Origin: an uncultured Thermotogaceae bacterium
GTDB lineage: Bacteria; Thermotogota; Thermotogae; Petrotogales; Petrotogaceae
DNA length: 54,307 bases
Assembly (NCBI GenBank): GCA_964478535.1
Contig: CAYZNB010000001.1
Location: 1-54,307, forward strand
Reading direction: 5' to 3'
The translations under genes and the position numbers were made by a program. The notes below the pieces were generated by a model that ran no database searches, was not told where the DNA came from, and worked only from the letters and a program-made list of their open reading frames with translations. Positions 1-54,307 of the stretch are shown piece after piece. How positions within the stretch are numbered: position 1 is the first letter of the stretch; each line of letters opens with the position of its first letter.

Positions 1-407
1 GTTATTCTATGGGGAGTATTTTTATTCAATATATTCTTTTAAACCATAATGAAAGAGTAAATAAAGCAGTATTAAATGCAACTTCTTTAAATACTGAAGG
101 TGTTTTGGAAAGCTTATATAAAAATGCTAATGCAGCTCTTCCTACATTTGGCCCTGTAAAAAAACAGATGGATATTGTAGATAATTGGAAAGTTAATCCA
201 GAAGATTTTTTGAATATAGAAAATGATATACTTCTTATTCATGGTACAGCAGATAATATTTTAATTGTAGAAAATTCGTATATATTATCTGAATATATAA
301 AAACTTCTTATTTATCGATTTTTGAAGGTTTAGATCATTATTTAATTTTTGAAAAAGCTAAAGAGTTTTCTTATATATGTATAGATTTTTTTGAAGGCTT
401 TAAGTAA
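1..407 (+). CDS. alpha/beta-fold hydrolase, C-terminal fragment (5' end outside window)
   Basis: Frame is open from base 3 with no upstream stop. The C-terminal 'LLIHGTADNIL...GLDHYLIFEKAKEF' resembles the Asp/His end of alpha/beta-hydrolase catalytic triads. Confidence 0.6.
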   Translation, partial: YSMGSIFIQYILLNHNERVNKAVLNATSLNTEGVLESLYKNANAALPTFGPVKKQMDIVDNWKVNPEDFLNIENDILLIHGTADNILIVENSYILSEYIKTSYLSIFEGLDHYLIFEKAKEFSYICIDFFEGFK

Positions 408-415
408 AACACAAT

Positions 416-838
416 TTACTCACTGTAAATTGTGTTTTTTTCAATTATTTCCAACAAATAATTTAATCTTTCATAATCTTTTTTTAAATATAAATATCCA
501 AAAACAGCTTCAAAAGCAGTAGATTTTCTATACTCTATATCATTGCCTTTCTTTTTTGCTCCTTTGGAATTTAAAGCTCTTTTAAATACTTCAATTTCTT
601 CTTCATTATATTCTGGCATCAACATTTCTACAAAAGTAAAATGAGATTTTGCACTTAAATAATCTTTTGTTTTTATAAATATATTTCCTGTTTTAAATCT
701 CCCATCTCCCAACAATTTCAACTTAAACCTTAAATTTATTATGGCATCACCTATAAATGCAAAATTATCTATAGGAATTTCCTTTAAATCAGCCAAGGGT
801 TCTGTTTCAAATAAGTTTAATTTCAAAAACAACACCAC
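416..838 (-). CDS. mrnC: Mini-ribonuclease 3 (RNase III-like catalytic domain only)
   Basis: 140 aa with 'FAFIGDAIINLRFK' and 'AFEAVFGYLYL' RNase III-type signatures and no dsRNA-binding domain. The GTG at 838 sits inside the GAGGTGG Shine-Dalgarno, so the TTG at 826 (MKLNLFE...) may be the true start. Confidence 0.75.
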   Translation of the reverse strand: MVLFLKLNLFETEPLADLKEIPIDNFAFIGDAIINLRFKLKLLGDGRFKTGNIFIKTKDYLSAKSHFTFVEMLMPEYNEEEIEVFKRALNSKGAKKKGNDIEYRKSTAFEAVFGYLYLKKDYERLNYLLEIIEKNTIYSE

Positions 839-945
839 CTCAAAAAATTTACATAATATATTTTATCATAATATTCAAAATAAGTCGAATATTCGATAAA
901 ATTAGTATGTTTTTTAAATTTGCTCTTTTTTATTTATGTTAATTG

Positions 946-954
946 TGTTATAAT
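946..954 (+). promoter_or_regulatory. candidate extended -10 promoter (TGtTATAAT) for the oxidoreductase operon
   Basis: Perfect TGnTATAAT lies 68 nt upstream of the GTG start at 1022. No good -35 was seen. Confidence 0.35.
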
Positions 955-1021
955 ATAAACAGAATAAACTTCAAAAAGTATTTTAATAAGTTACACAAAA
1001 AAAGATAATGGGGGTGATTTT

Positions 1022-2725
1022 GTGGGTAAAATAATTAAAGATGATGTCTCGATTGTAATTTCTGGAGAAGCAGGACAAGGAATACAAACTATAGAAAAGT
1101 TTTTGACTCGTATTTTAAAAGAAGAGGGTTTTAATGTTTTTGCTACAAAAGAATATATGTCACGAATAAGAGGAGGAGATAATTCTACCGAATTAAGAAT
1201 TTCAAGTAAAAAAGTTAGAAGTTATGTAGATAAAATTGATATCCTTATACCGTTAACGTTATCATCTATAAAACATTTAAAAAATAGAATAGACAATAAA
1301 ACGATTATTCTAATAGACAAAGATTCAATTAATTATGAAGGTGATAATGTCGTTCATATACCGATAGAATCTGATGCAAAAGAAATAGGTAATAAAATTT
1401 TTTCTAACACTATAGCAGTTGGAATTATTTTAGGTCTTTTTGGATTGCAAAAAAACTCGATTAAAGAATATATGGAAAAATTATTTTCTAAGAAGTCTGA
1501 AGAAATTATTAACAAAAATATTAATGCAGCTGAAAAGGGCTATGAATATGGTAAGAATTTTTACGATGAAAATAAAATAAAAATTGATATCAAAAAAGAT
1601 GAAAAAGTTAAAAATCATATTTTAATAAATGGCGCAGAAGCAGTGGCTCTTGGATGTATTTATGGAGGATGTGATTCGATTTTTTCTTACCCTATGACTC
1701 CGGGAACAGGTGTTTTATTATCGTTAGCTGAATATTCAAATGATTTTGATATTCTTGTAGAACAAGCTGAAGATGAAATTGCTGCTATAAATATGGCAAT
1801 AGGCGGATGGTATGCTGGTGCAAGATCTATGATAACAACATCAGGTGGAGGCTTTGCTTTAATGACTGAAGGTATAAGTCTTGCGGGAATGATAGATTCG
1901 CCAGTAGTTGCTCATATTGCACAAAGACCTGGACCAGCGACAGGATTACCTACAAGAACAGCTCAAGAAGATTTGAATTTAGTTTTATATGCTGGGCATG
2001 GAGAGTTTGAAAGGGTTATATACGCTCCAGGTTCTTTAGAAGAAGCTTTTTATTTAGCAAAAAAATCTTTTGAAACAGCTGATAAATATCAAATTCCTGT
2101 TTTTATTTTAACTGATCAATATTTTGTTGATTCATATTATAATACCGAAGAATTTATTTTAGAAAAAGATAAAATTACAAAAAATATCGTCAAAACCGAT
2201 ATTGATTATAAAAGATACAAAATAAATGATAAACCTATATCTCCAAGAGGTGTCCCATCATTTGGAGAGGGAATCGTTGTTGTAGATAGTGACGAACATG
2301 ATGAAGCTGGACATATTACTGAAAATCTTGATTTGAGAGTTAAATTAAATGAAAGAAGATTGAATAAAATAAAAGAGTTGAGAAAAAATGCGTTACTTCC
2401 TGAATTAATAGGAGTAAATTCTTATGAAACTCTTGTAATATCTTGGGGTTCTAATAAAAATGTTGTAAAAGAAGCTGTTGAAAATATTGAGCATCATAAA
2501 ATTTCTCAACTCCATTTTAATCAATTGTATCCTTTACCAGAAAAAGCAAAAGATTATTTAAAAAAAGCACATAAAATAATTTGTGTTGAAAATAATGCTA
2601 CAGGACAATTTGCCGAATTGATAAAAAAAGAATTGGATATAAAGATTGAAAATAAGATATTGAAATATGATGGAGTAGTTTTTTCTTCTGAAGGATTAAT
2701 TGAAAAAATAAAAGAGTTAATATAG
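1022..2725 (+). CDS. 2-oxoacid:ferredoxin oxidoreductase, alpha subunit (fused gamma + alpha domains)
   Basis: 567 aa, GTG start after GGGGGTGA. The N-terminal 'SGEAGQGIQT' is the gamma-domain motif. It is followed by the pyrimidine-binding alpha domain ('FSYPMTPGT', 'AEDEIAAINMAIGG'). Confidence 0.85.
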   Translation: MGKIIKDDVSIVISGEAGQGIQTIEKFLTRILKEEGFNVFATKEYMSRIRGGDNSTELRISSKKVRSYVDKIDILIPLTLSSIKHLKNRIDNKTIILIDKDSINYEGDNVVHIPIESDAKEIGNKIFSNTIAVGIILGLFGLQKNSIKEYMEKLFSKKSEEIINKNINAAEKGYEYGKNFYDENKIKIDIKKDEKVKNHILINGAEAVALGCIYGGCDSIFSYPMTPGTGVLLSLAEYSNDFDILVEQAEDEIAAINMAIGGWYAGARSMITTSGGGFALMTEGISLAGMIDSPVVAHIAQRPGPATGLPTRTAQEDLNLVLYAGHGEFERVIYAPGSLEEAFYLAKKSFETADKYQIPVFILTDQYFVDSYYNTEEFILEKDKITKNIVKTDIDYKRYKINDKPISPRGVPSFGEGIVVVDSDEHDEAGHITENLDLRVKLNERRLNKIKELRKNALLPELIGVNSYETLVISWGSNKNVVKEAVENIEHHKISQLHFNQLYPLPEKAKDYLKKAHKIICVENNATGQFAELIKKELDIKIENKILKYDGVVFSSEGLIEKIKELI

Positions 2726-2735
2726 GAGGGATTTT

Positions 2736-3614
2736 ATGACTGGTAAAATAAATATTTTTCAATGCGAAAATGAAAAAGAATTAGATATAGCCTGGTGTCC
2801 GGGTTGTGGTAATTTTCCAATTCAAAACATTATAAAAAAAGCTTTGAGCGAAATTGAAGGATTAAACCCTCAAAATTGTGTTCTTGTATCAGGTATAGGA
2901 CAAGCTGCAAAAATGCCTCATTACATAAAAATAAATGCTTTTAATGGACTACACGGAAGATCTTTGCCAGTAGCAACTGCTATAAAATCTGTAAATCCTC
3001 ATTTAACAGTTATTTCTGAAAGTGGAGAGGGAGATATGTACGGTGAAGGTGGAAATCATTTTATTCACACTATAAGAAGAAATCCTGATATCACAAATAT
3101 AGTACATGACAACATGATTTACGGACTTACAAAAGGTCAAGCTTCTCCAACAACTCAAATAGGTATGAAAACGCCTGTTCAAGTTAACGGGGTTATTTTG
3201 AAACCTTTTAATCCAATTGCAGTAGCATTGTCTATGGGAGCAACTTTCATAGCAAGAGGATTTTCTGGAGATATTGAATTTACTGTAGAGCTTATAAAAC
3301 AAGCTATAAAACATAAAGGATATGCACTTGTCGATATATTCCAGCCATGTGTAACTTTTAATAAGATTAATACATTTAAATGGTTCAAAGAAAATAGTTA
3401 TAAACTCGATGAAAATTATGACCCTTCAAACAAAATGAAAGCTTATGAAATTGCTCATGACGAAAGTAAATATGCTTTAGGTATTATATATCAATCTAAT
3501 GAAAGAACTTCGTTTGAAAGTCAGTTAAATATCTTTAAAAAAGAGAAAACACCTCTTTATGAAAGATATCATGATTTAGATAAACTTGAAAAATTTATTA
3601 ATGCAAAAAAATAA
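2736..3614 (+). CDS. 2-oxoacid:ferredoxin oxidoreductase, beta (TPP-binding) subunit
   Basis: 292 aa with 'WCPGCGNFPI' and 'GEGDMYGEGGNHFIH' TPP-binding motifs. Starts 10 nt after the alpha subunit, behind AGGAGGG. Confidence 0.85.
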   Translation: MTGKINIFQCENEKELDIAWCPGCGNFPIQNIIKKALSEIEGLNPQNCVLVSGIGQAAKMPHYIKINAFNGLHGRSLPVATAIKSVNPHLTVISESGEGDMYGEGGNHFIHTIRRNPDITNIVHDNMIYGLTKGQASPTTQIGMKTPVQVNGVILKPFNPIAVALSMGATFIARGFSGDIEFTVELIKQAIKHKGYALVDIFQPCVTFNKINTFKWFKENSYKLDENYDPSNKMKAYEIAHDESKYALGIIYQSNERTSFESQLNIFKKEKTPLYERYHDLDKLEKFINAKK

Positions 3615-3623
3615 GAAAAGGAG

Positions 3624-4082
3624 ATGAAAAAAATGATTAAAGTAGGAGATTTAGCACCTGATTTTAATTTAAAGGATCAAAATGGAGTTGAATTTAAATT
3701 ATCTGATTTAAAAGGGAAAAAGGTATTGCTTTCATTTCATCCACTTGCATGGACTGGAGTTTGTGAAACTCAAATGAAAAACTTAGATTTAAAATTTAAA
3801 GAATTAGGAGATCTCAACATTCTTCCTTTAGGTTTTAGTATAGATTCTTCTCCTTGTAAAAAAGCATGGGCTGATTTTATGAAACTAAAAAATTTAAGTT
3901 TAGTAGCAGATTTTTGGCCACATGGAGGTTATGCAAAAACTTTAGGCATATTTAAAGAAGATATGGGATTTTCTGAAAGAGCAAATATTTTAGTTAACGA
4001 AGAAGGTGTTGTAGACTTTATAAAAGTATATCCTATAAAAGAGCAACCTGATTTAAATGAAATTATAAATTTTTGTAAGTAG
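3624..4082 (+). CDS. peroxiredoxin (AhpC/TSA-Bcp type)
   Basis: 'FHPLAWTGVCETQ' matches the PxxxTxxC peroxidatic-Cys motif. The ATG at 3633 (MIKVGD...) is better spaced from AAGGAG than the ATG at 3624. Confidence 0.8.
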   Translation: MKKMIKVGDLAPDFNLKDQNGVEFKLSDLKGKKVLLSFHPLAWTGVCETQMKNLDLKFKELGDLNILPLGFSIDSSPCKKAWADFMKLKNLSLVADFWPHGGYAKTLGIFKEDMGFSERANILVNEEGVVDFIKVYPIKEQPDLNEIINFCK

Positions 4083-4157
4083 TTGTGAAAAGAGATTAAA
4101 ATAAAAGAAAAAAATTCAGACAGGTTAAACGCCTGTCTGCATATTTAGAGGTGGGGT

Positions 4158-4811
4158 ATGGAAACTATTTATAAAACCTTTTTAAAATATTTAAATGATG
4201 AAGAAAAAGAAAAATGCGTGAATTATATTTTAGATTTATTAAAAGAAAACTCTTTAGATATAGTCACGTTATACCAAAAAATATTAACACCAGCTATGTA
4301 TGATTTTTTTTGTGAATCTAAAACAAAAAATATATGTATATGGAAAGAACATGTGAGAAGTTCAATAGTAAGAACTATAATTGAATGCACATACCTTTTC
4401 GTTCAAAAAGAACGAAAAGAAAAGTATAATATGATAATAAATAAAAAAATAGCTGTTGTGTGTCCAGTTGAAGAGTATCATGAATTGGGAGCAATAATGG
4501 TATCAAATTACTTTGATCTTTTAGGCTATGCCGTTACTTATGTGGGAGGAAACACTCCAAAAAGTGAATTTAAAAATATTTTTAATGTTTTAAATTTTAA
4601 TTACATAGCTTTCAGTATTACAGATCCGTATAATCTTGTTCAAACAAAAAAGACTATAGATATAATTAAAGAATCTGATGAAAAAATAAAAATTCTTGTA
4701 GGTGGATATGCGTTTTTAAATAACAAAGATCTTTTTCCAAAAATAGGCGCGGATTATTTACTACAAAGCTTTGAAGATATATTAAAGTTCAGAGAAGGTG
4801 ATTCGATATGA
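4158..4811 (+). CDS. standalone cobalamin (B12)-binding domain protein
   Basis: 217 aa: a helical cap region followed by 'VCPVEEYHELGAIMVSNYFDLLGYAVTYVGGNTP' (ExHxxG lower-ligand motif in a Rossmann-like B12-binding fold) and 'ILVGGYAF'. The stop overlaps the next start (ATGA). Confidence 0.7.
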   Translation: METIYKTFLKYLNDEEKEKCVNYILDLLKENSLDIVTLYQKILTPAMYDFFCESKTKNICIWKEHVRSSIVRTIIECTYLFVQKERKEKYNMIINKKIAVVCPVEEYHELGAIMVSNYFDLLGYAVTYVGGNTPKSEFKNIFNVLNFNYIAFSITDPYNLVQTKKTIDIIKESDEKIKILVGGYAFLNNKDLFPKIGADYLLQSFEDILKFREGDSI

Positions 4812-5980
4812 GTTTTCCATTTAAAGTAGCGTGGAGATTTCTTTTTTCAAATAAGTTTCAAACTATCCTAATAATGTTGGGAATAGGTATAGGTGTATCA
4901 GTACAATTTTTTATCGCACTTTTAATAGATGGATTACAAATTGATTTAATAGATAAAACTATCGGAAATGCACCTCATATAATTATTTCATCTGAAGCTG
5001 AAGATAGAATAATCAAAGATTTTTTAGAAATAAATCAATTAATAGATAAAATTGTTGGAAATGAAAAGAAATCATCAACAGAAATAATTGAAAATGCTGC
5101 TTTCTTTTCTAAAGATGGAAAAAATGTTTCAATGTTTTTTAGAGGTGTAAATTTTGAACAGGCAGATAAAATCTACAATTTTAATGAAAATATTGTTGAG
5201 GGAATAATTCCTCGAAATGTTAATGAGGTTTTGGTAGGAATTGATTTTGCTACAGAAAACAATGTGAAAATTGGAGATGAAATTGAATTATTAAGTTTTG
5301 ACAGCGGTTTTTTAAGAAATAAAGGAAAAGTAACAGGTATTTTTGATTTAGGTATTTCAAATTTAAACAAAAATTGGGTTATATCAAATTTAGAAACGGG
5401 AAGAAGTTTTTTTAAGATTGACGAAGGCATCAATAAGATAGAAATTCAAATATTTGATGTATTTTTAGCCGATATTTTTGCCGAAGAATTAATTAAAGAA
5501 ATTGAAAAATTTGAAGGGGTTAATGTACAAAATTGGAAAGAACAAAATGCAGATTTATTAAGCGGATTAACAGGTCAAAGCATTTCAAGTTTAATAATAC
5601 AAATTTTTGTTATAATATCAGTTTCTTTAGGAATTGCAAGTGTATTAATAATAACAGTTCTTCAAAAATCTAAACAAATAGGTATTTTAAAAGCAATGGG
5701 AATTAAAAATAGCCAGTCTAGTCTTATATTTCTTATACAAGGAATACTTTTAGGAGTAGGCGGAGCTATAATCGGAGTTAGTTTTGGATTATTTTTATTG
5801 TGGGGATTCTCAAATTTTGCTGTTAATGCAGACGGAGGTTCAGTAGTCAATGTTTATTTTGAAATGAAATATGTTATTATATCTTCAATTATTGCAATAG
5901 GCTCTTCAACTTTGTCTTCTATAATCCCTGCAAGAAGATCTGCAAAGCTTGATCCAGTAGAGGTGATTCGAAATGGTTGA
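4808..5980 (+). CDS. ABC transporter permease, FtsX/MacB-LolCE type
   Basis: 390 aa: N-terminal TM helix, large extracytoplasmic domain, C-terminal FtsX-like 3-TM bundle ('GILKAMGIKN'). Confidence 0.8.
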   Translation: MSFPFKVAWRFLFSNKFQTILIMLGIGIGVSVQFFIALLIDGLQIDLIDKTIGNAPHIIISSEAEDRIIKDFLEINQLIDKIVGNEKKSSTEIIENAAFFSKDGKNVSMFFRGVNFEQADKIYNFNENIVEGIIPRNVNEVLVGIDFATENNVKIGDEIELLSFDSGFLRNKGKVTGIFDLGISNLNKNWVISNLETGRSFFKIDEGINKIEIQIFDVFLADIFAEELIKEIEKFEGVNVQNWKEQNADLLSGLTGQSISSLIIQIFVIISVSLGIASVLIITVLQKSKQIGILKAMGIKNSQSSLIFLIQGILLGVGGAIIGVSFGLFLLWGFSNFAVNADGGSVVNVYFEMKYVIISSIIAIGSSTLSSIIPARRSAKLDPVEVIRNG

Positions 5981-6671
5981 TAAAATAATCGAATTAAAAA
6001 AAATAAATAAATCTTATGGAAAGTATGTAAAAACGCAAGTTTTATTTGATTTAGAGCTTGAATTTGAAAAAGGAAGTTTTAATTCTATAATCGGTCAATC
6101 AGGAAGCGGAAAATCTACGCTTTTAAATATTTTAGGAACATTAGATAAACCAACAAGCGGAGATGTTATTATTTCAGGAATAAATACAAAAAATATGAGT
6201 AATAATCAGCTTGCAGAACTTAGAAATAAAACTATGGGCTTTGTGTTTCAATTTCATTATTTATTACCAGAATTTACAGCCTATGAAAATGTAATTACCC
6301 CTTATATTATGAACAATAAAAAGGTTAATTCTGAAATTGCTGATAGAGCAAAAGAATTGATGGAATTAATGGGACTTGAAAAAGTTAAAAATAACCTTGC
6401 CGGAAGAATGTCTGGAGGGCAACAGCAGAGAACCGCAATCGCAAGAGCGTTAATAAACAACCCAGAAATAATATTAGCAGATGAACCAACTGGTAATCTT
6501 GATTCAGATACTTCTGAAACTACTTTTGAATTGATGAGAACGATAAATGAAAAATATAACACAACTTTTGTTATTATTACTCATGATAGAAGAATTGCAG
6601 ATAAAACAGACAGGATAATAGAAATAAAAGATGGAAAAATCAACCTTGATATGAAAAATGTTTTTAAATAA
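5973..6671 (+). CDS. ABC transporter ATP-binding protein (LolD/MacB-type)
   Basis: Walker A 'GQSGSGKST', signature 'MSGGQQQR', Walker B 'ILADEPTGNLD', H-loop 'ITHD'. Overlaps the permease gene by 8 nt. Confidence 0.9.
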   Translation: MVDKIIELKKINKSYGKYVKTQVLFDLELEFEKGSFNSIIGQSGSGKSTLLNILGTLDKPTSGDVIISGINTKNMSNNQLAELRNKTMGFVFQFHYLLPEFTAYENVITPYIMNNKKVNSEIADRAKELMELMGLEKVKNNLAGRMSGGQQQRTAIARALINNPEIILADEPTGNLDSDTSETTFELMRTINEKYNTTFVIITHDRRIADKTDRIIEIKDGKINLDMKNVFK

Positions 6672-6698
6672 AAAAAAGAGCGAATGCTCTTTTTTTTA
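6669..6698. terminator. bidirectional rho-independent terminator
   Basis: AAAAAAAAGAGC-GAAT-GCTCTTTTTTTT hairpin flanked by A and T runs, between convergent genes. Confidence 0.55.
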
Positions 6699-7037
6699 TT
6701 TTCTTTTTATTTTTAAGAATTTTTTTGTATTGAAAAAGAAATTGTAAATTCCAAATACAAAACAAGACATCATAGTCATAACGATCCAAAACATTTGCAC
6801 ATCAACTACACCAAAAATCCCAGAACCTCTTACAAAAGTTAAAACGATCGCTAAAAGCCATTGCTTAGTTATTAAAGCAATAAGTACAGGAGCCGCAATT
6901 AAAATAGGTATGTTGAAAACCAATGTGAATAATAACAAAAATCCAACACCTACAATCCAAGAAGCAATAACAAAAACCATTCTTTTATCTAAACCCTCTT
7001 GAACCAAACCAACTTTTTTTTCTTCTTTTTGTGCCAA
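6696..7037 (-). CDS. small integral membrane protein, unknown function
   Basis: 113 aa with three predicted hydrophobic helices. No recognisable motif. Confidence 0.55.
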   Translation of the reverse strand: MAQKEEKKVGLVQEGLDKRMVFVIASWIVGVGFLLLFTLVFNIPILIAAPVLIALITKQWLLAIVLTFVRGSGIFGVVDVQMFWIVMTMMSCFVFGIYNFFFNTKKFLKIKRK

Positions 7038-7132
7038 CTCAGGACACCTCCCAAATAAAAATGTATAAAATTTATTATTTATATTCGAATAACATTATAC
7101 AACAATTTTCTGTAAATAACAAGAGAAAAATT

Positions 7133-8971
7133 TTAAGATTCATCATCATCACTGATTCTAAGCAACGCTAAAAAGGCCTCTTGAGGAATATTTACATTTC
7201 CAATTTCTCTAAGTTTTTTCTTTCCTTCTTTTTGCTTTTCAAGAAGTTTCATTTTTCTTGTAATATCTCCGCCATAACATTTCGCAAGAACATCTTTTCT
7301 AAATGCTCTAATAGTGGAACGTGCAATTATCTTACCACCAGAATAAGCTTGAATAGGAATTTCAAATTGATGTTTTGGAATAAGATCTCCAAGTTTATCT
7401 ACAACTTTTCTTGAAATATCATAAGCCTTTGATTCATGTGCAATAAAAGATAAAGCATCAACGGTTTCTTTGTTAATTAAAACATTTACTTTTATAAGAT
7501 CAGATTTTCTATACTCAAGAAAATCATAATCCATCGAAGCATAACCTCTACTTAAAGCTTTCATTTTATCAAAAAAATCAAATATAATTTCTGCCATAGG
7601 AATATGAAAATGCAACACTACTCTATTTTTACCGGCGTTAGAAACAGATAAAAATTCTCCTCTTTTTTCTACTTGAGCTAAATTAATCAAATTACCCATA
7701 TAATCAGGAGGAGTAATTATATCTAACTTTGCAAAAGGTTCATGAATTTCTGCAATTCTATCCGGATCAGGAAATTCAGAAGGATTGTTTATTTCTAATT
7801 GAGACCCATTCTTTAAAGTAGCTTTATATACAACACTTGGAACAGTTAATATAACAGCTATTTCAAATTCTCTTTGAAGCCTTTCTTTTATAACATCCAT
7901 ATGTAATAATCCTAAAAATCCGCACCTAAAACCAAATCCCATAGCATTAGAATTTTCAGATATAAAAGTTAACGAATTATCATTTAATTTCAGTTTTTCT
8001 AAAGCTTTTCTTAATTCTTCATAATATTTAGCAACGCCAGGATATAATCCTGCATAAACCATAGGTTTAACATCTTTATAACCCTTTAAAGGTGTTGAAA
8101 TTGGATTCGAACTTAAAGTTACAGTATCCCCAACTTTAGCTTCACTGATATCTTTTATACCAGCAACGATATAACCAACATCACCTGCTGCAAGATTATC
8201 ACAAGGAGTCATTTCAGGTTGAAACACTCCAACTTCAATAATTTCATAATCTTTTCCAGTCGCCATAAGTCTTATTTTTGAACCTTTTTCAATTTCTCCA
8301 CTAAAAACTCTCGTATAAATAATTCCACCTTGATACTTGTCATACTTCGCATCAAAAACAAGAGCTTTTAATTGTTCATCTTTGCTACCTTTTGAACTTG
8401 GAGAAGGAACTTTTTGAATAATTTGTTCTAACAAATCTTTTACTCCAAATCCTGTTTTAGCACTTATTTTGCTTATTACATCTGTATCTATTCCAACTAA
8501 ATCATTCAATTCAAGAATAGTTTCTTCTGGATCCGCATTTTCAAGATCAACTTTATTTATAGCTCCAATTATTTCGAGGTCATTATCAAGAGCTAAAAAA
8601 GTGTTTGTTACTGTTTGTGCTTCTACTCCTTGAGAAGCATCAACAAGCAAAACAGCTCCTTCACAAGCTGCAAGACTTCTTGAAACTTCATAAGTAAAGT
8701 CAACATGACCTGGAGTATCTATTATGTTGATTTCATATTTGTTTCCATCTTCTGAATCATAATAAACTTTAACAGGATGAGATTTTATAGTAATGCCTCT
8801 TTCTCTTTCAAGATCCATAGAATCTAAATATTGTTCTTTCATCTTTCTTTCATCTACAGAATGAGTCATTTCCAAAATTCTATCTGTTAAAGTAGTTTTA
8901 CCATGATCTATATGTGCTATTATAGATATATTTCTAATTAATTCTGGATTGTACAAAAACGGCACCTCCAA
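7133..8971 (-). CDS. lepA: translation elongation factor 4 (LepA)
   Basis: GTPase motifs 'AHIDHGKTT', 'DTPGH' and 'NKVD', plus the conserved LepA C-terminal region ('GGDITRK'). Confidence 0.95.
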   Translation of the reverse strand: MEVPFLYNPELIRNISIIAHIDHGKTTLTDRILEMTHSVDERKMKEQYLDSMDLERERGITIKSHPVKVYYDSEDGNKYEINIIDTPGHVDFTYEVSRSLAACEGAVLLVDASQGVEAQTVTNTFLALDNDLEIIGAINKVDLENADPEETILELNDLVGIDTDVISKISAKTGFGVKDLLEQIIQKVPSPSSKGSKDEQLKALVFDAKYDKYQGGIIYTRVFSGEIEKGSKIRLMATGKDYEIIEVGVFQPEMTPCDNLAAGDVGYIVAGIKDISEAKVGDTVTLSSNPISTPLKGYKDVKPMVYAGLYPGVAKYYEELRKALEKLKLNDNSLTFISENSNAMGFGFRCGFLGLLHMDVIKERLQREFEIAVILTVPSVVYKATLKNGSQLEINNPSEFPDPDRIAEIHEPFAKLDIITPPDYMGNLINLAQVEKRGEFLSVSNAGKNRVVLHFHIPMAEIIFDFFDKMKALSRGYASMDYDFLEYRKSDLIKVNVLINKETVDALSFIAHESKAYDISRKVVDKLGDLIPKHQFEIPIQAYSGGKIIARSTIRAFRKDVLAKCYGGDITRKMKLLEKQKEGKKKLREIGNVNIPQEAFLALLRISDDDES

Positions 8972-9080
8972 ATGTATTTTTTATCATTATAACACAAATA
9001 GTTTTAAAAAATGTATATTTAACAATAAAATTAGCAAAAAAGTTGTAAAAATAAAGAACTTGAATATTTTTTTTATACTC

Positions 9081-9212
9081 TGTCATCTCGAACGACGTTC
9101 TATGGAGGAGAGATCTGCGAATTTGTTTTTTTGTTAAAATATTTTATTTCATTAAATCATAAAATCGCAGATTTCTCCTCAAAAGTATTTCACTTTTTCG
9201 TTCGAAATGACA
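9081..9212. repeat. imperfect inverted-repeat element, copy 1
   Basis: Outer arms TGTCATCTCGAACGA / TCGTTCGAAATGACA and inner arms GGAGGAGAGATCTGCGA / TCGCAGATTTCTCCTC. The same element occurs in opposite orientation at 31406-31538. Confidence 0.8.
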
Positions 9213-9337
9213 AATACATCAAATCACATAATTTTCTAATTTTCATATCGCTCAATAATTTTTGCTCACTCTTTTTTACATATAATTAATTTTTTTTATT
9301 TTAAATTAAAAAAAATTAATAGATTATTCTCACTATT

Positions 9338-10876
9338 TTACGGAATATAAACAACATTAATCCCACGATCAATTAATGTTTGAATGTCAATCATATTTTG
9401 AGAATTCGATGAATAATTTAAATGGTTATTTCTCATATCAATATGTGTATTATTTCCAATTCCAGAATTATTTATTAAAGGAGTTAAATCGTTTATTCTA
9501 TTATTATTTATTGCTAAACTTCTTAGATTGATCATTCCTTCTAAAGCAGAAATATCTGTTATTTGATTAAAACATATATTTAGCCAAAGCATATTAGTTA
9601 AATTTTCTAAATCTTTGATGTTTGTTACTTTGTTACCTGCGATAGATAATCCTATTAATTTTTTTAGATCTTTTAAGGGAGAAATATCGCTTATCTGATT
9701 GTTATAAATTTCTATTCTTTTTAAATTAATTAAATTTTTTAAAGGCGTAATATCAGTTATTTGATTATTATAAATCTCTAATATTTCTAAGTTTTCAAAA
9801 TATTGTAATCCTTGAATAGACTTTATATTTTTTTCGCTCAAATCAAGATTTTCTAAATAATAAATATCTGAAATCATAATAGTTCCAAAAGGTTTTCCAA
9901 TTAATTTTCTGATAGCTTTTAATAAGTTTTCATCTTCAAAAGCATTTGTTATGTCATAATCAATTTTTAAATCTTGCGGTATGTCTCTTTGTGGAGTATA
10001 AACAATATTAAATCCACGATCAATTAATGTTTGAATATCGTTCATATTTCGAGAATTTTCAGAAAGATTTAAATAATTATTCCTCATATCAATATTAGTA
10101 TTATTTTCAAATCCAGAATTATTTATTAAAGGAGTTATATCAAATATATAATTATACGGAAAATAAATAGTATTTAAATTAATTAGATATTCTAAAACAG
10201 ATATGTCATTAACCAAGTTATTCCAAAAAGATAATTCTCTTAATTTCAATAATTTTTTTAAAGGGTTTATATCGGTTATTTTATTAGACGAAAAATATAA
10301 TATTTCTAAATTTATTAACTCTGATAAAGATGAAATATCACTCACTTGATTAAAAGGAAAATATAAAATTTTTAATTCAGTTAAATTTTTTAAAACAGAA
10401 ATATCGCTTATTCCATTAACAGAAATTTCTAAAGTTTGCAATTCTTTTAATTCTGATAAAGATGAAATATCAGTTACTTGATTATTAGTAAAAAAAAGCC
10501 ATTTTAAATCAGTTAAATTTTTTAAAACAGAAATATCACTCACTTGATTATTTCTAAAATCCAACATTTGCAAATTTTCAAAATGTTGCAAGCCTTCGAT
10601 AGACTTGATATTTTTCCCACTAATATCTAACCTTTCAATAAAAATAACATCCGATTTCAAAATAGGTTCTTCTGATTTTTCAACAATTTCTCTTATATAA
10701 TTCAATAAATTAATATCTTCAAATGTATTTGTTATATCGCAGATATTATTTTGATCGCTTGAAATGGTATTTTTTATTTTTAATTTATTTGAATTTTTAG
10801 AACCACTATATCCTGTAAATATAAATATTAACATAAGAAAAAATAAGATATTTTTTATCTTACTCAATTTTATCAC
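9338..10876 (-). CDS. secreted leucine-rich-repeat (internalin-like) protein with two complete LRR modules
   Basis: N-terminal hydrophobic signal-like segment and ~22-aa LxxLxxLxLxxNxIxDIxxL repeats. The N-cap, LRR and C-cap unit occurs twice. The TTG at 10867 is better placed after AGAGGTGA than the GTG at 10876. Confidence 0.8.
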   Translation of the reverse strand: MIKLSKIKNILFFLMLIFIFTGYSGSKNSNKLKIKNTISSDQNNICDITNTFEDINLLNYIREIVEKSEEPILKSDVIFIERLDISGKNIKSIEGLQHFENLQMLDFRNNQVSDISVLKNLTDLKWLFFTNNQVTDISSLSELKELQTLEISVNGISDISVLKNLTELKILYFPFNQVSDISSLSELINLEILYFSSNKITDINPLKKLLKLRELSFWNNLVNDISVLEYLINLNTIYFPYNYIFDITPLINNSGFENNTNIDMRNNYLNLSENSRNMNDIQTLIDRGFNIVYTPQRDIPQDLKIDYDITNAFEDENLLKAIRKLIGKPFGTIMISDIYYLENLDLSEKNIKSIQGLQYFENLEILEIYNNQITDITPLKNLINLKRIEIYNNQISDISPLKDLKKLIGLSIAGNKVTNIKDLENLTNMLWLNICFNQITDISALEGMINLRSLAINNNRINDLTPLINNSGIGNNTHIDMRNNHLNYSSNSQNMIDIQTLIDRGINVVYIP

Positions 10877-11155
10877 CTCTAATAGTAAAAAATTTTCAAG
10901 ATTTATAATGTTTTATACTATTTTACCTTAAATAAATAATTTTTTCAATTTAAATATAAAACAATATTACTTTTATTTATAATGATAAAAATGTAATTGT
11001 TGCAAAAAAGCAATTATAAGTTTATACAATTTATCTGATTTATTTAAAAAATAATCTTTTAGTGATTTTTAAGTTAATTATAAAAATAATAAAAAAAATG
11101 ATATTTATTCTTCAATGTTCCCAATGTTAATTTAAGAAAAATATTAATTTAAATA

Positions 11156-11164
11156 TGGTATAAT
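11156..11164 (+). promoter_or_regulatory. candidate extended -10 promoter (TGgTATAAT) for the GH3/radical-SAM operon
   Basis: TGnTATAAT lies 35 nt upstream of the ATG at 11199, at the end of a 320-bp AT-rich spacer. Confidence 0.35.
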
Positions 11165-11198
11165 TAAAGTAAATATTTTTTGTGCGGGGGGGATACAA

Positions 11199-11903
11199 AT
11201 GAAATTGAATGGTTTTGAAATAGATTATTTAAATCTTTCTGATTTTGAGAAGTCTCAGATGTTTAAAATTATGGAAAATCATTATGAAAATATGATTTTT
11301 GAAAAATTTTTAAAAGATCTTTCAGAAAAAGACAAAATATTTATTTTAATAGATGAAAAAGAAAATATAAAAGGTTTTACTACAATAAAATTTATGGATT
11401 TTAATATTGAAAATAAAAAAATAAAGGGTGTATTTTCAGGAGATACTATTGTAGATAAAGATGTTGGATTTGAAATTCAATTACAAAAAATGTGGGTAAA
11501 TTTTATATTTAAATATTTGAAAGCTAATCCTCAAGAAAGTTTATATTGGTTTTTAATATGTAAAGGATATAGAACTTACGGTTTTCTGCCTATGTATTTT
11601 AAAAAGTATTATCCAAATTATGAATATAATACTCCAGCTTTTGAGAAAAGTATTATGGATAATTATGCTTTTTTAAAGTACGGAAAGAATTATGATAAAA
11701 CGACTGGAATTATATATAATGATGGAAGCAATGATTATTTAAAAGATGATGTTGCACCTGTAACGGAAAGAAAACTCAAAAATCCCGTTGTAAAATTTTT
11801 TGTAGAGAAAAATCCTGGATATGTTAATGGTGATGAACTTGTTTGTCTCGCTCAATTTTCTTTTTCAAATTTTAAAGATGTTTTTGAAAGGATGTTGAGA
11901 TAA
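11199..11903 (+). CDS. hypothetical protein, first gene of GH3/radical-SAM operon (possibly a GNAT-fold acyltransferase; not established)
   Basis: 234 aa, ATG after a GGGGGGG Shine-Dalgarno. No motif I can name with confidence. Confidence 0.7.
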   Translation: MKLNGFEIDYLNLSDFEKSQMFKIMENHYENMIFEKFLKDLSEKDKIFILIDEKENIKGFTTIKFMDFNIENKKIKGVFSGDTIVDKDVGFEIQLQKMWVNFIFKYLKANPQESLYWFLICKGYRTYGFLPMYFKKYYPNYEYNTPAFEKSIMDNYAFLKYGKNYDKTTGIIYNDGSNDYLKDDVAPVTERKLKNPVVKFFVEKNPGYVNGDELVCLAQFSFSNFKDVFERMLR

Positions 11904-11906
11904 CTT

Positions 11907-13559
11907 ATGGGTTTAACAAAATTTTCAAATATGATTTGGATGAAACTTAGTAAACCTTCTTATTTAAAACATTTAAAATCAACTAAAAATGTTTCGCAAA
12001 CACAAAAAAATTTACTTTTGAAAATAATATCTGATAACAAAAATACTAAATTTGGTTTGAAATATAATTTTAAAAATATAAAAAATATAGATGATTATAA
12101 AGAAAAAGTTCCTATTTCAACATATGATGATTACAAAGAATATATAGAAAATATTTCAAATGGTGAAAAAAATATCCTTACAAAAGAAAAAATATTAATG
12201 CTTGAATTATCAAGTGGAACTACTTCATCTTCAAAATTTATCCCTTATACAAAATCTCTAAAAAAACAATTTATGAATGGCGTGGCTGCTTGGATTTATG
12301 ATATTTATAATAGTAATAATAAACTGATGAAATTAAAATCTTATTGGTCTATTTCTCCAATAACTAATGAAAAAAAATATACAAAGGGAGGAATAAGTAT
12401 AGGTTTTGAAGATGATGGTGGATATTTTGGTTTTATTGAAAATCTTTTATTTAAAAATATTTTTCCAGTTCCTGCAGAAATTAAATTTATCAAAAACATA
12501 GATAATTTTAGGTATTTAACTTTACTTTTCATGATGCGAAATAAAGATTTAGGATTAATTTCAGTATGGAACCCAACATTTTTAAGTATTTTATTGTCAC
12601 ATATCGATAAATGGAAATTTCAAATTATAAATGATATCGGCAGCGGAAAAATAACATTGCCTGTAAAAGGTGTTGAAAATAATAAAATATTAGAAAAACT
12701 AATAAAAAATAACAAAAAAAATAACAAACGTTTTTTTGATTTAAAAGATATTTTCGATAATTTCGCTAATAATTATATTGAAAAGTTATGGCCTGAATTA
12801 ACTTTAATTAGTTGTTGGACTGATGGAAACTCATCTTTTTATATTGATGAAATTAAAGTACTTTTTAAAAAAAGTGTAATTCAAGGAAAAGGTCTTCTGG
12901 CAACTGAAGGTATTGTATCTTTTCCTTTATACGAATCTGGAGGCAAGAATATTTCTGTAAATTCTCATTTTTATGAGTTTATAGAAGAAAAAACTAAAGA
13001 AATTAAAAATATAAATGAATTAGAAAAAGGGAAAATATATTCTGTTGTAATAACTACAAGTGGTGGATTGTATCGATATAATCTTCAAGATTTAGTAATT
13101 ATAGATGGTTTTTATAATCAATGTCCGCTCATAACTTTTTTAGGAAAAGAAGCAAAAAATTCTGATTACTTTGGCGAAAAATTGAATGAAGGTTTTGTTA
13201 ATCAAAAATTGAATGAATTATTTGAAAAGGAAAATATCGTTCCTTCATTTTATATGGTTTGTCCTGAAAGAGATAAAGAAAAATTTTTTTATGTTCTTTA
13301 TCTTCAAAGTAATGAAATAAAAAATTTTGGCGTAATTGCAGATGTTTTGGATTTTAAATTTAGAGAAAACTTTCATTATGATTACTGCCGGAAATTAAAT
13401 CAGATTGATAAATTAAAAATATTTCATGTGAAAGGAGATGGCAAAAAAATTTATCAAGAAAGATGTGTGAATGAAGGTCAAAAAATTGGGGATATTAAGC
13501 CAAGTATTTTGCACAATAAAATTGGCTGGAAAGATATTTTTCCTGGGAATTTTATATAA
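11907..13559 (+). CDS. GH3-family acyl-adenylate-forming (amido synthetase-like) enzyme
   Basis: 550 aa with the GH3/ANL motifs 'LELSSGTTSSSKFIPYT', 'LLATEGIVS' and 'GGLYRYNLQDLV'. Confidence 0.8.
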   Translation: MGLTKFSNMIWMKLSKPSYLKHLKSTKNVSQTQKNLLLKIISDNKNTKFGLKYNFKNIKNIDDYKEKVPISTYDDYKEYIENISNGEKNILTKEKILMLELSSGTTSSSKFIPYTKSLKKQFMNGVAAWIYDIYNSNNKLMKLKSYWSISPITNEKKYTKGGISIGFEDDGGYFGFIENLLFKNIFPVPAEIKFIKNIDNFRYLTLLFMMRNKDLGLISVWNPTFLSILLSHIDKWKFQIINDIGSGKITLPVKGVENNKILEKLIKNNKKNNKRFFDLKDIFDNFANNYIEKLWPELTLISCWTDGNSSFYIDEIKVLFKKSVIQGKGLLATEGIVSFPLYESGGKNISVNSHFYEFIEEKTKEIKNINELEKGKIYSVVITTSGGLYRYNLQDLVIIDGFYNQCPLITFLGKEAKNSDYFGEKLNEGFVNQKLNELFEKENIVPSFYMVCPERDKEKFFYVLYLQSNEIKNFGVIADVLDFKFRENFHYDYCRKLNQIDKLKIFHVKGDGKKIYQERCVNEGQKIGDIKPSILHNKIGWKDIFPGNFI

Positions 13560-13564
13560 AAGGG

Positions 13565-14899
13565 GTGAGGAATTTGAAAATAGTATTTTTATCTCCTGCA
13601 GGAGCTATGCATAGACATTCTGGAAATTTTGGGAAATCCCTTCATTATGCTCCATTAACTCTAACAACTCTTGCTGCAGGTATTGATGAAAAGTATTTGC
13701 CAGAAATAAAAATATATGATGAAACAATAGAAGAAATTCCTTTAGATATAGATGCAGATATTATTGGAATAACTACAATAACTGGAACTGCTCCAAGAAG
13801 TTATAGATATTCTGAATATTTTAGAAAAAAAGGAATACCTGTAATAATGGGCGGAACACATCCTACACTTATGCCGAACGAAGTTGCTCAATATTGTGAT
13901 AGTGTTGTTGTTGGTCAGGGAGAATTTTTATGGGATGAAATTCTTGATGATTTAAAAAATAATAATTTAAAAAAAATTTATAACGGTCATAAACCTTATG
14001 AAAAAAAATATCCAATCCCAAAAAGAGATTTGATGGATATGAAAAAATTTATAACAGGGAATTCAATAGAAGCTACAAAAGGTTGTGTGAATGATTGCTT
14101 TTTTTGTGCTGTTTATGCTGTTAACAAAGGCGTACATTATAAGCGTGAAATAAAAGATGTCATTGCAGAACTTGAAAAAATGAAAGGGAAAAATGTTATA
14201 TTTATTGATGTAAATTTAGTTGCAGATAAAGAGTATGCAAAAAATTTGTTTAAAGAAATGATTCCTTTAAAAAAATGGTGGTTTGGACTTTCTACCGCTG
14301 ATGTTATAACTGACGAAGAATTATTTAAACTTATGGTAAAAAGTGGTTGCAAAGGTTTATTAATAGGTTTTGAAGCTGTTACTGAATCTTCTTTAAACGA
14401 TATGAATAAAAATCACAATAAAAAATTAGATTATTCTTATTTGATGAAAAAAATGCATAGTAATGGTATTTCTATAAATGGAACTTTTTGTTTTGGTACA
14501 GATTCAGATAATAAAGATGTTTTTAAAAGAACTGTAGATAAAGTTCTTGAATTAAAAATTGATTTACCAAGATATTCAATAATGACGCCATTTCCCGGAA
14601 CAAAACTTTATGAGACTCTTGAATCTGAAAAAAGAATTTTTGAAAGAGATTGGTCAATGTACGATGTTCAGCACTGTGTTTTTAAACCTAAAAATATGTC
14701 TCCTAATGAGCTTGATGAAGGAAACATTTGGGCTTGGGAAGAAACTTATAAAAATTTATCTATAGCTAAAAGAATTTTAAGGTTTGATATTATGCTTCCA
14801 ATAGCTATTTTAACGAATGCAGGGTATAAAAATTATGCGAAAAAACTCAGATATTTTGATAGAAAAAGGATGACGGATAATTCTGATATTCCTTTATAA
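13565..14899 (+). CDS. B12-binding-domain radical SAM protein, paralogue 1
   Basis: N-terminal Rossmann-type B12-binding-like domain ('IIGITTITGTA...VIMGGTHPT') and 'GCVNDCFFC' CxxxCxxC motif. The likely true start is the TTG at 13574 (MKIVFLSP), 5 nt after AAGGGGTGAGG, which matches the paralogue N-termini. Confidence 0.85.
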   Translation: MRNLKIVFLSPAGAMHRHSGNFGKSLHYAPLTLTTLAAGIDEKYLPEIKIYDETIEEIPLDIDADIIGITTITGTAPRSYRYSEYFRKKGIPVIMGGTHPTLMPNEVAQYCDSVVVGQGEFLWDEILDDLKNNNLKKIYNGHKPYEKKYPIPKRDLMDMKKFITGNSIEATKGCVNDCFFCAVYAVNKGVHYKREIKDVIAELEKMKGKNVIFIDVNLVADKEYAKNLFKEMIPLKKWWFGLSTADVITDEELFKLMVKSGCKGLLIGFEAVTESSLNDMNKNHNKKLDYSYLMKKMHSNGISINGTFCFGTDSDNKDVFKRTVDKVLELKIDLPRYSIMTPFPGTKLYETLESEKRIFERDWSMYDVQHCVFKPKNMSPNELDEGNIWAWEETYKNLSIAKRILRFDIMLPIAILTNAGYKNYAKKLRYFDRKRMTDNSDIPL

Positions 14900-14915
14900 A
14901 AAGGAGTTTTATATT

Positions 14916-16250
14916 ATGAAAATAACTTTTATAAGACCAAACATGAACGACGAATTTTCAAAAGATGCAATGCAACCTTTAGCTTTTGCGGTTTTGAAAG
15001 GATTGACTCCTAAATATATTGAGACAGAACTTTTTGATGATAGAATTGAAAAAATTAATTTTGAAACAAATTCAGAAGTTATTGCAATTACCGCAGAAAC
15101 TTTCACTGTAAAAAGAGCTTATGAAATAGCTACAGAATTTAAAAAAAGAGGAAAAAAAGTTATTATGGGAGGATATCATCCAACTTTTATGCCTGAAGAA
15201 TCTTTAGAATTTTGCGATAGTGTTGTTATCGGCGAAGCAGAACCTTTATGGCAAAAAGTTATAGTTGATTTGGAAAATAATGAATTAAAAAAAATTTATA
15301 AATCTAGTGAAAATTTTGAAGTTGAAAATGTTTTTTTTGACGAAAGTATTTTTGAAGGAAAAAAATACGCTTCTGTTATTCCTGTTCAATTTTCAAGAGG
15401 CTGTAAATTTAACTGTGAATTTTGTTCTATTAGTTCTTTTTATAATAAAAAAATAAAATTTCGATGTATAAAAAATGTCGTTGAAGAAATAAAAAGAAAA
15501 AATTCAAAATATTTTTTTATAACTGATGATAATATTTTTACAAATAAAATAAAGTTGAAAGAATTTTTAAAAGAGCTGATTCCTTTAAAAATAAAATGGG
15601 GATGTCAAATAAGTATAGATATTTCAAATGATGAAGGTTTGCTCGATTTAATGGCTAAAAGTGGTTGCATATCAATTTTAATAGGTTTTGAAAGTCTAAA
15701 TCAAATCAATTTAAAGCAAATGAATAAAGATACAAATATAAAAAATTTTGATTATAACAGTAAAATAAAAAAAATAAAAGAAAGAGGTATTATGATATAT
15801 GGAACTTTTGTTTTTGGATATGATGGAGATACCGTAGAATCATTTGAAGAAACTTTAAATTTTGCAATTGAAAATAAATTTTTTCTTGCGAATTTTAATC
15901 CTTTAATACCTATGCCAGGCACTCAAATATATAATAGATTAAATTTAGAAAAAAGATTAATATATGACAAATGGTGGCTTGACGACAATTTTAAATATGG
16001 CGAAACAGTATTTTTGCCAAAAGGTATGACTCCCAAACAACTTGAAGAAGGGTGTTTTGATCTTAGAACGAGGTTTAATTCTTATTCAAGTATTTTCAAA
16101 AGAATATGGGATTTCAGAAGTAATGCAAAAAATATTCACAATTTTTTTGTTTATTTTGGCGCTAACTTAATTTCCAGAAGAGAGATTTTTAATAAACAAG
16201 GGAAAAAACTGGGGGGAGAAAATATTGAAAATAACTCTAATAAAACCTAA
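14916..16250 (+). CDS. B12-binding-domain radical SAM protein, paralogue 2
   Basis: 'MKITFIRPN' N-terminus, 'VIMGGYHPT', 'RGCKFNCEFC', and C-terminal 'DKWWLDDNFKYGETVFLPKGMTP' region. Confidence 0.85.
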   Translation: MKITFIRPNMNDEFSKDAMQPLAFAVLKGLTPKYIETELFDDRIEKINFETNSEVIAITAETFTVKRAYEIATEFKKRGKKVIMGGYHPTFMPEESLEFCDSVVIGEAEPLWQKVIVDLENNELKKIYKSSENFEVENVFFDESIFEGKKYASVIPVQFSRGCKFNCEFCSISSFYNKKIKFRCIKNVVEEIKRKNSKYFFITDDNIFTNKIKLKEFLKELIPLKIKWGCQISIDISNDEGLLDLMAKSGCISILIGFESLNQINLKQMNKDTNIKNFDYNSKIKKIKERGIMIYGTFVFGYDGDTVESFEETLNFAIENKFFLANFNPLIPMPGTQIYNRLNLEKRLIYDKWWLDDNFKYGETVFLPKGMTPKQLEEGCFDLRTRFNSYSSIFKRIWDFRSNAKNIHNFFVYFGANLISRREIFNKQGKKLGGENIENNSNKT

Positions 16251-17556
16251 TATTGGAAGAATTTTAAATGGTTCTTATGTAGATGAAGGAAGAATGCAAC
16301 CTTTACAATTGGGTATTTTAGCTGCTTTAACTCCAGAAGATATAGAGGTTGTTATGTATGATGACAGAATGGAAGAAATTCCATATGATGAAAAAACTGA
16401 TTTGGTTGCAATAACTGTAGAAACATTTACAGCAAAACGTTCTTATGAAATAAGTGCTGAATTTAAAAAAAGAAATATTCCAGTAATAATGGGCGGGATG
16501 CATGCTACTTTAATCCCTGAAGAAGTTCAAGAACATGCTGATTCTATTTTGATAGGAGATGCAGAAAATATTTGGTTTGAAATAATTGAAGATTTTAAAA
16601 ATAACCAATTAAAAAAAAGATATTTAGGAAAATTTGGCGAACCTCAAAAAAATATATTTCCTAGAAGAGAAATTTTTAATAAAAAGGGATATTTACCTAT
16701 TTCATTAATGCAATTCAGTCGAGGTTGTAGGTATAATTGTTCTTATTGTGCTTCTAGCGTTTATTTTAATAGGACAAACTATTGCAGAAATGTTGAAAAT
16801 GTTGTTAAAGAAATTCAAGATCAAAATTTAAAATTGATTTTTTTTGTTGATGATAACATTATTTCAAATAGAGAAAAATCTAAAGAACTTTTTAAAGCTT
16901 TAATCCCTTTAAAAATAAAATGGGTTAGTCAGGCGAGTATTGATATGACTGAAGATAGAGAATTAATGAAATTAATGTCAAAAAGCGGTTGTCTTGGCAA
17001 TGTTATTGGTTTTGAATCTTTAGAAATTAATAATTTGAAATCTATGGGGAAATTACATAATATAAAAGAAAACAAAAAACCTTATTACGAACAAATTCAA
17101 ATATTGAGAGATTACGGCCAGCAAACTTGGGCTGCTTTTACTTTAGGACATGAATTTGATACTATTGAATCTATTGAAAAAATTGAAGAATTTTCTATAG
17201 AAAATAAATTTGCTTTTGCTGCTTTTAATGTACTTCTTCCTTATCCTAACACTCAATTTTTTAATAAACTTTTAAATGAAAACAGATTGTTGTATGACGG
17301 TAAGTGGTGGCTTCATGATGATTATAGATTTAATAATGCCGCATTTTCACCTAAAAACATTACTCCCGAACAACTTTCTGAAGCTGCCTTTAAAGCGAGA
17401 AAAAAATTTAATTCTATTTTTTCAATTTTCAAGAGATCTTTAGATTTAAAAACACATATGAGAAATCCAATAAGATTTTTAATTTATCTTCAATATAATC
17501 CCTTAATTAGAAAAGAAGTATTTAAAAAACAAGGGATGATTTTTGGCAAAAACTAA
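16225..17556 (+). CDS. B12-binding-domain radical SAM protein, paralogue 3
   Basis: TTG start after GGGGGGAG gives 'MKITLIKPN'. Also 'VIMGGMHAT', 'RGCRYNCSYC' and 'GKWWLHDDYRF'. Overlaps paralogue 2 by 26 nt. Confidence 0.85.
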   Translation: MKITLIKPNIGRILNGSYVDEGRMQPLQLGILAALTPEDIEVVMYDDRMEEIPYDEKTDLVAITVETFTAKRSYEISAEFKKRNIPVIMGGMHATLIPEEVQEHADSILIGDAENIWFEIIEDFKNNQLKKRYLGKFGEPQKNIFPRREIFNKKGYLPISLMQFSRGCRYNCSYCASSVYFNRTNYCRNVENVVKEIQDQNLKLIFFVDDNIISNREKSKELFKALIPLKIKWVSQASIDMTEDRELMKLMSKSGCLGNVIGFESLEINNLKSMGKLHNIKENKKPYYEQIQILRDYGQQTWAAFTLGHEFDTIESIEKIEEFSIENKFAFAAFNVLLPYPNTQFFNKLLNENRLLYDGKWWLHDDYRFNNAAFSPKNITPEQLSEAAFKARKKFNSIFSIFKRSLDLKTHMRNPIRFLIYLQYNPLIRKEVFKKQGMIFGKN

Positions 17557-17574
17557 TAATGAGGGGATGATTTT

Positions 17575-18912
17575 GTGAAAATAACTTTTATTTTACCCGC
17601 AATAGGAAAGAAAAAAGATGAAAAATATATTAAAACATGGAAAAAAATGGAACCTTTAGTGATAAGCACTTTAAAAAGTATCACACCTAAAGATATAGAA
17701 ACAGAATTTTTTGATGATAGACTTGAATTGATTAATTACGATACTAATACTGATCTTGTTATGATATCTGTTGAAATGTATACTTCTAGAAGAGCTTATA
17801 TAATAGCAGAAAAATTTAGGAATAAAAATGTAAAAGTTATGATGGGTGGATATCACGTTACTTTAATGTCTGATGAAGTTGTAGAACATGCAGATTCTAT
17901 TTTGATAGGAAATGCTGAAAAAATATGGACTGAAGTTATAAATGATCTGAAAAATAATTCTCTTAAAAAGAAATATTATGGTAATTTTGGATTTGAGAGA
18001 GGTATTCCCGATAGAAGTATATTTAAAGAAAAAAAGTATTCTCCGATAGGCCTTGTTGAAACTGGTAGAGGGTGTATATTTCATTGCGAATTTTGTGCAA
18101 TTACCGCATGTTATTCTGGAAAATACCATAAAAGAAATATTGAAGATATAGTAGAAGATATAAAGTCTTCAGGTAAAAAATATTTCTTTTTTGTTGATGA
18201 TAACATTGTTGCTGATCAAAATTATACTATAGAACTTTTAAAAGCTATAGAACCTTTAAACATAAGATGGTCTGCACAAGGTTCTCTCACAATGGCAAAA
18301 AATGATGAGCTTTTATCTTTAATGAAAAAAAGTGGATGTGATGTTATTTTAATAGGATACGAATCAGTAAACAGAAAAAACTTAGAACAAATGAAAAAAG
18401 ATTGGTCATTATCTCTTGGAGAAAGAGATACATTAACCGAAAAAATCCATAGTTATGGAATAAATATATATGCAACATTTGTTTTTGGATTTGATTATGA
18501 TGATGATGAAACTTTTGAAGAAACACTAAGGTTTGCTTTTAAACACAATTTTTTCTTTGCTGCTTTCAATCACTTACTTCCTTTTCCTGGAACAGAATTA
18601 CACGAAAGGTTCGTAAAAGAAAATAGACTTTTAAAAGATAAATGGTGGCTTGATGAAAATTATTCTTACGGCGATATTCCATATAAACCGAAAAATATGA
18701 CGGCAGAAGAATTATCTGAAAAATGTGCTGATGCGAGAAGAAAATTTTTTACTTATTCATCAATATTTAAAAGATTTTCAAAATTACTTTTTAGAAAATC
18801 AGATTTAATGCTATGGCTTATATTTTTGACACAAAATATTAATTTAAAAAAAGAAGTAGATGGCAAATTAAGATTACCTTTAGGAAGTGGTTTGGATGAA
18901 AATCCTAAATGA
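17575..18912 (+). CDS. B12-binding-domain radical SAM protein, paralogue 4
   Basis: GTG start after GAGGGGA gives 'MKITFILPA'. Also 'VMMGGYHVT', 'RGCIFHCEFC' and 'DKWWLDENYSYGDIPYKPKNMT'. Confidence 0.85.
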   Translation: MKITFILPAIGKKKDEKYIKTWKKMEPLVISTLKSITPKDIETEFFDDRLELINYDTNTDLVMISVEMYTSRRAYIIAEKFRNKNVKVMMGGYHVTLMSDEVVEHADSILIGNAEKIWTEVINDLKNNSLKKKYYGNFGFERGIPDRSIFKEKKYSPIGLVETGRGCIFHCEFCAITACYSGKYHKRNIEDIVEDIKSSGKKYFFFVDDNIVADQNYTIELLKAIEPLNIRWSAQGSLTMAKNDELLSLMKKSGCDVILIGYESVNRKNLEQMKKDWSLSLGERDTLTEKIHSYGINIYATFVFGFDYDDDETFEETLRFAFKHNFFFAAFNHLLPFPGTELHERFVKENRLLKDKWWLDENYSYGDIPYKPKNMTAEELSEKCADARRKFFTYSSIFKRFSKLLFRKSDLMLWLIFLTQNINLKKEVDGKLRLPLGSGLDENPK

Positions 18913-19993
18913 TAGATATGTTTTTGATTTTGCAATAAAAGAAGATAATGAACAAATTTTGAAAATTCTTGAAGAGAATGATTTTACTGGTAAAATTTCT
19001 ATATTGTATACTAGACGACCTGATGCTTATAGTTCTTTTATGGCAGAGGGAAAAGAAGTTTTATTTATCACTTGTAAAGATATAAAAAATCATAATGCAA
19101 TTGTGGGATTTGGAGCATGTTCTATTAATGAATGTTTTGTTAACGGCGAAAAACAAGAAGTAGGATATTTATTTGGATTGAGAAGTTCAAAAGAATATTT
19201 AAAAAAAATAAATTTTTTACATCATTCTTATGATTATTTAAAAGAAATACTTGAAAATAGGAATATAAAATATTTTTATACTACAATACTTGAAGAAAAT
19301 TATGCCGCAAGAAAATTGTTAGAAAAAGAAAGAAAATATATGCCAAAGTATGAATATGTTTGTGATTATATAGTTTATTCAGTTAAAACTAAGCAAAAAG
19401 TAAAACAAAATGAATATGATTTAATCAATTGTACGGATAAAGATATAAATGACATATTAATTTTTTATCATAAAAATGGGAAAAAGTTGAATTTCTTTCC
19501 CTTAATAGATGTAGAAATAATAAAAAAAATAGGGATAAATAATTTTTATTTTTTAAAAGATAAAGAAAAAAAAATATTGTGTTGTGGAGCAGTGTGGGAT
19601 CAAAAAAATTATAAACAACATATAATAAAAAATTATTCTAAAATTTTTAAATATGTACAATTTTTTTCATTTTTATTTCCATTATTTGGATATCCTTCAT
19701 TGCCAAAAATTGATAACATATTAAATTACTATACAATTTCATATTTTTGTGTTGAAAATAATGATCCGGATTTATTTCAATTATTTATTAAAGAAATTTC
19801 TAAAAAATATTCTGAATATTCCTTTTTTATAACGGGGTTATCTGATCAAAATTTTTTAAATAAATCATTTGAAAAAATACCAAAAATTAATTATAAAAGT
19901 AGAATTTATCTTGTTAATTGGGAGAAAAAAGAAAATATTAAAGAAACACTTGATAAAAATTATCCTATTTATCTTGAATGCGGTATGTTGTAA
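18887..19993 (+). CDS. hypothetical protein, last gene of GH3/radical-SAM operon (possible tandem GNAT-like fold; not established)
   Basis: 368 aa. The ATG at 18896 (MKILNDRY) is the more likely start. Overlaps the upstream gene and is followed directly by a strong terminator. Confidence 0.65.
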   Translation: MVWMKILNDRYVFDFAIKEDNEQILKILEENDFTGKISILYTRRPDAYSSFMAEGKEVLFITCKDIKNHNAIVGFGACSINECFVNGEKQEVGYLFGLRSSKEYLKKINFLHHSYDYLKEILENRNIKYFYTTILEENYAARKLLEKERKYMPKYEYVCDYIVYSVKTKQKVKQNEYDLINCTDKDINDILIFYHKNGKKLNFFPLIDVEIIKKIGINNFYFLKDKEKKILCCGAVWDQKNYKQHIIKNYSKIFKYVQFFSFLFPLFGYPSLPKIDNILNYYTISYFCVENNDPDLFQLFIKEISKKYSEYSFFITGLSDQNFLNKSFEKIPKINYKSRIYLVNWEKKENIKETLDKNYPIYLECGML

Positions 19994-20025
19994 AAAAAGA
20001 GAAGTCATTCGACTTCTCTTTTTTA
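19992..20025. terminator. bidirectional rho-independent terminator
   Basis: AGAGAAGTC-ATTC-GACTTCTCT 9-bp stem flanked by an A run and a T run, between the convergent operon end and rplT. Confidence 0.8.
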
Positions 20026-20385
20026 TTAATTAACTTTTAAAGCATTTTTTGCAATTTCAATATATTCTTTAAATGAAGCTATATCATAAATAGCCATTTC
20101 AGATAACATTTTTCTATTTACGTTTACATTTGCAAGTTTTAATCCATGTATTAAATCACCATATCTTAACCCTTCAGCTCTTGCTGCCGCATTAATTCTT
20201 GTGATCCACAATCTTCTGAAATCACCTTTTTTCTTTTTTCTTCCAGCAAATGCGTAAGCACCCGATCTAAAAAATTGTTGTTTAGCAAGTACTAATCTTC
20301 TTTTTAATGCTCCTCTATAACCTTTAGCATGTTTAAGAAATTTTTTCTTTTTCTTTTTCGCAGAAACAGCTCTTTTTATTCTCAT
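20026..20385 (-). CDS. rplT: 50S ribosomal protein L20
   Basis: 119 aa, basic, with typical L20 sequence ('RRLWITRINAAAR'). Confidence 0.95.
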   Translation of the reverse strand: MRIKRAVSAKKKKKKFLKHAKGYRGALKRRLVLAKQQFFRSGAYAFAGRKKKKGDFRRLWITRINAAARAEGLRYGDLIHGLKLANVNVNRKMLSEMAIYDIASFKEYIEIAKNALKVN

Positions 20386-20423
20386 TTCTTTTATCTCCTT
20401 TTCAATGTAAATTTATTGTTTTA

Positions 20424-20627
20424 TTATCTTAATCCGAGTGTTCTTTCAATTTTATGTGAAGTAGCAGAATTAACTTCAACTTCACTCATTAATCTTCTCA
20501 TGTGCGAATTTGATTTTTTCCCTGTATTATGCCCTGTTCCAGATTTTCTTCTCATTATTTTACCTGTTCCAGTAACTTTAAATCTTTTTTTTGAACTTCT
20601 TTTCGGTTTAGTTTTTAACTTTGGCAT
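20424..20627 (-). CDS. rpmI: 50S ribosomal protein L35
   Basis: 67 aa, 'MPKLKTKPKRSSKKRFKVTGTGK...', the canonical L35 N-terminus. Confidence 0.95.
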   Translation of the reverse strand: MPKLKTKPKRSSKKRFKVTGTGKIMRRKSGTGHNTGKKSNSHMRRLMSEVEVNSATSHKIERTLGLR

Positions 20628-20657
20628 ATTGTTTTACTCCTCCTTAATGAAATTATA

Positions 20658-21188
20658 TTATTCTTCTTCAATTTTAGTAATAGGATCAAGAAAAACATCC
20701 ATATCTCTTCCAGCCATTTTTATAGCTCTTCCAACTTTAGCAATGTCAGAAGTATCTTCTATGACTTTTAATAATAATTCTTTTCCTTTGTCTTTAAACA
20801 TAATATCTCTACCTAAAAACATTATCACAGCTCTAACTTTTTGGCCATCAATAAGAAAATCTCTAATTTTACGAACTTTTGTTTCAAAATCGTGTTCATC
20901 TATTCTAAGTCTGAATTTCATTTCTTTCAACGATTGTTTTTTTTGCTTTTTCTTCGCATCTTTTTCTTTTTTCTCTTTCTCGTACACCATTTTTCCATAA
21001 TCTACCAATTTAGCAACAGGCGGTCTTCCATTAGGGGCAACTAATAATAAGTCAAGCCCAGATTCTTTAGCTTTTTGTAAAGCTTCCTTTGTAGGAATAA
21101 CTCCTAATTTTTCTCCCGCATCATCAATTAGTAAAATTCTTGGAACTTTGATCATTTCATTCTTAATTACTTTGTTTTTATCACTTAT
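20658..21188 (-). CDS. infC: translation initiation factor IF-3, probable non-canonical start
   Basis: IF-3 N- and C-domain sequence and infC-rpmI-rplT order. The frame is open upstream of the ATG at 21155 back to a TGA at 21197-21195. An in-frame ATA at 21188 lies 10 nt after GGAGG and an ATT lies at 21167. The two ATGs directly after the SD are out of frame. Confidence 0.75.
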   Translation of the reverse strand: MSDKNKVIKNEMIKVPRILLIDDAGEKLGVIPTKEALQKAKESGLDLLLVAPNGRPPVAKLVDYGKMVYEKEKKEKDAKKKQKKQSLKEMKFRLRIDEHDFETKVRKIRDFLIDGQKVRAVIMFLGRDIMFKDKGKELLLKVIEDTSDIAKVGRAIKMAGRDMDVFLDPITKIEEE

Positions 21189-21216
21189 AAGACATCATCC
21201 TCCTTTTTTTTAAAGT

Positions 21217-21247
21217 AAAAAGGGTGGAATATAATCCACCCTTTTTT
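21217..21247 (-). terminator. hairpin plus T-run immediately upstream of the infC SD (tRNA-Lys terminator and/or infC attenuator)
   Basis: On the minus strand: GGGTGGA-TTATAT-TCCACCC followed by TTTTT, then AAGGAGG. Confidence 0.6.
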
Positions 21248-21343
21248 ATAAAAAAATTAATATAGTATTATTATTTTAAACCCCTGTCGACTATTTGTCC
21301 GAGGTGGAAAACCGGGTGGCTTTCACTTTCAAATATTAAATTT

Positions 21344-21419
21344 TGGTGGGCCATGCAGGATTCGAACCTGCGACCTACTGATTAAGAGTCAGCCGCTCTA
21401 CCAGCTGAGCTAATAGCCC
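21344..21419 (-). tRNA. tRNA-Lys (anticodon CUU), CCA encoded
   Basis: Cloverleaf built by hand: acceptor GGGCTAT/ATGGCCC, D arm GCTC..GAGC, anticodon loop CTCTTAA, T arm GCAGG-TTCGAAT-CCTGC, 3' ACCA. Confidence 0.85.
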
Positions 21420-21485
21420 CGAAAACACTTAACCATTATACAACACAATCTGTCTTTTGTCAAGAAAAACATTATTAACAAATGA

Positions 21486-21713
21486 TTAAGTTGTAGCGGG
21501 CTCTTTTGATTTTGATTCTTTTTTTGAAGAAGTATTTTTTGAATCGTTTATATAATACCCCGATCCTTTAAAAGAAATACCAACGTTTCTAAGAACTCTT
21601 TTGGCTTTTTTCTTGCAATTTTCGCACTCAAATGTATCTACGGCTTGTGAAATAGGGAGTAGTTTTGTAAATTCGTGACCGCAGTTGTCGCATTCAAATC
21701 TGTATATAGGCAT
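21486..21713 (-). CDS. FmdB-family zinc-ribbon protein
   Basis: 75 aa, 'MPIYRFECDNCGHEF...FECENCKK', two CxxC pairs typical of the FmdB/CxxC_CxxC_SSSS family. Confidence 0.8.
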   Translation of the reverse strand: MPIYRFECDNCGHEFTKLLPISQAVDTFECENCKKKAKRVLRNVGISFKGSGYYINDSKNTSSKKESKSKEPATT

Positions 21714-21785
21714 TTTATTTTCACTCCTTTCACAAGGTATTTTAACATTATTTTTTTTAATTTTTGTTAATAAAAAGTTGAGATT

Positions 21786-22634
21786 TTATACACGAATTCT
21801 GCGTTCCATTTCCCATTGACTTAAAAATTCTTCGTACCCAATACTTTTTGCGGCTTTATTTAGAGGGTCGTCTTCAGGAACACCTACTATGATTACATTA
21901 CTTTTTGAAAGTGCTATTCTTTCAGTAACTTCTGTTAATATTTCCTTAAATTTAGTATTATCTGCGATCGGCGCGGCATCCAAAATAAATCCATTATGCT
22001 CATTTGATCCCCAAACAGCATAACCAACCGTAAAACCTCCTGAAAGAATTCTCTCAATCGTATATCTATCTTCACTTAAAAGGAGAGTGGAAGGTTCTCT
22101 TTGCCAATTAAGATTTCTTTTTAAGTTCATTTTTGCGGTAAAAGCGATATCATGAACCCAACGACAATCTTCTTGAACAAATTTAAGTCGATTTTCTTCT
22201 GGGTTAGGCCACGTGACTTTCAAAGATTCAAGTTTTCTTTTAAGTTTGAAACCATGTTTTTCATAAAATCTTATTGCTCTTTTTTCACCTTCTGCAACTT
22301 CTAAAACAATTTTTTCTATCCCTTTCCATTTTAAAGATTCTAAACATCTAAAAAGTATTTCGGAAGCTAATCCTGTGCCCCTTAATTCTTTAATAACACC
22401 AAAAGAATCAATTCTTGCTTTCTTTTCTCTCAAAGAAACTAAACAAAAACCTACTGGAGAACCATTTTGATAAACTAAAAAACTTTCATTTTCTGAAATA
22501 GAGTTTTCTCTGACATCAAGCTCAAATTCTTGAATGGTCCAATTTACAGGCACTACGTAATCTAAAAAAATTTCATTTACAAGATTTAGAAGGGTAACAA
22601 CAGAATCTTGGGATAATTTTTTATATTCTATCAT
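21786..22634 (-). CDS. GNAT-family N-acetyltransferase
   Basis: GNAT motif A region 'VIKELRGTGLASEILFRCLE...RAIRFYEKHGF'. The start is set to the ATG at 22634 (MIEYKK) behind GGGGAGGTGGG. The longer ORF-track version would run into tRNA-Leu. Confidence 0.8.
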   Translation of the reverse strand: MIEYKKLSQDSVVTLLNLVNEIFLDYVVPVNWTIQEFELDVRENSISENESFLVYQNGSPVGFCLVSLREKKARIDSFGVIKELRGTGLASEILFRCLESLKWKGIEKIVLEVAEGEKRAIRFYEKHGFKLKRKLESLKVTWPNPEENRLKFVQEDCRWVHDIAFTAKMNLKRNLNWQREPSTLLLSEDRYTIERILSGGFTVGYAVWGSNEHNGFILDAAPIADNTKFKEILTEVTERIALSKSNVIIVGVPEDDPLNKAAKSIGYEEFLSQWEMERRIRV

Positions 22635-22687
22635 TTTTCCCACCTCCCCACTACAATTATACAATAAAATTATTAAAATTAAACAAA

Positions 22688-22719
22688 AAAAAAGAATCGG
22701 AATAATCCAATTCTTTTTT
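22688..22719 (-). terminator. rho-independent terminator after tRNA-Leu
   Basis: On the minus strand: AGAATTGG-ATTATT-CCGATTCT hairpin followed by a T run. Confidence 0.6.
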
Positions 22720-22807
22720 TGGTGCCGGGGGCGGGACTTGAACCCGCACGAGAGCAATTCTCATATGGCCCTCAACCATACGTGTCTACCAGTTCCACCA
22801 CCCCGGC
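22720..22807 (-). tRNA. tRNA-Leu (anticodon GAG), long variable arm, CCA encoded
   Basis: Acceptor GCCGGGG/CCCCGGC, anticodon stem TATGG/CCATA with loop TTGAGGG, variable arm GAGAATTGCTCTC, T arm GCGGG-TTCAAGT-CCCGC. Confidence 0.85.
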
Positions 22808-22906
22808 AATCATATTAACAAAAGCTATTATATAACATAATAGTGAATTTGTCAATATGATAAATATTAAAAAAAAGTTGCTTTTTTATTTTTATCTTCT
22901 AATTAA

Positions 22907-24145
22907 TTATTTGATAACAGAATGAGAAAATAATACATAAAAAATATTGCCAGTTTGAGAACTTTCTGCCCATATTTTCCCTTTGTGTGCCATAACAATA
23001 TTATGAGCAATTGATAAACCCAAACCAAATCCGCCATGATTTTCTCGCGATTTATCAACTCTATAAAATCTTCTAAAAATATTTTTAAGCTCATTTTCTA
23101 AAATTGGAACTCCTTCGTTTGATACAGAAAGAAGAATTGACTTTTTTGATAAAAGACTTAACTTTATCTGAATATGTTGATTTTTTTTCGTATATTTGTT
23201 TGCATTATCAAGTAGTATATCTATTAATTGACGTAATTTTTCAGGATCTCCATTCATCATAATATTTTCTTTAATTTGATAATCAAGATATTTTTCATCG
23301 TCATAAAAGGATGATTCAAATAAAAGTATACTATTTAATGTTATATCACTTATACAAATATTTGTAAAATTATTTGACTGTTTTAAAAAATCAGATCTGG
23401 CTAACAAAAGCATATTTTCAATTAGTTTTTTCATTCGAATACTTTCAAATTTTATATTGTCGAATCTTTGAATATTTTTTTTATCAAGATAAGGTATATT
23501 TGAAATCAACATATCTGTATTTGAAATTACAACAGTTAACGGTGTTTTTAATTCATGTGAAGCATCTGCAATAAACTGTTTTTGGTTTTCCCAAGCCTCT
23601 TCAACTGGTTTAATTGCCCATTTAGAAAGAAATAAACTTAACATGAAAAATGCTACGAGCGATCCTGCTCCTATAAAAAAAGAGTTTCTTAACAAGTTAC
23701 GAATAATTCTTGTTTCAACAGAAGTATCGGCAAAAGATATAAGAATGAAATTTTCATTATGATGTTTTAAGAATCTTAATTCATACTCCTTTATTTTCCC
23801 AGATACGTTTTTATTATTAATTGCTAAGTTAATTGCTTTATTAATTTCTGAATCACTTATATAATGAATTTGATTTAATATAATACGACTAGTACCTTCT
23901 TTGATAGTTTCTGCTAATATAATTGGTATTCTAGAATTTGGATAAGGTTTATCGTATGGTTGGTGTGGAATTACAGGAGTGTTAAACATATTTTTATTTT
24001 TAAAAGCATCCTCTAGAACAATTCTACCATTTCTTTCAATATTTTTATGAGTAGAAATAAATATAGTAAAAAAGATTACTAGTAAGATTATTGAAACAAC
24101 GCTCATCATCATAATTATTAATTTTAATCTCAATTTTTTAATCAT
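22907..24145 (-). CDS. two-component sensor histidine kinase
   Basis: Two TM segments around a ~130-aa extracytoplasmic loop, H-box 'ADASHELKTPL', N box 'LLDNANKY', G box 'GGFGLGLSI'. Confidence 0.9.
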   Translation of the reverse strand: MIKKLRLKLIIMMMSVVSIILLVIFFTIFISTHKNIERNGRIVLEDAFKNKNMFNTPVIPHQPYDKPYPNSRIPIILAETIKEGTSRIILNQIHYISDSEINKAINLAINNKNVSGKIKEYELRFLKHHNENFILISFADTSVETRIIRNLLRNSFFIGAGSLVAFFMLSLFLSKWAIKPVEEAWENQKQFIADASHELKTPLTVVISNTDMLISNIPYLDKKNIQRFDNIKFESIRMKKLIENMLLLARSDFLKQSNNFTNICISDITLNSILLFESSFYDDEKYLDYQIKENIMMNGDPEKLRQLIDILLDNANKYTKKNQHIQIKLSLLSKKSILLSVSNEGVPILENELKNIFRRFYRVDKSRENHGGFGLGLSIAHNIVMAHKGKIWAESSQTGNIFYVLFSHSVIK

Positions 24146-24815
24146 TTTCTACCTCCAAACGATATCCTATAAACCTTACCGCATTAATTTTAACTTTAGA
24201 TTTTAAATGAAGGAGTTTTTTTCTTAAAAATGACATATAAACTTCAACAACATTTCCCTCTGCTTCACTATCGTAACCCCAAACTTTTAATTGTAAAGTC
24301 TCTTTTGAAGTGAGTCTAGAATTGTTTTCAATTAAAAGCCTTAATAGTTCCAGTTCTTTTGCTCTAAGCCTTACAGAACGAGAGTCACAAAAAAGTTCTG
24401 CAGAAGATACATTTAATAAGATATCTCCGAAAGATAATTCTTGTGGTTGAATAGGTCCTTTTCGTCGCAATATAACTCTCAAACAAGCAATTAGTTCTTC
24501 GGTTTCAAAAGGTTTTGTAAGATAATAATCAGAACCTAAATTTAAACCTTTAATACGATCTTCTAGTTCTGATTTTGCAGTTAACATCAATATAGGAGTA
24601 TTCTTGCCATTATTTCTTAGTAATTTTAGAAGATCATAACCATTAATTTTTGGTAACATAACATCAAGAATAATGGCATCGTATATATCGCTCATAGCAT
24701 TATTTAATCCATCTTCTCCATCATAAGAAATATCTACAATATAGTTGTTAATTGTTAATAAATCTGCAATTGTTTGAGCTAGTCTTTTTTCATCTTCTAC
24801 AATTAAAATTCTCAA
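24138..24815 (-). CDS. OmpR-family response regulator
   Basis: Receiver 'ILIVEDE...DVMLPKINGYD...LTAK' plus winged-helix 'VEVYMSFLRKKL'. Overlaps the kinase gene by 8 nt. Confidence 0.9.
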   Translation of the reverse strand: MRILIVEDEKRLAQTIADLLTINNYIVDISYDGEDGLNNAMSDIYDAIILDVMLPKINGYDLLKLLRNNGKNTPILMLTAKSELEDRIKGLNLGSDYYLTKPFETEELIACLRVILRRKGPIQPQELSFGDILLNVSSAELFCDSRSVRLRAKELELLRLLIENNSRLTSKETLQLKVWGYDSEAEGNVVEVYMSFLRKKLLHLKSKVKINAVRFIGYRLEVEND

Positions 24816-25225
24816 TAATTATCACTTCCCAAATCAAAATAAAGTTTAAAACTAATAAATAATTTTTTATCTAAATATTATAATTGTTAAGCATTAAATG
24901 AAAGTTAAAACAAATAATAAAAAAGACTTAGAATTAAATCGCTTCTTGATGAAGTGTAGAAGTTTTAAATGTAGTTTAAAAGCCGCACTGAACTTTGCGC
25001 GGCATTACAGCATTTTTGACAACGTAAATATTTTTATAGAGAATTTGTGGAAAATCATAAATTTGTTTTTAATATTATTTTCCTGACCAACTGACTATAA
25101 AGTATTATAAGTCGCACTATTATTTTTCATAGAACCAAAAAATTTTGCAGTTAAGCTTCGTTTAATTCCAAAGATTTATTATTCATTTATTAATATGATT
25201 ATTTTAAATTTAAAGGGGGAAAATT

Positions 25226-25921
25226 ATGCAGTGTTTAAAAGTAAAAAAATTTAGACATGAAATTAAGCATTATATTAATTTGTCTGATGCTATGGCGATA
25301 AAAAAAAGACTTTCATTAATAGCAGATTTAGATAAAAATGCAAAATCAGATGGGAAATACAAGGTTAGGAGTCTTTATTTTGATACGCTTGATGATAAAG
25401 TTTTAATGGAAAAAATCTCTGGAATAAATAATAGAGAAAAATTTAGAATCAGATATTATAATGAAGATTCAAAATTTATTAAGTTAGAAAAAAAAAGTAA
25501 AGTAAATGGATTTGTAAATAAAGTTTCAACTCAAATATCGAAAGAAGAAAGCGAAAAAATTCTTTTAGGAGATATTTCTTGGATGAAAAATACACAAAAT
25601 AATTTATTAATAGAATTTTATGCAAAAATGAAATATCAACAATTAAGACCAAAAACAATTGTTGATTATGTAAGAGAAGCCTTTGTATATAAATATGGTA
25701 ATGTGAGAATTACTATTGATAGTAATATTCAAACTGGTATTAATTCAAAAAAATTATTTTGTCATAACGTACCTGTTGTGCGTATTAATAAAGAAAACAT
25801 TATAATTTTTGAAGTGAAATATGATGAATACCTTCCAGAAGTTATTAAGGGATTAATTCAAGTAAATAGTACTTTTAAAACAGCATTTTCAAAATATATG
25901 GTAAGTAGAATATTTAATTAA
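25226..25921 (+). CDS. VTC-domain (polyphosphate-polymerase-like) protein
   Basis: 231 aa with 'RHEIKHYI...YKVRSLYFDT...REKFRIRYY...VRITIDSN...FEVKYD', the tunnel-fold VTC/CYTH-like pattern as I remember it. Confidence 0.65.
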   Translation: MQCLKVKKFRHEIKHYINLSDAMAIKKRLSLIADLDKNAKSDGKYKVRSLYFDTLDDKVLMEKISGINNREKFRIRYYNEDSKFIKLEKKSKVNGFVNKVSTQISKEESEKILLGDISWMKNTQNNLLIEFYAKMKYQQLRPKTIVDYVREAFVYKYGNVRITIDSNIQTGINSKKLFCHNVPVVRINKENIIIFEVKYDEYLPEVIKGLIQVNSTFKTAFSKYMVSRIFN

Positions 25922-25942
25922 AAAATCAAAGGAGAAAAAAAC

Positions 25943-26614
25943 ATGACATTTAACGATATCTTTAAATCTAGTTTTTTAGAAAGAGTAGCTAGTTTTTCTG
26001 TGTTAGATACAATTATAGCACTGTTATTAGCTTTTATATTAGGTCTTTTTATATTTTTTGTATACAAAAAAACTTTCAGTGGCGTTATTTATTCATCAAA
26101 CTTTGGGATTTCACTTATTTCTATGGCGATGATTACAGCTATGATTATTTTGGCTATAAGTTCAAATGTTATATTATCCCTTGGTATGGTAGGAGCTTTA
26201 TCAATTGTACGTTTTAGAACAGCCGTAAAAGATCCTATGGATATATCATATTTATTTTGGGCTATTTCCATTGGAATTGTTGTTGGAGCCGGAATGATTC
26301 CTTTAGCTGTATTTGGAACAGTTTTAATTGGGATTGTTTTAATGGTTTTTGCAAACAAAAAATCAATAAATACTCCTTATTTGATAATTATTAACTGTAA
26401 TAATGAAGAATCAGAGAAAAACGTTTTGAATATTATTTGCAAAAATGTAAAAAAGCAAATTCTTAAATCCAAAACGGTTTCTAAAGAAGGTATAGAAATA
26501 ACTTTTGAAATAAGATTAAATCAAACGACAACAGAATTTGTTAATCAAATTTTATTAATAAATGGAGTCAGTAATGCAATACTTGTTAGCTATAATGGAG
26601 AATATTCATCATGA
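25943..26614 (+). CDS. DUF4956-like membrane protein
   Basis: 223 aa with four hydrophobic helices and 'LSIVRFRTAVKDPMDISYLFWAI'. Sits in the position usual for the VTC/DUF4956/CotH trio. Confidence 0.6.
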   Translation: MTFNDIFKSSFLERVASFSVLDTIIALLLAFILGLFIFFVYKKTFSGVIYSSNFGISLISMAMITAMIILAISSNVILSLGMVGALSIVRFRTAVKDPMDISYLFWAISIGIVVGAGMIPLAVFGTVLIGIVLMVFANKKSINTPYLIIINCNNEESEKNVLNIICKNVKKQILKSKTVSKEGIEITFEIRLNQTTTEFVNQILLINGVSNAILVSYNGEYSS

Positions 26615-28365
26615 TAGATAATAAGCATATTAATAAAATAATTATTTTATTAGTTATCTTTGCATTAATTTTTACTTTTGTTTTCAGTTTAAAACCAGAT
26701 CTAATAGGAATTAAATCATCCGAAAATAAGCCGGAATACGCTAAAAAAACACTTTTTGATAAAGAAAAAATTTCTACTATTAATATAATAGTAGATCCAG
26801 ATAAATGGCAAGAAATGCTAAAGAATGCGACTTCAGAAGAATATATTCTTTGTGATATAACAATAAATGGAGATACTTTTCAAGCAGTTGGGATACGCCC
26901 AAAAGGAAATTCAAGTTTGAATACGATTGCAAAAAGTGATTCTGATAGATATAGTTTTAAAATAAAGATGGATAAATATGTTAAAGATCAAAGTTACTTT
27001 GGACTTGGAAAATTTGTCATAAATAATATGATAGGTGATGCAACATATATGAAAGAATATCTTTCATACGAGTTATTCTCTTATTTAGAAGTTAATACAC
27101 CTTTATATGCATTTTCTGAGATATTTATTAATGGAGAATATTGGGGTTTGTATCTTACAGTTGAATCAATTGAAGAAGAATACCTTCAAAGAAATTTTGG
27201 ATTAGATTATGGAAATTTATACAAACCAGAAACTAGTAATATTGAAGAAAATAAAGGAAACCAATTTGAAAATAGAATAAATTTTCAGTTTGAAGAAATG
27301 ATGCCACCTGATAATAACCAAATGAATATTGAAAAAATGCCCACAGATCCTGAAAATATTGAAGAGAATAAAGGAAACCAATTTGAAAATAGAATGAATT
27401 TTCATTTCGGAGAAATGATGCCACCAGATAATAACCAAATGAACACTGAAAAAATGCCCACAGATCCTGAAAATATTGAAAGGCATAATAATATAAAAGA
27501 TAGAATGAACTTCCAAAAAGAAAATCCCGCCACTAAAAGTTTTGAATCGAATCTCAATAACCAATTTCCCACAAACCATTTTAACAAAGAAAGTATAAAT
27601 GGAGGTGCTGATTTAATCTATTTAGATGATAATATAGAAAGTTATCCTCAAATTTTTGATCAAGCAGTGACTAAAGTTAGTGATAAAGATAAGAAAAAAA
27701 TAATTGAAGTTTTAAAAGCACTTTCAAATAATGAAAGCGAAGAAAATATTAAAAAATATATAAATGTCGAACAAGTTCTTAGTTATTTTGCAGCAAATAC
27801 ATATCTGGTAAATCTTGATAGTTATGTTGGAAATTTTAAACATAATTATTATTTATATGAAAAAAATGGTAAAGTATCAATATTACCTTGGGATTTGAAT
27901 CTCTCTTTTGCAGGATTTCAAAGCGGAAATGCAACAAGTGCTGTTAATTTTCCAATTGATACTCCGGTTGCAGGAGGGATTAGTTTAGAAGATCGACCTC
28001 TTATAAGCACATTGCTAAAAAATGAGAAATTTGTTGAAACATATTATGATAAACTTCAAAAAATAGTTGTTGAATATTTTGAAAACGGCTTATTTAATGA
28101 AAGTATTAATAAAATAGATGAATTGATTTCACAATCTGTGAAAAATGATCCAACAAAATTTTATTCTTATCAAGAATACAAATTAGCGATTGAGACACTA
28201 AAAAAATATGGCGATTTAAGAACAAAAAGCATTAGAGGACAACTCGAGGGAAGTGTTCCTTCAACATCAGAAGAACAATCAAAAGATCCAAAGGCTCTTA
28301 TAGAGGCTTCAACAATCAATATTTCTTTGCTAGGAACTATGGGAGGAGAAAAAATCAGAAATTAA
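26611..28365 (+). CDS. CotH-family atypical kinase-like protein with internal tandem repeat
   Basis: N-terminal TM/signal segment, 'AVGIRPKGNSS', 'FKHNYYLYEKNGKVSILPWDLNLSF' CotH signature. ATGA overlap with the upstream gene. Confidence 0.75.
   Translation: MIDNKHINKIIILLVIFALIFTFVFSLKPDLIGIKSSENKPEYAKKTLFDKEKISTINIIVDPDKWQEMLKNATSEEYILCDITINGDTFQAVGIRPKGNSSLNTIAKSDSDRYSFKIKMDKYVKDQSYFGLGKFVINNMIGDATYMKEYLSYELFSYLEVNTPLYAFSEIFINGEYWGLYLTVESIEEEYLQRNFGLDYGNLYKPETSNIEENKGNQFENRINFQFEEMMPPDNNQMNIEKMPTDPENIEENKGNQFENRMNFHFGEMMPPDNNQMNTEKMPTDPENIERHNNIKDRMNFQKENPATKSFESNLNNQFPTNHFNKESINGGADLIYLDDNIESYPQIFDQAVTKVSDKDKKKIIEVLKALSNNESEENIKKYINVEQVLSYFAANTYLVNLDSYVGNFKHNYYLYEKNGKVSILPWDLNLSFAGFQSGNATSAVNFPIDTPVAGGISLEDRPLISTLLKNEKFVETYYDKLQKIVVEYFENGLFNESINKIDELISQSVKNDPTKFYSYQEYKLAIETLKKYGDLRTKSIRGQLEGSVPSTSEEQSKDPKALIEASTINISLLGTMGGEKIRN
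27238..27481 (+). repeat. in-frame 117-bp tandem repeat (about 2.1 copies) inside the CotH gene
   Basis: Units start at 27238, 27355 and 27472 and encode NIEENKGNQFENR(I/M)NF(Q/H)F(E/G)EMMPPDNNQMN(I/T)EKMPTDPE. Confidence 0.9.
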
Positions 28366-28385
28366 AAAGAAAATTTTAACGTTAA

Positions 28386-28420
28386 AAATCCCGAAAACAT
28401 TTATTATGTTTTCGGGATTT
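28386..28420. terminator. bidirectional terminator hairpin
   Basis: Perfect 15-bp stem AAATCCCGAAAACAT / ATGTTTTCGGGATTT between convergent CotH and guaA. Confidence 0.7.
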
Positions 28421-28430
28421 AAACTAATTA

Positions 28431-29954
28431 TTATTCCCATTCAATAGTTGCTGGTGGTTTTGAAGTTATATCATATACAATTCTTCCTACATTATCTACT
28501 TCATTTGTTATTCGACTTGAAACTAATTCAAGTACTTCAAAAGGTATTCTTGACCAGTCTGCTGTCATCCCTTCAATACTGTCGACTGCTCTTAAAGCAA
28601 CTACATAATCATAGCTTCTGACGTCTCCAACTACTCCGACTGTTCTTAAAGGTGTTAAAACGGGGAATGCTTGCCAAACCTTTTCATACCACCCTGTTTC
28701 TTTTAAAGTTCTTATATAAACATCATCAACGTGTTTTAATATTTCAAGTTTTTCTTCGGTAATTTCTCCAAGAACTCTTATACTTAATCCAGGTCCTGGG
28801 AAAGGATGTCTGTATAAAATATGTTTTGGAATGCTTAATAATTCACCTAATTTTCTTACTTCATCTTTGAATAATTCTCTTAAAGGTTCTAATATTTTAA
28901 GATTCATTTTTTCTGGTAATCCGCCAACATTATGATGAGTTTTTATTTTAGCTGTTTTTTTACCAGAAGCCGCTGATTCTATAACATCTGAATAAATTGT
29001 TCCTTGTACAAGAAATTCGTAATCAGGGTCTTTAATCGCTTCTTCTTCAAAAACTCTAACAAACTCTTCACCAATAATTTTTCTTTTTTGCTCTGGATCG
29101 GTAACTCCTTTTAATTTATTTAAAAATCTTTCTTTTGCATCTACTACTGTTAAATCAAGTCCAAACATTTCATGAAATATTTTTTTTACTTCGGTAGCTT
29201 CATTAAGTCTTAACAGCCCATGATCTACAAAAACAGCTTTTAAGTTATTTCCTATAGCTTTATGCATAAGAACAGAAGCTACTGAAGAATCTACTCCACC
29301 AGATAATCCAATTATTGCTTTTTTATTTCCTACAACTTCTTTTATTTCAATAATTTTCTCATCTTCAAAATCTTTTAATGACCAAGTATCAGAAACATGA
29401 CAAATTTGAATTACAAAATTTTCAAGCATATCATTTCCGTATTCACTATGCATTACTTCTGGATGAAATTGAATTGCAAATATATTTTTTTCTTTTATTT
29501 CAAATCCCGCTATTATGTTATTTTCTGTTTTTGCTATTATTTCTGCATTTTCAGGTAGTGCGACTACAGAATCAGAATGACTCATCCAAACAATAAATTT
29601 TTCAGGTATATCGTTGAAAAGTCTATCTTTTTTCAAATTTAATAATCTAGTTCTACCATATTCTCTAACTTTTTCACGTTTTATATCTCCACCAAGTTTT
29701 TTAGCAAGTGCATGCATACCATAACATATCCCTAAAATTGGAAGATCCAAATCAAAAATTTCTTCAGGTATTTTTAATGAATCTTCTGCATATACGCTAT
29801 CAGGACCTCCAGATAAAATAATTCCCGAAACCTCTTCATAACTAACTTTATCTTCTACTTGAACAACTTCAGAAAAAACACCTAATTCTCTTATTCTTCT
29901 TGCCAAAAGTTGCGTATATTGTGACCCAAAATCAAAAATAAGTATTTTACTCAT
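28431..29954 (-). CDS. guaA: GMP synthase (glutamine-hydrolysing)
   Basis: GATase 'LGICYGMH', ATP-PPase 'GLSGGVDSS', C-terminal 'KPPATIEWE'. Confidence 0.95.
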   Translation of the reverse strand: MSKILIFDFGSQYTQLLARRIRELGVFSEVVQVEDKVSYEEVSGIILSGGPDSVYAEDSLKIPEEIFDLDLPILGICYGMHALAKKLGGDIKREKVREYGRTRLLNLKKDRLFNDIPEKFIVWMSHSDSVVALPENAEIIAKTENNIIAGFEIKEKNIFAIQFHPEVMHSEYGNDMLENFVIQICHVSDTWSLKDFEDEKIIEIKEVVGNKKAIIGLSGGVDSSVASVLMHKAIGNNLKAVFVDHGLLRLNEATEVKKIFHEMFGLDLTVVDAKERFLNKLKGVTDPEQKRKIIGEEFVRVFEEEAIKDPDYEFLVQGTIYSDVIESAASGKKTAKIKTHHNVGGLPEKMNLKILEPLRELFKDEVRKLGELLSIPKHILYRHPFPGPGLSIRVLGEITEEKLEILKHVDDVYIRTLKETGWYEKVWQAFPVLTPLRTVGVVGDVRSYDYVVALRAVDSIEGMTADWSRIPFEVLELVSSRITNEVDNVGRIVYDITSKPPATIEWE

Positions 29955-29968
29955 TTTTTACCTCCAGT

Positions 29969-31249
29969 TTATATAAAATTTTCATTCTTTTTAAATTCAG
30001 AAAAAATCTTATTTTTACAAATTAAATCATAAATATTAGCCGCTTTTAAGTCATATTCTAATTGTTCAAGAAGTATTTCAGGAATAGCTTCATATTTTTT
30101 ATTTGAGTCAAGAAAATTTTGTTTTAGACGATTATAAATATTTTCATATTTTGAAATATTAGAAATTATTGGATATTTTGAATTTTCTTTTATCATTTTC
30201 AAAACTTTTTGACCCTTTTCATTAAATCCTAAAACTCTAAAATATTGTGGCCCGTACAAATTATACGTTTCTATTTTTTTTGTTTCTATTTTAAATAATA
30301 TATTTAACATAGTTCTTTTTAATCTGGAGTAAGTTGTTCGTTTTGATTTTACTTCAGAAATTAATTCAGATATATCAAATTTTTCAAAAGATTTTTCAAT
30401 TATCCTTTTTTCAAGACCTTCATTTACACCATAATAATTTTTAATTTCATTTTTTGAAGATAGTTTTAAAGCGGATAAAATTATTTCATTCATAGTCTCA
30501 TAAAAAACAGGCGTTTCTCCGTTATTTAATTTTTCTTTTAATATATCAAAACATTCTTTTGGAATAGATTGATTTACTAAATCATAATCATTAGTTCTTA
30601 ATAATTTTCTAACAGCAGTCGCACTCGAAATATTACCAGTAAAACTTGTTTCGTTATATGAAGCACCTTCCCTTTTTATTAAAGAGGCATTTATTGTTGA
30701 TTTATATTTTTTCAAATATGTGAGATATTCTAATCCTAAAATATCATTAGATTTTTCAATTACTTCAAGATTTATACTTTTTTTCATATGTTCAGAAACA
30801 TAATTTTTTAAAGCAATTGAACGAGCTTTTGGAAAAGATAATCCTGTTTTTAATAATGTTCTTAAAATTTTTTTAAATTCTTTAGGCTCTTCGACTAAAA
30901 TGTCGGATAAAATGTGAAGAGTATCTATATCAGCAGATTCACTTCCAAAAACTAGATCTGTTACTATCCCTAATCTTGATAAAATACCTATACTTCCATT
31001 AGCAAAACCACTCGCATCTTGTATGCTGTATATAAATGGTAATTCTATTATAAGATCTATACCTTGACTTAAAGCCATTTGTGTTCTAATAAATTTATTT
31101 AGAATTGCCGGTTCGCCTCTTTGAACAAAGTTCCCACTCATAACAGCTATTGTATAGTCTGGTTTTACAAGTTTTTTTGCTTTTTCAAGATGTAATTTAT
31201 GTCCGTTATGAAAAGGGTTATATTCTACTATTAAACCTAATACTTTCAT
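29969..31249 (-). CDS. tmcAL: nucleotidyltransferase of the UPF0348/TmcAL (tRNA-Met cytidine acetate ligase) family
   Basis: N-terminal 'GLIVEYNPFHNGH' HxGH motif and ~420-aa length typical of the YlbM/TmcAL family. Confidence 0.65.
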   Translation of the reverse strand: MKVLGLIVEYNPFHNGHKLHLEKAKKLVKPDYTIAVMSGNFVQRGEPAILNKFIRTQMALSQGIDLIIELPFIYSIQDASGFANGSIGILSRLGIVTDLVFGSESADIDTLHILSDILVEEPKEFKKILRTLLKTGLSFPKARSIALKNYVSEHMKKSINLEVIEKSNDILGLEYLTYLKKYKSTINASLIKREGASYNETSFTGNISSATAVRKLLRTNDYDLVNQSIPKECFDILKEKLNNGETPVFYETMNEIILSALKLSSKNEIKNYYGVNEGLEKRIIEKSFEKFDISELISEVKSKRTTYSRLKRTMLNILFKIETKKIETYNLYGPQYFRVLGFNEKGQKVLKMIKENSKYPIISNISKYENIYNRLKQNFLDSNKKYEAIPEILLEQLEYDLKAANIYDLICKNKIFSEFKKNENFI

Positions 31250-31284
31250 TTATATCACCTGCAATTATTATTATCTATTTGATC

Positions 31285-31377
31285 GGTTCTCTGTAAAATT
31301 TTGTGAGCAATTATGAAAAGTTGAAACTTTTAGGTTCTATGAAGAATTTTGTTGGTAATTATAAAAAGTTGAAACTT
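31285..31377. repeat. imperfect ~46-bp direct repeat, two copies
   Basis: GGTTCTCTGTAAAATTTTGTGAGCAATTATGAAAAGTTGAAACTT versus GGTTCTATGAAGAATTTTGTTGGTAATTATAAAAAGTTGAAACTT. Confidence 0.75.
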
Positions 31378-31405
31378 ATAAATATTAAAAGAAAATTATA
31401 TAATT

Positions 31406-31538
31406 TGTCATTTCGAACGAAAAAGCGTTCTTCTTTTGAGGAGAAATCTGCGAATTTGCGATTTTATGTTTTGAAATAATTTAATAAAAAACCAAAATAC
31501 GCAGATCTCTCCTCCAAAAAACGTCGTTCGATATGACA
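31406..31538. repeat. imperfect inverted-repeat element, copy 2 (inverted relative to 9081-9212)
   Basis: TGTCATTTCGAACGAAAAAGCG...TTTTGAGGAGAAATCTGCGA ... CGCAGATCTCTCCTCCAAAAAACGTCGTTCGATATGACA. Each arm matches the reverse complement of the opposite arm of copy 1. Confidence 0.8.
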
Positions 31539-31672
31539 GATCGTAAAAAAAGTTTTTAGATTATGTATAAACTTCAATAACTTTTTCAAAAATCAACTAT
31601 CAATAAATAATTTTTACCCACACTTTTTTTCATAGAACCAACTTTTAAACAGGAAAAAAAATTTATGAGATT

Positions 31673-31719
31673 TGTCATTTCGAAAAAAAAAGAGCCTTTC
31701 TTTTTCGTTTGAGATGACA
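31673..31719. repeat. truncated mini-copy of the inverted-repeat element (termini only)
   Basis: TGTCATTTCGAAAAAAAAAGAGCCTTTCTTTTTCGTTTGAGATGACA. It is followed by the same ~35-bp flank (AAAAAAGTTTTTAGATTATxTATAxA..TCAATAA) as copy 2. Confidence 0.65.
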
Positions 31720-32109
31720 GAGCGAAGAGTATTAAAAAAGTTTTTAGATTATTTATACAAATCAATAAATTTTGCAAGAATCTACTATAAAAATATCAAT
31801 GTTATTGTAAGTGCTGTAACGCCGTGCATAGTGCAGCGTACACTATATTAAAAGCAAATAATGGTAAATATGGATGAAATAAAGTAGCGAGCAATTGCTC
31901 AATAATTATTACCCACTTTTTCTACATAGAATCATTTAATCAACTTTTATTATAGCACGTTTTATTTATTAAAATGAAACTTTTTTAAAACAAAATTATT
32001 TAGGTTCTCTTTCTTTTTTTAAGTTTTGAAAGTAATAGAAAAAAAGATCTAATTTTTGAAGAATATATAAAATTATTAAATTAATTAGCTATACAAACTA
32101 ATGAAATTG

Positions 32110-32118
32110 TGGTAAAAT
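32110..32118 (+). promoter_or_regulatory. candidate extended -10 promoter (TGgTAAAAT)
   Basis: Lies 26 nt upstream of the ATG at 32144, with AAGGATGGTGAGG as the SD in between. Confidence 0.3.
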
Positions 32119-32143
32119 TATCAGAAAAAAGGATGGTGAGGTA

Positions 32144-33022
32144 ATGTCTATAAAGGTATTAATATCGGGTTTGTTGATGTCACTTATATTTGGAATGTCA
32201 TTTTTGTTTACAAAAAATGCTCTTGACTATGTAAACCCTTTTCAGTTTTTAGCGTATAGATTTTTTATTTCTTTTATTTTTACAAATTTTCTAATTTTAA
32301 TTAAAGTATTTAAAATTAGAAAAATAAATTTTATTAAGCTTTTACCTTTAGCCATTTTTCAACCGGTCTTATATTTTATTTTTGAAAATTTTGGAGTTAG
32401 TTACTTGAATGTGTCGGAAGCGGGAATTATAATTTCAAGTATTCCTGTTTTTGTGGCAATTTTTTCTCCGATATTTTTAAAAGAAAAAACTAATAAATTC
32501 CAATTTTTATTTATTTTTTGTAGTTTGATAGGTGTAATTCTTATTATGGGAGTAAATTCATTGAGCGGGAATTTCAAAGGAATATTGCTGATGTTTTTTG
32601 CAGTTATTTCAGCCACAGCTTATAATATGATTTCAAGAAAAATGTCTCTTTCTTATACTCCTCAAGAAACAACATATATTATGATGTCCGTAGGAGCTTT
32701 AGTCTTTAATACTATATTTTTGTTTTCAGGAAATTTTAACTATTCAGAGTTATTTATAAAACCAGTTTTTATTTCTGCGATATATTTAGGGATTTTTTCT
32801 TCTACATTAACATTCTTTTTAATTAATTATATGTTAAGCAAGGTAACTGCTGTTCAATCTTCTATATTTGCAAACATTACAACTGTTGTATCTGTTTTGG
32901 CAGGAGCAATCTTTAGAAATGAGTCTATAAAGTTATATCATCTGATTGGAATGCTATTTATAATCGCTGGAGTTACGGGAGTGAATTATTTTAGTAACAA
33001 AATTAAAAAGCAAGCATTATAA
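32144..33022 (+). CDS. DMT-superfamily (EamA-like) transporter
   Basis: 292 aa with ten hydrophobic segments arranged as two EamA-like halves. Confidence 0.8.
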   Translation: MSIKVLISGLLMSLIFGMSFLFTKNALDYVNPFQFLAYRFFISFIFTNFLILIKVFKIRKINFIKLLPLAIFQPVLYFIFENFGVSYLNVSEAGIIISSIPVFVAIFSPIFLKEKTNKFQFLFIFCSLIGVILIMGVNSLSGNFKGILLMFFAVISATAYNMISRKMSLSYTPQETTYIMMSVGALVFNTIFLFSGNFNYSELFIKPVFISAIYLGIFSSTLTFFLINYMLSKVTAVQSSIFANITTVVSVLAGAIFRNESIKLYHLIGMLFIIAGVTGVNYFSNKIKKQAL

Positions 33023-33046
33023 AATTGTTTTATTTTATGTTTTTTA

Positions 33047-33055
33047 TGATATAAT
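33047..33055 (+). promoter_or_regulatory. candidate extended -10 promoter (TGaTATAAT)
   Basis: Perfect TGnTATAAT just upstream of the diguanylate cyclase gene. Confidence 0.35.
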
Positions 33056-33068
33056 ATATTTAGATTAT

Positions 33069-34754
33069 GTGAAGAGGAGTGAAACTTTGAATTTTATTAA
33101 AAATAGAAAAATAAAAATAATTATTTATATGATTTTGCTAATACTCATATTATTTAGAATAGATTTAAACCTTAATAACTTTTCTGTATTAGAAGTTATA
33201 TTAGTTTTTTTTATCACTTTCATTTCAGATAATATAAAAATATATTGGAAAAAAGACGAAAGATTAGTTAGTAACACAGTAGGATTTCTTTTTGCTTTTT
33301 TATTAGGATATGAATACATTTTAATCGCAGGATTAGCTGTTCTTTTTAGGCTATTGAAAAAAGATGAATTTGAGAAAAGAATTTATAAAACACTTGTTTA
33401 TGCCGACACCTATCTTTTAGCCGCAATTGTAGGATATAGAGCGGAAGGTTTATTTTCTCTGATTTTATTTATAACTGCTGCAAAAGTTATTAATTCTATT
33501 TTTGTTGATGGGATCGAAAAATTTGAACTTAACGTTTTTACTTACGAATATATTCACTTTTTATCTTTAATACCCTATACTTATGTTTCTTTAATGATTG
33601 AAAACAAGTTTTTAAGTTATTCTGTAATTTTAATAAATCTTATTTTTTTAATTTTTTATTATTTTATTATTAAAAATATTAATGAAAAAAAAGATGAAAA
33701 GAATAAAAATGAGAGATTGAATCGTTTTAATCAAATAATTTTAGAAGTTTCAAGAATTTTAAAAGAATTTTCTTTAAAAGAATCTGAAGATAAAATACTT
33801 ACAGAAATAGCAGATATATTAAGAATAGATTTAGGCTATAAATTCATACTTATTAGTTTATTTGATCCTACTAATAATACTGTAAAAAGAATTACTAAAT
33901 CAGGAATTTCTGACGAACAGTTTAAAGAAATAAAAGAAAGAGTTATTAATTCTGAATCGGTAATAAAAATAATGGATGAAAAACATAGATTTTTGGAAAC
34001 TTATTTTATTCCGGATCTTGATGATGAAGAAGATAAAGTAAGTTTCAACCTTTATAATAGCAATGAAAAGAATAAAAATAATGATCTTGATTGGGAAATA
34101 GTACAAAAAAAATGGTCTGAAAATGATTTATTGTTAGTCGCTCTAAGAAATCAAAATGATGAAATGATTGGTTATATTTCATGTGATAATCCTGAAAATG
34201 GCTTGAGACCTAATAATGAACAGCTTGTTCTTTTATCCGTTTTTGCTCAACTTGTTTCACTCGTTCTTGAAAATTCTCAACTTTATCAAAAAGTAGTAGG
34301 TCTTGCAGAAACAGATGGTTTAACAAAATTATACAATCATTCAAAACTTTTTGTTGACTTAATGACTTTTGAAAAGAAAAATTATAACATAAGCGTAGCT
34401 TTTCTAGATATGGATGATTTTAAAAAAATTAATGATACTTATGGACATATGAAAGGTGATCAAATTTTATCAGATGTTGCAAGAATAATAAAAAATAATG
34501 TTAGAGAAAATGATAATGTTTATAGATATGGCGGAGATGAATTTGTAATAATTTTTAGAGGTATAAGTAAAGAAAAATGTAGAGAAATAATTTTAAGATT
34601 TATTGAAAAAACAAAATCACTTGATGTAAAATTGAGTTTTAGCATAGGTGTATCTAATATTGAAGAATGCACAGATTATAAAGACGCTCTTGATTTAGCA
34701 GATAAAAGAGCCTATATTTCTAAAAGAACGGGAAAAGGAAAAATAATTATATAA
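33069..34754 (+). CDS. membrane-anchored GAF-GGDEF diguanylate cyclase
   Basis: N-terminal multi-TM region, central GAF-like region, C-terminal 'AFLDMDDFKKINDTYGHMKGD...RYGGDEFVIIF'. The TTG at 33087, 7 nt after AGGAG, is the more likely start than the GTG at 33069. Confidence 0.85.
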   Translation: MKRSETLNFIKNRKIKIIIYMILLILILFRIDLNLNNFSVLEVILVFFITFISDNIKIYWKKDERLVSNTVGFLFAFLLGYEYILIAGLAVLFRLLKKDEFEKRIYKTLVYADTYLLAAIVGYRAEGLFSLILFITAAKVINSIFVDGIEKFELNVFTYEYIHFLSLIPYTYVSLMIENKFLSYSVILINLIFLIFYYFIIKNINEKKDEKNKNERLNRFNQIILEVSRILKEFSLKESEDKILTEIADILRIDLGYKFILISLFDPTNNTVKRITKSGISDEQFKEIKERVINSESVIKIMDEKHRFLETYFIPDLDDEEDKVSFNLYNSNEKNKNNDLDWEIVQKKWSENDLLLVALRNQNDEMIGYISCDNPENGLRPNNEQLVLLSVFAQLVSLVLENSQLYQKVVGLAETDGLTKLYNHSKLFVDLMTFEKKNYNISVAFLDMDDFKKINDTYGHMKGDQILSDVARIIKNNVRENDNVYRYGGDEFVIIFRGISKEKCREIILRFIEKTKSLDVKLSFSIGVSNIEECTDYKDALDLADKRAYISKRTGKGKIII

Positions 34755-34786
34755 AGAAGTCTTTTTTTAGACTTCTTTATTTTTTA
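34753..34786 (+). terminator. rho-independent terminator
   Basis: AAAGAAGTCT-TTTTTT-AGACTTCTTT 10-bp stem followed by a T run. Confidence 0.8.
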
Positions 34787-34791
34787 TATTA

Positions 34792-34800
34792 TGATATAAT
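34792..34800 (+). promoter_or_regulatory. candidate extended -10 promoter (TGaTATAAT)
   Basis: Perfect TGnTATAAT lies 34 nt upstream of the ATG at 34834. Confidence 0.35.
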
Positions 34801-34833
34801 CTTATTATAGAATAAATATTATGAGGTGAAAAA

Positions 34834-36111
34834 ATGATAAAAGAGTTTTTAAAACAAGAAGTAAAAGCTTCAACAGGTTGTACCGAACCTGGAGCAGTTG
34901 CTTTAAGTACCGCAAAAGCTAAATCTTATTTAAGTGGTGAAATAAAAAAAATTGATGTTGAAGTTAGTAAAAGTATATATAAAAATGGAATTTATGTAAA
35001 GATTCCAGGTGCTGAGGGAGCGAGAGGTAATAAAATAGCCGCTGCACTCGGAGTGGTAATAAAATGTGATACTCCAGATCTCCAAATATTATATAATACA
35101 AATTCTGAATATAAAATAAAAGCAGAAAAATTGATAAGCAAAAAATTAATAAATATATATCCAAATGATAAAACTGGTGTTTATATAAAAACAACAATGA
35201 AAGATAGCAACAATGATGTTTGTGAATGCATTATTGAAGATAATCATTCTAATTTTTCAAAAATTTCTTTAAATGAAAAAATAATTTTTGAAAATAACGA
35301 CAAATTCAAAAATTGTAATTTCTTTGAAGCAAACAAACTTGAAAATATGACTTTAAGTGAAATTATTAAAATTTCAACAAACATTGATGAAGAAGATATA
35401 GAATTTATTATTTCAGGAGCATTAATGAATATAAAAGCTGCTGAATACACTTTAAAAGATTGTCATGAGTCCATCGAAAATATTGGTAAAAAATTAAATT
35501 CTATTTTTTTAGAAGACAAAATAAATGAAAAAATTAGAAAATATTCTTCGGCAGCATCTTTTACAAGAATGAACGGAGCTCTTGTAAATATAATGAGTTC
35601 GTGTGGTTCTGGAAATCAAGGAATTGTTAACACAATACCTGTTTATCTTTTTGGAAAATTTGTAAAGGCCTCAGATAAAGAAATAGCAGAAGCTATTTCT
35701 TTAAGCCATTTTCTTTCAGGATATATAAAATTTTATGTAGGAAAACTTGCACCAATTTGCGGAGCATTTTATTCTGCTGGTTCTGGAGCAACCGCTGGAA
35801 TCGCTTATTTAAAAAAATTAAACGAACAAAAGATACTTCAAGCTGTAGACACTATGATTTCTAATACCACAGGAGTTTTGTGTGATGGCGCAAAAGAAAG
35901 TTGCGCATTTAGAATAGGTATAGCCGTAGAAGAAGCTTATTATTCAGTAATAATGGCAGAGAAAAATTTGTTTGTAGAAAACAATCAAGGTTTTTTAGGA
36001 AATTGTTGCTCCGAAAGCATTAAAAATATATCGAAAATAAATGAGTTTGGAATGAAAGAAATCGATAATTCAATAATTTCAATTTTAGAAGGAAGAGAAA
36101 ATAAATATTAA
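34834..36111 (+). CDS. UPF0597 / L-cysteine desulfidase (serine dehydratase alpha-like) family protein
   Basis: 425 aa. N-terminal 'EVKASTGCTEPGAVAL' and 'CGSGNQG' are characteristic of this family as I recall it. Confidence 0.65.
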   Translation: MIKEFLKQEVKASTGCTEPGAVALSTAKAKSYLSGEIKKIDVEVSKSIYKNGIYVKIPGAEGARGNKIAAALGVVIKCDTPDLQILYNTNSEYKIKAEKLISKKLINIYPNDKTGVYIKTTMKDSNNDVCECIIEDNHSNFSKISLNEKIIFENNDKFKNCNFFEANKLENMTLSEIIKISTNIDEEDIEFIISGALMNIKAAEYTLKDCHESIENIGKKLNSIFLEDKINEKIRKYSSAASFTRMNGALVNIMSSCGSGNQGIVNTIPVYLFGKFVKASDKEIAEAISLSHFLSGYIKFYVGKLAPICGAFYSAGSGATAGIAYLKKLNEQKILQAVDTMISNTTGVLCDGAKESCAFRIGIAVEEAYYSVIMAEKNLFVENNQGFLGNCCSESIKNISKINEFGMKEIDNSIISILEGRENKY

Positions 36112-36146
36112 GAAACATTAAGAGTTTTATCAAGATAAAAATTATC

Positions 36147-36155
36147 TGATATAAT
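36147..36155 (+). promoter_or_regulatory. candidate extended -10 promoter (TGaTATAAT)
   Basis: Perfect TGnTATAAT lies 41 nt upstream of the ATG at 36196. Confidence 0.35.
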
Positions 36156-36195
36156 TAGATTAGAATACTAAAAAATCATAAGGTGGTGAAAAATA

Positions 36196-36960
36196 ATGAA
36201 AATAGCTTTTTTTTCTGATGTTCACTCAAATTTAGAAGCTTTTCAAACAGTATTAGAAGATATTGAAAACAGAAAAATTTCTAAAATATTTTTTTTAGGA
36301 GACCTTGTAGGTTATGGTCCTAATCCTAATGAAGTTATTGATTTAATGAAAGAAAAAAAAATACCTGGTATTATGGGAAATTATGATGATGCTATAGCAT
36401 ATGAAAAAGAAAGTTGCGGATGTACTTATAATCCAGGAAGAGAAACAGAAATTGGAGATGAATCTGTAAATTGGACTATAAAAAATACTACGAAAGAGAA
36501 TAAAGAGTATTTAAAATCTTTACCTAAAAGAATAGAATTTGAATTTGAAGGGGTGAAATTTCTTCTTGTTCACGGAAGTCCTTTAAACGATTTATTAGAA
36601 TATGTTAAGCCTAATACACCAGTAGAAAGATTAAAAGAAATCGCAGAATCAGTTGAAGCAGATATTATAATTAATGGTCATACTCATATTACTATGATAA
36701 AAAAAGTTTTCAATAAAATGATATTTAATACAGGAAGTGTAGGAAGGCCTAAAGATAATGATTATAGAACAGGATATCTTATAATAGATATTGAAAAAGC
36801 TGTCTTATCTTTCGAGTTTATAAGACTTGATTATAATGTAAAAAAAACATGTGAAAAAATTTCTGAAGTGAATTTACCTGCAGAATTATCTACTGTATTA
36901 GCTTTAGGAAATACTTTTAAAATGGCTAAACCAAAAGAAAATTTAAATTTTAAAATATAA
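36196..36960 (+). CDS. metallophosphoesterase (YfcE/MJ0936-like)
   Basis: Motifs 'FSDVHSN', 'GDLVGYGPNP', 'GNYD', 'VHGSP' and 'GHTH'. Confidence 0.85.
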   Translation: MKIAFFSDVHSNLEAFQTVLEDIENRKISKIFFLGDLVGYGPNPNEVIDLMKEKKIPGIMGNYDDAIAYEKESCGCTYNPGRETEIGDESVNWTIKNTTKENKEYLKSLPKRIEFEFEGVKFLLVHGSPLNDLLEYVKPNTPVERLKEIAESVEADIIINGHTHITMIKKVFNKMIFNTGSVGRPKDNDYRTGYLIIDIEKAVLSFEFIRLDYNVKKTCEKISEVNLPAELSTVLALGNTFKMAKPKENLNFKI

Positions 36961-37076
36961 AATTAAATCTTTTTGTGATTAATTCAAAAAATTACAATTT
37001 GCCATTCGAAGTTATAGAACAAAAAAATTATTTTCATCAGTTATCAATACAGGGAAAAAATATCTTATATAACACT

Positions 37077-37109
37077 AAAAAACAGGCTTTAATAAAAAGC
37101 CTGTTTTTT
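37077..37109. terminator. bidirectional rho-independent terminator abutting tRNA-Gly
   Basis: AACAGGCTTT-AATAA-AAAGCCTGTT 10-bp stem with flanking A and T runs. Confidence 0.75.
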
Positions 37110-37184
37110 TGGAGCGGAAGACGGGGCTCGAACCCGCGACCCCTTGCTTGGCAAGCAAGTGCTCTACCACTGAGCTACATCCGC
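37110..37184 (-). tRNA. tRNA-Gly (anticodon GCC), CCA encoded
   Basis: GCGGATG acceptor, GCTC..GAGC D arm, anticodon stem CTTGC/GCAAG with loop TTGCCAA, TTCGAGC T loop. Confidence 0.85.
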
Positions 37185-37189
37185 ACAAA

Positions 37190-37266
37190 TGGAGCAGGAG
37201 ATGAGACTCGAACTCACGACCTCCGCCTTACCAAGGCGGCGCTCTACCGACTGTAGCTACTCCTGC
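37190..37266 (-). tRNA. tRNA-Thr (anticodon GGU), CCA encoded
   Basis: Perfect acceptor GCAGGAG/CTCCTGC, anticodon stem CCGCC/GGCGG with loop TTGGTAA, TTCGAGT T loop. Confidence 0.85.
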
Positions 37267-37317
37267 AAAACCTTAATTATTATACTACAAAATCTTTTTA
37301 CTGTCAAGATTCAAAAT

Positions 37318-37734
37318 TTATTTTTCCTCTTTTTCTTTTACATTCAAAAGATTTATTTTAGCTGTAACAGTATTTTTTTGAACTTCAATTTCAAATCCCA
37401 ATTCGTGTATAAGCCAAATACCTCGACATCTTTCTCTTAAAGGCTCTTTGAATTCTGTACAATCTTTTTTTAATTCAAAGCCCTTTCCTTCATCTGTAAT
37501 TTGTACAATTAAAATATTATTCTCAAATAAAATTTTTAATTTCACTTTTTTTTGAAAATCAAAACAATTACCATGAGAAACTGCATTATTTAGCAGTTCT
37601 CTTATGGCAATACTTAGTAAAAATAAATGTTTTTCATTTTTTATATTACATTCTTCTTTTAAAAATTTTTCTATAAAAAGTGCAATTTTTGCTGCTTCTT
37701 CGTATGAAGAAAAAAAATCTGTTTCGAATTTCAT
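37318..37734 (-). CDS. HATPase_c-type anti-sigma-factor-like serine kinase (RsbW/SpoIIAB-like)
   Basis: 138 aa, single GHKL domain with N box 'ELLNNAVSHGN' and G1 'DEGKGF'. No HisKA domain. Confidence 0.7.
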   Translation of the reverse strand: MKFETDFFSSYEEAAKIALFIEKFLKEECNIKNEKHLFLLSIAIRELLNNAVSHGNCFDFQKKVKLKILFENNILIVQITDEGKGFELKKDCTEFKEPLRERCRGIWLIHELGFEIEVQKNTVTAKINLLNVKEKEEK

Positions 37735-37736
37735 TA

Positions 37737-38093
37737 TTATACTACAACTTTTGATATAGCACTTATTATCATATAGTCATTAAAAGGTTTTTTCAAAAAT
37801 ATATCTATTCCTAAATTTTTAGCTTCTTCTCTAATTTCTTCATCACCCATAGCACTCAACATTATTATATTAGCTTTAGGATTAATCGTTTTTATATTTT
37901 TTGAAGCTTCCATACCATCCATTATAGGCATAGTTATATCCATGAAAATAACTTCAGGATTTAATTTTTGAAATAATTCTACTGCTTCTTTTCCGTTTTT
38001 TGCATCTCCACAGACTTCATGCCCATTTTTTTCAAGAGTTTTTCTCAATAATGAATGAATTAATGGAGAATCGTCAACTATTAATATTTTCAA
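37737..38093 (-). CDS. single-domain response regulator (CheY-like receiver)
   Basis: 'ILIVDDS...DITMPIMDG...LSAM...KKPF'. The TTG start overlaps the upstream TGA (TTGA). Confidence 0.85.
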   Translation of the reverse strand: MKILIVDDSPLIHSLLRKTLEKNGHEVCGDAKNGKEAVELFQKLNPEVIFMDITMPIMDGMEASKNIKTINPKANIIMLSAMGDEEIREEAKNLGIDIFLKKPFNDYMIISAISKVVV

Positions 38094-39277
38094 TTTTGTT
38101 CAGCCTCCTCAAAACAATTTTTTATTATGATTATGCTTATATCATCTTTTATTATTTTATCTTTAATTTTATTTTTTGAAAAGTTTTCTAAAATATATTT
38201 ATTTATGTTCTCTATCAATTCATTTTCATTTTTGAAATTTTCAAATAAAATCTTTGCATGGTTTAAAAATATTTCTAAATTACATTTTAAAGAGTTGCTA
38301 AAAATTTCAAAGTTGTCAAAAAAACCGTCCGTATACATAAAAATCATATCATTTTTATTAAACATTATATTTGTATCTTCAAAAAAAACATCTTTTAAAA
38401 TTCCTGCTAAAAAACCTTTTTTGGTAAGAACTTCGAATTCATTTTGTTCACGCCTATATAATATAGGAAAAGGATGTCCAGCATTAGAAAAAGTTAACTG
38501 GTTTTTTTCAATTTTTCCAATAAATGCAGTAAAAGAAAACATTTCAGAAGAATTAAAATTACTTTCCATAAAATCATTCATTTTTTTTAAAACTTCAGAT
38601 GGTTTTTTATTTTCTTCAGCATAATTTGCAAATAAAACTTTTATCATTGAAGAAATTATTGAAGCTGTTATTCCATGGCCTGAAACATCCGCTATTATAA
38701 ACCATGTTGCTTCATTTATTTCAATACAATCGTAAAAATCTCCGCCTAATTCAAAAGATGGTATATATAAACCTTTGAAATTAACATTTTTTAATTTTTT
38801 TTGATTATTGATAATATTTTTCTGAAAAAAACTAGCAAGATGAAGTTCTCTATTTATTTTTTCATTAAAAGTCATTATTTCTTTTGTTTGCTCATAAACT
38901 TTAAGAGCATTATTGACTTTTAAAGGCAAAATAAAATCTATTTCTTCTGTTTTAAGAGGTTTTTCAAAAAAATCATGTGCTCCTAATGATAAAGCTTTTT
39001 TTATTGAATCTGTTTCATTCATCGCCGAATTAATTATGATTGGTATTAAATTGTATTTTCCATCTTTTTTAATTATTTCTAAAAATTCAAAACCGTCCAT
39101 TTCGGGCATCATTAAATCTAAAATTATTAAATCAATATCATTTTTATACAAAATTTCAAGGGCTTTTCTTCCGCCTTCAGCTTCAAATATTTTAAGGTTA
39201 GAAACAGTCTTTTTTAATATTGCAATTATAAGCTTTCTATTAAACAAAACGTCATCAACAACCATTATATTATTCAT
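38090..39277 (-). CDS. response regulator fused to PP2C/SpoIIE-type phosphatase (RsbU-like)
   Basis: Receiver 'MVVDD...DLMMPEMDG' followed by 'GGDFYD', 'IADVSGHGITAS' and 'MYTDG' PP2C motifs. Confidence 0.85.
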   Translation of the reverse strand: MNNIMVVDDVLFNRKLIIAILKKTVSNLKIFEAEGGRKALEILYKNDIDLIILDLMMPEMDGFEFLEIIKKDGKYNLIPIIINSAMNETDSIKKALSLGAHDFFEKPLKTEEIDFILPLKVNNALKVYEQTKEIMTFNEKINRELHLASFFQKNIINNQKKLKNVNFKGLYIPSFELGGDFYDCIEINEATWFIIADVSGHGITASIISSMIKVLFANYAEENKKPSEVLKKMNDFMESNFNSSEMFSFTAFIGKIEKNQLTFSNAGHPFPILYRREQNEFEVLTKKGFLAGILKDVFFEDTNIMFNKNDMIFMYTDGFFDNFEIFSNSLKCNLEIFLNHAKILFENFKNENELIENINKYILENFSKNKIKDKIIKDDISIIIIKNCFEEAEQN

Positions 39278-39288
39278 TTTAATCCCCT

Positions 39289-39747
39289 CTATTCGATTGC
39301 AAAATTAACTTCTATTATTCCAACAGAAAGAATCAATTCAATACATATAGTTTCAGCCGTGCTAAGAATTAAATACACATCTTTTCCTGTTACTATTGAT
39401 GGTGGAGTAATATCAAAATTAATTCCTAAAGAAGCAATTAAAGAACTCGCCGTTCCCGACATCATGTTTGTCAATTCTCCAAGAGCACTTCTTGCCATTT
39501 CATCTAATTCTGAAACTTCCATTCCCATCATCATCAATGAAACGATATTTTTTGCTGTTTTTTCGTCCATACTATAAGCCACATTACCTTTTATCCCATC
39601 AACTAAACCTATCATAGAAGTAACTTCTCTATCTATAACCATAATATCTTTTTTAATTATTTTTCCTTTTTTTACATCTGGAATTCCGATTTGTTCTAAT
39701 ATAGTTTTTATAGCACTTAAAAAACTGTTTAACAACTTTGCATCCAT
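39289..39747 (-). CDS. CheX/CheC-family CheY-P phosphatase-like protein, copy 3
   Basis: One 'SALGELTNMMSG...(x21)...PP' ExxN-x22-P motif. Confidence 0.7.
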   Translation of the reverse strand: MDAKLLNSFLSAIKTILEQIGIPDVKKGKIIKKDIMVIDREVTSMIGLVDGIKGNVAYSMDEKTAKNIVSLMMMGMEVSELDEMARSALGELTNMMSGTASSLIASLGINFDITPPSIVTGKDVYLILSTAETICIELILSVGIIEVNFAIE

Positions 39748-40224
39748 TTATTTATCACCTTCCACAGCTACATTAAATAAAATTTTTCCATATTCGCAAT
39801 GAGAATCTAAAGTTACGGAAGGAATTTTAGGAATAGAGATTATTACATTTTCTCCAGTGAAAATTATTGGAGGAGCTAATCTTAACCCTGCTTTTAATTC
39901 ATCATTTAATAAAGTTAACGCATCTCCACCTATTGTATTCAAAATTTCTGTCAAACAAGCAAGAACCATTCTATCCTTAATATCTTCATATTTTTCACCT
40001 GTTATATGTTCGGAAATTTTCAAAGCTACATTTTTTTCCATATCTAACAATATTCTGCCTTTAAAATTTCCCGCAAAACTTACGGAAGCTGATATTCCAT
40101 AAGATTTTAAATCTCCGTCAAAATCATAAACATCTCCAGAATTATTTATTTCAATACCGCCCATTACAAGCATCATTTCCTTAAAACTTTTTACAAAAGG
40201 AGCTGTTCTTTTTTTATCTATCAT
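39748..40224 (-). CDS. CheX/CheC-family CheY-P phosphatase-like protein, copy 2
   Basis: One 'LTEILNTIGG...(x21)...PP' motif. ATG behind AAGGAGG. Confidence 0.7.
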   Translation of the reverse strand: MIDKKRTAPFVKSFKEMMLVMGGIEINNSGDVYDFDGDLKSYGISASVSFAGNFKGRILLDMEKNVALKISEHITGEKYEDIKDRMVLACLTEILNTIGGDALTLLNDELKAGLRLAPPIIFTGENVIISIPKIPSVTLDSHCEYGKILFNVAVEGDK

Positions 40225-40238
40225 TAGGAACCTCCTTA

Positions 40239-40709
40239 TTAAATAATAATTATATTTAAAAATATTTTTAAATCATTTGCAAAGAACATTTTTGAAACGG
40301 AAGGAATGTTTTTTTTATTAATAAACGCATGATTATCCCCCTCAATTGTAAATGGTGAAGTCAAGTTAAAATGATTTTCAGTTCCAGAAAATATTATTTT
40401 TACTTTCCCTGCAATCATGTTCACAAGTTCGGATATTCCATCAGACAATTCGTCTTTAGTTAAATCTTCCGGTAGCATTCCTGTCATATAACTCATAAGA
40501 ATTCTTACACTTTCTTCTGATGTAGAAAGTGTAAAAATGTAATTGTATTCATCACCTTTTAAAAACATCACACCTGAATAATCTGCATTTTCATGTAAAT
40601 GTTCTTTTTCAGATACTAAAAGTCCTGTCATTGTTGTTAAAACATTTATAGTTGATTCTGTAAAAGCAGTATCTATAATTTTTAATTTTTTTTCAATAAT
40701 TTCACTCAT
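40239..40709 (-). CDS. CheX/CheC-family CheY-P phosphatase-like protein, copy 1
   Basis: One 'ISELVNMIAG...(x21)...P' motif. The start is set to the ATG at 40709 (MSEIIEKK), which forms an ATGA overlap with the cheY stop. Confidence 0.7.
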   Translation of the reverse strand: MSEIIEKKLKIIDTAFTESTINVLTTMTGLLVSEKEHLHENADYSGVMFLKGDEYNYIFTLSTSEESVRILMSYMTGMLPEDLTKDELSDGISELVNMIAGKVKIIFSGTENHFNLTSPFTIEGDNHAFINKKNIPSVSKMFFANDLKIFLNIIII

Positions 40710-41083
40710 AAAAATCCTTCTCCAAGACATTCTAAAATTCTTTTTTGTAATTCTTCCATAGAGAACGGTTTTATCAAATAATTTGCAGCACCTGCTTTAA
40801 TAGCTTGAACTATATTTTCTTTTTCTCCTTCAGTAGTAACCATCATGACCGGTATACCATTATACTTTTCATCTTTTTTGATAAATTTTAAAAACTCAAT
40901 ACCATTCATTCTGGGCATATTCCAGTCTAGCAATATAAGTTCAATATCTTCATAACCCTCTTCGATTTTTTCTAATCCTTCAATTCCATCAATTGCTTCT
41001 ATTGTTTCCATTTCAAGAACATCTGCTGCCTCTCTAATAATTTTTCTAACTATCGAAGAATCATCTACAACTAATATTTTCAA
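40706..41083 (-). CDS. cheY: chemotaxis response regulator CheY
   Basis: 125 aa, 'ILVVDDS...DWNMPRMNG...VTTEG...YLIKPF'. The TTG start overlaps the cheR TGA (TTGA). Confidence 0.85.
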   Translation of the reverse strand: MKILVVDDSSIVRKIIREAADVLEMETIEAIDGIEGLEKIEEGYEDIELILLDWNMPRMNGIEFLKFIKKDEKYNGIPVMMVTTEGEKENIVQAIKAGAANYLIKPFSMEELQKRILECLGEGFL

Positions 41084-41946
41084 ATAAAATCACCCCTCTC
41101 AAAATGACAATAGTAAACTCCTTTTTCAAATTCAATTTGTTTAAAATAATTCGAATAATCAGGTAAAATTTCTGAAGCTCCCACTACTAAAAAACCATTT
41201 TTATCTAAAGAATTAGATATTTTTTCTAAAATATTTTTTTTCAATTCTTTTGAAAAGTATATCAAAACATATCTGCAAAATATCAAATCAAATTTTCCCA
41301 AAGAACTGAAATCATTTAAAAGATTAAAATGAGTGAATTTGACTATATTTTTTATTTCATCATTTAATTTGAAAACTCTTCCTTCTTTTTCAAAATATTT
41401 TTCTAAATATTTTTTATCTAAACCCCTCATTACAGATATAGCGTTATATCGACCTTCTTTAGCTATATTTAAAACTTCTTTAGATATATCTGTACCTATT
41501 ATTTCAAAATTTTCTAATGTAACGTCTTTTATATTGTTTTTTATTAAATATTCGTTTATACAAATAGAAGTTGAATAAGCTTCTTGTCCTGTTGATGATG
41601 CCGCAGACCATATTCTGAATTTTTTGATTTTTTGATCTCTAACACTTTCAATTGCTTCAGGTAAAATATTTTTTTCTAAAAAAATCCAAGGTTTTATATC
41701 TCTGAACCATTGAGTTTCATTAGTTGTAATGGCATCTATTATTTTTTCTTTAAGCTTTTCATCTTTACTCATATTGATCTTTTTATAAAATTGTTCAAAA
41801 TCATCACAATCATATTCTACTAATAATCTTGCAAGTCTGCTTTCAATAAGGTATTGTTTTTCTTCATTTAAACTTATTCCACATAATTCTTCTATAAATT
41901 TTTGTATCTTAATGATCGTATTATTTTCACCCATTAAAATCACCAC
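41080..41946 (-). CDS. cheR: chemotaxis protein methyltransferase CheR
   Basis: 'TNETQWFRD' and SAM-binding 'RIWSAASSTGQEAYS'. The ATG at 41934 (MGENN) is an alternative to the GTG at 41946. Confidence 0.9.
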   Translation of the reverse strand: MVILMGENNTIIKIQKFIEELCGISLNEEKQYLIESRLARLLVEYDCDDFEQFYKKINMSKDEKLKEKIIDAITTNETQWFRDIKPWIFLEKNILPEAIESVRDQKIKKFRIWSAASSTGQEAYSTSICINEYLIKNNIKDVTLENFEIIGTDISKEVLNIAKEGRYNAISVMRGLDKKYLEKYFEKEGRVFKLNDEIKNIVKFTHFNLLNDFSSLGKFDLIFCRYVLIYFSKELKKNILEKISNSLDKNGFLVVGASEILPDYSNYFKQIEFEKGVYYCHFERGDFI

Positions 41947-43015
41947 TTATTATTTTAGATATTCTGTTACCTATTATTTCAATATCAAGTGATTCATCTG
42001 AAAAACCAGCTTTTTCAACTCTCATAGGCATACCATAAACTACACAACTCTTTTCATTTTGAGTTATGCAATAACATTTTAAATTTTCTTTTAAATGTTT
42101 AATACCCTTTTCACCATCATTTCCCATACCAGTTAAAATTACCGCTAAAATATTAGTGTTTTTATCATAAACATTTGTCAATGATTTAAATAAAACATCT
42201 GCTGAAGGTTTCACATTAATAATAGGATCGTCATTTTTATATTTAGCAATTATTTTATTTTCAATTTTTTCTAAATAAAGGTGTTTTCCACCAGCAGCAA
42301 TATAAATTTTTCCTTCACATATTTCTTCATTTTCTTGAACTTCAACAAAATTCATTTTTGTCTTGCTTTTTAACGATTGAGCTAATATTTGAGTAAATTT
42401 TTCAGGCATATGTTGAGTGATTATAATAGGTGTTTTAATACTTTTATTCAATTTAATAAAAAGTTTATCTAAAGCAGATGGACCACCAGTTGATGAAGCT
42501 ATTAAAATAATCTTTGGTGTTGAAATAATTGTTTTTTCTTTTTTTTGAATTTTTTCAGATATAATTTCCATTTTCTTTTCTTTTTCAAATTCAATTTCAG
42601 ATATTTTCTTTACTTTAATTTGATTAAAAATAGAGTTTAGCTTATTTCTTATAAAAAGCATATTTCTTTCTAAATTATCTGAATTAGGCTTCAATATAAA
42701 ATCAAAAGCACCATTTTCTAAAGCTTCTACAGTCATTCTTGCTGTATTGTCATCACCAGAAGATATCAATACTACTTCTATTTCAGGATATTTTTCTTTT
42801 ATTATTTTAAGAGTTTCAACTCCTGTTAAACCTGGCATAAATATATCCATCAAAACAACATCAAAGTCGTTTGAATTTTGAATTTTTTCTAATGCGTTAA
42901 AACCGTTTGAAGCAAAATTATTAGTTTTAGCGTTAGATGTTTTATTTATTGCGTCAGTTAATATTTTTCTGTATATAAGAGAATCGTCAACTACTAAAAC
43001 ATTTAGCTTTTCCAT
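41927..43015 (-). CDS. cheB: chemotaxis response regulator protein-glutamate methylesterase CheB
   Basis: Receiver 'VLVVDDS...DIFMPGLTG' plus esterase 'ASSTGGPSAL', 'TQHMP' and 'LTGMGNDG'. Confidence 0.9.
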   Translation of the reverse strand: MEKLNVLVVDDSLIYRKILTDAINKTSNAKTNNFASNGFNALEKIQNSNDFDVVLMDIFMPGLTGVETLKIIKEKYPEIEVVLISSGDDNTARMTVEALENGAFDFILKPNSDNLERNMLFIRNKLNSIFNQIKVKKISEIEFEKEKKMEIISEKIQKKEKTIISTPKIILIASSTGGPSALDKLFIKLNKSIKTPIIITQHMPEKFTQILAQSLKSKTKMNFVEVQENEEICEGKIYIAAGGKHLYLEKIENKIIAKYKNDDPIINVKPSADVLFKSLTNVYDKNTNILAVILTGMGNDGEKGIKHLKENLKCYCITQNEKSCVVYGMPMRVEKAGFSDESLDIEIIGNRISKIISGDFNG

Positions 43016-43056
43016 ATATTAACCTCTCTTAATTATTGACTTGAATTAGAAGTGAT

Positions 43057-44421
43057 TTAATATTTAAATTGTTTAAGAAGTGTATTAAGTTTTTCAGAAA
43101 CTTCTCCAGCATTTATAGACGTTTCGTTTGTTTTTTGTGCTCCGCTTGATACTTCTGTTGATACCCCAGTTATTTCGGTCATGCTTTGCGATATGTTGTT
43201 TGCTCCTGCATTTATTTCTCCAACCGCTCTCACTATATCGTTAACTTGTTTTGATACAGATTCTATATTTGTTGATACTTCATTAGACGCATTCGATAAT
43301 TCTCCTGATGATCTTGCTATTTCTTTTACTCCTTTTGATGTTTCGTTCAAACTCCTCGTTACTTCTTCTGCATTTTTAGATATTGTAACTACTTCTTTTG
43401 TTATTGAGCTTACCATTTCAGCTGCTTCTACCATACTGTCAGATATTTGTTCTGTTACTGATGTCTGTTCTGTTACTGCCGAAGCTATTATTCCCGCTAT
43501 ATCTGTTACTTCTCCAACTACTTCTTTTACAGATTTCATAGCATTTATTGCCTGTGACATGTTATTTTTCATATCATCAATTTGTAAACTTATTTCTTCT
43601 GTTGCTTCGCTCGTTTGTTTTGCTAATTCTTTTACTTCATTCGCTACTACTGCAAATCCTTTTCCCGCTTCTCCTGCTCCTGCGGCTTCTATCGCTGCGT
43701 TTAATGCCAACATGTTTGTTTGATCTGCTATATCATTTATTACTTCTACTATTTTCCCTATTTTCTTTGATGATTCATTTAATTTTTCCATCACTGTATT
43801 TGTTTCATCTGTTCTCATTTTTGCTTCATCTGTTATGTTTATCGATCTTTCTGTATTTTTACTTATTTCTCCAAGTGATATGTTTATTTCTTTTATTGAT
43901 GTCGATACTGAATTTACAGATTTTGATACTTTATTAGATGAATTTTCAGTTACCTTTATACTTTGAGATACTTCTTCCATTGATTTTTCTATATTTACCA
44001 ATCCTACTGATGTTTCTTCCGCTGCTGCCGCAAGATTTTTTATTGTCGATGTCATTTCTTCTACTGCGGATGATATGCTAGTTACATTTTGTCCTGTTGT
44101 TCCTAGCGATTCATTCGTATCTTCTATATTTGTAGATATTTCAGTTATTGCTGAACTTACTTCTTCTGTTTTTGCCGCAAGTTCTTCACTACTTGATGAA
44201 AGATTTGTAGATACATCCATCATTTCAGATGAAGATTTGTTCATAGTTTCTGATAATTCTCCTATATTTTTCATCGATCCTTTCAATGAATTTGCCATTT
44301 CATTCAATGATCTAGCCATTTCTCCTATTTCATCTTTCTTCTTTGATTTAAATTCTACTGTTAAATCTCCTGTTCCAAATTTCTTTATTTCTCCTTGCAT
44401 CTTCTTTAATGGCTTTGTTAT
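43057..44421. repeat. near-identical 1.37-kb duplicated segment, copy A (HAMP + signalling domain of MCP)
   Basis: Matches 45068-46432 at an offset of 2011 bp. Only three mismatches were found by eye: 43058, 44349 and 44372. Confidence 0.9.
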
Positions 44422-45042
44422 ACCGTTAATAAGAGGAATTGCTATTAACAATGTTATTAATCCTCCTATAACTGCTATTGCAATTAAAACTAACGTTATT
44501 CTGAAAATTTCTCCTCCCAGATTTTCAAGAACCTCTCCAGCTTCAGAATATGCAATTTCATAATATCTATCTCTTATTAAAGATAAATATTTTTGTGTTT
44601 CTCTCAAAGCAAGTAATGTTTGATTTTCATAAATATCTATTGCATTAGTATAATCACCTACATTTGTTAATTGTATAATAGCAGATGCTGATTCATGTAA
44701 TTTTACATGAGGCTCTTTTATATCTTCTAAAAAAGATAATAATTCTACATCTGTAATTTGAGAGGCTTCTTCTCCGTAAATCCATGTTCCTAAAGAACAT
44801 TTAGTAAAATCTAATTGACCTTCAAATTTTGTTTTCATATAAACATGATTTCCTAAATTTTGTGAATAAACAAGATGTGCATTTTCAATATTTGCAATAT
44901 TTAAATTAACGTTTAAATTTTCTTCAACTAAAAATGTATATCCTCCTATTACATCTAAATAATAATAAGTAATACCTAATATAAAAGTTATTAAGATCAA
45001 GAAAAAAATAATTAAAAATATTAATTTAGACTTTATTTTTAT
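43057..45042 (-). CDS. methyl-accepting chemotaxis protein with extracytoplasmic CZB-motif sensor (probable ATA start)
   Basis: TM1, ~150-aa sensor, TM2, HAMP and MCP signalling domain ('[28 protein letters not shown]'). The ORF track starts at the TTG at 45000, which has no SD. The frame is open to 45060, and the ATA at 45042, 6 nt after GGGGGG, would give [10 protein letters not shown]..., parallel to the [10 protein letters not shown]... of the neighbouring MCP. Confidence 0.85.
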
Positions 45043-45067
45043 ACAAATCCCCCCTTTTACTTAATGA

Positions 45068-46432
45068 TCAATATTTAAATTGTTTAAGAAGTGTATTAAG
45101 TTTTTCAGAAACTTCTCCAGCATTTATAGACGTTTCGTTTGTTTTTTGTGCTCCGCTTGATACTTCTGTTGATACCCCAGTTATTTCGGTCATGCTTTGC
45201 GATATGTTGTTTGCTCCTGCATTTATTTCTCCAACCGCTCTCACTATATCGTTAACTTGTTTTGATACAGATTCTATATTTGTTGATACTTCATTAGACG
45301 CATTCGATAATTCTCCTGATGATCTTGCTATTTCTTTTACTCCTTTTGATGTTTCGTTCAAACTCCTCGTTACTTCTTCTGCATTTTTAGATATTGTAAC
45401 TACTTCTTTTGTTATTGAGCTTACCATTTCAGCTGCTTCTACCATACTGTCAGATATTTGTTCTGTTACTGATGTCTGTTCTGTTACTGCCGAAGCTATT
45501 ATTCCCGCTATATCTGTTACTTCTCCAACTACTTCTTTTACAGATTTCATAGCATTTATTGCCTGTGACATGTTATTTTTCATATCATCAATTTGTAAAC
45601 TTATTTCTTCTGTTGCTTCGCTCGTTTGTTTTGCTAATTCTTTTACTTCATTCGCTACTACTGCAAATCCTTTTCCCGCTTCTCCTGCTCCTGCGGCTTC
45701 TATCGCTGCGTTTAATGCCAACATGTTTGTTTGATCTGCTATATCATTTATTACTTCTACTATTTTCCCTATTTTCTTTGATGATTCATTTAATTTTTCC
45801 ATCACTGTATTTGTTTCATCTGTTCTCATTTTTGCTTCATCTGTTATGTTTATCGATCTTTCTGTATTTTTACTTATTTCTCCAAGTGATATGTTTATTT
45901 CTTTTATTGATGTCGATACTGAATTTACAGATTTTGATACTTTATTAGATGAATTTTCAGTTACCTTTATACTTTGAGATACTTCTTCCATTGATTTTTC
46001 TATATTTACCAATCCTACTGATGTTTCTTCCGCTGCTGCCGCAAGATTTTTTATTGTCGATGTCATTTCTTCTACTGCGGATGATATGCTAGTTACATTT
46101 TGTCCTGTTGTTCCTAGCGATTCATTCGTATCTTCTATATTTGTAGATATTTCAGTTATTGCTGAACTTACTTCTTCTGTTTTTGCCGCAAGTTCTTCAC
46201 TACTTGATGAAAGATTTGTAGATACATCCATCATTTCAGATGAAGATTTGTTCATAGTTTCTGATAATTCTCCTATATTTTTCATCGATCCTTTCAATGA
46301 ATTTGCCATTTCATTCAATGATCTAGCCATTTCTCCTATTTCATCTTTCTTCTTTGATTCAAATTCTACTGTTAAATCTCCTTTTCCAAATTTCTTTATT
46401 TCTCCTTGCATCTTCTTTAATGGCTTTGTTAT
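45068..46432. repeat. near-identical 1.37-kb duplicated segment, copy B
   Basis: See copy A. Translations are identical in the coding frame and in two antisense frames. Confidence 0.9.
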
Positions 46433-47434
46433 GCTAAATATTGTAGGTATTGCGATTATTATACCAATTACTACAGCTATTACAAGACCAACTATCAATA
46501 TAATAATTGCAGTTGCAAGCTCATCGTTTAATTCTTGTCCTTCACGTATTGTTTGATTAGATATATAATTAGCAAACGCTTCTGCTGTTGCAAGAACTTG
46601 TGTTTGCCCTACTTCTGTTCTTAAAGAATCAACTTCATCGAGTCTTGTTCTAAGTTGCACATATCTATTAACTTCATTTCTATATGCAATTGCAGAACTT
46701 AATATATTCTCTAATCTTTGAATGTTTATTTCTAATCTTGTATCAGCTAATAATTCTTTTGCATAATCTTCAATAAGATCAAAGTTTTCAATAACTCTTT
46801 CTAAATATGCTATATTATTGTTAGCTCTTGCTGATGTGACACCTAAATTTATTTCATTTCCTAAATCTAAAAGATAGTTTGAAAGAGTTAATCTGTTAAT
46901 TCTTCTTATTAATTCTTCTTCAGTTTGATTATCTTTCACATCGTTTTCTAAATTTTGCGTCATAATTTCTACAAATTCAACTGCGTTTTTTATGTATATA
47001 TCAAATTGTTGTTCTAAACTTCTATTAACTATTCTTAAGTTATTTATAAGATCAGTTGTTTCAATCATTAATTTTTCGTATTCAATAACCCCTTTTTCAG
47101 CTTCTTCAACAGTTTTTACAAAATCTGATAAATTGTTGTCATTTCCGAATTTCTTCGCTTCATTTATATAATTTTTCAAACTTTTTAACTCGCTTTCAGC
47201 TAAAACATAAAAATTATCGTTTTCTCTAAAAGAATATCCTCTCATTTCATACATTAGTCCATATACTTCTCTTTCTATACTTGTAGAATAATTCATTTCA
47301 ACAATATTTATATCGGTCATATCAGTCACAGACTCTTGTGCTGTCATCATATTAAAAATAGCTAATACGCCAAGTATTCCCATTATTATAAGGATTACAA
47401 CAAATCCAAGTGATATTTTTGCTGATATTTTCAT
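45068..47434 (-). CDS. methyl-accepting chemotaxis protein with ~290-aa helical extracytoplasmic sensor
   Basis: TM1, a long helical ligand-binding region, TM2, then HAMP and a signalling domain identical to that of the neighbouring MCP. Confidence 0.9.
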
Positions 47435-47446
47435 GTTTTCTCCCCC

Positions 47447-47908
47447 TTAATTGATTTTGTTATTTTGATCTAACAAAAAATGTTCTGGATTAAAAATTGT
47501 TTCTGGGTCTAAAACGATAAGTATATTTTCTTCAATTTTTGCAATTAGTTTTATAAACTTATCTTCAATTCCTTTTATGTTAGCTGGCGGAGATTCTGTT
47601 ATTTCTTCATCAATTTCAAGAACATCTCCGGTTTTATCTATTAAAAATCCTACAGTATTTATAATTTTAGAAGTCATTTTTAAAGTTATACACGTATTTT
47701 TAGTATATGTTTTTTCTTCAAATCCTAATATTTTATTTAAATCAAATACTGTTACTATTTGTCCTCTCATATTAAATAAGCCTTTAATATGGTCGTTTGA
47801 ATCTGGTACTTTTGTATAATCTATATTTCTATTCAATTCTTTTACAATGTTTATATCAACTCCATAAAGTTCTTCATTCAAATAAAAAGTCAATACCTTT
47901 GAGGTCAT
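47447..47908 (-). CDS. cheW: chemotaxis coupling protein CheW
   Basis: 153 aa single CheW domain ('LTFYLNEELYGVDI...RGQIVTVFDL'). ATGA overlap with the cheA stop. Confidence 0.9.
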   Translation of the reverse strand: MTSKVLTFYLNEELYGVDINIVKELNRNIDYTKVPDSNDHIKGLFNMRGQIVTVFDLNKILGFEEKTYTKNTCITLKMTSKIINTVGFLIDKTGDVLEIDEEITESPPANIKGIEDKFIKLIAKIEENILIVLDPETIFNPEHFLLDQNNKIN

Positions 47909-50900
47909 GATTGCACCACCTCTTTTTCAAATATTTCTTTTAACAGAGTTAGAAGTCTTTCTTTATCTATTTTTGTTTCATAATAATTGAATCCTGATTT
48001 TAAAACAGAATTTTTAATTTTATCTCCAGTCATGCTTGTAACTGCTATTGCTGGAATATGTTTAAATTCTTTTTGTGAGCGTACCCATCTTATAAATTCT
48101 TCTCCTGTCATTTCAGGCATAACTATATCACTTACTATTGCATCTATGTTTTTAACTTTTTTCAACATTTCTACGCCCTCTTTACCATTTTTTACCCAAT
48201 GAACTTTGTAATTTGCATTTTCTAAATAATTTTTTTCAAGCTTTAAGAAAAATTCAGTGTCTTCAAGAAGTAATATATTTTTTTGTTCTTTAGATTTTAA
48301 ATTTTTATCATCTTCATATAACTCTGGTACTGCCGTTTCAAAAAGCTCAAAACTGTTAAGAATTAAAACTATTTTTTTATTTATTATTGTTGTGCCTAAT
48401 ATTCCTTTAGATTTTATCACTTTTTTACTTTCGTCGTTTAATTGAAGTTTTGTTTCATGAGTATCTATTATTTTATGTATAAGTATACCAAGAGGATGTT
48501 TTGAAAATTTGGGTATTATAACATAAAGCTTTTCTGGAAGATTGTTGTTTTTTTCTATTGGAAGATGATCTTCTGGTCTTATTATTCTATATTCTGTATT
48601 TCTGTATTGAATATATTCATTTCCTCCAATTTTTTCTATATCATTTTTGTTAATAACTTCTACTCTTGAAACCATAGATAAATCTATTGCAAGCATTTCA
48701 TTTCCAGAGCATTTGAAAAGCATAAAATTTTGTGATTCTTGTACTGCATATTGAGAATGCTTTTTTTCAGCATCTGTTTTTTCAATCATGTCTTCTACAT
48801 ATTTAAGATTTGCTTTTTTTGATATGCCTTCAGCATCAAGTATCATTGCTATTTTACCGTCTCCCATTATAGTAACACCTGAATAAGCTATAGAGTTTCT
48901 CAAATATATTGATAAAGGTTTAACTAAAATTTCTTCTGTTTCGTGAATTTTATCTACCATTATTCCATATTTTTTTGTACCAACTTTTACTACAAGTATT
49001 CTTTTTACATTCTCTTTTTTTGTTTCTAATTTTTGGATTTTTAACACATCAGATAAATCAACAATTGGTAGCAAATTACCTCTCAAACGCAACACTTTAG
49101 CATTACCTATATGTTCTATTTTATTTTTATCGTTTTCTTTTAGTCTATAAATTTCTTGAAGATTTACTTGAGGTAAAGCAAATTTATTTCCCCCTATTTC
49201 AATTATCAATGAGGAAATTATTGCAAGGGTTAAAGGAACCATAAGCCTGAATGTTGTGCCAGAACCAATTTCTGTTTTTATATCTATGCTTCCGCCAAGT
49301 TTTTCTATATTCGTCTTAACAACATCCATTCCTACTCCTCGACCTGAAACATCTGTTACTTTCTCTGCAGTAGAAAATCCGGGTTCAAATATCAGTGAAA
49401 GTATATCTTTTTCAGAAAGTTTTTCTAATGATTCTTTTTTTATTAATTTATTAGATAAGGCTTTTTTCTTTATTTTTTCTGGATCAATTCCTGTTCCGTT
49501 GTCTTTTATTTCTATGTTAACTCTACCGCCTTCATGATAAGCTTTTAGAGTTATTTTTCCTTTTTTTGCTTTTCCATTTTTTTCTCTAACATCAGGTTTT
49601 TCTATCCCGTGATCAACTGCATTTCTTATTAAATGTGTTAAGGGATCTGTTAAAGCTTCTATTATAGATTTATCTAATTCAACTTCAGTACCATGCATTT
49701 CAAGCTCGATTTCTTTTCCTAATTTTCGTGTCATTTCCCTTATTATTCGTGGAAATTTGTTAAATATTTTCGAAACGGGTTGCATTCTTGTATTCATTAT
49801 TTTTCCTTGAAGTTCTGTTGTGGTGAGGTCTATGTTTTGAAGAATAGGTTCGAGGCCTTCTATCTTTTTTCTTTGAAATTCGAGCGTTCTTAATAATTGA
49901 TTTCTTCCCAAAACCATTTCACTTGCAAGATCAAGAAGACTGTTTAAAAGCGAAACGTTTACTCTTACTGTTTCGTCAGGAGATATTTTATTAACTCGCT
50001 GTTCTTTATTAGGGGGTTCTTCTAAATTGTTATCCTCTTCAACATCTTCTTCTATTATTTCATTTTTTTCAAAATTTGATTCAGTTTCTTGATTTTTAAG
50101 TATTTTATCATTTTTATCATTATTTTTTTCTAATGATTCATCCATAAGAATTTCTTTTACTTCTCCAACTTTTAAATTCACGTCGAGTTTTATAATTCTA
50201 TGAGGTTCTATTTGTAAAGCTAGAGATACTAACTCTTCATCTAAAACTGTTGAAAAAATAAATATATAATTAATTTCAGCTTCTTCTATATTTTTTAACC
50301 CGGTTACTTCGCTTATATCAGTATACGCATCTATAACCAAACCTATAGATTCTATTTTCTTAAAATAAACTACAGGATTTAAATTTTTTGATTCGACATC
50401 TTCTTTTAATTTCAACTTTATTTTATATATATTATGACCATGACTTAAAGCGTATTTAACTGTAACTTTTTGTTCTTTGTCTATATTTAAAGATTCTTTT
50501 TCGGGAGTTATTAACTCTAGTTTTTCTTTGCTTTCAATTCCTTTTTTTTCGTTTTTTTCAATTATTTCTTTAACTTTTTTAACTGTATTATCTATATTTA
50601 CATTTTCGCTTTCAGAAATATTAAAAACCATTTTTTTTAATAAATCTAAAGACTCAAGTGTAACATCTATTATTTTAGGGTCTACTTTAATTTCAGATCT
50701 TCTTATTATTCCAAAAAGATTTTCAATACTATGAGCACAATTAACCAATTTTTTCAGCCCAAAAAAACCGGCTGTTCCTTTTATACTATGGACAGATCTG
50801 AATATAGAGTTAATTAAATTAGCATTTTCGGGAGATTTTTCTAATTTTAATAAAGCTTCTTCGATGGATTCTAAATGGGTTGTAGCTTCATCTACAAACT

Positions 50901-50934
50901 CCTGAATGTAATCTTCATTTGACAAAATTTCCAC
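47905..50934 (-). CDS. cheA: hybrid chemotaxis histidine kinase CheA (Hpt, dimerisation, HATPase, two CheW-like domains, C-terminal receiver)
   Basis: 'FRSVHSIKGTAGFFG' Hpt, 'HLIRNAVDHGIE' N box, 'DNGTGID' and 'GRGVGMDVV' G boxes, two CheW-like segments, then 'ILLLEDT...DIVMPEMTG...VTSM'. The start is ambiguous: GTG at 50934 or TTG at 50925. Confidence 0.9.
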   Translation of the reverse strand: MEILSNEDYIQEFVDEATTHLESIEEALLKLEKSPENANLINSIFRSVHSIKGTAGFFGLKKLVNCAHSIENLFGIIRRSEIKVDPKIIDVTLESLDLLKKMVFNISESENVNIDNTVKKVKEIIEKNEKKGIESKEKLELITPEKESLNIDKEQKVTVKYALSHGHNIYKIKLKLKEDVESKNLNPVVYFKKIESIGLVIDAYTDISEVTGLKNIEEAEINYIFIFSTVLDEELVSLALQIEPHRIIKLDVNLKVGEVKEILMDESLEKNNDKNDKILKNQETESNFEKNEIIEEDVEEDNNLEEPPNKEQRVNKISPDETVRVNVSLLNSLLDLASEMVLGRNQLLRTLEFQRKKIEGLEPILQNIDLTTTELQGKIMNTRMQPVSKIFNKFPRIIREMTRKLGKEIELEMHGTEVELDKSIIEALTDPLTHLIRNAVDHGIEKPDVREKNGKAKKGKITLKAYHEGGRVNIEIKDNGTGIDPEKIKKKALSNKLIKKESLEKLSEKDILSLIFEPGFSTAEKVTDVSGRGVGMDVVKTNIEKLGGSIDIKTEIGSGTTFRLMVPLTLAIISSLIIEIGGNKFALPQVNLQEIYRLKENDKNKIEHIGNAKVLRLRGNLLPIVDLSDVLKIQKLETKKENVKRILVVKVGTKKYGIMVDKIHETEEILVKPLSIYLRNSIAYSGVTIMGDGKIAMILDAEGISKKANLKYVEDMIEKTDAEKKHSQYAVQESQNFMLFKCSGNEMLAIDLSMVSRVEVINKNDIEKIGGNEYIQYRNTEYRIIRPEDHLPIEKNNNLPEKLYVIIPKFSKHPLGILIHKIIDTHETKLQLNDESKKVIKSKGILGTTIINKKIVLILNSFELFETAVPELYEDDKNLKSKEQKNILLLEDTEFFLKLEKNYLENANYKVHWVKNGKEGVEMLKKVKNIDAIVSDIVMPEMTGEEFIRWVRSQKEFKHIPAIAVTSMTGDKIKNSVLKSGFNYYETKIDKERLLTLLKEIFEKEVVQS

Positions 50935-50946
50935 CGCCTTTTTAGT

Positions 50947-51249
50947 TTATTCAATAGAAAATTTTTCATTCAATCTCATTAAAGCGAATAAATCTTTAAT
51001 ATCTTCATTTGTGTTAATAAGTTTGAATTCTTTATTTTGTTTGGAAACAATTTTATACATAGCTACTATAAAAGTAATTCCTACAGAATCTATATAACTT
51101 ACATCTTTTATATCTAAAATTATAGTTTCAAATTTTTCAATTTCTTCAATAAAATTTTGAGCCTTATCATTAATTTCTCGAACTTTCGAGGCAATAAGAT
51201 TTTGTTCCACTATTAAAATCATTGATTTTTCTACTATTTTCTTTTCCAT
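50947..51249 (-). CDS. STAS-domain anti-sigma-factor antagonist (RsbV/SpoIIAA-like)
   Basis: 'ILDIKDVSYIDSVGITFIV' contains the conserved phosphorylatable Ser context. The start is set to the ATG at 51249, 8 nt after AGGAG. Confidence 0.75.
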   Translation of the reverse strand: MEKKIVEKSMILIVEQNLIASKVREINDKAQNFIEEIEKFETIILDIKDVSYIDSVGITFIVAMYKIVSKQNKEFKLINTNEDIKDLFALMRLNEKFSIE

Positions 51250-51351
51250 AATGAATTCTCCTTTAATATTTTTTTTAAAAAACATATCATTTATTAATAT
51301 AATCTTTATGAAAATTATACTATATTTTTTATAAAAAATAAAGTGTATTTT

Positions 51352-52659
51352 TTAGGTTAAATTCTCTATTAAAATTTTTATCAAATCATTTCTTTTATAA
51401 GGTTTTGTTAAATATCCGGAAAATCCTTTTTCAAAAGCTAACTTTGCTTCTTTTTGCCCTGTTATTGATGTAAATAAAACCAAAGGAATATTTTTTGTTT
51501 TTTCTATCTGTTTTAAAGTAGTAGCTAGATCAATACCGTCCATTTCAGGCATTTCATAATCTATTAAAATCAAATCATATGAAAATTTTTCATTTTTCAT
51601 TATTAAACTTAAAGCTTGACTGGCCTTTTCAGCAGTATCAATAATAACTCCCACTTCTTCTAAATATATTTTTGCGATTTTAGTGTTTAAAACATTATCA
51701 TCTACAATTAGAATACTTTTATTTTTTAAAATATTATAATCTAAAATTATATTTGTTTTTTCTCCACTATGTTTTTTTAAAGTAAGCGTAAAATAAAAAG
51801 TTGTTCCATAACCTTTTTTACTTTCAACCCATATTTTTCCTTTCATCATTTCTACTATTCTTTTACATATTGAAAGACCCAATCCTGTTCCGCCATATTT
51901 TCTTACTGTTGATGAATCTTCTTGCGTAAATGGATCAAAAATTTTTTTCAGAGTTTCTGAATTCATGCCTACACCAGTATCTTCAACTTTAAATAATAAT
52001 TCTAATTTGTTTTTGTAATCTCTTTTTTTACTTACTTCAACAAAGATATGTCCTTTTTCTGTAAATTTAACTGCATTATTTAAAAGATTATTTAAAATTT
52101 GCTTTAATCTATCACTATCCCCTATTAAATTTTGCGAGACATTTGATTCTACTAAAATATTTAATTCTATATTTTTATTATTTGCATTGACTGTAAAAGG
52201 TATTGCTGCCTCCTCTATTTTTTCTATCAAATCAAATTCATGTTCGTCAAGTAAAAATTTACCAGATTCTATTTTTGATATATCTAAAATATCATTTATA
52301 GTATTCATAAGTTTATCGGTAGATAATTTTATATATTTAACATATTCTTTTTGTTCTTCATCTAATTGAGTTGATGCAAGAAGGTTTATAAAACCTGTTA
52401 TTCCATTCATAGGCGTTCTTATTTCATGACTCATATTAGCCAAAAATTGACTCTTGGCTATGTTTGCAACTTCTGCTTTTATCGTCAACTCTTTTTCTTT
52501 TTTTAGCATTTTTTTGATTTTTTTGTGCGTTTCTTTCAATTCTAAATTATTTTTTATTAAAGCTCTTTGTGCTGTAACTAATTCATTGTTCAATTGAGTT
52601 ATTTTATTAAATAACTCATTGTCGTCATTTTTTAATTTTTGATTTTTATTTTCTTCCAT
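51352..52659 (-). CDS. soluble hybrid sensor histidine kinase / response regulator
   Basis: Coiled-coil N-terminus, H box '[14 protein letters not shown]', N box '[12 protein letters not shown]', G box 'GGTGLGLSI', C-terminal receiver 'ILIVDDN...DYEMPEMDG'. No TM segment and no recognisable sensor domain. Confidence 0.9.
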
Positions 52660-52672
52660 TTTAAAATTCCTT

Positions 52673-53710
52673 TCATATATTCAATAATTTTTTAACAACC
52701 TCAACAGTATTCAAAGCGTCTTTTGAATATCCATCTGCTTTTAAGGTTTTCCACAAATTTTGATCTACGTTGAAAGGATATCCGCCAACCATAATTTTAA
52801 TATGTTTTGTGGATTCATTTATTTTTATTTCATTAATTATTTTTGAGGCTTCTTCTATGTGTTCTGTCATAGTCGCAGAAAGCATTAAAATATTTGCTTT
52901 TTTTTGTTTTATAGATTTCATTATATCTTTTAGAGGCATATTTGCACCTAAATAATAAACATTAAATCCCTCAAGTTCTAAAAAATCACTTACAATTCTT
53001 ATTCCAATTTCATGTAATTCGTGGCTTACACTTGCTGCTATTATAGTATAATTATTTTTTATCGTATTTAAAACATAATTATATAATTGTGACATAATCA
53101 TCTGTGTTGAAGCCGTAACATAATGTTCTTGAGCTACATTTATTTTATTTTCTTGCCACATTTTTCCAACTTCTATTTGAGTTGCTTGAAAAATTTCCAA
53201 GTATATTTCTTTTATATCTTTTCCTTTTTCAATATATTTCATTATTAAATTAGAAGCTTCCCCCTTATTTCCATCCAATAAAAAGTTCAAATATTTTTGA
53301 GCTTCATTTGTAAGAGTAATATCTGAATTTTTTAAATCTTTTTCTTTTTTTACTTCCTCTAAAGCAGACTTTAAAAATACTTCTATAATTTTAAATTCAT
53401 CTTTTGAAAAGTGTTTTTTCAGTATAAAAGTTACACATTCTAAATTTTCTATAAGCTCTTGTGAAGATATATTGAGATTATCTAGAAGAATTTTAGCCCA
53501 ACTAATGTAATCTATAAATAGTTTAATGCTTGAAAATTTAATAGTTTCAGCGAGGTGAGTTAAAGTATGCTTTATATCTCTTTTGCAAATATTAATTTGA
53601 TATGAGGTATATTTTTTTTCCAAACTGGGATTTATAGAAAATTGCTTTTCTAATATTTCTTGAACTAACACATCCATATTTTTCATTATATAATCAAATA
53701 TACCGCTCAT
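52673..53710 (-). CDS. standalone CarH-like cobalamin-binding protein with N-terminal helical extension
   Basis: '[20 protein letters not shown]' (Wx9EH) followed by '[35 protein letters not shown]' (ExHxxG) and 'IMVGGYPF'. The start is set to the ATG at 53710, 5 nt after GGGAGG. The stop lies 13 nt from the hybrid kinase start. Confidence 0.75.
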
Positions 53711-53797
53711 TTTTTCCTCCCGAATTTTTTCAATTTTTCCATTAGCCCCTCTACTTTTCCCAACACTCAACAACAACTTTTTTATATCGCTTTCCTA

Positions 53798-54307
53798 TTA
53801 ACTTCTTCTACACATTCTTAACAAATCATTTGCTTTTTTAACCGGATTAAAAGCATTTAAAGGTACTTCTACAAATAGTGTATTCCATTTATGCATAGCA
53901 CCATTCCAAAGCCCTGGATGCTCTAATGCTTTTATCTCTTTACCTTTATATGTCTTTTTACTTATAAAATATCTTTCTTCATTGACATACTCAAGCAAAT
54001 TAAATTTTTCTCCCTTATAATCTTTTACAAAACATGCAATATCTGTCGGATTGAAGAATTCTGAAGAATTAAATATTTTTAATTGATTTTTATCGTTTAA
54101 ATCTATCTCTGATTTTTCACAAATTTGCAAATCGGTATATTCTCCATTATCCACAATAAAAGGACCTCCACCAGGCTCTCCTTGATTTTTTACAACTCCA
54201 CAAACCCTAATCGGTCTATTTAGAAAAGATAAAGCCTTATATTTATTTAGCTCTCCTTTATAGCATATATTCAATTCTTTATTTAAAAACTCTTTAATTT
54301 CAACTAT
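53798..54307 (-). CDS. C-terminal part of a DUF4301-like protein (5' end outside window)
   Basis: The frame stays open to the window edge upstream of the TTG at 54274. 'RPIRVCGVVKNQGEPGGGPF' resembles what I remember of DUF4301 proteins. Confidence 0.5.
   Translation of the reverse strand: MVEIKEFLNKELNICYKGELNKYKALSFLNRPIRVCGVVKNQGEPGGGPFIVDNGEYTDLQICEKSEIDLNDKNQLKIFNSSEFFNPTDIACFVKDYKGEKFNLLEYVNEERYFISKKTYKGKEIKALEHPGLWNGAMHKWNTLFVEVPLNAFNPVKKANDLLRMCRRS

Follow-up and report, generated by a model that had tools for sequence, protein, structure and literature searches.

What might seven tightly packed genes, which code for a GH3-type adenylating enzyme, four radical SAM (rSAM) paralogues and two flanking proteins that the first-pass annotation called unassignable, build together? 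The genes lie in a window of 54,307 nucleotides (the whole stretch of DNA that was analysed) from a Thermotogota bacterium. On re-reading we found the same seven closely spaced plus-strand ORFs at 11199-19993; the single compact transcription unit proposed earlier is plausible, and we regard the genes as a real operon. The features are:

11156-11164, plus strand: extended -10-like element TGgTATAAT, a consensus match only
11199-11903, plus strand: ORF1, 234 aa, predicted GNAT fold with a C-terminal extension (AF2 model, Foldseek)
11907-13559, plus strand: GH3-family acyl-acid amido synthetase, 550 aa (Pfam GH3 domains, PDB matches)
13565-14899, plus strand: rS1, core rS1-type clade (Pfam B12-binding and Radical_SAM above cut-off, CVNDCFFC)
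14916-16250, plus strand: rS2, first of the accessory rS2-rS3 pair (Pfam, CKFNCEFC)
16225-17556, plus strand: rS3, second of the accessory pair (Pfam Radical_SAM above cut-off, CRYNCSYC)
17575-18912, plus strand: rS4, core rS4-type partner of ORF7 (Pfam Radical_SAM above cut-off, CIFHCEFC)
18896-19993, plus strand: ORF7, 365 aa, predicted tandem GNAT resembling N-myristoyltransferase (NMT); start ATG 18896, the ORF opening at GTG 18887
19993-20024, no strand assigned: perfect 14-bp hairpin with an A run and a T run on its flanks; probably an intrinsic terminator that works in both directions

The junctions measure +3, +5, +16, -26, +18 and -26 nt, the final one (rS4/ORF7) becoming -17 nt with ORF7 starting at ATG 18896, which we prefer because of the gene callers and the conserved N-terminus. 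rS3 starts with TTG and overlaps rS2 by 26 nt, and its N-terminus, MKITLIKPN, resembles those of rS2 and rS4. The spacer upstream of the operon (10877-11198, 322 bp) is AT-rich and contains TGgTATAAT as claimed, with a G-rich Shine-Dalgarno sequence downstream of it (11186-11192); however, such matches occur at chance density in AT-rich DNA (76 promoter-like sites within the unit vs 68.9 +/- 8.7 in shuffles), so that it is the position of the element that argues for a promoter. At the operon end, the stem is a perfect 14 bp rather than the 9 bp first described, and the hairpin (-17.5 kcal/mol, z = -7.3, 0/200 shuffles equally stable) is likely a bidirectional intrinsic terminator common to the operon and the convergent rplT. 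A consensus terminator scan overlooked it, since the T run forms part of the stem. Searches for riboswitch and defence signatures found neither.

As to the product, we tentatively favour an N-acylated amino-acid or amine amphiphile, of the lipoamino acid or lipo-dipeptide type, which the conserved operon would build and tailor by radical chemistry without a ribosomal precursor or an NRPS. There is precedent for aminolipids whose headgroup is a dipeptide or tripeptide (PMC12971839), and the earlier reading of a small molecule or a membrane lipid was a reasonable inference. The GH3 assignment holds, as the translation contains SSGTTSSSKFIPYT, ATEG and YRYNLQDLV, and all three Pfam GH3 domains (N, M and C) pass their cut-offs (E 1.5e-57, 1.7e-18 and 7e-07). 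Judged from its sequence, the enzyme is an ATP-dependent amide former, predicted to adenylate a carboxylate and ligate it to an amine. Among solved structures, plant GH3.12/PBS3 and JAR1 come closest (E 1e-16), and the nucleotide-binding motifs align with theirs; the aryl-acid ligase GH3.12 outranks JAR1 by a negligible margin. Plant GH3s, GH3.5/6 included, share the three-domain fold family and these motifs (E 1e-16 to 1e-12), but identity is low, their acid and amine specificity is not transferable to the window GH3, and they work alone on hormones, outside operons with radical enzymes.

That the best match is GH3.12, a 4-substituted-benzoate-glutamate ligase, speaks against an amphiphile and for a water-soluble specialised metabolite, which we consider rather unlikely. 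Here the GH3 would couple an amino acid with an aryl acid or a short-chain one, in the manner of PBS3/GH3.12 or JAR1, the GNATs would acetylate amines, and the B12-domain rSAM enzymes would C-methylate or rearrange the scaffold of a signal, a siderophore-like compound or an antibiotic. By contrast, the only characterised bacterial GH3, OlsH, takes fatty acids, converting free fatty acid, ornithine and ATP to N-acyl ornithine (PMC12493201). The OlsH/OlsI ornithine-lipid pathway of Singulisphaera acidiphila (PMC12493201) resembles the window cluster in ATP-dependent amide formation by a GH3 from a carboxylate and an amino acid, and in placing the GH3 gene in an operon with acyl-transfer enzymes; this precedent and the intact GH3 motifs favour the N-acyl amphiphile. 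OlsH is also the sole NCBIfam match for the window GH3, at 66.6 bits vs a cut-off of 620, with the best-scoring stretch limited to residues 22-120. The window cluster differs in lacking the OlsI alpha/beta-hydrolase and the OlsG methyltransferase, while the Ols pathway lacks the two GNAT-fold proteins and the 2-6 B12-domain rSAM enzymes that accompany the GH3 in this cluster type. About 90% of OlsH BLAST matches are in Bacteroidota, the remainder mainly in Pseudomonadota and Planctomycetota (PMC12493201), whereas the GH3 clade of the window occurs chiefly in Bacillota and Chloroflexota, other phyla, most of them anaerobic, contributing one or a few loci each.

The locus had been called an orphan, but genome-neighbourhood comparison showed the GH3-rSAM linkage to be kept across at least 10 phyla, including the cultured Peptoclostridium litorale and Acidaminobacter. 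The same gene set occurs in about 35 unrelated genomes, so the association is not due to chance. Among 38 loci with a GH3 at least 32% identical, ORF1 was found in 33, ORF7 in 32 and rSAM genes in 35; missing partners fell on short contigs or contig ends, except in L022, where rSAM genes are absent, and in L017, where ORF7 is fused to rS4. Given sufficient flanking DNA, ORF1 and ORF7 always adjoin such a GH3, and rSAM genes are present in all cases except one, while none of these partners was found at the loci of GH3s of 31% identity or less. Genes are co-directional across loci except for one rSAM gene in L024. By gene content and order, the conserved core comprises five genes in two modules, [ORF1-GH3] and [rS1-rS4-ORF7], which occur in either order: ORF1 lies directly 5' of the GH3 gene in most loci (adjoining it in 33), the rS1-type clade is present in 32, and a gene of the rS2/3/4 clade, best matching rS4, lies directly 5' of ORF7 in most. 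By the same comparison rS2-rS3 is an accessory adjacent pair, with adjacent rS2-like and rS3-like genes in L010, L011, L014, L027, L028, L029 and L038; L054 and L055 have four rSAM genes each, of unassigned clade types. The earlier 'up to four radical steps' is therefore better put as a core of one rS1-type and one rS4-type enzyme. We found no description of this gene combination in the papers and preprints searched, and a 2026 review covering rSAM enzymes that modify lipids includes nothing comparable. As the first-pass annotation had suspected, the widespread GH3-rSAM-acyltransferase cluster is apparently undescribed.

The comparison also bears on a lipidated RiPP, in which the B12-domain rSAM enzymes would C-methylate a ribosomal precursor peptide in the way known from proteusins, and the tandem GNAT would attach a fatty acyl group to it, as happens in selidamides and nostolysamides. 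NpuN of nostolysamide, a tandem GNAT that lipidates RiPP lysines from acyl-CoA (PMC13060382), provides the precedent, as it and the selidamide enzymes, themselves encoded in biosynthetic clusters, use acyl-CoA to place a long acyl chain on an amine; moreover, B12-domain rSAM C-methyltransferases modify RiPPs, and ApyD and rSAM_ocin_1 are weak NCBIfam matches. However, these RiPP-type scores are far under cut-offs, and a comparison of 36 loci showed no conserved ORF of 18-95 aa inside the cluster or up to 2 kb away from it, in line with the earlier report of no precursor peptide. Protease, RRE domain, leader-processing gene, exporter, and lanthipeptide or other core enzyme are all missing from the cluster, and PKS and NRPS are likewise absent from the unit, as stated before. 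We hold a RiPP product to be extremely improbable, and the lack of a conserved small ORF together with the conserved linkage to be in favour of the N-acyl amphiphile.

The two flanking proteins can be assigned at the level of the fold. According to its AF2 model (pLDDT 94.5), ORF1, which has at least 356 homologues, is a single GNAT with an acyltransferase fold; Foldseek places it closest to Eis-like GNATs and AAC(2')-Ia (E about 1e-5), and its Pfam matches are sub-threshold only. These nearest folds are aminoglycoside and small-molecule acetyltransferases, as a soluble metabolite would predict. ORF7, by its model (pLDDT 94.1, pTM 0.90), is a tandem-GNAT acyltransferase fold resembling NMTs over its full length (E 1e-13, TM about 0.6). 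NMT, the top match by structure, transfers long chains from acyl-CoA and is no acetyltransferase, which argues against the soluble metabolite, although other tandem GNATs use acetyl-CoA. The C-terminus of ORF7 is conserved (...LEC(G)xL-COOH), with a terminal Leu in 41/41 aligned homologues and 126/139 further representatives; clustered at 50% identity, the family numbers 1,344 representatives at E <= 1e-30. In NMT the C-terminal carboxylate serves as the catalytic base, and a strictly conserved C-terminal residue is shared in addition to the architecture. The likeness is nevertheless at the fold level only, a point against the amphiphile: the ORF7 family profile retrieved no NMT from the PDB by sequence, Pfam NMT matched one of 41 family members (E 0.1), and ORF7 is bacterial, about 365 aa long and part of a biosynthetic operon. 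A few family members weakly match Gly_acyl_tr_C, an acyl-CoA:amino-acid N-acyltransferase domain. ORF7 probably acts on a small amine and not, like NMT, on the N-terminus of a protein.

All four CxxxCxxC motifs (CVNDCFFC, CKFNCEFC, CRYNCSYC and CIFHCEFC) were found, and the four B12-binding-domain rSAM assignments are correct: Pfam Radical_SAM is above cut-off in each, and B12-binding in rS1 and rS2, with rS3 0.2 bits under (31.9 vs 32.1) and rS4 sub-threshold at 27.5 bits. The 'KWWLD...PK.M(T/S)P..L' region said to be common to all is exact in rS2-rS4 but looser in rS1 (RDWSMYD...PKNMSPNEL), which is 33-34% identical to the others; the DUF4070 domain, suggested as a check, was not detected in our domain search of the seven proteins. 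The architecture, an N-terminal Rossmann-like B12-binding domain and a CxxxCxxC core, is that of class B rSAM enzymes (BchE, HpnJ, HpnR, PhpK, the TIGR04072 'ladderane-cluster' protein, AprD4 and MgmA), but the best NCBIfam matches (E 1e-20 to 1e-36) all score far under equivalog cut-offs, e.g. BchE with 125 bits vs 481. The nearest PDB entry to rS1 is AprD4 (E 1e-7 only), reported not to use cobalamin. Cobalamin binding by the cluster enzymes is putative, which counts against the favoured reading. By sequence comparison they fall into two new clades that are peculiar to the GH3-rSAM cluster.

The nearest solved relative of rS4 is MgmA (PDB 9ccb, E 4e-8), a protein glutamine C-methyltransferase (PMC11796369). 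MgmA and Mmp10 methylate side chains of methyl-coenzyme M reductase. This match would suit the modification of a macromolecule, which we regard as quite unlikely: the NMT-like enzyme and the GNAT would acylate a protein N-terminus or lysine, the target being encoded elsewhere, the GH3 would place a carboxylate on a protein amine, and the B12-domain rSAM enzymes would methylate side chains, as do MgmA and Mmp10. NMT itself acylates protein N-termini, the cluster has no conserved substrate-supplying gene, rplT-rpmI-infC adjoins the operon in the window, and a full cluster occurs in a MAG assigned to a reduced-genome CPR lineage (L045). Yet a likeness as weak as that to MgmA is typical for any class B rSAM, the ribosomal adjacency is not kept at other loci, and we know of no GH3 with protein substrates. 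For the amphiphile, on the other hand, the CPR cluster is a point against, as it would be odd for lipid-tail chemistry, if the binning is correct.

The host raises another possibility, since Thermotogota use the rSAM enzyme Mss to produce diabolic-acid lipids that span the membrane (PMC13159169): the rSAM enzymes might modify bulk membrane lipids, by tail-to-tail coupling into diabolic acids or by their methylation, with the GH3 and GNATs as incidental neighbours. Moderate NCBIfam matches to the lipid-related B12-rSAM families HpnJ, HpnR and TIGR04072 are consistent with this, but scores to named lipid rSAM families are all 4- to 9-fold under cut-offs, and Mss works alone upon expression in E. 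coli (PMC13159169). The cluster is rare in Thermotogota (0/47 GTDB loci), and among named organisms that share its seven-gene layout, the cultured Clostridia P. litorale and Acidaminobacter are the nearest. In addition, a natural rS4-ORF7 fusion (P0251) was seen on two independent contigs, where it is embedded in a cluster of this kind; given this fusion and the cross-phylum linkage with rSAM genes, GH3, ORF1 and ORF7 are not incidental neighbours, and we judge this explanation very unlikely.

The N-acyl amphiphile, for which the fusion, the GNAT fold of ORF1 and the NMT-like fold and near-invariant C-terminus of ORF7 all speak, might be made as follows, where we infer substrates, step order, type of radical reaction and the lipophilic product from family chemistry. 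ORF7 would acylate a free amine with a chain drawn from a CoA or ACP thioester, its conserved C-terminal carboxylate serving as base in an NMT-like manner. The GH3 would then adenylate a carboxylate with ATP and join it to an amino acid or amine; this carboxylate could belong to the N-acyl amino acid from the first step or, following the OlsH example, to a free fatty acid. ORF1, presumably coupled to the GH3 in translation, would add or supply a further acyl group. The rS1-type and rS4-type enzymes might subsequently functionalise unactivated carbons by C-methylation, O2-independent oxidation or C-C bond formation, rS4 acting physically close to ORF7, and rS2 and rS3 could contribute additional, lineage-specific tailoring. 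Against this scheme, the core has no ACP, acyl-CoA ligase, fatty-acid gene, flippase or exporter.

Accessory genes at other loci, encoding FA_desaturase-family, Rieske/KshA-like and AurF-like di-iron oxygenases, PAP2, a GT1 glycosyltransferase and SnoaL, suggest by their families lipophilic or small-molecule substrates, in favour of the amphiphile. The membrane desaturase-family, PAP2, GT1 and SnoaL proteins thereby argue against a macromolecular target, and the integral-membrane FA_desaturase-family and PAP2 proteins of some clusters against a soluble metabolite. However, the AurF-like (arylamine oxygenase family) and VanA-like enzymes suit aromatic substrates equally, and AurF-like, VanA_C-type Rieske and SnoaL proteins are characteristic of pathways that tailor aromatic natural products. 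The number of rSAM genes per cluster in other genomes, from 0 to 6, likewise resembles natural-product diversification, and an MFS transporter adjoins one cluster, although an exporter is not conserved. The Udaeobacter locus without rSAM genes (L022) has instead five O2-dependent enzymes of such accessory types, a pattern from a single locus in which oxygenases may have replaced the rSAM genes.

The seven plus-strand genes of this operon, which the first-pass annotation had called an orphan, belong to a gene cluster whose linkage of GH3, ORF1, ORF7 and radical SAM genes recurs across phyla and which very probably constitutes a conserved small-molecule biosynthetic operon. The gene coordinates read from the DNA at that stage proved exact, with junctions of -26 to +18 nt, and the motifs then quoted were all found in the operon proteins.

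11199-11903, plus strand: ORF1, predicted single GNAT core with extension
11907-13559, plus strand: GH3, GH3 acyl-acid amido synthetase family
13565-14899, plus strand: rS1, B12-binding-domain radical SAM paralogue
14916-16250, plus strand: rS2, B12-binding-domain radical SAM paralogue
16225-17556, plus strand: rS3, B12-binding-domain radical SAM paralogue
17575-18912, plus strand: rS4, B12-binding-domain radical SAM paralogue
18887/18896-19993, plus strand: ORF7, predicted tandem GNAT

The 5' spacer of 322 bp carries a G-rich ribosome-binding site and a TGgTATAAT element at 11156-11164, although promoter-like matches of this kind are as frequent as expected by chance in DNA of 26% GC such as this. 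At the 3' end, a perfect 14-bp hairpin (19993-20024, -17.5 kcal/mol, z = -7.3) with an A run and a T run at its sides faces the convergent rplT. A riboswitch or other RNA leader was ruled out, since Rfam models run over the entire window returned four tRNAs only and no riboswitch or other RNA family. On compositional grounds recent horizontal transfer was likewise rejected, since the GC content of the cluster (0.21-0.28) is the same as that of its flanks. Several metagenome contigs carry the window cluster at 100% protein identity. The LepA protein of the window shares 79-80% identity with its counterparts in Tepiditoga spiralis and a Thermotogota MAG and 73-74% with those of Petrotogaceae and Defluviitoga, which makes the host a Thermotogota bacterium of Petrotogaceae-like affinity.

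When one genome per GTDB species was scanned, 47 loci with GH3 relatives emerged. Linkage in them was checked both by tblastn, the seven proteins of the window serving as queries, and by independent ORF clustering, with results that agree. In 38 of the loci the GH3 has at least 32% identity to that of the window; 33 of these contain ORF1, 32 contain ORF7 and 35 contain B12-domain radical SAM genes, so that the association of the GH3 homologue with radical SAM arrays, initially put forward for checking, holds across genomes. Where a partner is missing, the locus lies on a short contig or at the end of one, save for the Udaeobacter locus L022, which has no radical SAM gene, and L017, in which ORF7 appears fused to rS4. 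All cluster genes are co-directional with the sole exception of one radical SAM gene in L024, and they form two modules of variable order, namely ORF1-GH3 and a set of rS1-type, rS4-type and ORF7 genes. GH3 proteins of 31% identity or less, from Melainabacteria, Sericytochromatia, Granulosicoccaceae and Bacteroidia, had zero cluster partners.

The cluster extends over at least 10 phyla and was found in Clostridia and other Bacillota, Anaerolineales and other Chloroflexota, Acidobacteriota, Verrucomicrobiota (Udaeobacter), Planctomycetota (Sedimentisphaerales), Elusimicrobiota, Desulfobulbaceae, Bacteroidales, Fusobacterium and Synergistaceae, as well as in one MAG assigned to a CPR lineage. 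The seven-gene layout of the window is present in the cultured Peptoclostridium litorale DSM 5388 and in Acidaminobacter sp. JC074, and the five-gene core (ORF1, GH3, rS1, rS4 and ORF7) in Anaerotalea alkaliphila. Clustered at 50% identity, the ORF7 family comprises 3,454 representatives at E <= 1e-3 and 1,344 at E <= 1e-30; given the size of this family and the conservation of the linkage, the cluster is not an orphan.

Two other types of system were considered and rejected. A RiPP would need a precursor peptide, and none of the 437 small ORFs examined within the cluster and 2 kb on either side in 36 loci was conserved between lineages; we therefore ruled out a RiPP cluster with a precursor peptide and hold a RiPP product of any kind to be exceedingly improbable. 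An anti-phage defence system was rejected because PADLOC gave nothing specific, its matches being generic radical SAM similarity of rS2 and rS4 to the candidate model PDC-M51A, with GH3, ORF1 and ORF7 blank.

GH3 enzymes adenylate a carboxylate and then join it to an amine. The assignment of the second gene to this family was borne out by a three-domain Pfam match (E 1.5e-57), in which the N-terminal, central and C-terminal domains scored 195.6, 66.9 and 30.4 bits against a gathering cut-off of 23.6. The nucleotide-binding motifs of the family were sought as SSGTT..K..P, a (Y/A)xxE(G) motif and YR.x.D, and they were found as SSGTTSSSKFIPYT, ATEG and YRYNLQDLV, aligned with their counterparts in GH3.12. 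The closest solved structures are plant GH3.12 and JAR1, and a polar aryl or short-acid conjugate as the product of the cluster is a somewhat unlikely alternative to a lipid-like one; OlsH of the Singulisphaera acidiphila ornithine-lipid pathway, the only characterised bacterial GH3, couples free fatty acids with ornithine (PMC12493201). Orthology to OlsH was rejected, as the window GH3 reaches 66.6 bits against a cut-off of 620 for the equivalog model (NCBIfam NF052613), with residues 22-120 only as its best stretch. In addition, OlsI, the alpha/beta-hydrolase O-acyltransferase, is absent from the window unit and from the gene families recurrent across the 47 loci.

The four radical SAM paralogues all match Radical_SAM at 45-60 bits (cut-off 29.5) and carry the CxxxCxxC motif in every translation. 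Their B12-binding domain (PF02310, cut-off 32.1 bits) was detected in rS1 (42.6) and rS2 (38.5) and fell just below threshold in rS3 (31.9) and rS4 (27.5), both of which align full-length with rS1 and rS2. Thus the description of four B12-domain paralogues stands with this proviso, and by their sequences all four would be placed among class B radical SAM enzymes, defined by a predicted B12-binding domain. DUF4070, a further domain proposed on first reading, was not detected at E <= 0.01. The closest PDB entries, both at E about 1e-7, are AprD4, nearest to rS1, and MgmA, of which the former is reported not to use cobalamin. Orthology to any named B12-domain radical SAM enzyme was rejected because scores lay far under the curated cut-offs: none of the equivalogs BchE, HpnJ, HpnR, PhpK, TIGR04072, AprD4 and MgmA/TIGR04014 reached its cut-off, the best match being BchE at 125 bits versus 481, and the others being lower relative to their own cut-offs. 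Across loci, the radical SAM genes form two main clades, rS1-type (32 loci) and rS2/3/4-type (33 loci), with 0 to 6 copies per cluster. Within the window, rS1 has 33-34% identity to rS2-rS4, which share 42-46% among themselves, and rS2 and rS3 constitute an accessory pair, always adjacent, that is present in seven further GTDB loci.

Thermotogota possess a radical SAM membrane-spanning lipid synthase, Mss (Tmari_0825, WP_129545148.1), that works alone when expressed in E. coli and in whose description the terms "B12-binding" and "cobalamin" occur nowhere in the full text (PMC13159169). Neither Mss nor Tes models were among the NCBIfam matches of the operon proteins. A 2026 review of lipid-modifying radical SAM enzymes covers Tes, Mss, Gms, GrsA/B, Gmm, Cds, HpnH/J/P/R, Jaw5 and the ladderane genes; none of them is linked to a GH3, and as a gene combination the operon matches no system listed there. 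We consider the tailoring of bulk membrane lipids by this operon to be very improbable.

ORF1 and ORF7, at first regarded as unassignable, could be given folds by structure prediction and Foldseek. AlphaFold models built from alignments of 58 ORF1 and 41 ORF7 homologues had pLDDT values of 94.5 and 94.1, respectively. For ORF1, the top matches were Eis-like GNATs and AAC(2')-Ia (E about 1e-5), with 147 PDB matches at E <= 0.001, of which those listed are GNATs; similarity to Pfam GNAT models was sub-threshold only, and a profile search of the PDB found no solved protein. Its model therefore predicts a single GNAT core plus an extension, and the idea that ORF1 is paralogous to one half of ORF7 was rejected at an hhalign probability of only 23%. 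For ORF7, the top full-length matches were N-myristoyltransferases (NMTs; E 1.7e-13, TM 0.57-0.63, about 380-440 aligned columns), and the model predicts a tandem GNAT whose relationship to NMT exists at the level of the fold only. A link at the sequence level was rejected, since the family profile retrieved no NMT from the PDB at E <= 10; the Pfam NMT and NMT_C models likewise gave no match for the window ORF7 and a match in only one of 41 homologues (E 0.1), the remaining Pfam similarity of the family consisting of sub-threshold GNAT matches and a few to Gly_acyl_tr_C.

The C-terminus of ORF7, ...LEC(G)xL-COOH, ends in the same residue in all 41 aligned homologues, and Leu is the last residue in 126 of 139 further representatives of the family. 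Since the C-terminal carboxylate of NMT serves as the catalytic base, this conservation suggests, by analogy, an NMT-like mechanism. NMT and tandem GNATs of the GLYAT type move acyl groups from acyl-CoA to an alpha-amine. A protein-modifying system, which the resemblance to NMT might bring to mind, is nonetheless improbable, and the families that accompany the core usually act on small, frequently lipophilic substrates.

In likely aerobic lineages, these accessory genes encode an AurF-like di-iron protein, an integral-membrane protein of the FA_desaturase family, two or three Rieske (KshA/VanA-like) oxygenases, SnoaL-like proteins, a PAP2 phosphatase and a hexapeptide transferase, and at other loci a GT1 glycosyltransferase or SPASM-type radical SAM enzymes are added. 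The Udaeobacter locus L022 has no radical SAM gene within 10 kb and contains five O2-dependent enzymes, a single case that hints at an exchange of anaerobic for aerobic chemistry; in this version of the cluster (7595-17286), ORF1-GH3-ORF7 are flanked by genes for three Rieske oxygenases, one AurF-like di-iron protein, one FA_desaturase-family protein and one SnoaL protein. Anaerobic and aerobic enzyme modules are combined in an uncommon way in the cluster of an Anaerolineales MAG (L013, 3096-4883), where a radical SAM/SPASM domain is fused to a KshA_C-like domain, the catalytic domain of Rieske oxygenases.

A natural fusion indicates that rS4 and ORF7 may act together, in the manner of Rosetta-stone evidence. 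The 817-aa ORF7-family representative P0251 consists of an rS4-type radical SAM domain (residues 3-438, 42% identical to rS4) and an ORF7-type domain (454-817) that retains the canonical C-terminus, and it occurs on two independent contigs, where the cluster also has ORF1-like, GH3 and more radical SAM genes. The apparent 841-aa fusion of L017 was set aside as unreliable, because its aberrant C-terminus and split genes suggest frameshift errors in that MAG; independently of L017, the fusion is confirmed by P0251 on two other contigs.

Given that three of the conserved enzymes are amide or acyl-transfer catalysts, we speculate that ORF7 would use an acyl thioester to N-acylate an amine or amino acid, that GH3 would activate either this N-acyl amino acid at its carboxylate or a free fatty acid and couple it to a second amine, and that ORF1 might provide a further acylation. 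The rS1-type and rS4-type enzymes would modify unactivated carbon positions in the acyl chain or the side chain by C-methylations, or by O2-independent oxidations or C-C couplings, with rS2 and rS3 adding lineage-specific steps. A product of lipoamino-acid type is our tentative proposal, and one that could well prove wrong. Because aminolipids with di- and tripeptide headgroups exist (PMC12971839), an amide-linked product resembling a lipo-dipeptide is chemically plausible. The fuller proposition is more doubtful still, namely that the five-gene core is an unrecognised and widespread route, mostly of anaerobes, to amide-linked lipids or lipo-amino acids of a new class, their chains or headgroups remodelled by radical chemistry, including the first functional bacterial counterpart of NMT in complex with a radical SAM enzyme.

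The literature searched on GH3 with radical SAM enzymes, on NMT-like bacterial enzymes and on B12-domain radical SAM enzymes with acyl-acid amido synthetases nowhere describes the cluster. Its superfamilies are known, and the combination of a GH3, two GNAT-fold acyltransferases, one of them NMT-like, and two new clades of B12-domain radical SAM enzymes is apparently undescribed. The first-pass annotation stands in what it observed and partly in how it interpreted it.

If our reading is right, N-acyl amino-acid-type molecules would be built and radically tailored by a compact system that dispenses with NRPS or PKS and is abundant, its signature family having more than 1,300 diverged representatives in at least 10 phyla, cultured strains included. 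It would also broaden what bacterial GH3 enzymes, whose part in making aminolipids is a recent discovery, are seen to do, extend the sparsely mapped B12-domain radical SAM enzymes by two new clades, and provide an operon-embedded bacterial relative of N-myristoyltransferase whose substrate could be found by genetics, while the products could explain some of the unassigned nitrogen-containing or methyl-branched lipids of anoxic environments. As P. litorale DSM 5388 and Acidaminobacter sp. JC074 share the seven-gene layout, the function of the cluster is directly testable.

Several further features of the window and its relatives deserve mention. Upstream of the cluster and divergent from it lies a minus-strand gene (9338-10876) for a 512-aa leucine-rich-repeat (LRR) lipoprotein-like protein with two similar halves; an LRR gene occupies the same position (101-1018) in the cluster of the nearest relative, L058 (63% ORF7 identity). 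In the strain variant L001, a DDE_Tnp_1 transposase (5568-6836) sits between lepA and the LRR gene, where the window (about 8972-9337) has none. A stand-alone 217-aa B12-binding-domain protein is encoded at 4158-4811, with genes for an FtsX/MacB-type permease and an ABC ATPase immediately downstream; in a host with four B12-domain radical SAM genes, it may have a bearing on how corrinoids are handled. On the minus strand at 21786-22757, the TTG start of a 323-aa GNAT (Acetyltransf_1) ORF overlaps a same-strand tRNA (22723-22807); given this overlap and the shorter 282-aa product given by gene callers, the long start is probably wrong. The CotH-kinase family is best known from the spore coats of Bacillota, and a member is encoded at 26611-28365 (E 1e-66) in this Thermotogota genome. 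Finally, two chemotaxis genes lie in tandem:

43057-45000, minus strand: methyl-accepting chemotaxis protein gene
45068-47434, minus strand: methyl-accepting chemotaxis protein gene

Their 3' ends are 100% identical over at least 300 nt (43059-43358 and 45070-45369), which suggests a recent duplication or gene conversion.

Follow-up and report, generated by a model that had tools for sequence, protein, structure and literature searches.

The 16 co-oriented, tightly packed minus-strand genes running from 53710 to 37318 form one signalling operon, which unites three modules in a Petrotogaceae-like member of the Thermotogota, a heat-loving lineage. The first module pairs a B12-type sensor protein of the cytoplasm with a hybrid histidine kinase (HK) that has no sensor domain of its own. 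The second is a full set of chemoreceptor-array and adaptation proteins (two MCPs, CheW, CheA-REC, CheB and CheR), and the third is a partner switch, consisting of a STAS protein, a PP2C phosphatase controlled by a receiver (REC) and a small SpoIIAB-like GHKL protein. This arrangement of che genes, B12-type sensor and partner switch is real and conserved. We consider it somewhat probable (roughly 0.55) that the P1 domain of CheA, possibly along with the hybrid HK, would supply the phosphoryl groups that set the activity of REC-PP2C, and through it whether STAS is phosphorylated and which partner the GHKL protein binds. "The window" below means the whole stretch of DNA analysed, 54,307 nucleotides in length.

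Genes and domains of the operon

The 16-gene array of the original prediction was recovered in full: the open reading frames (ORFs) were checked at their coordinates, and Pfam backs the domain call of every one. The gene order is B12-binding protein, hybrid HK-REC, STAS, CheA-REC, CheW, MCP, MCP and CheB, followed by CheR, CheY, three CheX proteins, REC-PP2C, REC and the small SpoIIAB/RsbW-like GHKL protein. The partner-switch genes are thus split round the che genes, with STAS 5' of cheA and REC-PP2C, REC and the GHKL gene at the 3' end. With RBS-supported starts, the junctions range from a 4-nt overlap to 102 nt; with longest-ORF starts instead, the CheB/CheR and CheY/CheX1 junctions become overlaps of 20-25 nt. 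The ATGA/TTGA overlaps claimed earlier were located at four junctions (CheA/CheW, CheR/CheY, CheY/CheX1 and REC-PP2C/REC), and the 102-nt gap is the one before the STAS start, ATG 51249, which has AAAGGAG ahead of it. Five receiver domains had been claimed; the count is six, and the phospho-acceptor Asp and conserved Lys are kept in 6/6. The two tRNAs and the terminator said to follow the array make up its downstream boundary (37077..37307, minus strand), in which the tRNAs' own sigma-70 promoter (37307-37279, 12/12 consensus match) precedes tRNA-Thr(GGT) at 37266-37190, tRNA-Gly(GCC) at 37184-37110 and a terminator-like hairpin at 37109-37077.

The gene coordinates that follow all refer to the minus strand. 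The B12-binding sensor protein (52673..53710, 345 aa; Pfam B12-binding_2 and B12-binding) is soluble, with no TM segment in a TM scan. Its best start is ATG 53710, which is preceded by GGGAGG, while the longest ORF reaches 53776. It combines a helical N-terminal domain, phycobilisome-like in homologues, with a CarH-type B12 module. The motifs Wx9EH and ExHxxG (residues 207 and 253 in the numbering of the 367-aa ORF) are both present in 120/120 homologues. The AF2 model has a pLDDT of 93, and its top Foldseek matches are light-sensing B12 domains, namely 8jbs, photocobilins (8j2w) and CarH (5c8d). The adjacent hybrid HK (51352..52659, 435 aa, HisKA-HATPase-REC by Pfam) is also soluble. It carries the H-box SHEIRTP at residue 77 and the receiver Asp; Pfam found no sensor domain and no Hpt in it, and the TM scan found no TM segment. 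No stand-alone Hpt partner for it is encoded in the operon, where the only Hpt domain is CheA-P1.

CheA-REC (47905..50934, 1009 aa) comprises, by Pfam, P1/Hpt, P3 (dimerisation), P4 (HATPase), P5 with a second CheW-like stretch, and a C-terminal receiver. The P1 His is residue 49, in HSIKG, and the protein matches the E. coli and T. maritima CheA structures at E 1e-100 and 3e-87. CheW (47447..47908, 153 aa, Pfam CheW) joins cheA through an ATGA overlap. MCP1 (45068..47434, 788 aa; Pfam, TM scan) has two TM segments, a ~280-aa periplasmic helical domain, a HAMP domain and a ~407-aa signalling domain. The hairpin tip of the latter lies at about residue 585, between arms of ~204 and 203 residues, and the domain, at ~58 heptads, overshoots the 44-heptad TM1143 at both ends. 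MCP2 (43057..45000, 647 aa, TTG start uncertain; Pfam CZB, HAMP and MCPsignal) has a CZB domain, a TM segment and HAMP, and its signalling domain is the same as in MCP1; the C-terminal 429 residues of the two proteins are identical, and ~1.29 kb of their DNA is nearly so.

Adaptation is represented by the methylesterase CheB (41927..43015; REC and CheB_methylest in Pfam, GMGNDG motif) and the methyltransferase CheR (41080..41934, 284 aa from ATG 41934; Pfam CheR_N and CheR). There are two single-receiver proteins. CheY (40706..41083, 125 aa, Pfam) is nearest the proteobacterial type, with H. pylori and E. coli CheY as top PDB matches (E 2.5e-29) and an NCBIfam CheY score of 103.8 bits, under the cut-off. 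The CheY-like REC118 (37737..38093, 118 aa), joined to REC-PP2C by a TTGA overlap, is of the Thermotoga/archaeal type, and its top PDB matches are P. horikoshii and T. maritima CheY (E 5e-27). CheX1 (40239..40709, 156 aa, Pfam CheX) contains an E-x2-N ... P active-site motif read in the sequence, CheX2 (39748..40224, 158 aa, Pfam CheX) has E-x2-N-x22-P, and CheX3 (39289..39747, 152 aa, Pfam CheX and CheC) comes nearer to T. maritima CheX than the other two (1SQU/1XKO alignment over residues 1-126, E 2e-23).

The STAS antagonist (50947..51249, Pfam STAS 46.5 bits) has 100 aa from ATG 51249, the longest ORF starting at 51285, and its gene ends 12 nt upstream of cheA. It aligns with TM1442 and RsbV, conserves the phospho-Ser motif (VSYIDSVG vs VSYMDS[AT]G; predicted phospho-Ser54, or Ser66 in the long ORF) and falls in a distinct subfamily, 'NIDSVGVTF'. 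REC-PP2C (38090..39277, 395 aa; Pfam Response_reg and SpoIIE), 11 nt from the upstream CheX genes, has the receiver Asp and Lys as well as the PP2C motifs GGD, ADVSGHG, YTDG and DD, conserved over homologues. The GHKL protein (RsbW*; 37318..37734, 138 aa) scores 43.7 bits against Pfam HATPase_c_2 (cut-off 27.4) and far under the NCBIfam RsbW/SpoIIAB equivalog cut-offs; the best PDB matches of its subfamily profile are SpoIIAB and RsbW, at E 5e-5. Members of this subfamily invariably have the N-box Asn pair and the DEGxG G1 box, and an equally invariant R-x-R-x-RG where the G2 box usually reads GxG. With such a degenerate G2 box the protein need not be an active kinase, and we regard it as a putative STAS kinase and switch protein. 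The partner-switch reading of these three proteins stands.

Conservation of the interleaved order and of the switch

The interleaved che/switch order is kept in a relative at 55% identity (L150), where REC118, 82% identical, again lies between REC-PP2C and the GHKL gene. Proteocatella-like Bacillota (L089/L008) share this order at 37-53% identity per protein, with CheA-REC 45% identical to that of L089 over its full length. In these Bacillota a GHKL-STAS fusion lies directly upstream of cheA-REC, and an Hpt stands in the place of REC118. The position of STAS, or of a GHKL-STAS fusion, immediately 5' of cheA is thus conserved in two phyla.

The GHKL/STAS/REC-PP2C trio is a distinct and widespread module, which usually stands alone. 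About 30 related loci carry it with no che genes nearby, which means that REC-PP2C in general needs no CheA. Fusion proteins of the switch parts also occur, in P0061 (STAS+GHKL+REC+PP2C), P0064 and L127 (GHKL-REC-PP2C). In L127 the switch is joined to a CheA-P1-like Hpt protein, a REC118-type CheY (59% identical to REC118) and two CheX proteins, to one of which CheX2 is 32% identical; that module contains no MCP and no CheA kinase core. From this composition it follows that an Hpt -> REC -> CheX circuit belongs to the switch. In L130 the gene directly upstream of the trio encodes an orthodox PAS-GAF kinase with 52% identity to the HK core of the window; the cognate donor may be the hybrid HK rather than CheA. 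In a Paenibacillus locus (L153), a homologue of the B12 protein adjoins a sensorless hybrid HK.

Proposed signal flow and its alternatives

In the signal flow that we favour, receptor-controlled CheA would autophosphorylate on its own P1/Hpt domain, from which CheB, both CheY-like proteins and REC-PP2C, at its receiver, would be phosphorylated. These receivers may also be served by the hybrid kinase, perhaps by way of CheA-P1, and would be reset by the three CheX phosphatases. The phosphorylation state of REC-PP2C would set its phosphatase activity towards phospho-STAS, while the GHKL protein would re-phosphorylate STAS; unphosphorylated STAS would bind the GHKL protein, freeing a third partner encoded elsewhere. 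We infer this partner and all phosphotransfer steps from the observed domains, catalytic motifs and conserved gene order. The acceptor and catalytic residues are all present (CheA His49, the HK His, Asp and Lys of six receivers, the STAS Ser), as are the PP2C Asp motifs and the GHKL N-box and G1 box. Tight operon-like packing, these intact residues, the conserved interleaving, the fusions, L127 and published precedent speak for such a flow. Against it count the che-less trios, the L130 kinase as a sign that the hybrid HK may be the donor, a hybrid HK without a stand-alone Hpt, a GHKL protein with a degenerate G2 box and scores under the RsbW/SpoIIAB cut-offs, and the full set for ordinary flagellar chemotaxis in the operon, whose Che core may have a motility role. 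The original prediction of a route from CheA and/or the hybrid HK through REC-PP2C to STAS is supported in part, by the conserved order (L150, L089/L008), the fusions and the L130 kinase.

The earlier statement that no target is in sight holds in the window and in 10 kb beyond it on three related contigs. The window contains no sigma factor or flagellar gene, the 10 kb upstream of its end on three related contigs contains neither of these, and no switch target was found in these ~64 kb of sequence. Most likely, the target is unlinked to the operon. To our knowledge, RpoS is absent from the Thermotogota, so the third partner is not expected to be RpoS. The target need not be a sigma factor at all, since that of SiaABCD is not.

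A different account is that the modules merely lie side by side: the Che core would serve ordinary flagellar chemotaxis, the switch would be driven only by the B12-linked hybrid kinase, and co-location would reflect co-transfer or co-expression, with no signalling from CheA to PP2C. The trio is normally found without che genes, an HK orthologous to the HK core of the window adjoins it in L130, the B12 protein and hybrid HK form an independent pair in L153, and the Che set is complete, with two CheY-type proteins, one of them T. maritima CheY-like. However, the switch genes are not a block added on to the che genes but interleave with them, and the STAS or GHKL-STAS position 5' of cheA is shared by two phyla. 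REC-PP2C is tied to REC118 by a start-stop overlap and to the upstream CheX genes by a gap of 11 nt, the hybrid HK lacks an Hpt where the only one in the operon is CheA-P1, and CheA-REC with ~58-heptad MCPs differs from the T. maritima motility system with its 44-heptad receptors. We consider this account rather unlikely.

Two further explanations seem quite improbable to us. The operon could form a self-contained loop without an external target, in which an operon-encoded component is itself acted on by the GHKL protein or by STAS; for example, REC118 might be sequestered by GHKL/STAS, or STAS could take CheA or the receptors as its binding partners, and partner switching would then adjust the chemosensory output or send it along another route. 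The lack of a target within ~64 kb would fit, as would the REC118 gene between REC-PP2C and the GHKL gene here and in L150, the REC118 copy accompanying the switch in L127, the conserved STAS-cheA adjacency and a STAS-to-chemoreceptor effect proposed in Campylobacterota from gene neighbourhoods (PMC9239204). But Hpt replaces REC118 in L089/L008, stand-alone trios without any che partner must act on something else, and we found no direct evidence for such an interaction. It could also be that the GHKL protein does not act as a kinase, being a pseudo-kinase or a binder that depends on ATP, with STAS controlled by binding only or by another kinase, so that the switch would be atypical and not of the true RsbW/SpoIIAB type. 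The invariant R-x-R-x-RG in place of GxG and the remote SpoIIAB/RsbW similarity (profile E ~5e-5; below NCBIfam cut-offs) point this way. Nevertheless, the N-box Asn pair and G1 box are invariant, GHKL-STAS and GHKL-REC-PP2C fusions exist, and the loci that conserve the STAS Ser also conserve the PP2C catalytic Asp residues, which makes sense only if a phospho-cycle runs.

Comparison with known systems

The idea of wiring che genes to a partner switch already has precedents in Shewanella, Vibrio and Pseudomonas. STAS genes accompanied by a serine phosphatase are described in F7 stage 1/2 gammaproteobacterial che clusters, such as V. cholerae cluster III and S. oneidensis Che1 (PMC7184735). In S. 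oneidensis, RpoS is controlled by CrsR/CrsA, which lie within the che1 locus (PMC9855816; PMC6482189); the switch output in these clusters is non-motility, with a target encoded elsewhere (RpoS in Shewanella; PMC7184735, PMC9855816, PMC6482189). CrsR is a single REC-PP2C-kinase protein, whereas REC-PP2C and kinase are separate genes in the window. The window operon further differs in having no CheD, three CheX proteins, CheA fused to REC, receptors that are not Aer2-like and have a signalling domain of ~58 heptads, a B12 sensor/hybrid HK pair upstream, and distinct GHKL and STAS subfamilies. It also belongs to a different phylum, one not known to have RpoS.

The B12 protein is most like the CarH, CtMerR and photocobilin modules, its best structural matches, with which it shares a four-helix bundle plus Rossmann B12 module, Wx9EH and the His ligand motif. 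It has 3/4 elements (GxxW, EH, GxxxP) of the published B12 photoreceptor signature (PMC11796333), the GxxH element reading HELH. Unlike these proteins, it is without a MerR DNA-binding domain, has a helical phycobilisome-like domain N-terminal to the B12 module, and has a hybrid kinase as its apparent partner.

By analogy, P. aeruginosa HptB-HsbR-HsbA runs from hybrid kinases through an Hpt to a receiver controlling a PP2C that acts on STAS, whose phosphorylation decides the bound partner (PMC6482189). HsbR, however, is one tri-domain protein, the system lacks a chemoreceptor array, and its targets are known (FlgM, HsbD and RpoS), while the only Hpt in the window operon is CheA-P1. The B. subtilis RsbU/RsbV/RsbW and SpoIIE/SpoIIAA/SpoIIAB switches likewise combine a PP2C, a STAS protein with a conserved Ser and a ~140-aa GHKL protein; in the window, by contrast, no sigma factor gene is linked, the phosphatase is under receiver-domain control, and the GHKL protein has a degenerate G2 box and scores far below the equivalog cut-offs. 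In the summary given by PMC9239204, P. aeruginosa SiaABCD also consists of a PP2C, a STAS-kinase and a STAS protein with a non-sigma target, a diguanylate cyclase in the same operon; SiaA is a membrane sensor phosphatase, whereas the window phosphatase is a response regulator. Finally, Che-like pathways with an enzymatic response-regulator output, for which P. aeruginosa Wsp is an example, resemble the window operon in their MCP, CheW, CheA-REC, CheB and CheR and in an output response regulator with an enzyme domain (WspR, REC-GGDEF), but in the window the output enzyme is a PP2C predicted to act on STAS, not a diguanylate cyclase, and CheY and CheX are also present.

Gene content and boundaries of the array

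The 16 genes on the minus strand between 53710 and 37318 form a real and conserved feature. Its anatomy was correctly described in the original prediction, every domain of which was recovered by Pfam. In the direction of transcription, the array encodes a protein with B12-binding_2 and B12-binding domains (the B12 protein), a HisKA-HATPase-REC hybrid histidine kinase (HK), a STAS protein, and a CheA made up of Hpt, dimerisation domain, HATPase, two CheW-like stretches and a C-terminal receiver. These are followed by CheW, two chemoreceptors (MCP1 with HAMP, MCP2 with CZB and HAMP), CheB, CheR, a 125-aa receiver (CheY125), three CheX proteins, a REC-SpoIIE (PP2C) phosphatase (REC-PP2C), a 118-aa receiver (REC118) and a 138-aa HATPase_c_2 protein (the GHKL protein). 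The proposed starts of the B12 gene (ATG 53710) and the STAS gene (ATG 51249) are backed by ribosome-binding sites and by gene calls on related contigs, and the 102-nt gap described before STAS follows from the latter start. With starts supported in this way, the spacing between array genes ranges from a 4-nt overlap up to 102 nt, and ATGA or TTGA overlaps occur at the CheA/CheW, CheR/CheY, CheY/CheX1 and REC-PP2C/REC junctions.

Downstream of the array lie tRNA-Thr(GGT), tRNA-Gly(GCC) and a hairpin terminator, and a perfect TTGACA-17-TATAAT promoter stands directly after the stop codon of the last array gene. At its 3' side, the array is thus bounded by the tRNAs with their own promoter and terminator. 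Inside the array no plausible terminator was found, the sole other match being a weak 5-bp stem within cheX3, and promoter-like matches (128 seen, 107 expected) are at background for such AT-rich sequence, the window having about 27% G+C, so that the array may be read as one transcription unit or as several. The Rfam scan matched only four tRNAs and no riboswitch.

Judged by LepA, which shares 79-80% identity with the LepA proteins of Tepiditoga spiralis and a Thermotogota MAG and 66-74% with those of other Petrotogaceae and Thermotogae, the host belongs to the Thermotogota and is Petrotogaceae-like. Among named organisms, REC-PP2C has its closest relatives in Clostridia (about 40% identity), which fits lateral exchange of the cluster.

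Elsewhere in the window, the plus strand at 11199-19993 encodes an unknown 234-aa protein, a GH3-family adenylating enzyme, four tandem B12-binding radical-SAM paralogues of about 444 aa each and an unknown 368-aa protein, a run that may be a biosynthetic or modification cluster. A VTC-domain protein, a DUF4956 protein and a CotH kinase-family protein succeed one another at 25226-28365, and upstream of them, on the other strand, lies an OmpR-type two-component system (22907-24815). Another B12-binding-domain protein, a small one of 217 aa, is encoded within 4158-6671, ahead of an overlapping FtsX-type permease and ABC ATPase. The G+C content of the window is lowest (about 21%) around 9338-10876, where a 512-aa protein made up nearly entirely of leucine-rich repeats is encoded.

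Chemosensory core and partner-switch proteins

The chemosensory core is complete, comprising a CheA with P1 His, P3, P4 and P5 (phospho-His motif HxxKG at residue 49) together with CheW, MCP, CheB, CheR and CheY. All six receiver domains retain the acidic pocket, the phospho-acceptor Asp, the Thr/Ser and the Lys, and each of the three CheX proteins retains E-x2-N ... P, the active-site motif of CheC and CheX. Compared with the motility system of T. maritima, the array differs in its CheA-REC fusion, in the resemblance of CheY125 to proteobacterial CheY, and in a receptor signalling domain of 407 aa (about 58 heptads, judged by length) that reaches past the 44-heptad TM1143 at both ends. In contrast, REC118 and CheX3 are Thermotoga-like, CheX3 aligning with T. 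maritima CheX over 126 residues, so that a motility output is also possible. The CheA-REC fusion and the enzymatic response-regulator output are only suggestive of the ACF chemosensory class, and a literature search on '58H' receptors returned nothing usable.

Over about 1.29 kb (43057-44348 and 45068-46359), the DNA of the two MCP genes is near-identical, and the proteins have 429 C-terminal residues in common and differ only in their sensor halves, a pattern that points to gene conversion or a recent duplication. The metagenome contigs that come from this organism (L001, L003, L004 and L154-L156) end inside or just after this repeat, as a real repeat predicts. In MCP2 (43057-45000), the zinc-binding CZB domain lies at residues 42-109, before the single strong TM segment, the usual described site being the cytoplasmic C-terminus; the TTG start and N-terminal topology of this protein are uncertain.

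The original prediction also combined the STAS, PP2C and GHKL proteins into a partner-switching module. Conserved residues bear this out for the first two, whereas the third is the weak point, with features that speak for and against it. The phosphorylatable Ser of the STAS protein is present (Pfam STAS), in a 'DS' motif that is kept across the subfamily and aligns with TM1442, RsbV and SpoIIAA, at the position phosphorylated in those proteins. REC-PP2C scores 126 bits with Pfam SpoIIE, and its metal-binding Asp motifs GGD, ADVSGHG, YTDG and DD are invariant or nearly so in two homologue alignments. The GHKL protein matches HATPase_c_2 above the cut-off and has an N-box (ELLNNAVSHG) and a G1 box (DEGKG), but its G2 box reads R-E-R-C-R-G where RsbW and SpoIIAB carry GG.G or SGMG, and it scores 18-26 bits with the RsbW/SpoIIAB equivalog models, far under their cut-offs of 135-155. 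A profile of nine members of its subfamily has SpoIIAB and RsbW as best solved relatives (E ~5e-5), in register over the whole domain. Setting the N and G1 boxes and the profile matches against the altered G2 box and the sub-cut-off scores, we place it in the anti-sigma/serine-kinase GHKL group, as a remote member and a putative kinase.

The GHKL and STAS proteins of the che-less trio loci described below make up distinct subfamilies to which the two window proteins belong, with the signatures LRE[VI]LNNAVEHGN ... DEGxG ... RxRxRG for GHKL and NIDSVGVTF for STAS. An exhaustive profile-free search for GHKL homologues gave 1228 cluster representatives at E<=0.001; they are mostly 130-145 aa long, with about 20 of the best 150 of the 1228 measuring 181-300 aa and one 541 aa.

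Related loci, signal input and the search for a target

A relative with a 55%-identical REC-PP2C (L150) keeps the order CheB-CheR-CheY-CheX-CheX-CheX-REC-PP2C-REC-GHKL. The same type of cluster occurs in L089, a contig from Bacillota, and in L008, from a Proteocatella MAG, with proteins 37-53% identical to those of the window; there a GHKL-STAS fusion protein lies directly 5' of cheA-REC, followed by CheW, MCP, CheB, CheR, CheY, CheX, REC-PP2C and then a 104-aa Hpt protein. The placement of STAS upstream of cheA and of PP2C at the 3' end has thus been kept across two phyla. A genome scan with the full REC-PP2C alignment was dominated by generic receiver matches and gave two useful loci; the metagenome scan, which used the PP2C part alone, found about 30 loci with a compact GHKL-STAS-REC-PP2C trio and without che genes. 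The same parts also occur fused, as GHKL-STAS in L089, as GHKL-REC-PP2C in protein P0064 and in locus L127, and as STAS+GHKL+REC+PP2C in a single 685-aa protein, P0061. In a rough NJ tree of REC-PP2C homologues, which carries no support values, che-linked copies fall into at least two groups. In a Clostridiales MAG lineage (L087/L088/L102), a REC-PP2C 42% identical to that of the window has no che gene before it except an orphan cheB; this pair, among amino-acid biosynthesis genes, may be what is left of a cluster once linked to che genes.

L127 (2114-6366), on a metagenome contig, is a compact six-gene module of a GHKL-REC-PP2C fusion, a STAS protein, an Hpt protein of 270 aa that is similar to the N-terminus (P1) of CheA, a CheY 59% identical to REC118, and two CheX proteins related to CheX2 and CheX3. 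It lacks MCP, CheW, CheB, CheR and the CheA kinase core, and its content implies that a circuit running from Hpt to receiver to CheX is part of the switch as such. L127, L089 and L008 each have a stand-alone Hpt gene. The array has a hybrid HK and no stand-alone Hpt, and CheA-P1, its sole Hpt domain, is the only one there that could fill the Hpt role in this circuit.

The functional part of the original prediction is reasonable as far as sequence can tell. In the best-supported reading, every transfer step of which we infer, CheA-P1, possibly with the hybrid HK, would act on REC-PP2C and thereby on the state of STAS. CheA-P1 would give off phosphoryl groups under chemoreceptor control, to which the B12-linked hybrid kinase may add; the recipients would be REC-PP2C, both CheY-like proteins and CheB, which the CheX proteins would return to the unphosphorylated state where receivers are concerned. 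How far the STAS Ser is phosphorylated would depend on REC-PP2C and the GHKL protein, and STAS would compete with an unlinked third partner for the GHKL protein. In the main rival reading, the Che core serves ordinary motility and the hybrid HK by itself drives the switch. This rival is favoured by the many trios without che genes and by L130, where a PAS-GAF histidine kinase that is 52% identical to the window HK core lies 58 nt upstream of the trio, which makes the window HK also a plausible phosphoryl donor. The conserved interleaving of switch and che genes and the lack of any Hpt besides CheA-P1 count against it.

The B12 protein is a member of a widespread family of about 350 aa. Its N-terminal domain gives a phycobilisome-protein (globin-fold) match that is significant in many homologues and sub-threshold in the window protein. 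Wx9EH is the signature of CarH photoreceptors; this motif and [DE]xHxxG occur in all 120 homologues retrieved, and the window protein has Wx9EH and ExHxxG. The light-response signature of B12 photoreceptors consists of GxxW, EH, GxxH and GxxxP (PMC11796333). The corresponding stretches of the window protein read GKMW, EH, HELH and GANMP; the consensus of the homologue alignment has GELH in place of HELH. The best structural matches of its AF2 model (pLDDT 93) are light-sensor B12 domains, namely those of CtMerR (8jbs), photocobilins (8j2w; rmsd 1.9 A over 204 columns) and CarH (5c8d). Photocobilins have similar domain content in the opposite order, and no description of a family joining a phycobilisome-like N-terminus to a CarH-type module was found in the literature searched; a search on Wx9EH with histidine kinases likewise gave nothing usable. 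The protein is a probable B12/light sensor, for which light, cobalamin availability or redox state are possible signals. The hybrid HK has the H-box SHEIRTP, and since neither protein has TM segments, the two look like a cytoplasmic sensor/transmitter pair. Homologues of the B12 protein adjoin a sensorless HisKA-HATPase-REC-Hpt kinase in Paenibacillus (L153), and one overlaps a GGDEF gene in Fervidobacterium (L151).

As for the output, the earlier remark that no target is in sight stands, Pfam scans of the window having found no sigma factor, anti-sigma factor, FlgM-like or flagellar gene. A third partner of the switch is encoded neither in the window nor in the 10 kb past its end, and the three related metagenome contigs that reach this far carry no sigma factor, FlgM-like or flagellar gene. 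On these contigs a DUF4301 gene lies 87 nt upstream of the B12 gene, with strain-variable content further upstream. The DUF4301-B12-HK-STAS-CheA block is common to contigs L154-L156 from related samples, and the genes upstream of it (1-8500) are wholly different in each (sugar/NeuB; miscellaneous enzymes; an IS21 IstB fragment), so that a strain-variable junction adjoins the array beyond the window end at 54307. Recurrent neighbours in 31 trio loci (a 776-aa cell-wall-type protein, RNase PH, RdgB and a metallophosphoesterase) were ruled out as targets because they track the synteny of one lineage and not function.

A target inside the operon, with the SpoIIAB-like protein or STAS binding REC118, CheA or the receptors, strikes us as improbable. 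If it were true, the choice of which CheY protein, of the two, can act would be made by B12/light and chemoreceptor inputs together, and a partner switch would be gating a chemotaxis pathway, not a sigma factor. By analogy with HsbA-HsbD or SiaC-SiaD, phospho-STAS might also control a diguanylate cyclase, for which the GGDEF protein at 33069-34754 is a candidate. This protein has 5 TM segments and is encoded on the opposite strand, 2.5 kb downstream of the array.

Comparison with known systems

The coupling of Che pathways to partner switches is itself already known. To our knowledge, RpoS is absent from Thermotogota and Bacillota, and the process controlled here must therefore be a different one. 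Anti-sigma-factor-antagonist genes occur together with a serine phosphatase in the che clusters termed F7 'stage 1' and 'stage 2' (Ortega et al., PMC7184735). The che1 locus of S. oneidensis holds CrsR (REC-PP2C-kinase) and CrsA (STAS), which control RpoS availability (PMC9855816, PMC6482189), and HptB-HsbR-HsbA of P. aeruginosa follows the same logic with hybrid kinases (PMC6482189). In Campylobacterota, some chemosensory classes list STAS and HK genes in their gene order, and SiaABCD is an example of a STAS switch with a diguanylate cyclase as its target (PMC9239204).

By the class definition of F7 stage 1/2 (PMC7184735), the array falls outside those classes, having neither CheD nor a PAS/heme Aer2-like receptor, and it further differs in its CheA fused to REC, its three CheX proteins and its gene order. 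Unlike CrsR and HsbR, which are single REC-PP2C-kinase proteins, it has separate REC-PP2C and GHKL genes with a CheY-like gene between them. What is new here is this split architecture, the three CheX proteins, a GHKL/STAS subfamily that stands apart and has an altered G2 box, the B12 sensor and hybrid kinase paired upstream, the phyla, and, from general knowledge of RpoS distribution, a lineage in which the known target RpoS cannot be the target. The probable B12/light sensor beside the array offers a concrete case for the merging of chemoreceptor and cofactor or light signals in one serine-phosphorylation switch. The comparison defines a compact recurrent module, consisting of a SpoIIAB-like protein with an unusual G2 box, STAS and REC-PP2C, often with Hpt, CheY and CheX, and it extends to Thermotogota and Bacillota a Che-to-partner-switch wiring so far found in Proteobacteria.

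Follow-up and report, generated by a model that had tools for sequence, protein, structure and literature searches.

The sensor gene and its predicted cofactor pockets

The window, by which we mean the whole stretch of 54,307 nucleotides that was analysed, comes from a member of the Thermotogota. On the minus strand, at 52673..53710, it carries the gene of a 345-aa photoglobin–B12 (photocobilin-type) protein in globin-first order, which is called the sensor in what follows. The longest open reading frame (52673..53776, minus strand) would give 367 aa from a TTG codon. Nevertheless, the ATG at 53710 is the likely start, since a Shine-Dalgarno sequence, GGGAGG, is found 5 nt ahead of it (53716..53721, minus strand); the 345-aa protein was also called by independent gene callers on four metagenome contigs. 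The sensor is formed by a photoglobin (phycobiliprotein-like globin) domain at residues 1-122 (53345..53710, minus strand), a B12-binding_2 four-helix cap at residues 138-209 (53084..53299, minus strand; Pfam E 1.8e-13) and a Rossmann-type B12-binding domain at residues 222-335 (52706..53047, minus strand; Pfam E 1.6e-23). The first-pass annotation had described a standalone B12-binding protein without a DNA-binding domain and had suggested HMM searches for the two B12 domains. Both domains were recovered, and no HTH or MerR domain was found in the sensor with Pfam or NCBIfam. The NCBIfam model TransRegCarH matched residues 137-286 alone, with 53 bits versus a cut-off of 400.

The full-length AlphaFold2 model of the sensor has a mean pLDDT of 92.4. 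Its B12 module superimposes on that of the photocobilin SasPcob with an rmsd of 1.8 Å in Foldseek, which also matched the cobalamin-binding modules of CtMerR and CarH (E about 1e-8 to 4e-10). By sequence, the best solved relatives are the photocobilins 8J2X/8J2W, with E about 8e-19. When the full-length model was searched, Foldseek matched the B12 half alone because the domain order is permuted with respect to the solved photocobilins; the globin was modelled and searched separately.

The N-terminal helical extension, previously considered of unknown type, turned out to be a photoglobin of about 125 aa when counted from the ATG. With its profile, E-values of 1.5e-8 for allophycocyanins and 6e-6 for the globin domain of SasPcob 8J2W were obtained, and the top Foldseek matches of its model (pLDDT 95.7) are allophycocyanins, with TM 0.84-0.86 and rmsd 1.8-2.0 Å. 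Within this domain, C42-K-R-D45 (53576..53587, minus strand) forms a CXRD bilin motif that aligns with allophycocyanin C-L-R-D, and W71 (53498..53500, minus strand) corresponds by alignment to SasPcob Trp296, a residue in contact with the D ring of the bilin as well as with the corrin (PMC10979010). D45 aligns with the bilin-binding Asp270 of SasPcob and C42 with its Thr267. W71 is invariant in 120/120 homologues and D45 is kept in 119/120, with C42 found in 60/120 and R44 in 9/120. Both CXRD and CXQD motifs have been described (PMC10151467); the CXRD of the sensor differs from the CXQD/CXED usual in the photoglobin–B12 family (120 homologues; PMC10151467). As C42 occupies the attachment position of phycobiliproteins, a covalent bilin adduct could be formed. 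The photoglobin carries the bilin-binding Asp and Trp as well as this Cys, and the sensor is a predicted two-pocket (bilin plus B12) protein of the photocobilin class.

The putative cobalamin pocket is marked by two motifs, W185-x9-E195-H196 for the adenosyl pocket (53123..53158, minus strand) and E231-x-H233-x-x-G236 (53003..53020, minus strand), in which H233 is predicted to be the lower axial ligand of cobalt. They lie at exactly the coordinates at which they had first been noticed, with residue numbers that were then higher by 22 because they were counted from the TTG. Both Wx9EH and E/DxHxxG hold up on alignment: W185, E195/H196 and H233 fall exactly on W61, E71/H72 and H108 of SasPcob, for which chain numbering plus 5 gives the numbering of the paper (PMC10979010). 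W185, E195, H196, H233 and G236 are invariant in 120/120 homologues, so the motifs are not chance matches. The published signature of light-responsive cobalamin domains consists of GxxW, EH, GxxH and GxxxP (SignatureFinder, PMC11796333). The sensor has GxxW (G182..W185), EH (195-196) and GxxxP (G255..P259), all of them invariant among 120 relatives; at the Gly position of GxxH it has H230, and Gly occurs there in 59/120 relatives only. The residue after W185 is Q186, as in SasPcob, in contrast with TtCarH, which has His132 directly after its motif Trp. These alignments support a CarH-type light-responsive cobalamin signature in the sensor.

The globin shares one chain with B12-binding_2 and B12-binding and has D45 and W71 as equivalents of the bilin-pocket D270 and W296 of SasPcob, which places the sensor in the published photoglobin–B12 family and not among bare CarH modules. 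This family of photoglobin–B12 proteins, or photocobilins, was described in 2021 and 2024 (PMC8717448, PMC10979010). It is large, with 724 near-full-length relatives, at least 581 species and 1043 clusters at 50% identity (E<=1e-30), and PF00502 matches are on record for many of its members and for the fusion proteins discussed below. Bacterial and archaeal globin-first members share about 40% identity, and their cofactor residues are invariant. The characterised members have the B12 domains first and the globin last, whereas the globin of the sensor is N-terminal, and thus there is no solved structure with the topology of the sensor. The globin-first order is nevertheless compatible with membership because both source papers recognise such a subgroup: the globin is found "either before or after" the B12 domains in the passages covered of Schneider et al. 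2021 (PMC8717448), and at the "N- or C-terminus" in PMC10979010. In the literature searched, no globin-first member has been characterised experimentally or shown to act on a kinase.

The adjacent hybrid kinase and its partner helix

A spacer of 13 nt containing AAGGA (52660..52672, minus strand) separates the sensor stop (TGA 52675-52673) from the ATG (52659) of a 435-aa hybrid histidine kinase (51352..52659, minus strand) with HisKA at residues 68-133, HATPase_c at 180-295 and REC at 316-430. His78 is the predicted phospho-accepting residue. Domain searches and hydropathy revealed no sensor domain, Hpt domain or membrane span in the kinase; the span is discounted because no 19-residue window has a mean Kyte-Doolittle hydropathy above 1.04. 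Thus, the earlier picture of a soluble hybrid kinase lacking its own sensor domain, 13 nt from the sensor stop, is correct. The closest homologues of the window kinase are generic hybrid kinases of 550-760 aa, which carry no taxonomic or contextual information.

The pairing of the two genes is not particular to the window. Of 76 species, 46-49 have the gene of a HisKA plus HATPase_c kinase directly downstream of the sensor and 7 have that of a GGDEF protein. The sensors of the closest relatives are paired with one or the other, often with overlapping stop and start codons. Moreover, residues 15-42 of the window kinase (52534..52617, minus strand) match, with E 2.6e-10, a signature-helix HMM derived from the products of genes next to those for photoglobin–B12 proteins, a partner class that was defined in the present analysis. 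The core of this helix is LNNEL-x3-QR-x-L, with the longer form LYDELSRLNNEL-x3-QREL-x-KKN-x-EL. It is the sole match of the HMM in the window, and none of the 119 closest kinase-core homologues of the window kinase has the helix. Among related loci the helix is found in 65 of 80, and its carrier is almost without exception the partner that adjoins the sensor or is fused to it; at two Abditibacteriaceae loci it lies one gene further downstream. It is common to the partners regardless of their output domain. The window kinase has the two features of the partner class, as it adjoins the sensor and bears the helix ahead of its output domain.

Natural fusions provide another type of evidence. Single chains with the order photoglobin-B12-helix-HisKA-HATPase are present at two loci (L006 and L049), and at a third (L064, 816 aa) a REC domain is added, so that this fusion is collinear with the two genes of the window joined together; the signature helix is also collinear with the fusions. 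One component of most partners is missing. Their N-terminal alpha/beta domain of ~130 aa, which precedes the helix and shows the pattern G-x-A-L-x-C-D ... F-x-W-E ... H-F-x-G, has no significant match anywhere in the window. It is likewise absent from the partners at three other loci (L082, L065 and L061) and from the fusion proteins. This domain has no Pfam match, and its best PDB sequence match, at E 0.018, is not meaningful. If it is a docking site, the coupling in the window may be weaker or different. An RsbW-like N-terminal docking domain in the partners was also considered, on account of HATPase_c_2 matches in 31 of them, and was rejected as these matches overlap the C-terminal catalytic domain.

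Because of the conserved adjacency, the partner-specific helix and the natural fusions, we think that the kinase encoded 13 nt downstream most likely receives its input from the sensor as a detached subunit, as the first-pass annotation had suggested from the gene order. Standalone photocobilins control a diguanylate cyclase in trans by protein-protein contact (PMC10979010), and a link of photoglobin–B12 proteins to two-component systems was predicted earlier in passages of PMC8717448. On the other hand, the idea that a kinase output would be unusual for a CarH-like module has to be abandoned, since it is the commonest context of the family. A separate sensor beside a kinase is an ordinary arrangement for photoglobin–B12 proteins.

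The downstream operon and the nature of the signal

The kinase gene is followed on the minus strand by a gene for a STAS-domain protein of the anti-sigma-antagonist type (50947..51285; Pfam E 3.4e-12), which is 100 aa long when translated from the internal start chosen by gene callers. Next comes a CheA-like kinase (47905..50934, minus strand) with Hpt, dimerisation, HATPase, CheW-like and REC domains (Pfam), the Hpt domain being the only one of the operon. Genes for CheW, two MCPs, CheB, CheR, a CheY-like REC protein and three CheX/CheC-type phosphatases (39289..47908, minus strand; Pfam) lead to a last group that encodes a REC-PP2C (SpoIIE-type) phosphatase, a single-domain REC and an RsbW-like HATPase_c_2 kinase (37318..39277, minus strand). 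From their domains, these three proteins and the STAS protein would constitute a partner-switch output. The Pfam domains of a Che-like pathway and of a partner switch are thus found in one array, in which all genes share the minus strand and have short gaps or overlaps between them, and which ends directly ahead of a tRNA pair with a promoter of its own. A candidate small-RNA gene with a perfect sigma-70 promoter (37307-37279) and a strong terminator (37109-37077) proved to be this pair of tRNA genes. No cobalamin riboswitch or other structured RNA was found near the locus, where Rfam gives four tRNAs only.

Genes of the Che type are rare near the relatives, being found at 1 of 80 loci (CheR and CheW, at L080 only), and single-sequence phmmer searches at 1e-6, which have low sensitivity for STAS, gave no STAS or SpoIIE genes in the related loci. 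The link of the sensor to the Che and partner-switch genes is proposed from operon structure in the window organism alone. The less common features of this system are the Che-like and partner-switch operon downstream, the CXRD motif and the Thermotogota host.

In our opinion, it is probable that the explanation as a whole, a photoglobin–B12 (photocobilin-type) sensor that provides the input of the kinase, is right. Whether light is the natural signal is uncertain, given the Thermotogota host and the finding of an identical sensor protein on a contig from an anaerobic digester. The same module and kinase partner might respond to a chemical state instead, for which corrinoid form or availability, oxygen exposure, the redox state of cobalt and a newly appearing linear tetrapyrrole are candidates, a possibility that we judge unlikely. 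Besides the digester, where light is scarce, it is favoured by the pyruvate:ferredoxin oxidoreductase genes of the host and by the many family members that come from MAGs of methanogens, Cloacimonadota, Anaerolineae and Promethearchaeota. An ABM (IsdG-fold) gene, frequently located upstream of the sensor and mostly so in presumed aerobic lineages, is missing from the window (best E 0.2 with an HMM of 21 ABM proteins from upstream of relatives), and several further B12-dependent proteins are encoded in the window, which indicates that corrinoids matter to the host cell. The lack of the ABM gene and of a recognised heme oxygenase gene in the window also counts against the main explanation, as it makes the supply of bilin hypothetical. 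Against it, the adenosyl-pocket residues GxxW, Wx9EH and GxxxP are invariant family-wide, with the window member included (PMC11796333), every characterised protein with this light signature is photoactive (PMC10979010, PMC11796333), and an origin in a digester is compatible with occasional light exposure. The extended version, in which a bilin/B12 module would act, in an anaerobe of dark, engineered habitats, as a chemical sensor that feeds a Che-like pathway and a PP2C/STAS/RsbW-type switch via a split hybrid kinase, seems to us similarly unlikely. If such a reading were true, it would be the first link of cobalamin/bilin sensing to a chemosensory array, and it would imply a non-photic role for much of the family, including the members from methanogens and Asgard archaea.

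The two other alternatives concern the target and the identity of the sensor. It is very improbable that the sensor regulates another product of the operon (STAS, CheA or MCP), with the kinase adjacency being incidental. SasPcob is predicted to interact with STAS and SpoIIE-type proteins (PMC10979010), and the STAS gene is the next one after the kinase; yet the kinase adjacency is kept across phyla, the window kinase has the partner-specific helix, natural fusion proteins exist, and neither STAS (searched with low sensitivity) nor Che genes accompany the sensor in the related loci, leaving aside the Che exception already mentioned. We give next to no credence to the sensor being an MtbC/MtaC/MttC-type corrinoid methyl-carrier that works with a methyltransferase. 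Although MtgC, MtbC and pyl_corrinoid are the top NCBIfam matches and some relatives are auto-annotated as "methanogenic corrinoid protein MtbC1", the scores are 79, 73 and 68 bits against curated cut-offs of 370, 350 and 215 and cover the generic B12 domain only. In addition, the sensor has Wx9EH and the globin domain, and its neighbours, in the window and in relatives, are signalling genes with no methyltransferase gene nearby. The sub-cut-off scores and the gene neighbourhoods effectively refute this identity.

Proposed mechanism and comparison with known systems

Returning to the sensor as photocobilin-type input of the kinase, the following mechanism can be envisaged. The N-terminal globin, with its candidate bilin pocket (D45, W71 and C42), would pack on the CarH-type cobalamin module, in which W185 and E195-H196 would build the adenosyl pocket and H233 would ligate cobalt from below. 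By analogy with SasPcob and CarH, we infer that the adenosylcobalamin-bound sensor is a dimer and that its Co–C bond would be cleaved by green light directly, or by red light via a bound bilin. The cleavage would remodel the E-H helix and alter the quaternary state. The light state would be water- or hydroxide-ligated as in SasPcob, and not bis-His as in TtCarH, because the residue that follows the Trp is Q186 and not His. The sensor would act probably through the signature helix of the kinase (15-42), which leads into the HisKA helical bundle and is a putative contact surface, and would change in one direction or the other the autophosphorylation of His78 and the transfer to the REC domain of the kinase itself. 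The signal might then enter the presumably co-transcribed Che-like pathway and the REC-PP2C/STAS/RsbW-like partner switch.

The family of globin-first photoglobin–B12 proteins is large, shows strong conservation and has no experimental study in the literature searched, and the present locus and its relatives offer several handles for research on it. The sensor and the kinase are a compact, soluble pair; the signature helix, which is short and distinguishes the partners, is an obvious candidate coupling element; fused and split versions exist in nature and can be compared; and the Cys at the phycobiliprotein attachment site could give a covalent bilin adduct. Such pairs are candidates for green- and red-responsive optogenetic two-component systems. 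Moreover, since the family has members in strict anaerobes of dark habitats, one may ask whether light is in every case the signal of these "photoreceptors".

The closest known systems are the photocobilins SasPcob (8J2W/8J2X) and AbDPcob (8J2Y) (Zhang et al. 2024, PMC10979010), which have the same three domains as the sensor. SasPcob shares with it W-x9-EH, E/DxH, the bilin residues Asp270/Trp296 (D45/W71) and the Gln after the Trp, and, being also standalone, leads to the expectation that the sensor acts in trans on a signalling enzyme. The differences are that the solved photocobilins are globin-last, that identity with SasPcob over the B12 module is only about 22%, that SasPcob has Thr where the sensor has C42, and that its type of partner is a diguanylate cyclase instead of the hybrid histidine kinase suggested by the genes. 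Phycobiliproteins (allophycocyanin/phycocyanin) and bilin-biosynthesis-associated globins (Rockwell et al. 2023, PMC10151467) share with the sensor the globin fold and CXRD. Phycobiliproteins harvest light, whereas the globin of the sensor, fused to a B12 module and with no lyase or bilin-synthesis genes nearby, presumably serves for sensing.

CarH/LitR repressors (TtCarH 5C8D; CtMerR 8JBS) have in common with the sensor the fold of the cobalamin module, Wx9EH and the lower axial His. They carry a MerR DNA-binding domain, which the sensor lacks, and have no counterpart of its globin domain; the bis-His light state of TtCarH is not expected here, and their output is DNA release instead of the probable action on a kinase partner. 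The operons described for the family by Schneider et al. in the passages covered of PMC8717448 resemble the window in containing histidine kinases, receivers, STAS and SpoIIE proteins; ABM monooxygenases are part of those operons too. The representative residues C46, D49 and L80 given there are C42, D45 and L76 of the sensor. The text of PMC8717448 has no CheA, CheY or MCP for photoglobin operons and uses "chemotaxis" for HemAT only. Its passages and legends covered make no mention of the partner-specific helix or N-domain, and a "SHELIX" transmitter domain is included in its Fig. 5. The photoglobin–B12 family is known, and here it is found in an anaerobic member of the Thermotogota, heading a chemotaxis-like operon.

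The sensor as a globin-first photoglobin–B12 protein

The open reading frame of the sensor (52673..53776 (-)) has 367 aa when counted from its TTG start. A strong Shine-Dalgarno sequence (GGGAGG, 53716-53721) lies ahead of the ATG at 53710, and this 345-aa start (52673..53710 (-)) is used by gene callers on 4/4 independent metagenome contigs with an identical sensor. In this numbering, the motifs W185-x9-E195-H196 and E231-x-H233-x-x-G236 described in the first-pass annotation are both at the codons claimed. The lack of a DNA-binding domain is likewise borne out by the Pfam scan, which gives B12-binding_2 (residues 138-209, E 1.8e-13) and B12-binding (residues 222-335, E 1.6e-23) and no DNA-binding match. 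The N-terminal extension, in turn, is not of unknown type, as had been stated: it is a photoglobin. A profile of the first 126 residues in 25 family members picks up chains of allophycocyanin and phycocyanin (best E 1.5e-8), and also the C-terminal globin of SasPcob, a solved photocobilin (8J2W residues 229-319, E 6e-6). Allophycocyanins fit the AlphaFold2 model of the domain (pLDDT 95.7) at TM 0.84-0.86 and rmsd 1.8-2.0 Å, and a match to PF00502 (phycobilisome protein) is precomputed for many homologues.

The window sensor belongs to the photoglobin–B12/photocobilin family, which is already known. At E<=1e-5 it has 724 relatives, nearly all 345-365 aa long and with full-length identities of about 40%. 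Photoglobin–B12 relatives occur in at least 581 GTDB species of bacteria and archaea, and a library of 1.84 billion proteins gives 1043 clusters (50% identity) at E<=1e-30, the nearest relative of the window sensor being 44-46% identical. Schneider et al. 2021 (PMC8717448) defined photoglobin, described it as fused to B12 domains and placed "either before or after" them, and associated it with two-component, STAS, SpoIIE and ABM genes. Zhang et al. 2024 (PMC10979010) solved two globin-last photocobilin structures; these proteins bind AdoCbl and biliverdin and respond to green and red light, and standalone photocobilins trans-activate a diguanylate cyclase. The same authors list a subgroup with a C-terminal B12 domain. 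Our literature search found no experimental study of a globin-first member or of a kinase partner.

Probable coupling to the adjoining kinase

The hybrid kinase (435 aa, 51352..52659 (-)) is formed by HisKA-HATPase_c-REC. It begins 13 nt from the sensor stop, with HisKA from residue 68 and no hydrophobic span. The idea that the sensor is a detached input subunit of this kinase is well supported by adjacency, by a helix in the partner and by natural fusions. What does not hold is that a kinase would be an unusual output. In 46-49 of 76 related loci the next gene downstream of the sensor encodes a HisKA+HATPase_c kinase, and in 7 it encodes a GGDEF protein; a kinase partner is thus the family norm. 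The partner genes mostly overlap the sensor gene or lie within about 25 nt, and the nearest relatives of the sensor show the same kinase/GGDEF pairing.

The output domains of the partners vary (kinase, GGDEF, PAS-GGDEF, GAF-GGDEF, HisKA_2 kinase), and two features are common to most of them regardless of output: an N-domain of ~130 aa and a helix with the consensus LYDELSRLNNEL-x3-QREL-x-KKN-x-EL. The helix HMM matches residues 15-42 of the window kinase (E 2.6e-10), with no further match elsewhere in the window, and the helix is present in 0/119 of the closest homologues of the kinase core. It was found in 65 of 80 related loci, nearly always in the protein adjoining or fused to the sensor. 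Two Abditibacteriaceae loci have it in the second gene downstream of the sensor; there, the N-domain and the helix-plus-output apparently occupy two consecutive genes (L037:11017-13264, L055:11017-13739), seemingly a third form in which the signalling chain is split. Five Methanobacteriaceae loci (L019, L025, L028, L050, L081) have no adjoining partner with the signature helix, and these archaeal family members have a NucS endonuclease gene in divergent orientation at about 310 nt.

Natural fusions with the order photoglobin-B12-helix-HisKA-HATPase are found in two Thermoanaerobaculia loci (L006, L049) and in a Gemmatales locus (L064, 816 aa), whose added receiver makes it a single-chain version of the two window genes. 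At the junction, the window sequence (...KLLNI, then MEENK... of the next gene, with 21 protein letters not shown) aligns with ...RLLNI...YDELSRLNNELLTAQREL of L064, and the two stay collinear across it. The partner N-domain carries the pattern G-x-A-L-x-C-D ... K-A-x-x-F-L ... F-x-W-E ... H-F-x-G ... I-N-N-E-Q-x-N-x-L-R with kinase or GGDEF output alike (for instance L009:11044-12255, L007:4223-5425 and L048:11031-12044). Neither Pfam nor the PDB sequences gave a match to it, and it may be a receiver domain dedicated to the sensor. Because it is missing from the window kinase, from the partners of L082, L065 and L061, and from the fusion proteins, the sequence comparison suggests that the minimal coupling element is the helix. 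We think that the helix and fusion evidence is useful to anyone studying the photoglobin–B12 family.

Che-like array, host and stimulus

Every gene from 53710 to 37318 is on the minus strand, and neighbours overlap or are a short distance apart; their order is sensor, hybrid kinase, STAS, CheA-REC, CheW, two MCPs, CheB, CheR, followed by a CheY-like REC protein, three CheX/CheC phosphatases, REC-PP2C, a single-domain REC protein and an RsbW-like kinase. The hybrid kinase is without an Hpt domain, the sole array copy being in CheA. Judging from the operon structure, the kinase signal might be passed to the Che or partner-switch proteins. Such a context is uncommon for the family: any Che gene lies within 10 kb of the sensor in 1/80 related loci, and chemotaxis components in photoglobin operons go unmentioned by Schneider et al. 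(PMC8717448). The array end is marked by a separately promoted tRNA pair (37113-37266 (-)) directly after the last gene, with a perfect TTGACA-17-TATAAT promoter (37307-37279) and a 14-bp-stem terminator (37109-37077).

The tandem MCP genes (43057-45000 (-) and 45068-47434 (-)) have essentially identical C-terminal halves (464/487 residues match); the last ~440 residues are identical, with a 100%-identical DNA repeat at 2011-nt spacing, and the N-terminal sensor regions differ (CZB zinc-binding versus 4HB-like). This could be due to recent duplication, gene conversion or an assembly effect. In the loci with an identical sensor-kinase-Che array (L001-L004), the sequence upstream of the DUF4301 gene, past 54307 and so beyond the window's 3' end, is completely different: sugar-nucleotide genes on one contig, resistance-like and housekeeping genes on another, and fatty-acid genes and an IS21 IstB fragment on the others, which suggests a strain-variable junction.

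As for the host, the window GMP synthase shares 71% identity with a protein from a Thermotogae MAG and 64-69% with proteins from named Petrotoga and Marinitoga, pyruvate:ferredoxin oxidoreductase is encoded, and G+C is about 27%. The identical sensor occurs on a contig of JGI metagenome 3300033176, listed as anaerobic digester, Wageningen. In 21/72 related loci the sensor gene is preceded, on its own strand and at 30-100 nt, by a highly conserved gene for an ABM (IsdG-fold) monooxygenase (L005:9520-9930, L021:9659-9958 and L027:9657-9959 are examples). It is plausible that this is a heme-to-bilin enzyme, that is, the bilin source in a three-gene module with sensor and kinase. Given the digester contig, the mostly (we presume) aerobic lineages with the ABM gene and the absence of such a gene from the window, the model is weakest, for this organism, on light as natural stimulus and on bilin supply.

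Heavy use of corrinoids by the organism is shown by the B12-binding radical-SAM proteins and the two B12-binding proteins of the window. The former are the two ORFs scanned (13565-14899, 16225-17556) of four tandem ~444-aa ORFs after a GH3-family adenylating enzyme gene (11907-18912 (+)). The second standalone B12-binding protein (217 aa, 4158-4811 (+)) has E-x-H-x-x-G and an I-W-K-E-H segment, with Ser in place of the Wx9EH Trp; its best solved match is the cobalamin domain of light-responsive CtMerR (8JBS, E 2e-6). A MacB/FtsX-type permease gene (4808-5980) starts within its stop and is followed by an ABC ATPase gene (5973-6671). A VTC-domain/DUF4956/CotH-kinase trio (25226-28365 (+)) and a 512-aa leucine-rich-repeat protein (9338-10876 (-)) appear unrelated to the sensor.

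Predicted cobalamin and bilin pockets beside known photoreceptors

Among solved structures, the sensor sequence best matches the photocobilins 8J2X and 8J2W (E about 8e-19), and CarH and LitR chains are likewise matched. The full-length model has a pLDDT of 92.4 and finds structural matches in the cobalamin-binding domains of CtMerR, SasPcob (rmsd 1.8 Å) and TtCarH. W185, E195/H196 and H233, aligned with SasPcob W61, E71/H72 and H108, are invariant in 120/120 homologues, and the cobalamin module is predicted to be of the light-responsive type. Among the four signature elements of SignatureFinder (GxxW, EH, GxxH, GxxxP; PMC11796333), GxxH is absent from the sensor, with H230 at a Gly position that holds Gly in only 59/120 relatives, and the other three are present. 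A corrinoid carrier was considered and rejected, the NCBIfam models covering only the generic domain with scores far under cut-offs. Gln follows the Trp (Q186) as in SasPcob; therefore, a bis-His light state like that of TtCarH is not expected.

In the globin, C42-K-R-D45 aligns with the phycobiliprotein chromophore motif C-L-R-D, and D45 and W71 correspond to SasPcob Asp270 and Trp296 (chain numbering +5), which keep biliverdin in place and link it with the corrin (Zhang et al., PMC10979010). D45 is conserved in 119/120 homologues and W71 in 120/120; C42 is found in 60/120, and Tyr at its position in 44/120. The family mostly uses CXQD or CXED, as already remarked by Rockwell et al. (PMC10151467).

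Specific to the present instance are the split hybrid kinase retaining the helix only, the CXRD motif, the operon with Che-like and partner-switch genes, and the anaerobic host. C42 stands where SasPcob has Thr267, the window sensor thus keeping a Cys that SasPcob is without, and CXRD, found in only 9/120 homologues, is the form that it shares with the phycobiliproteins.
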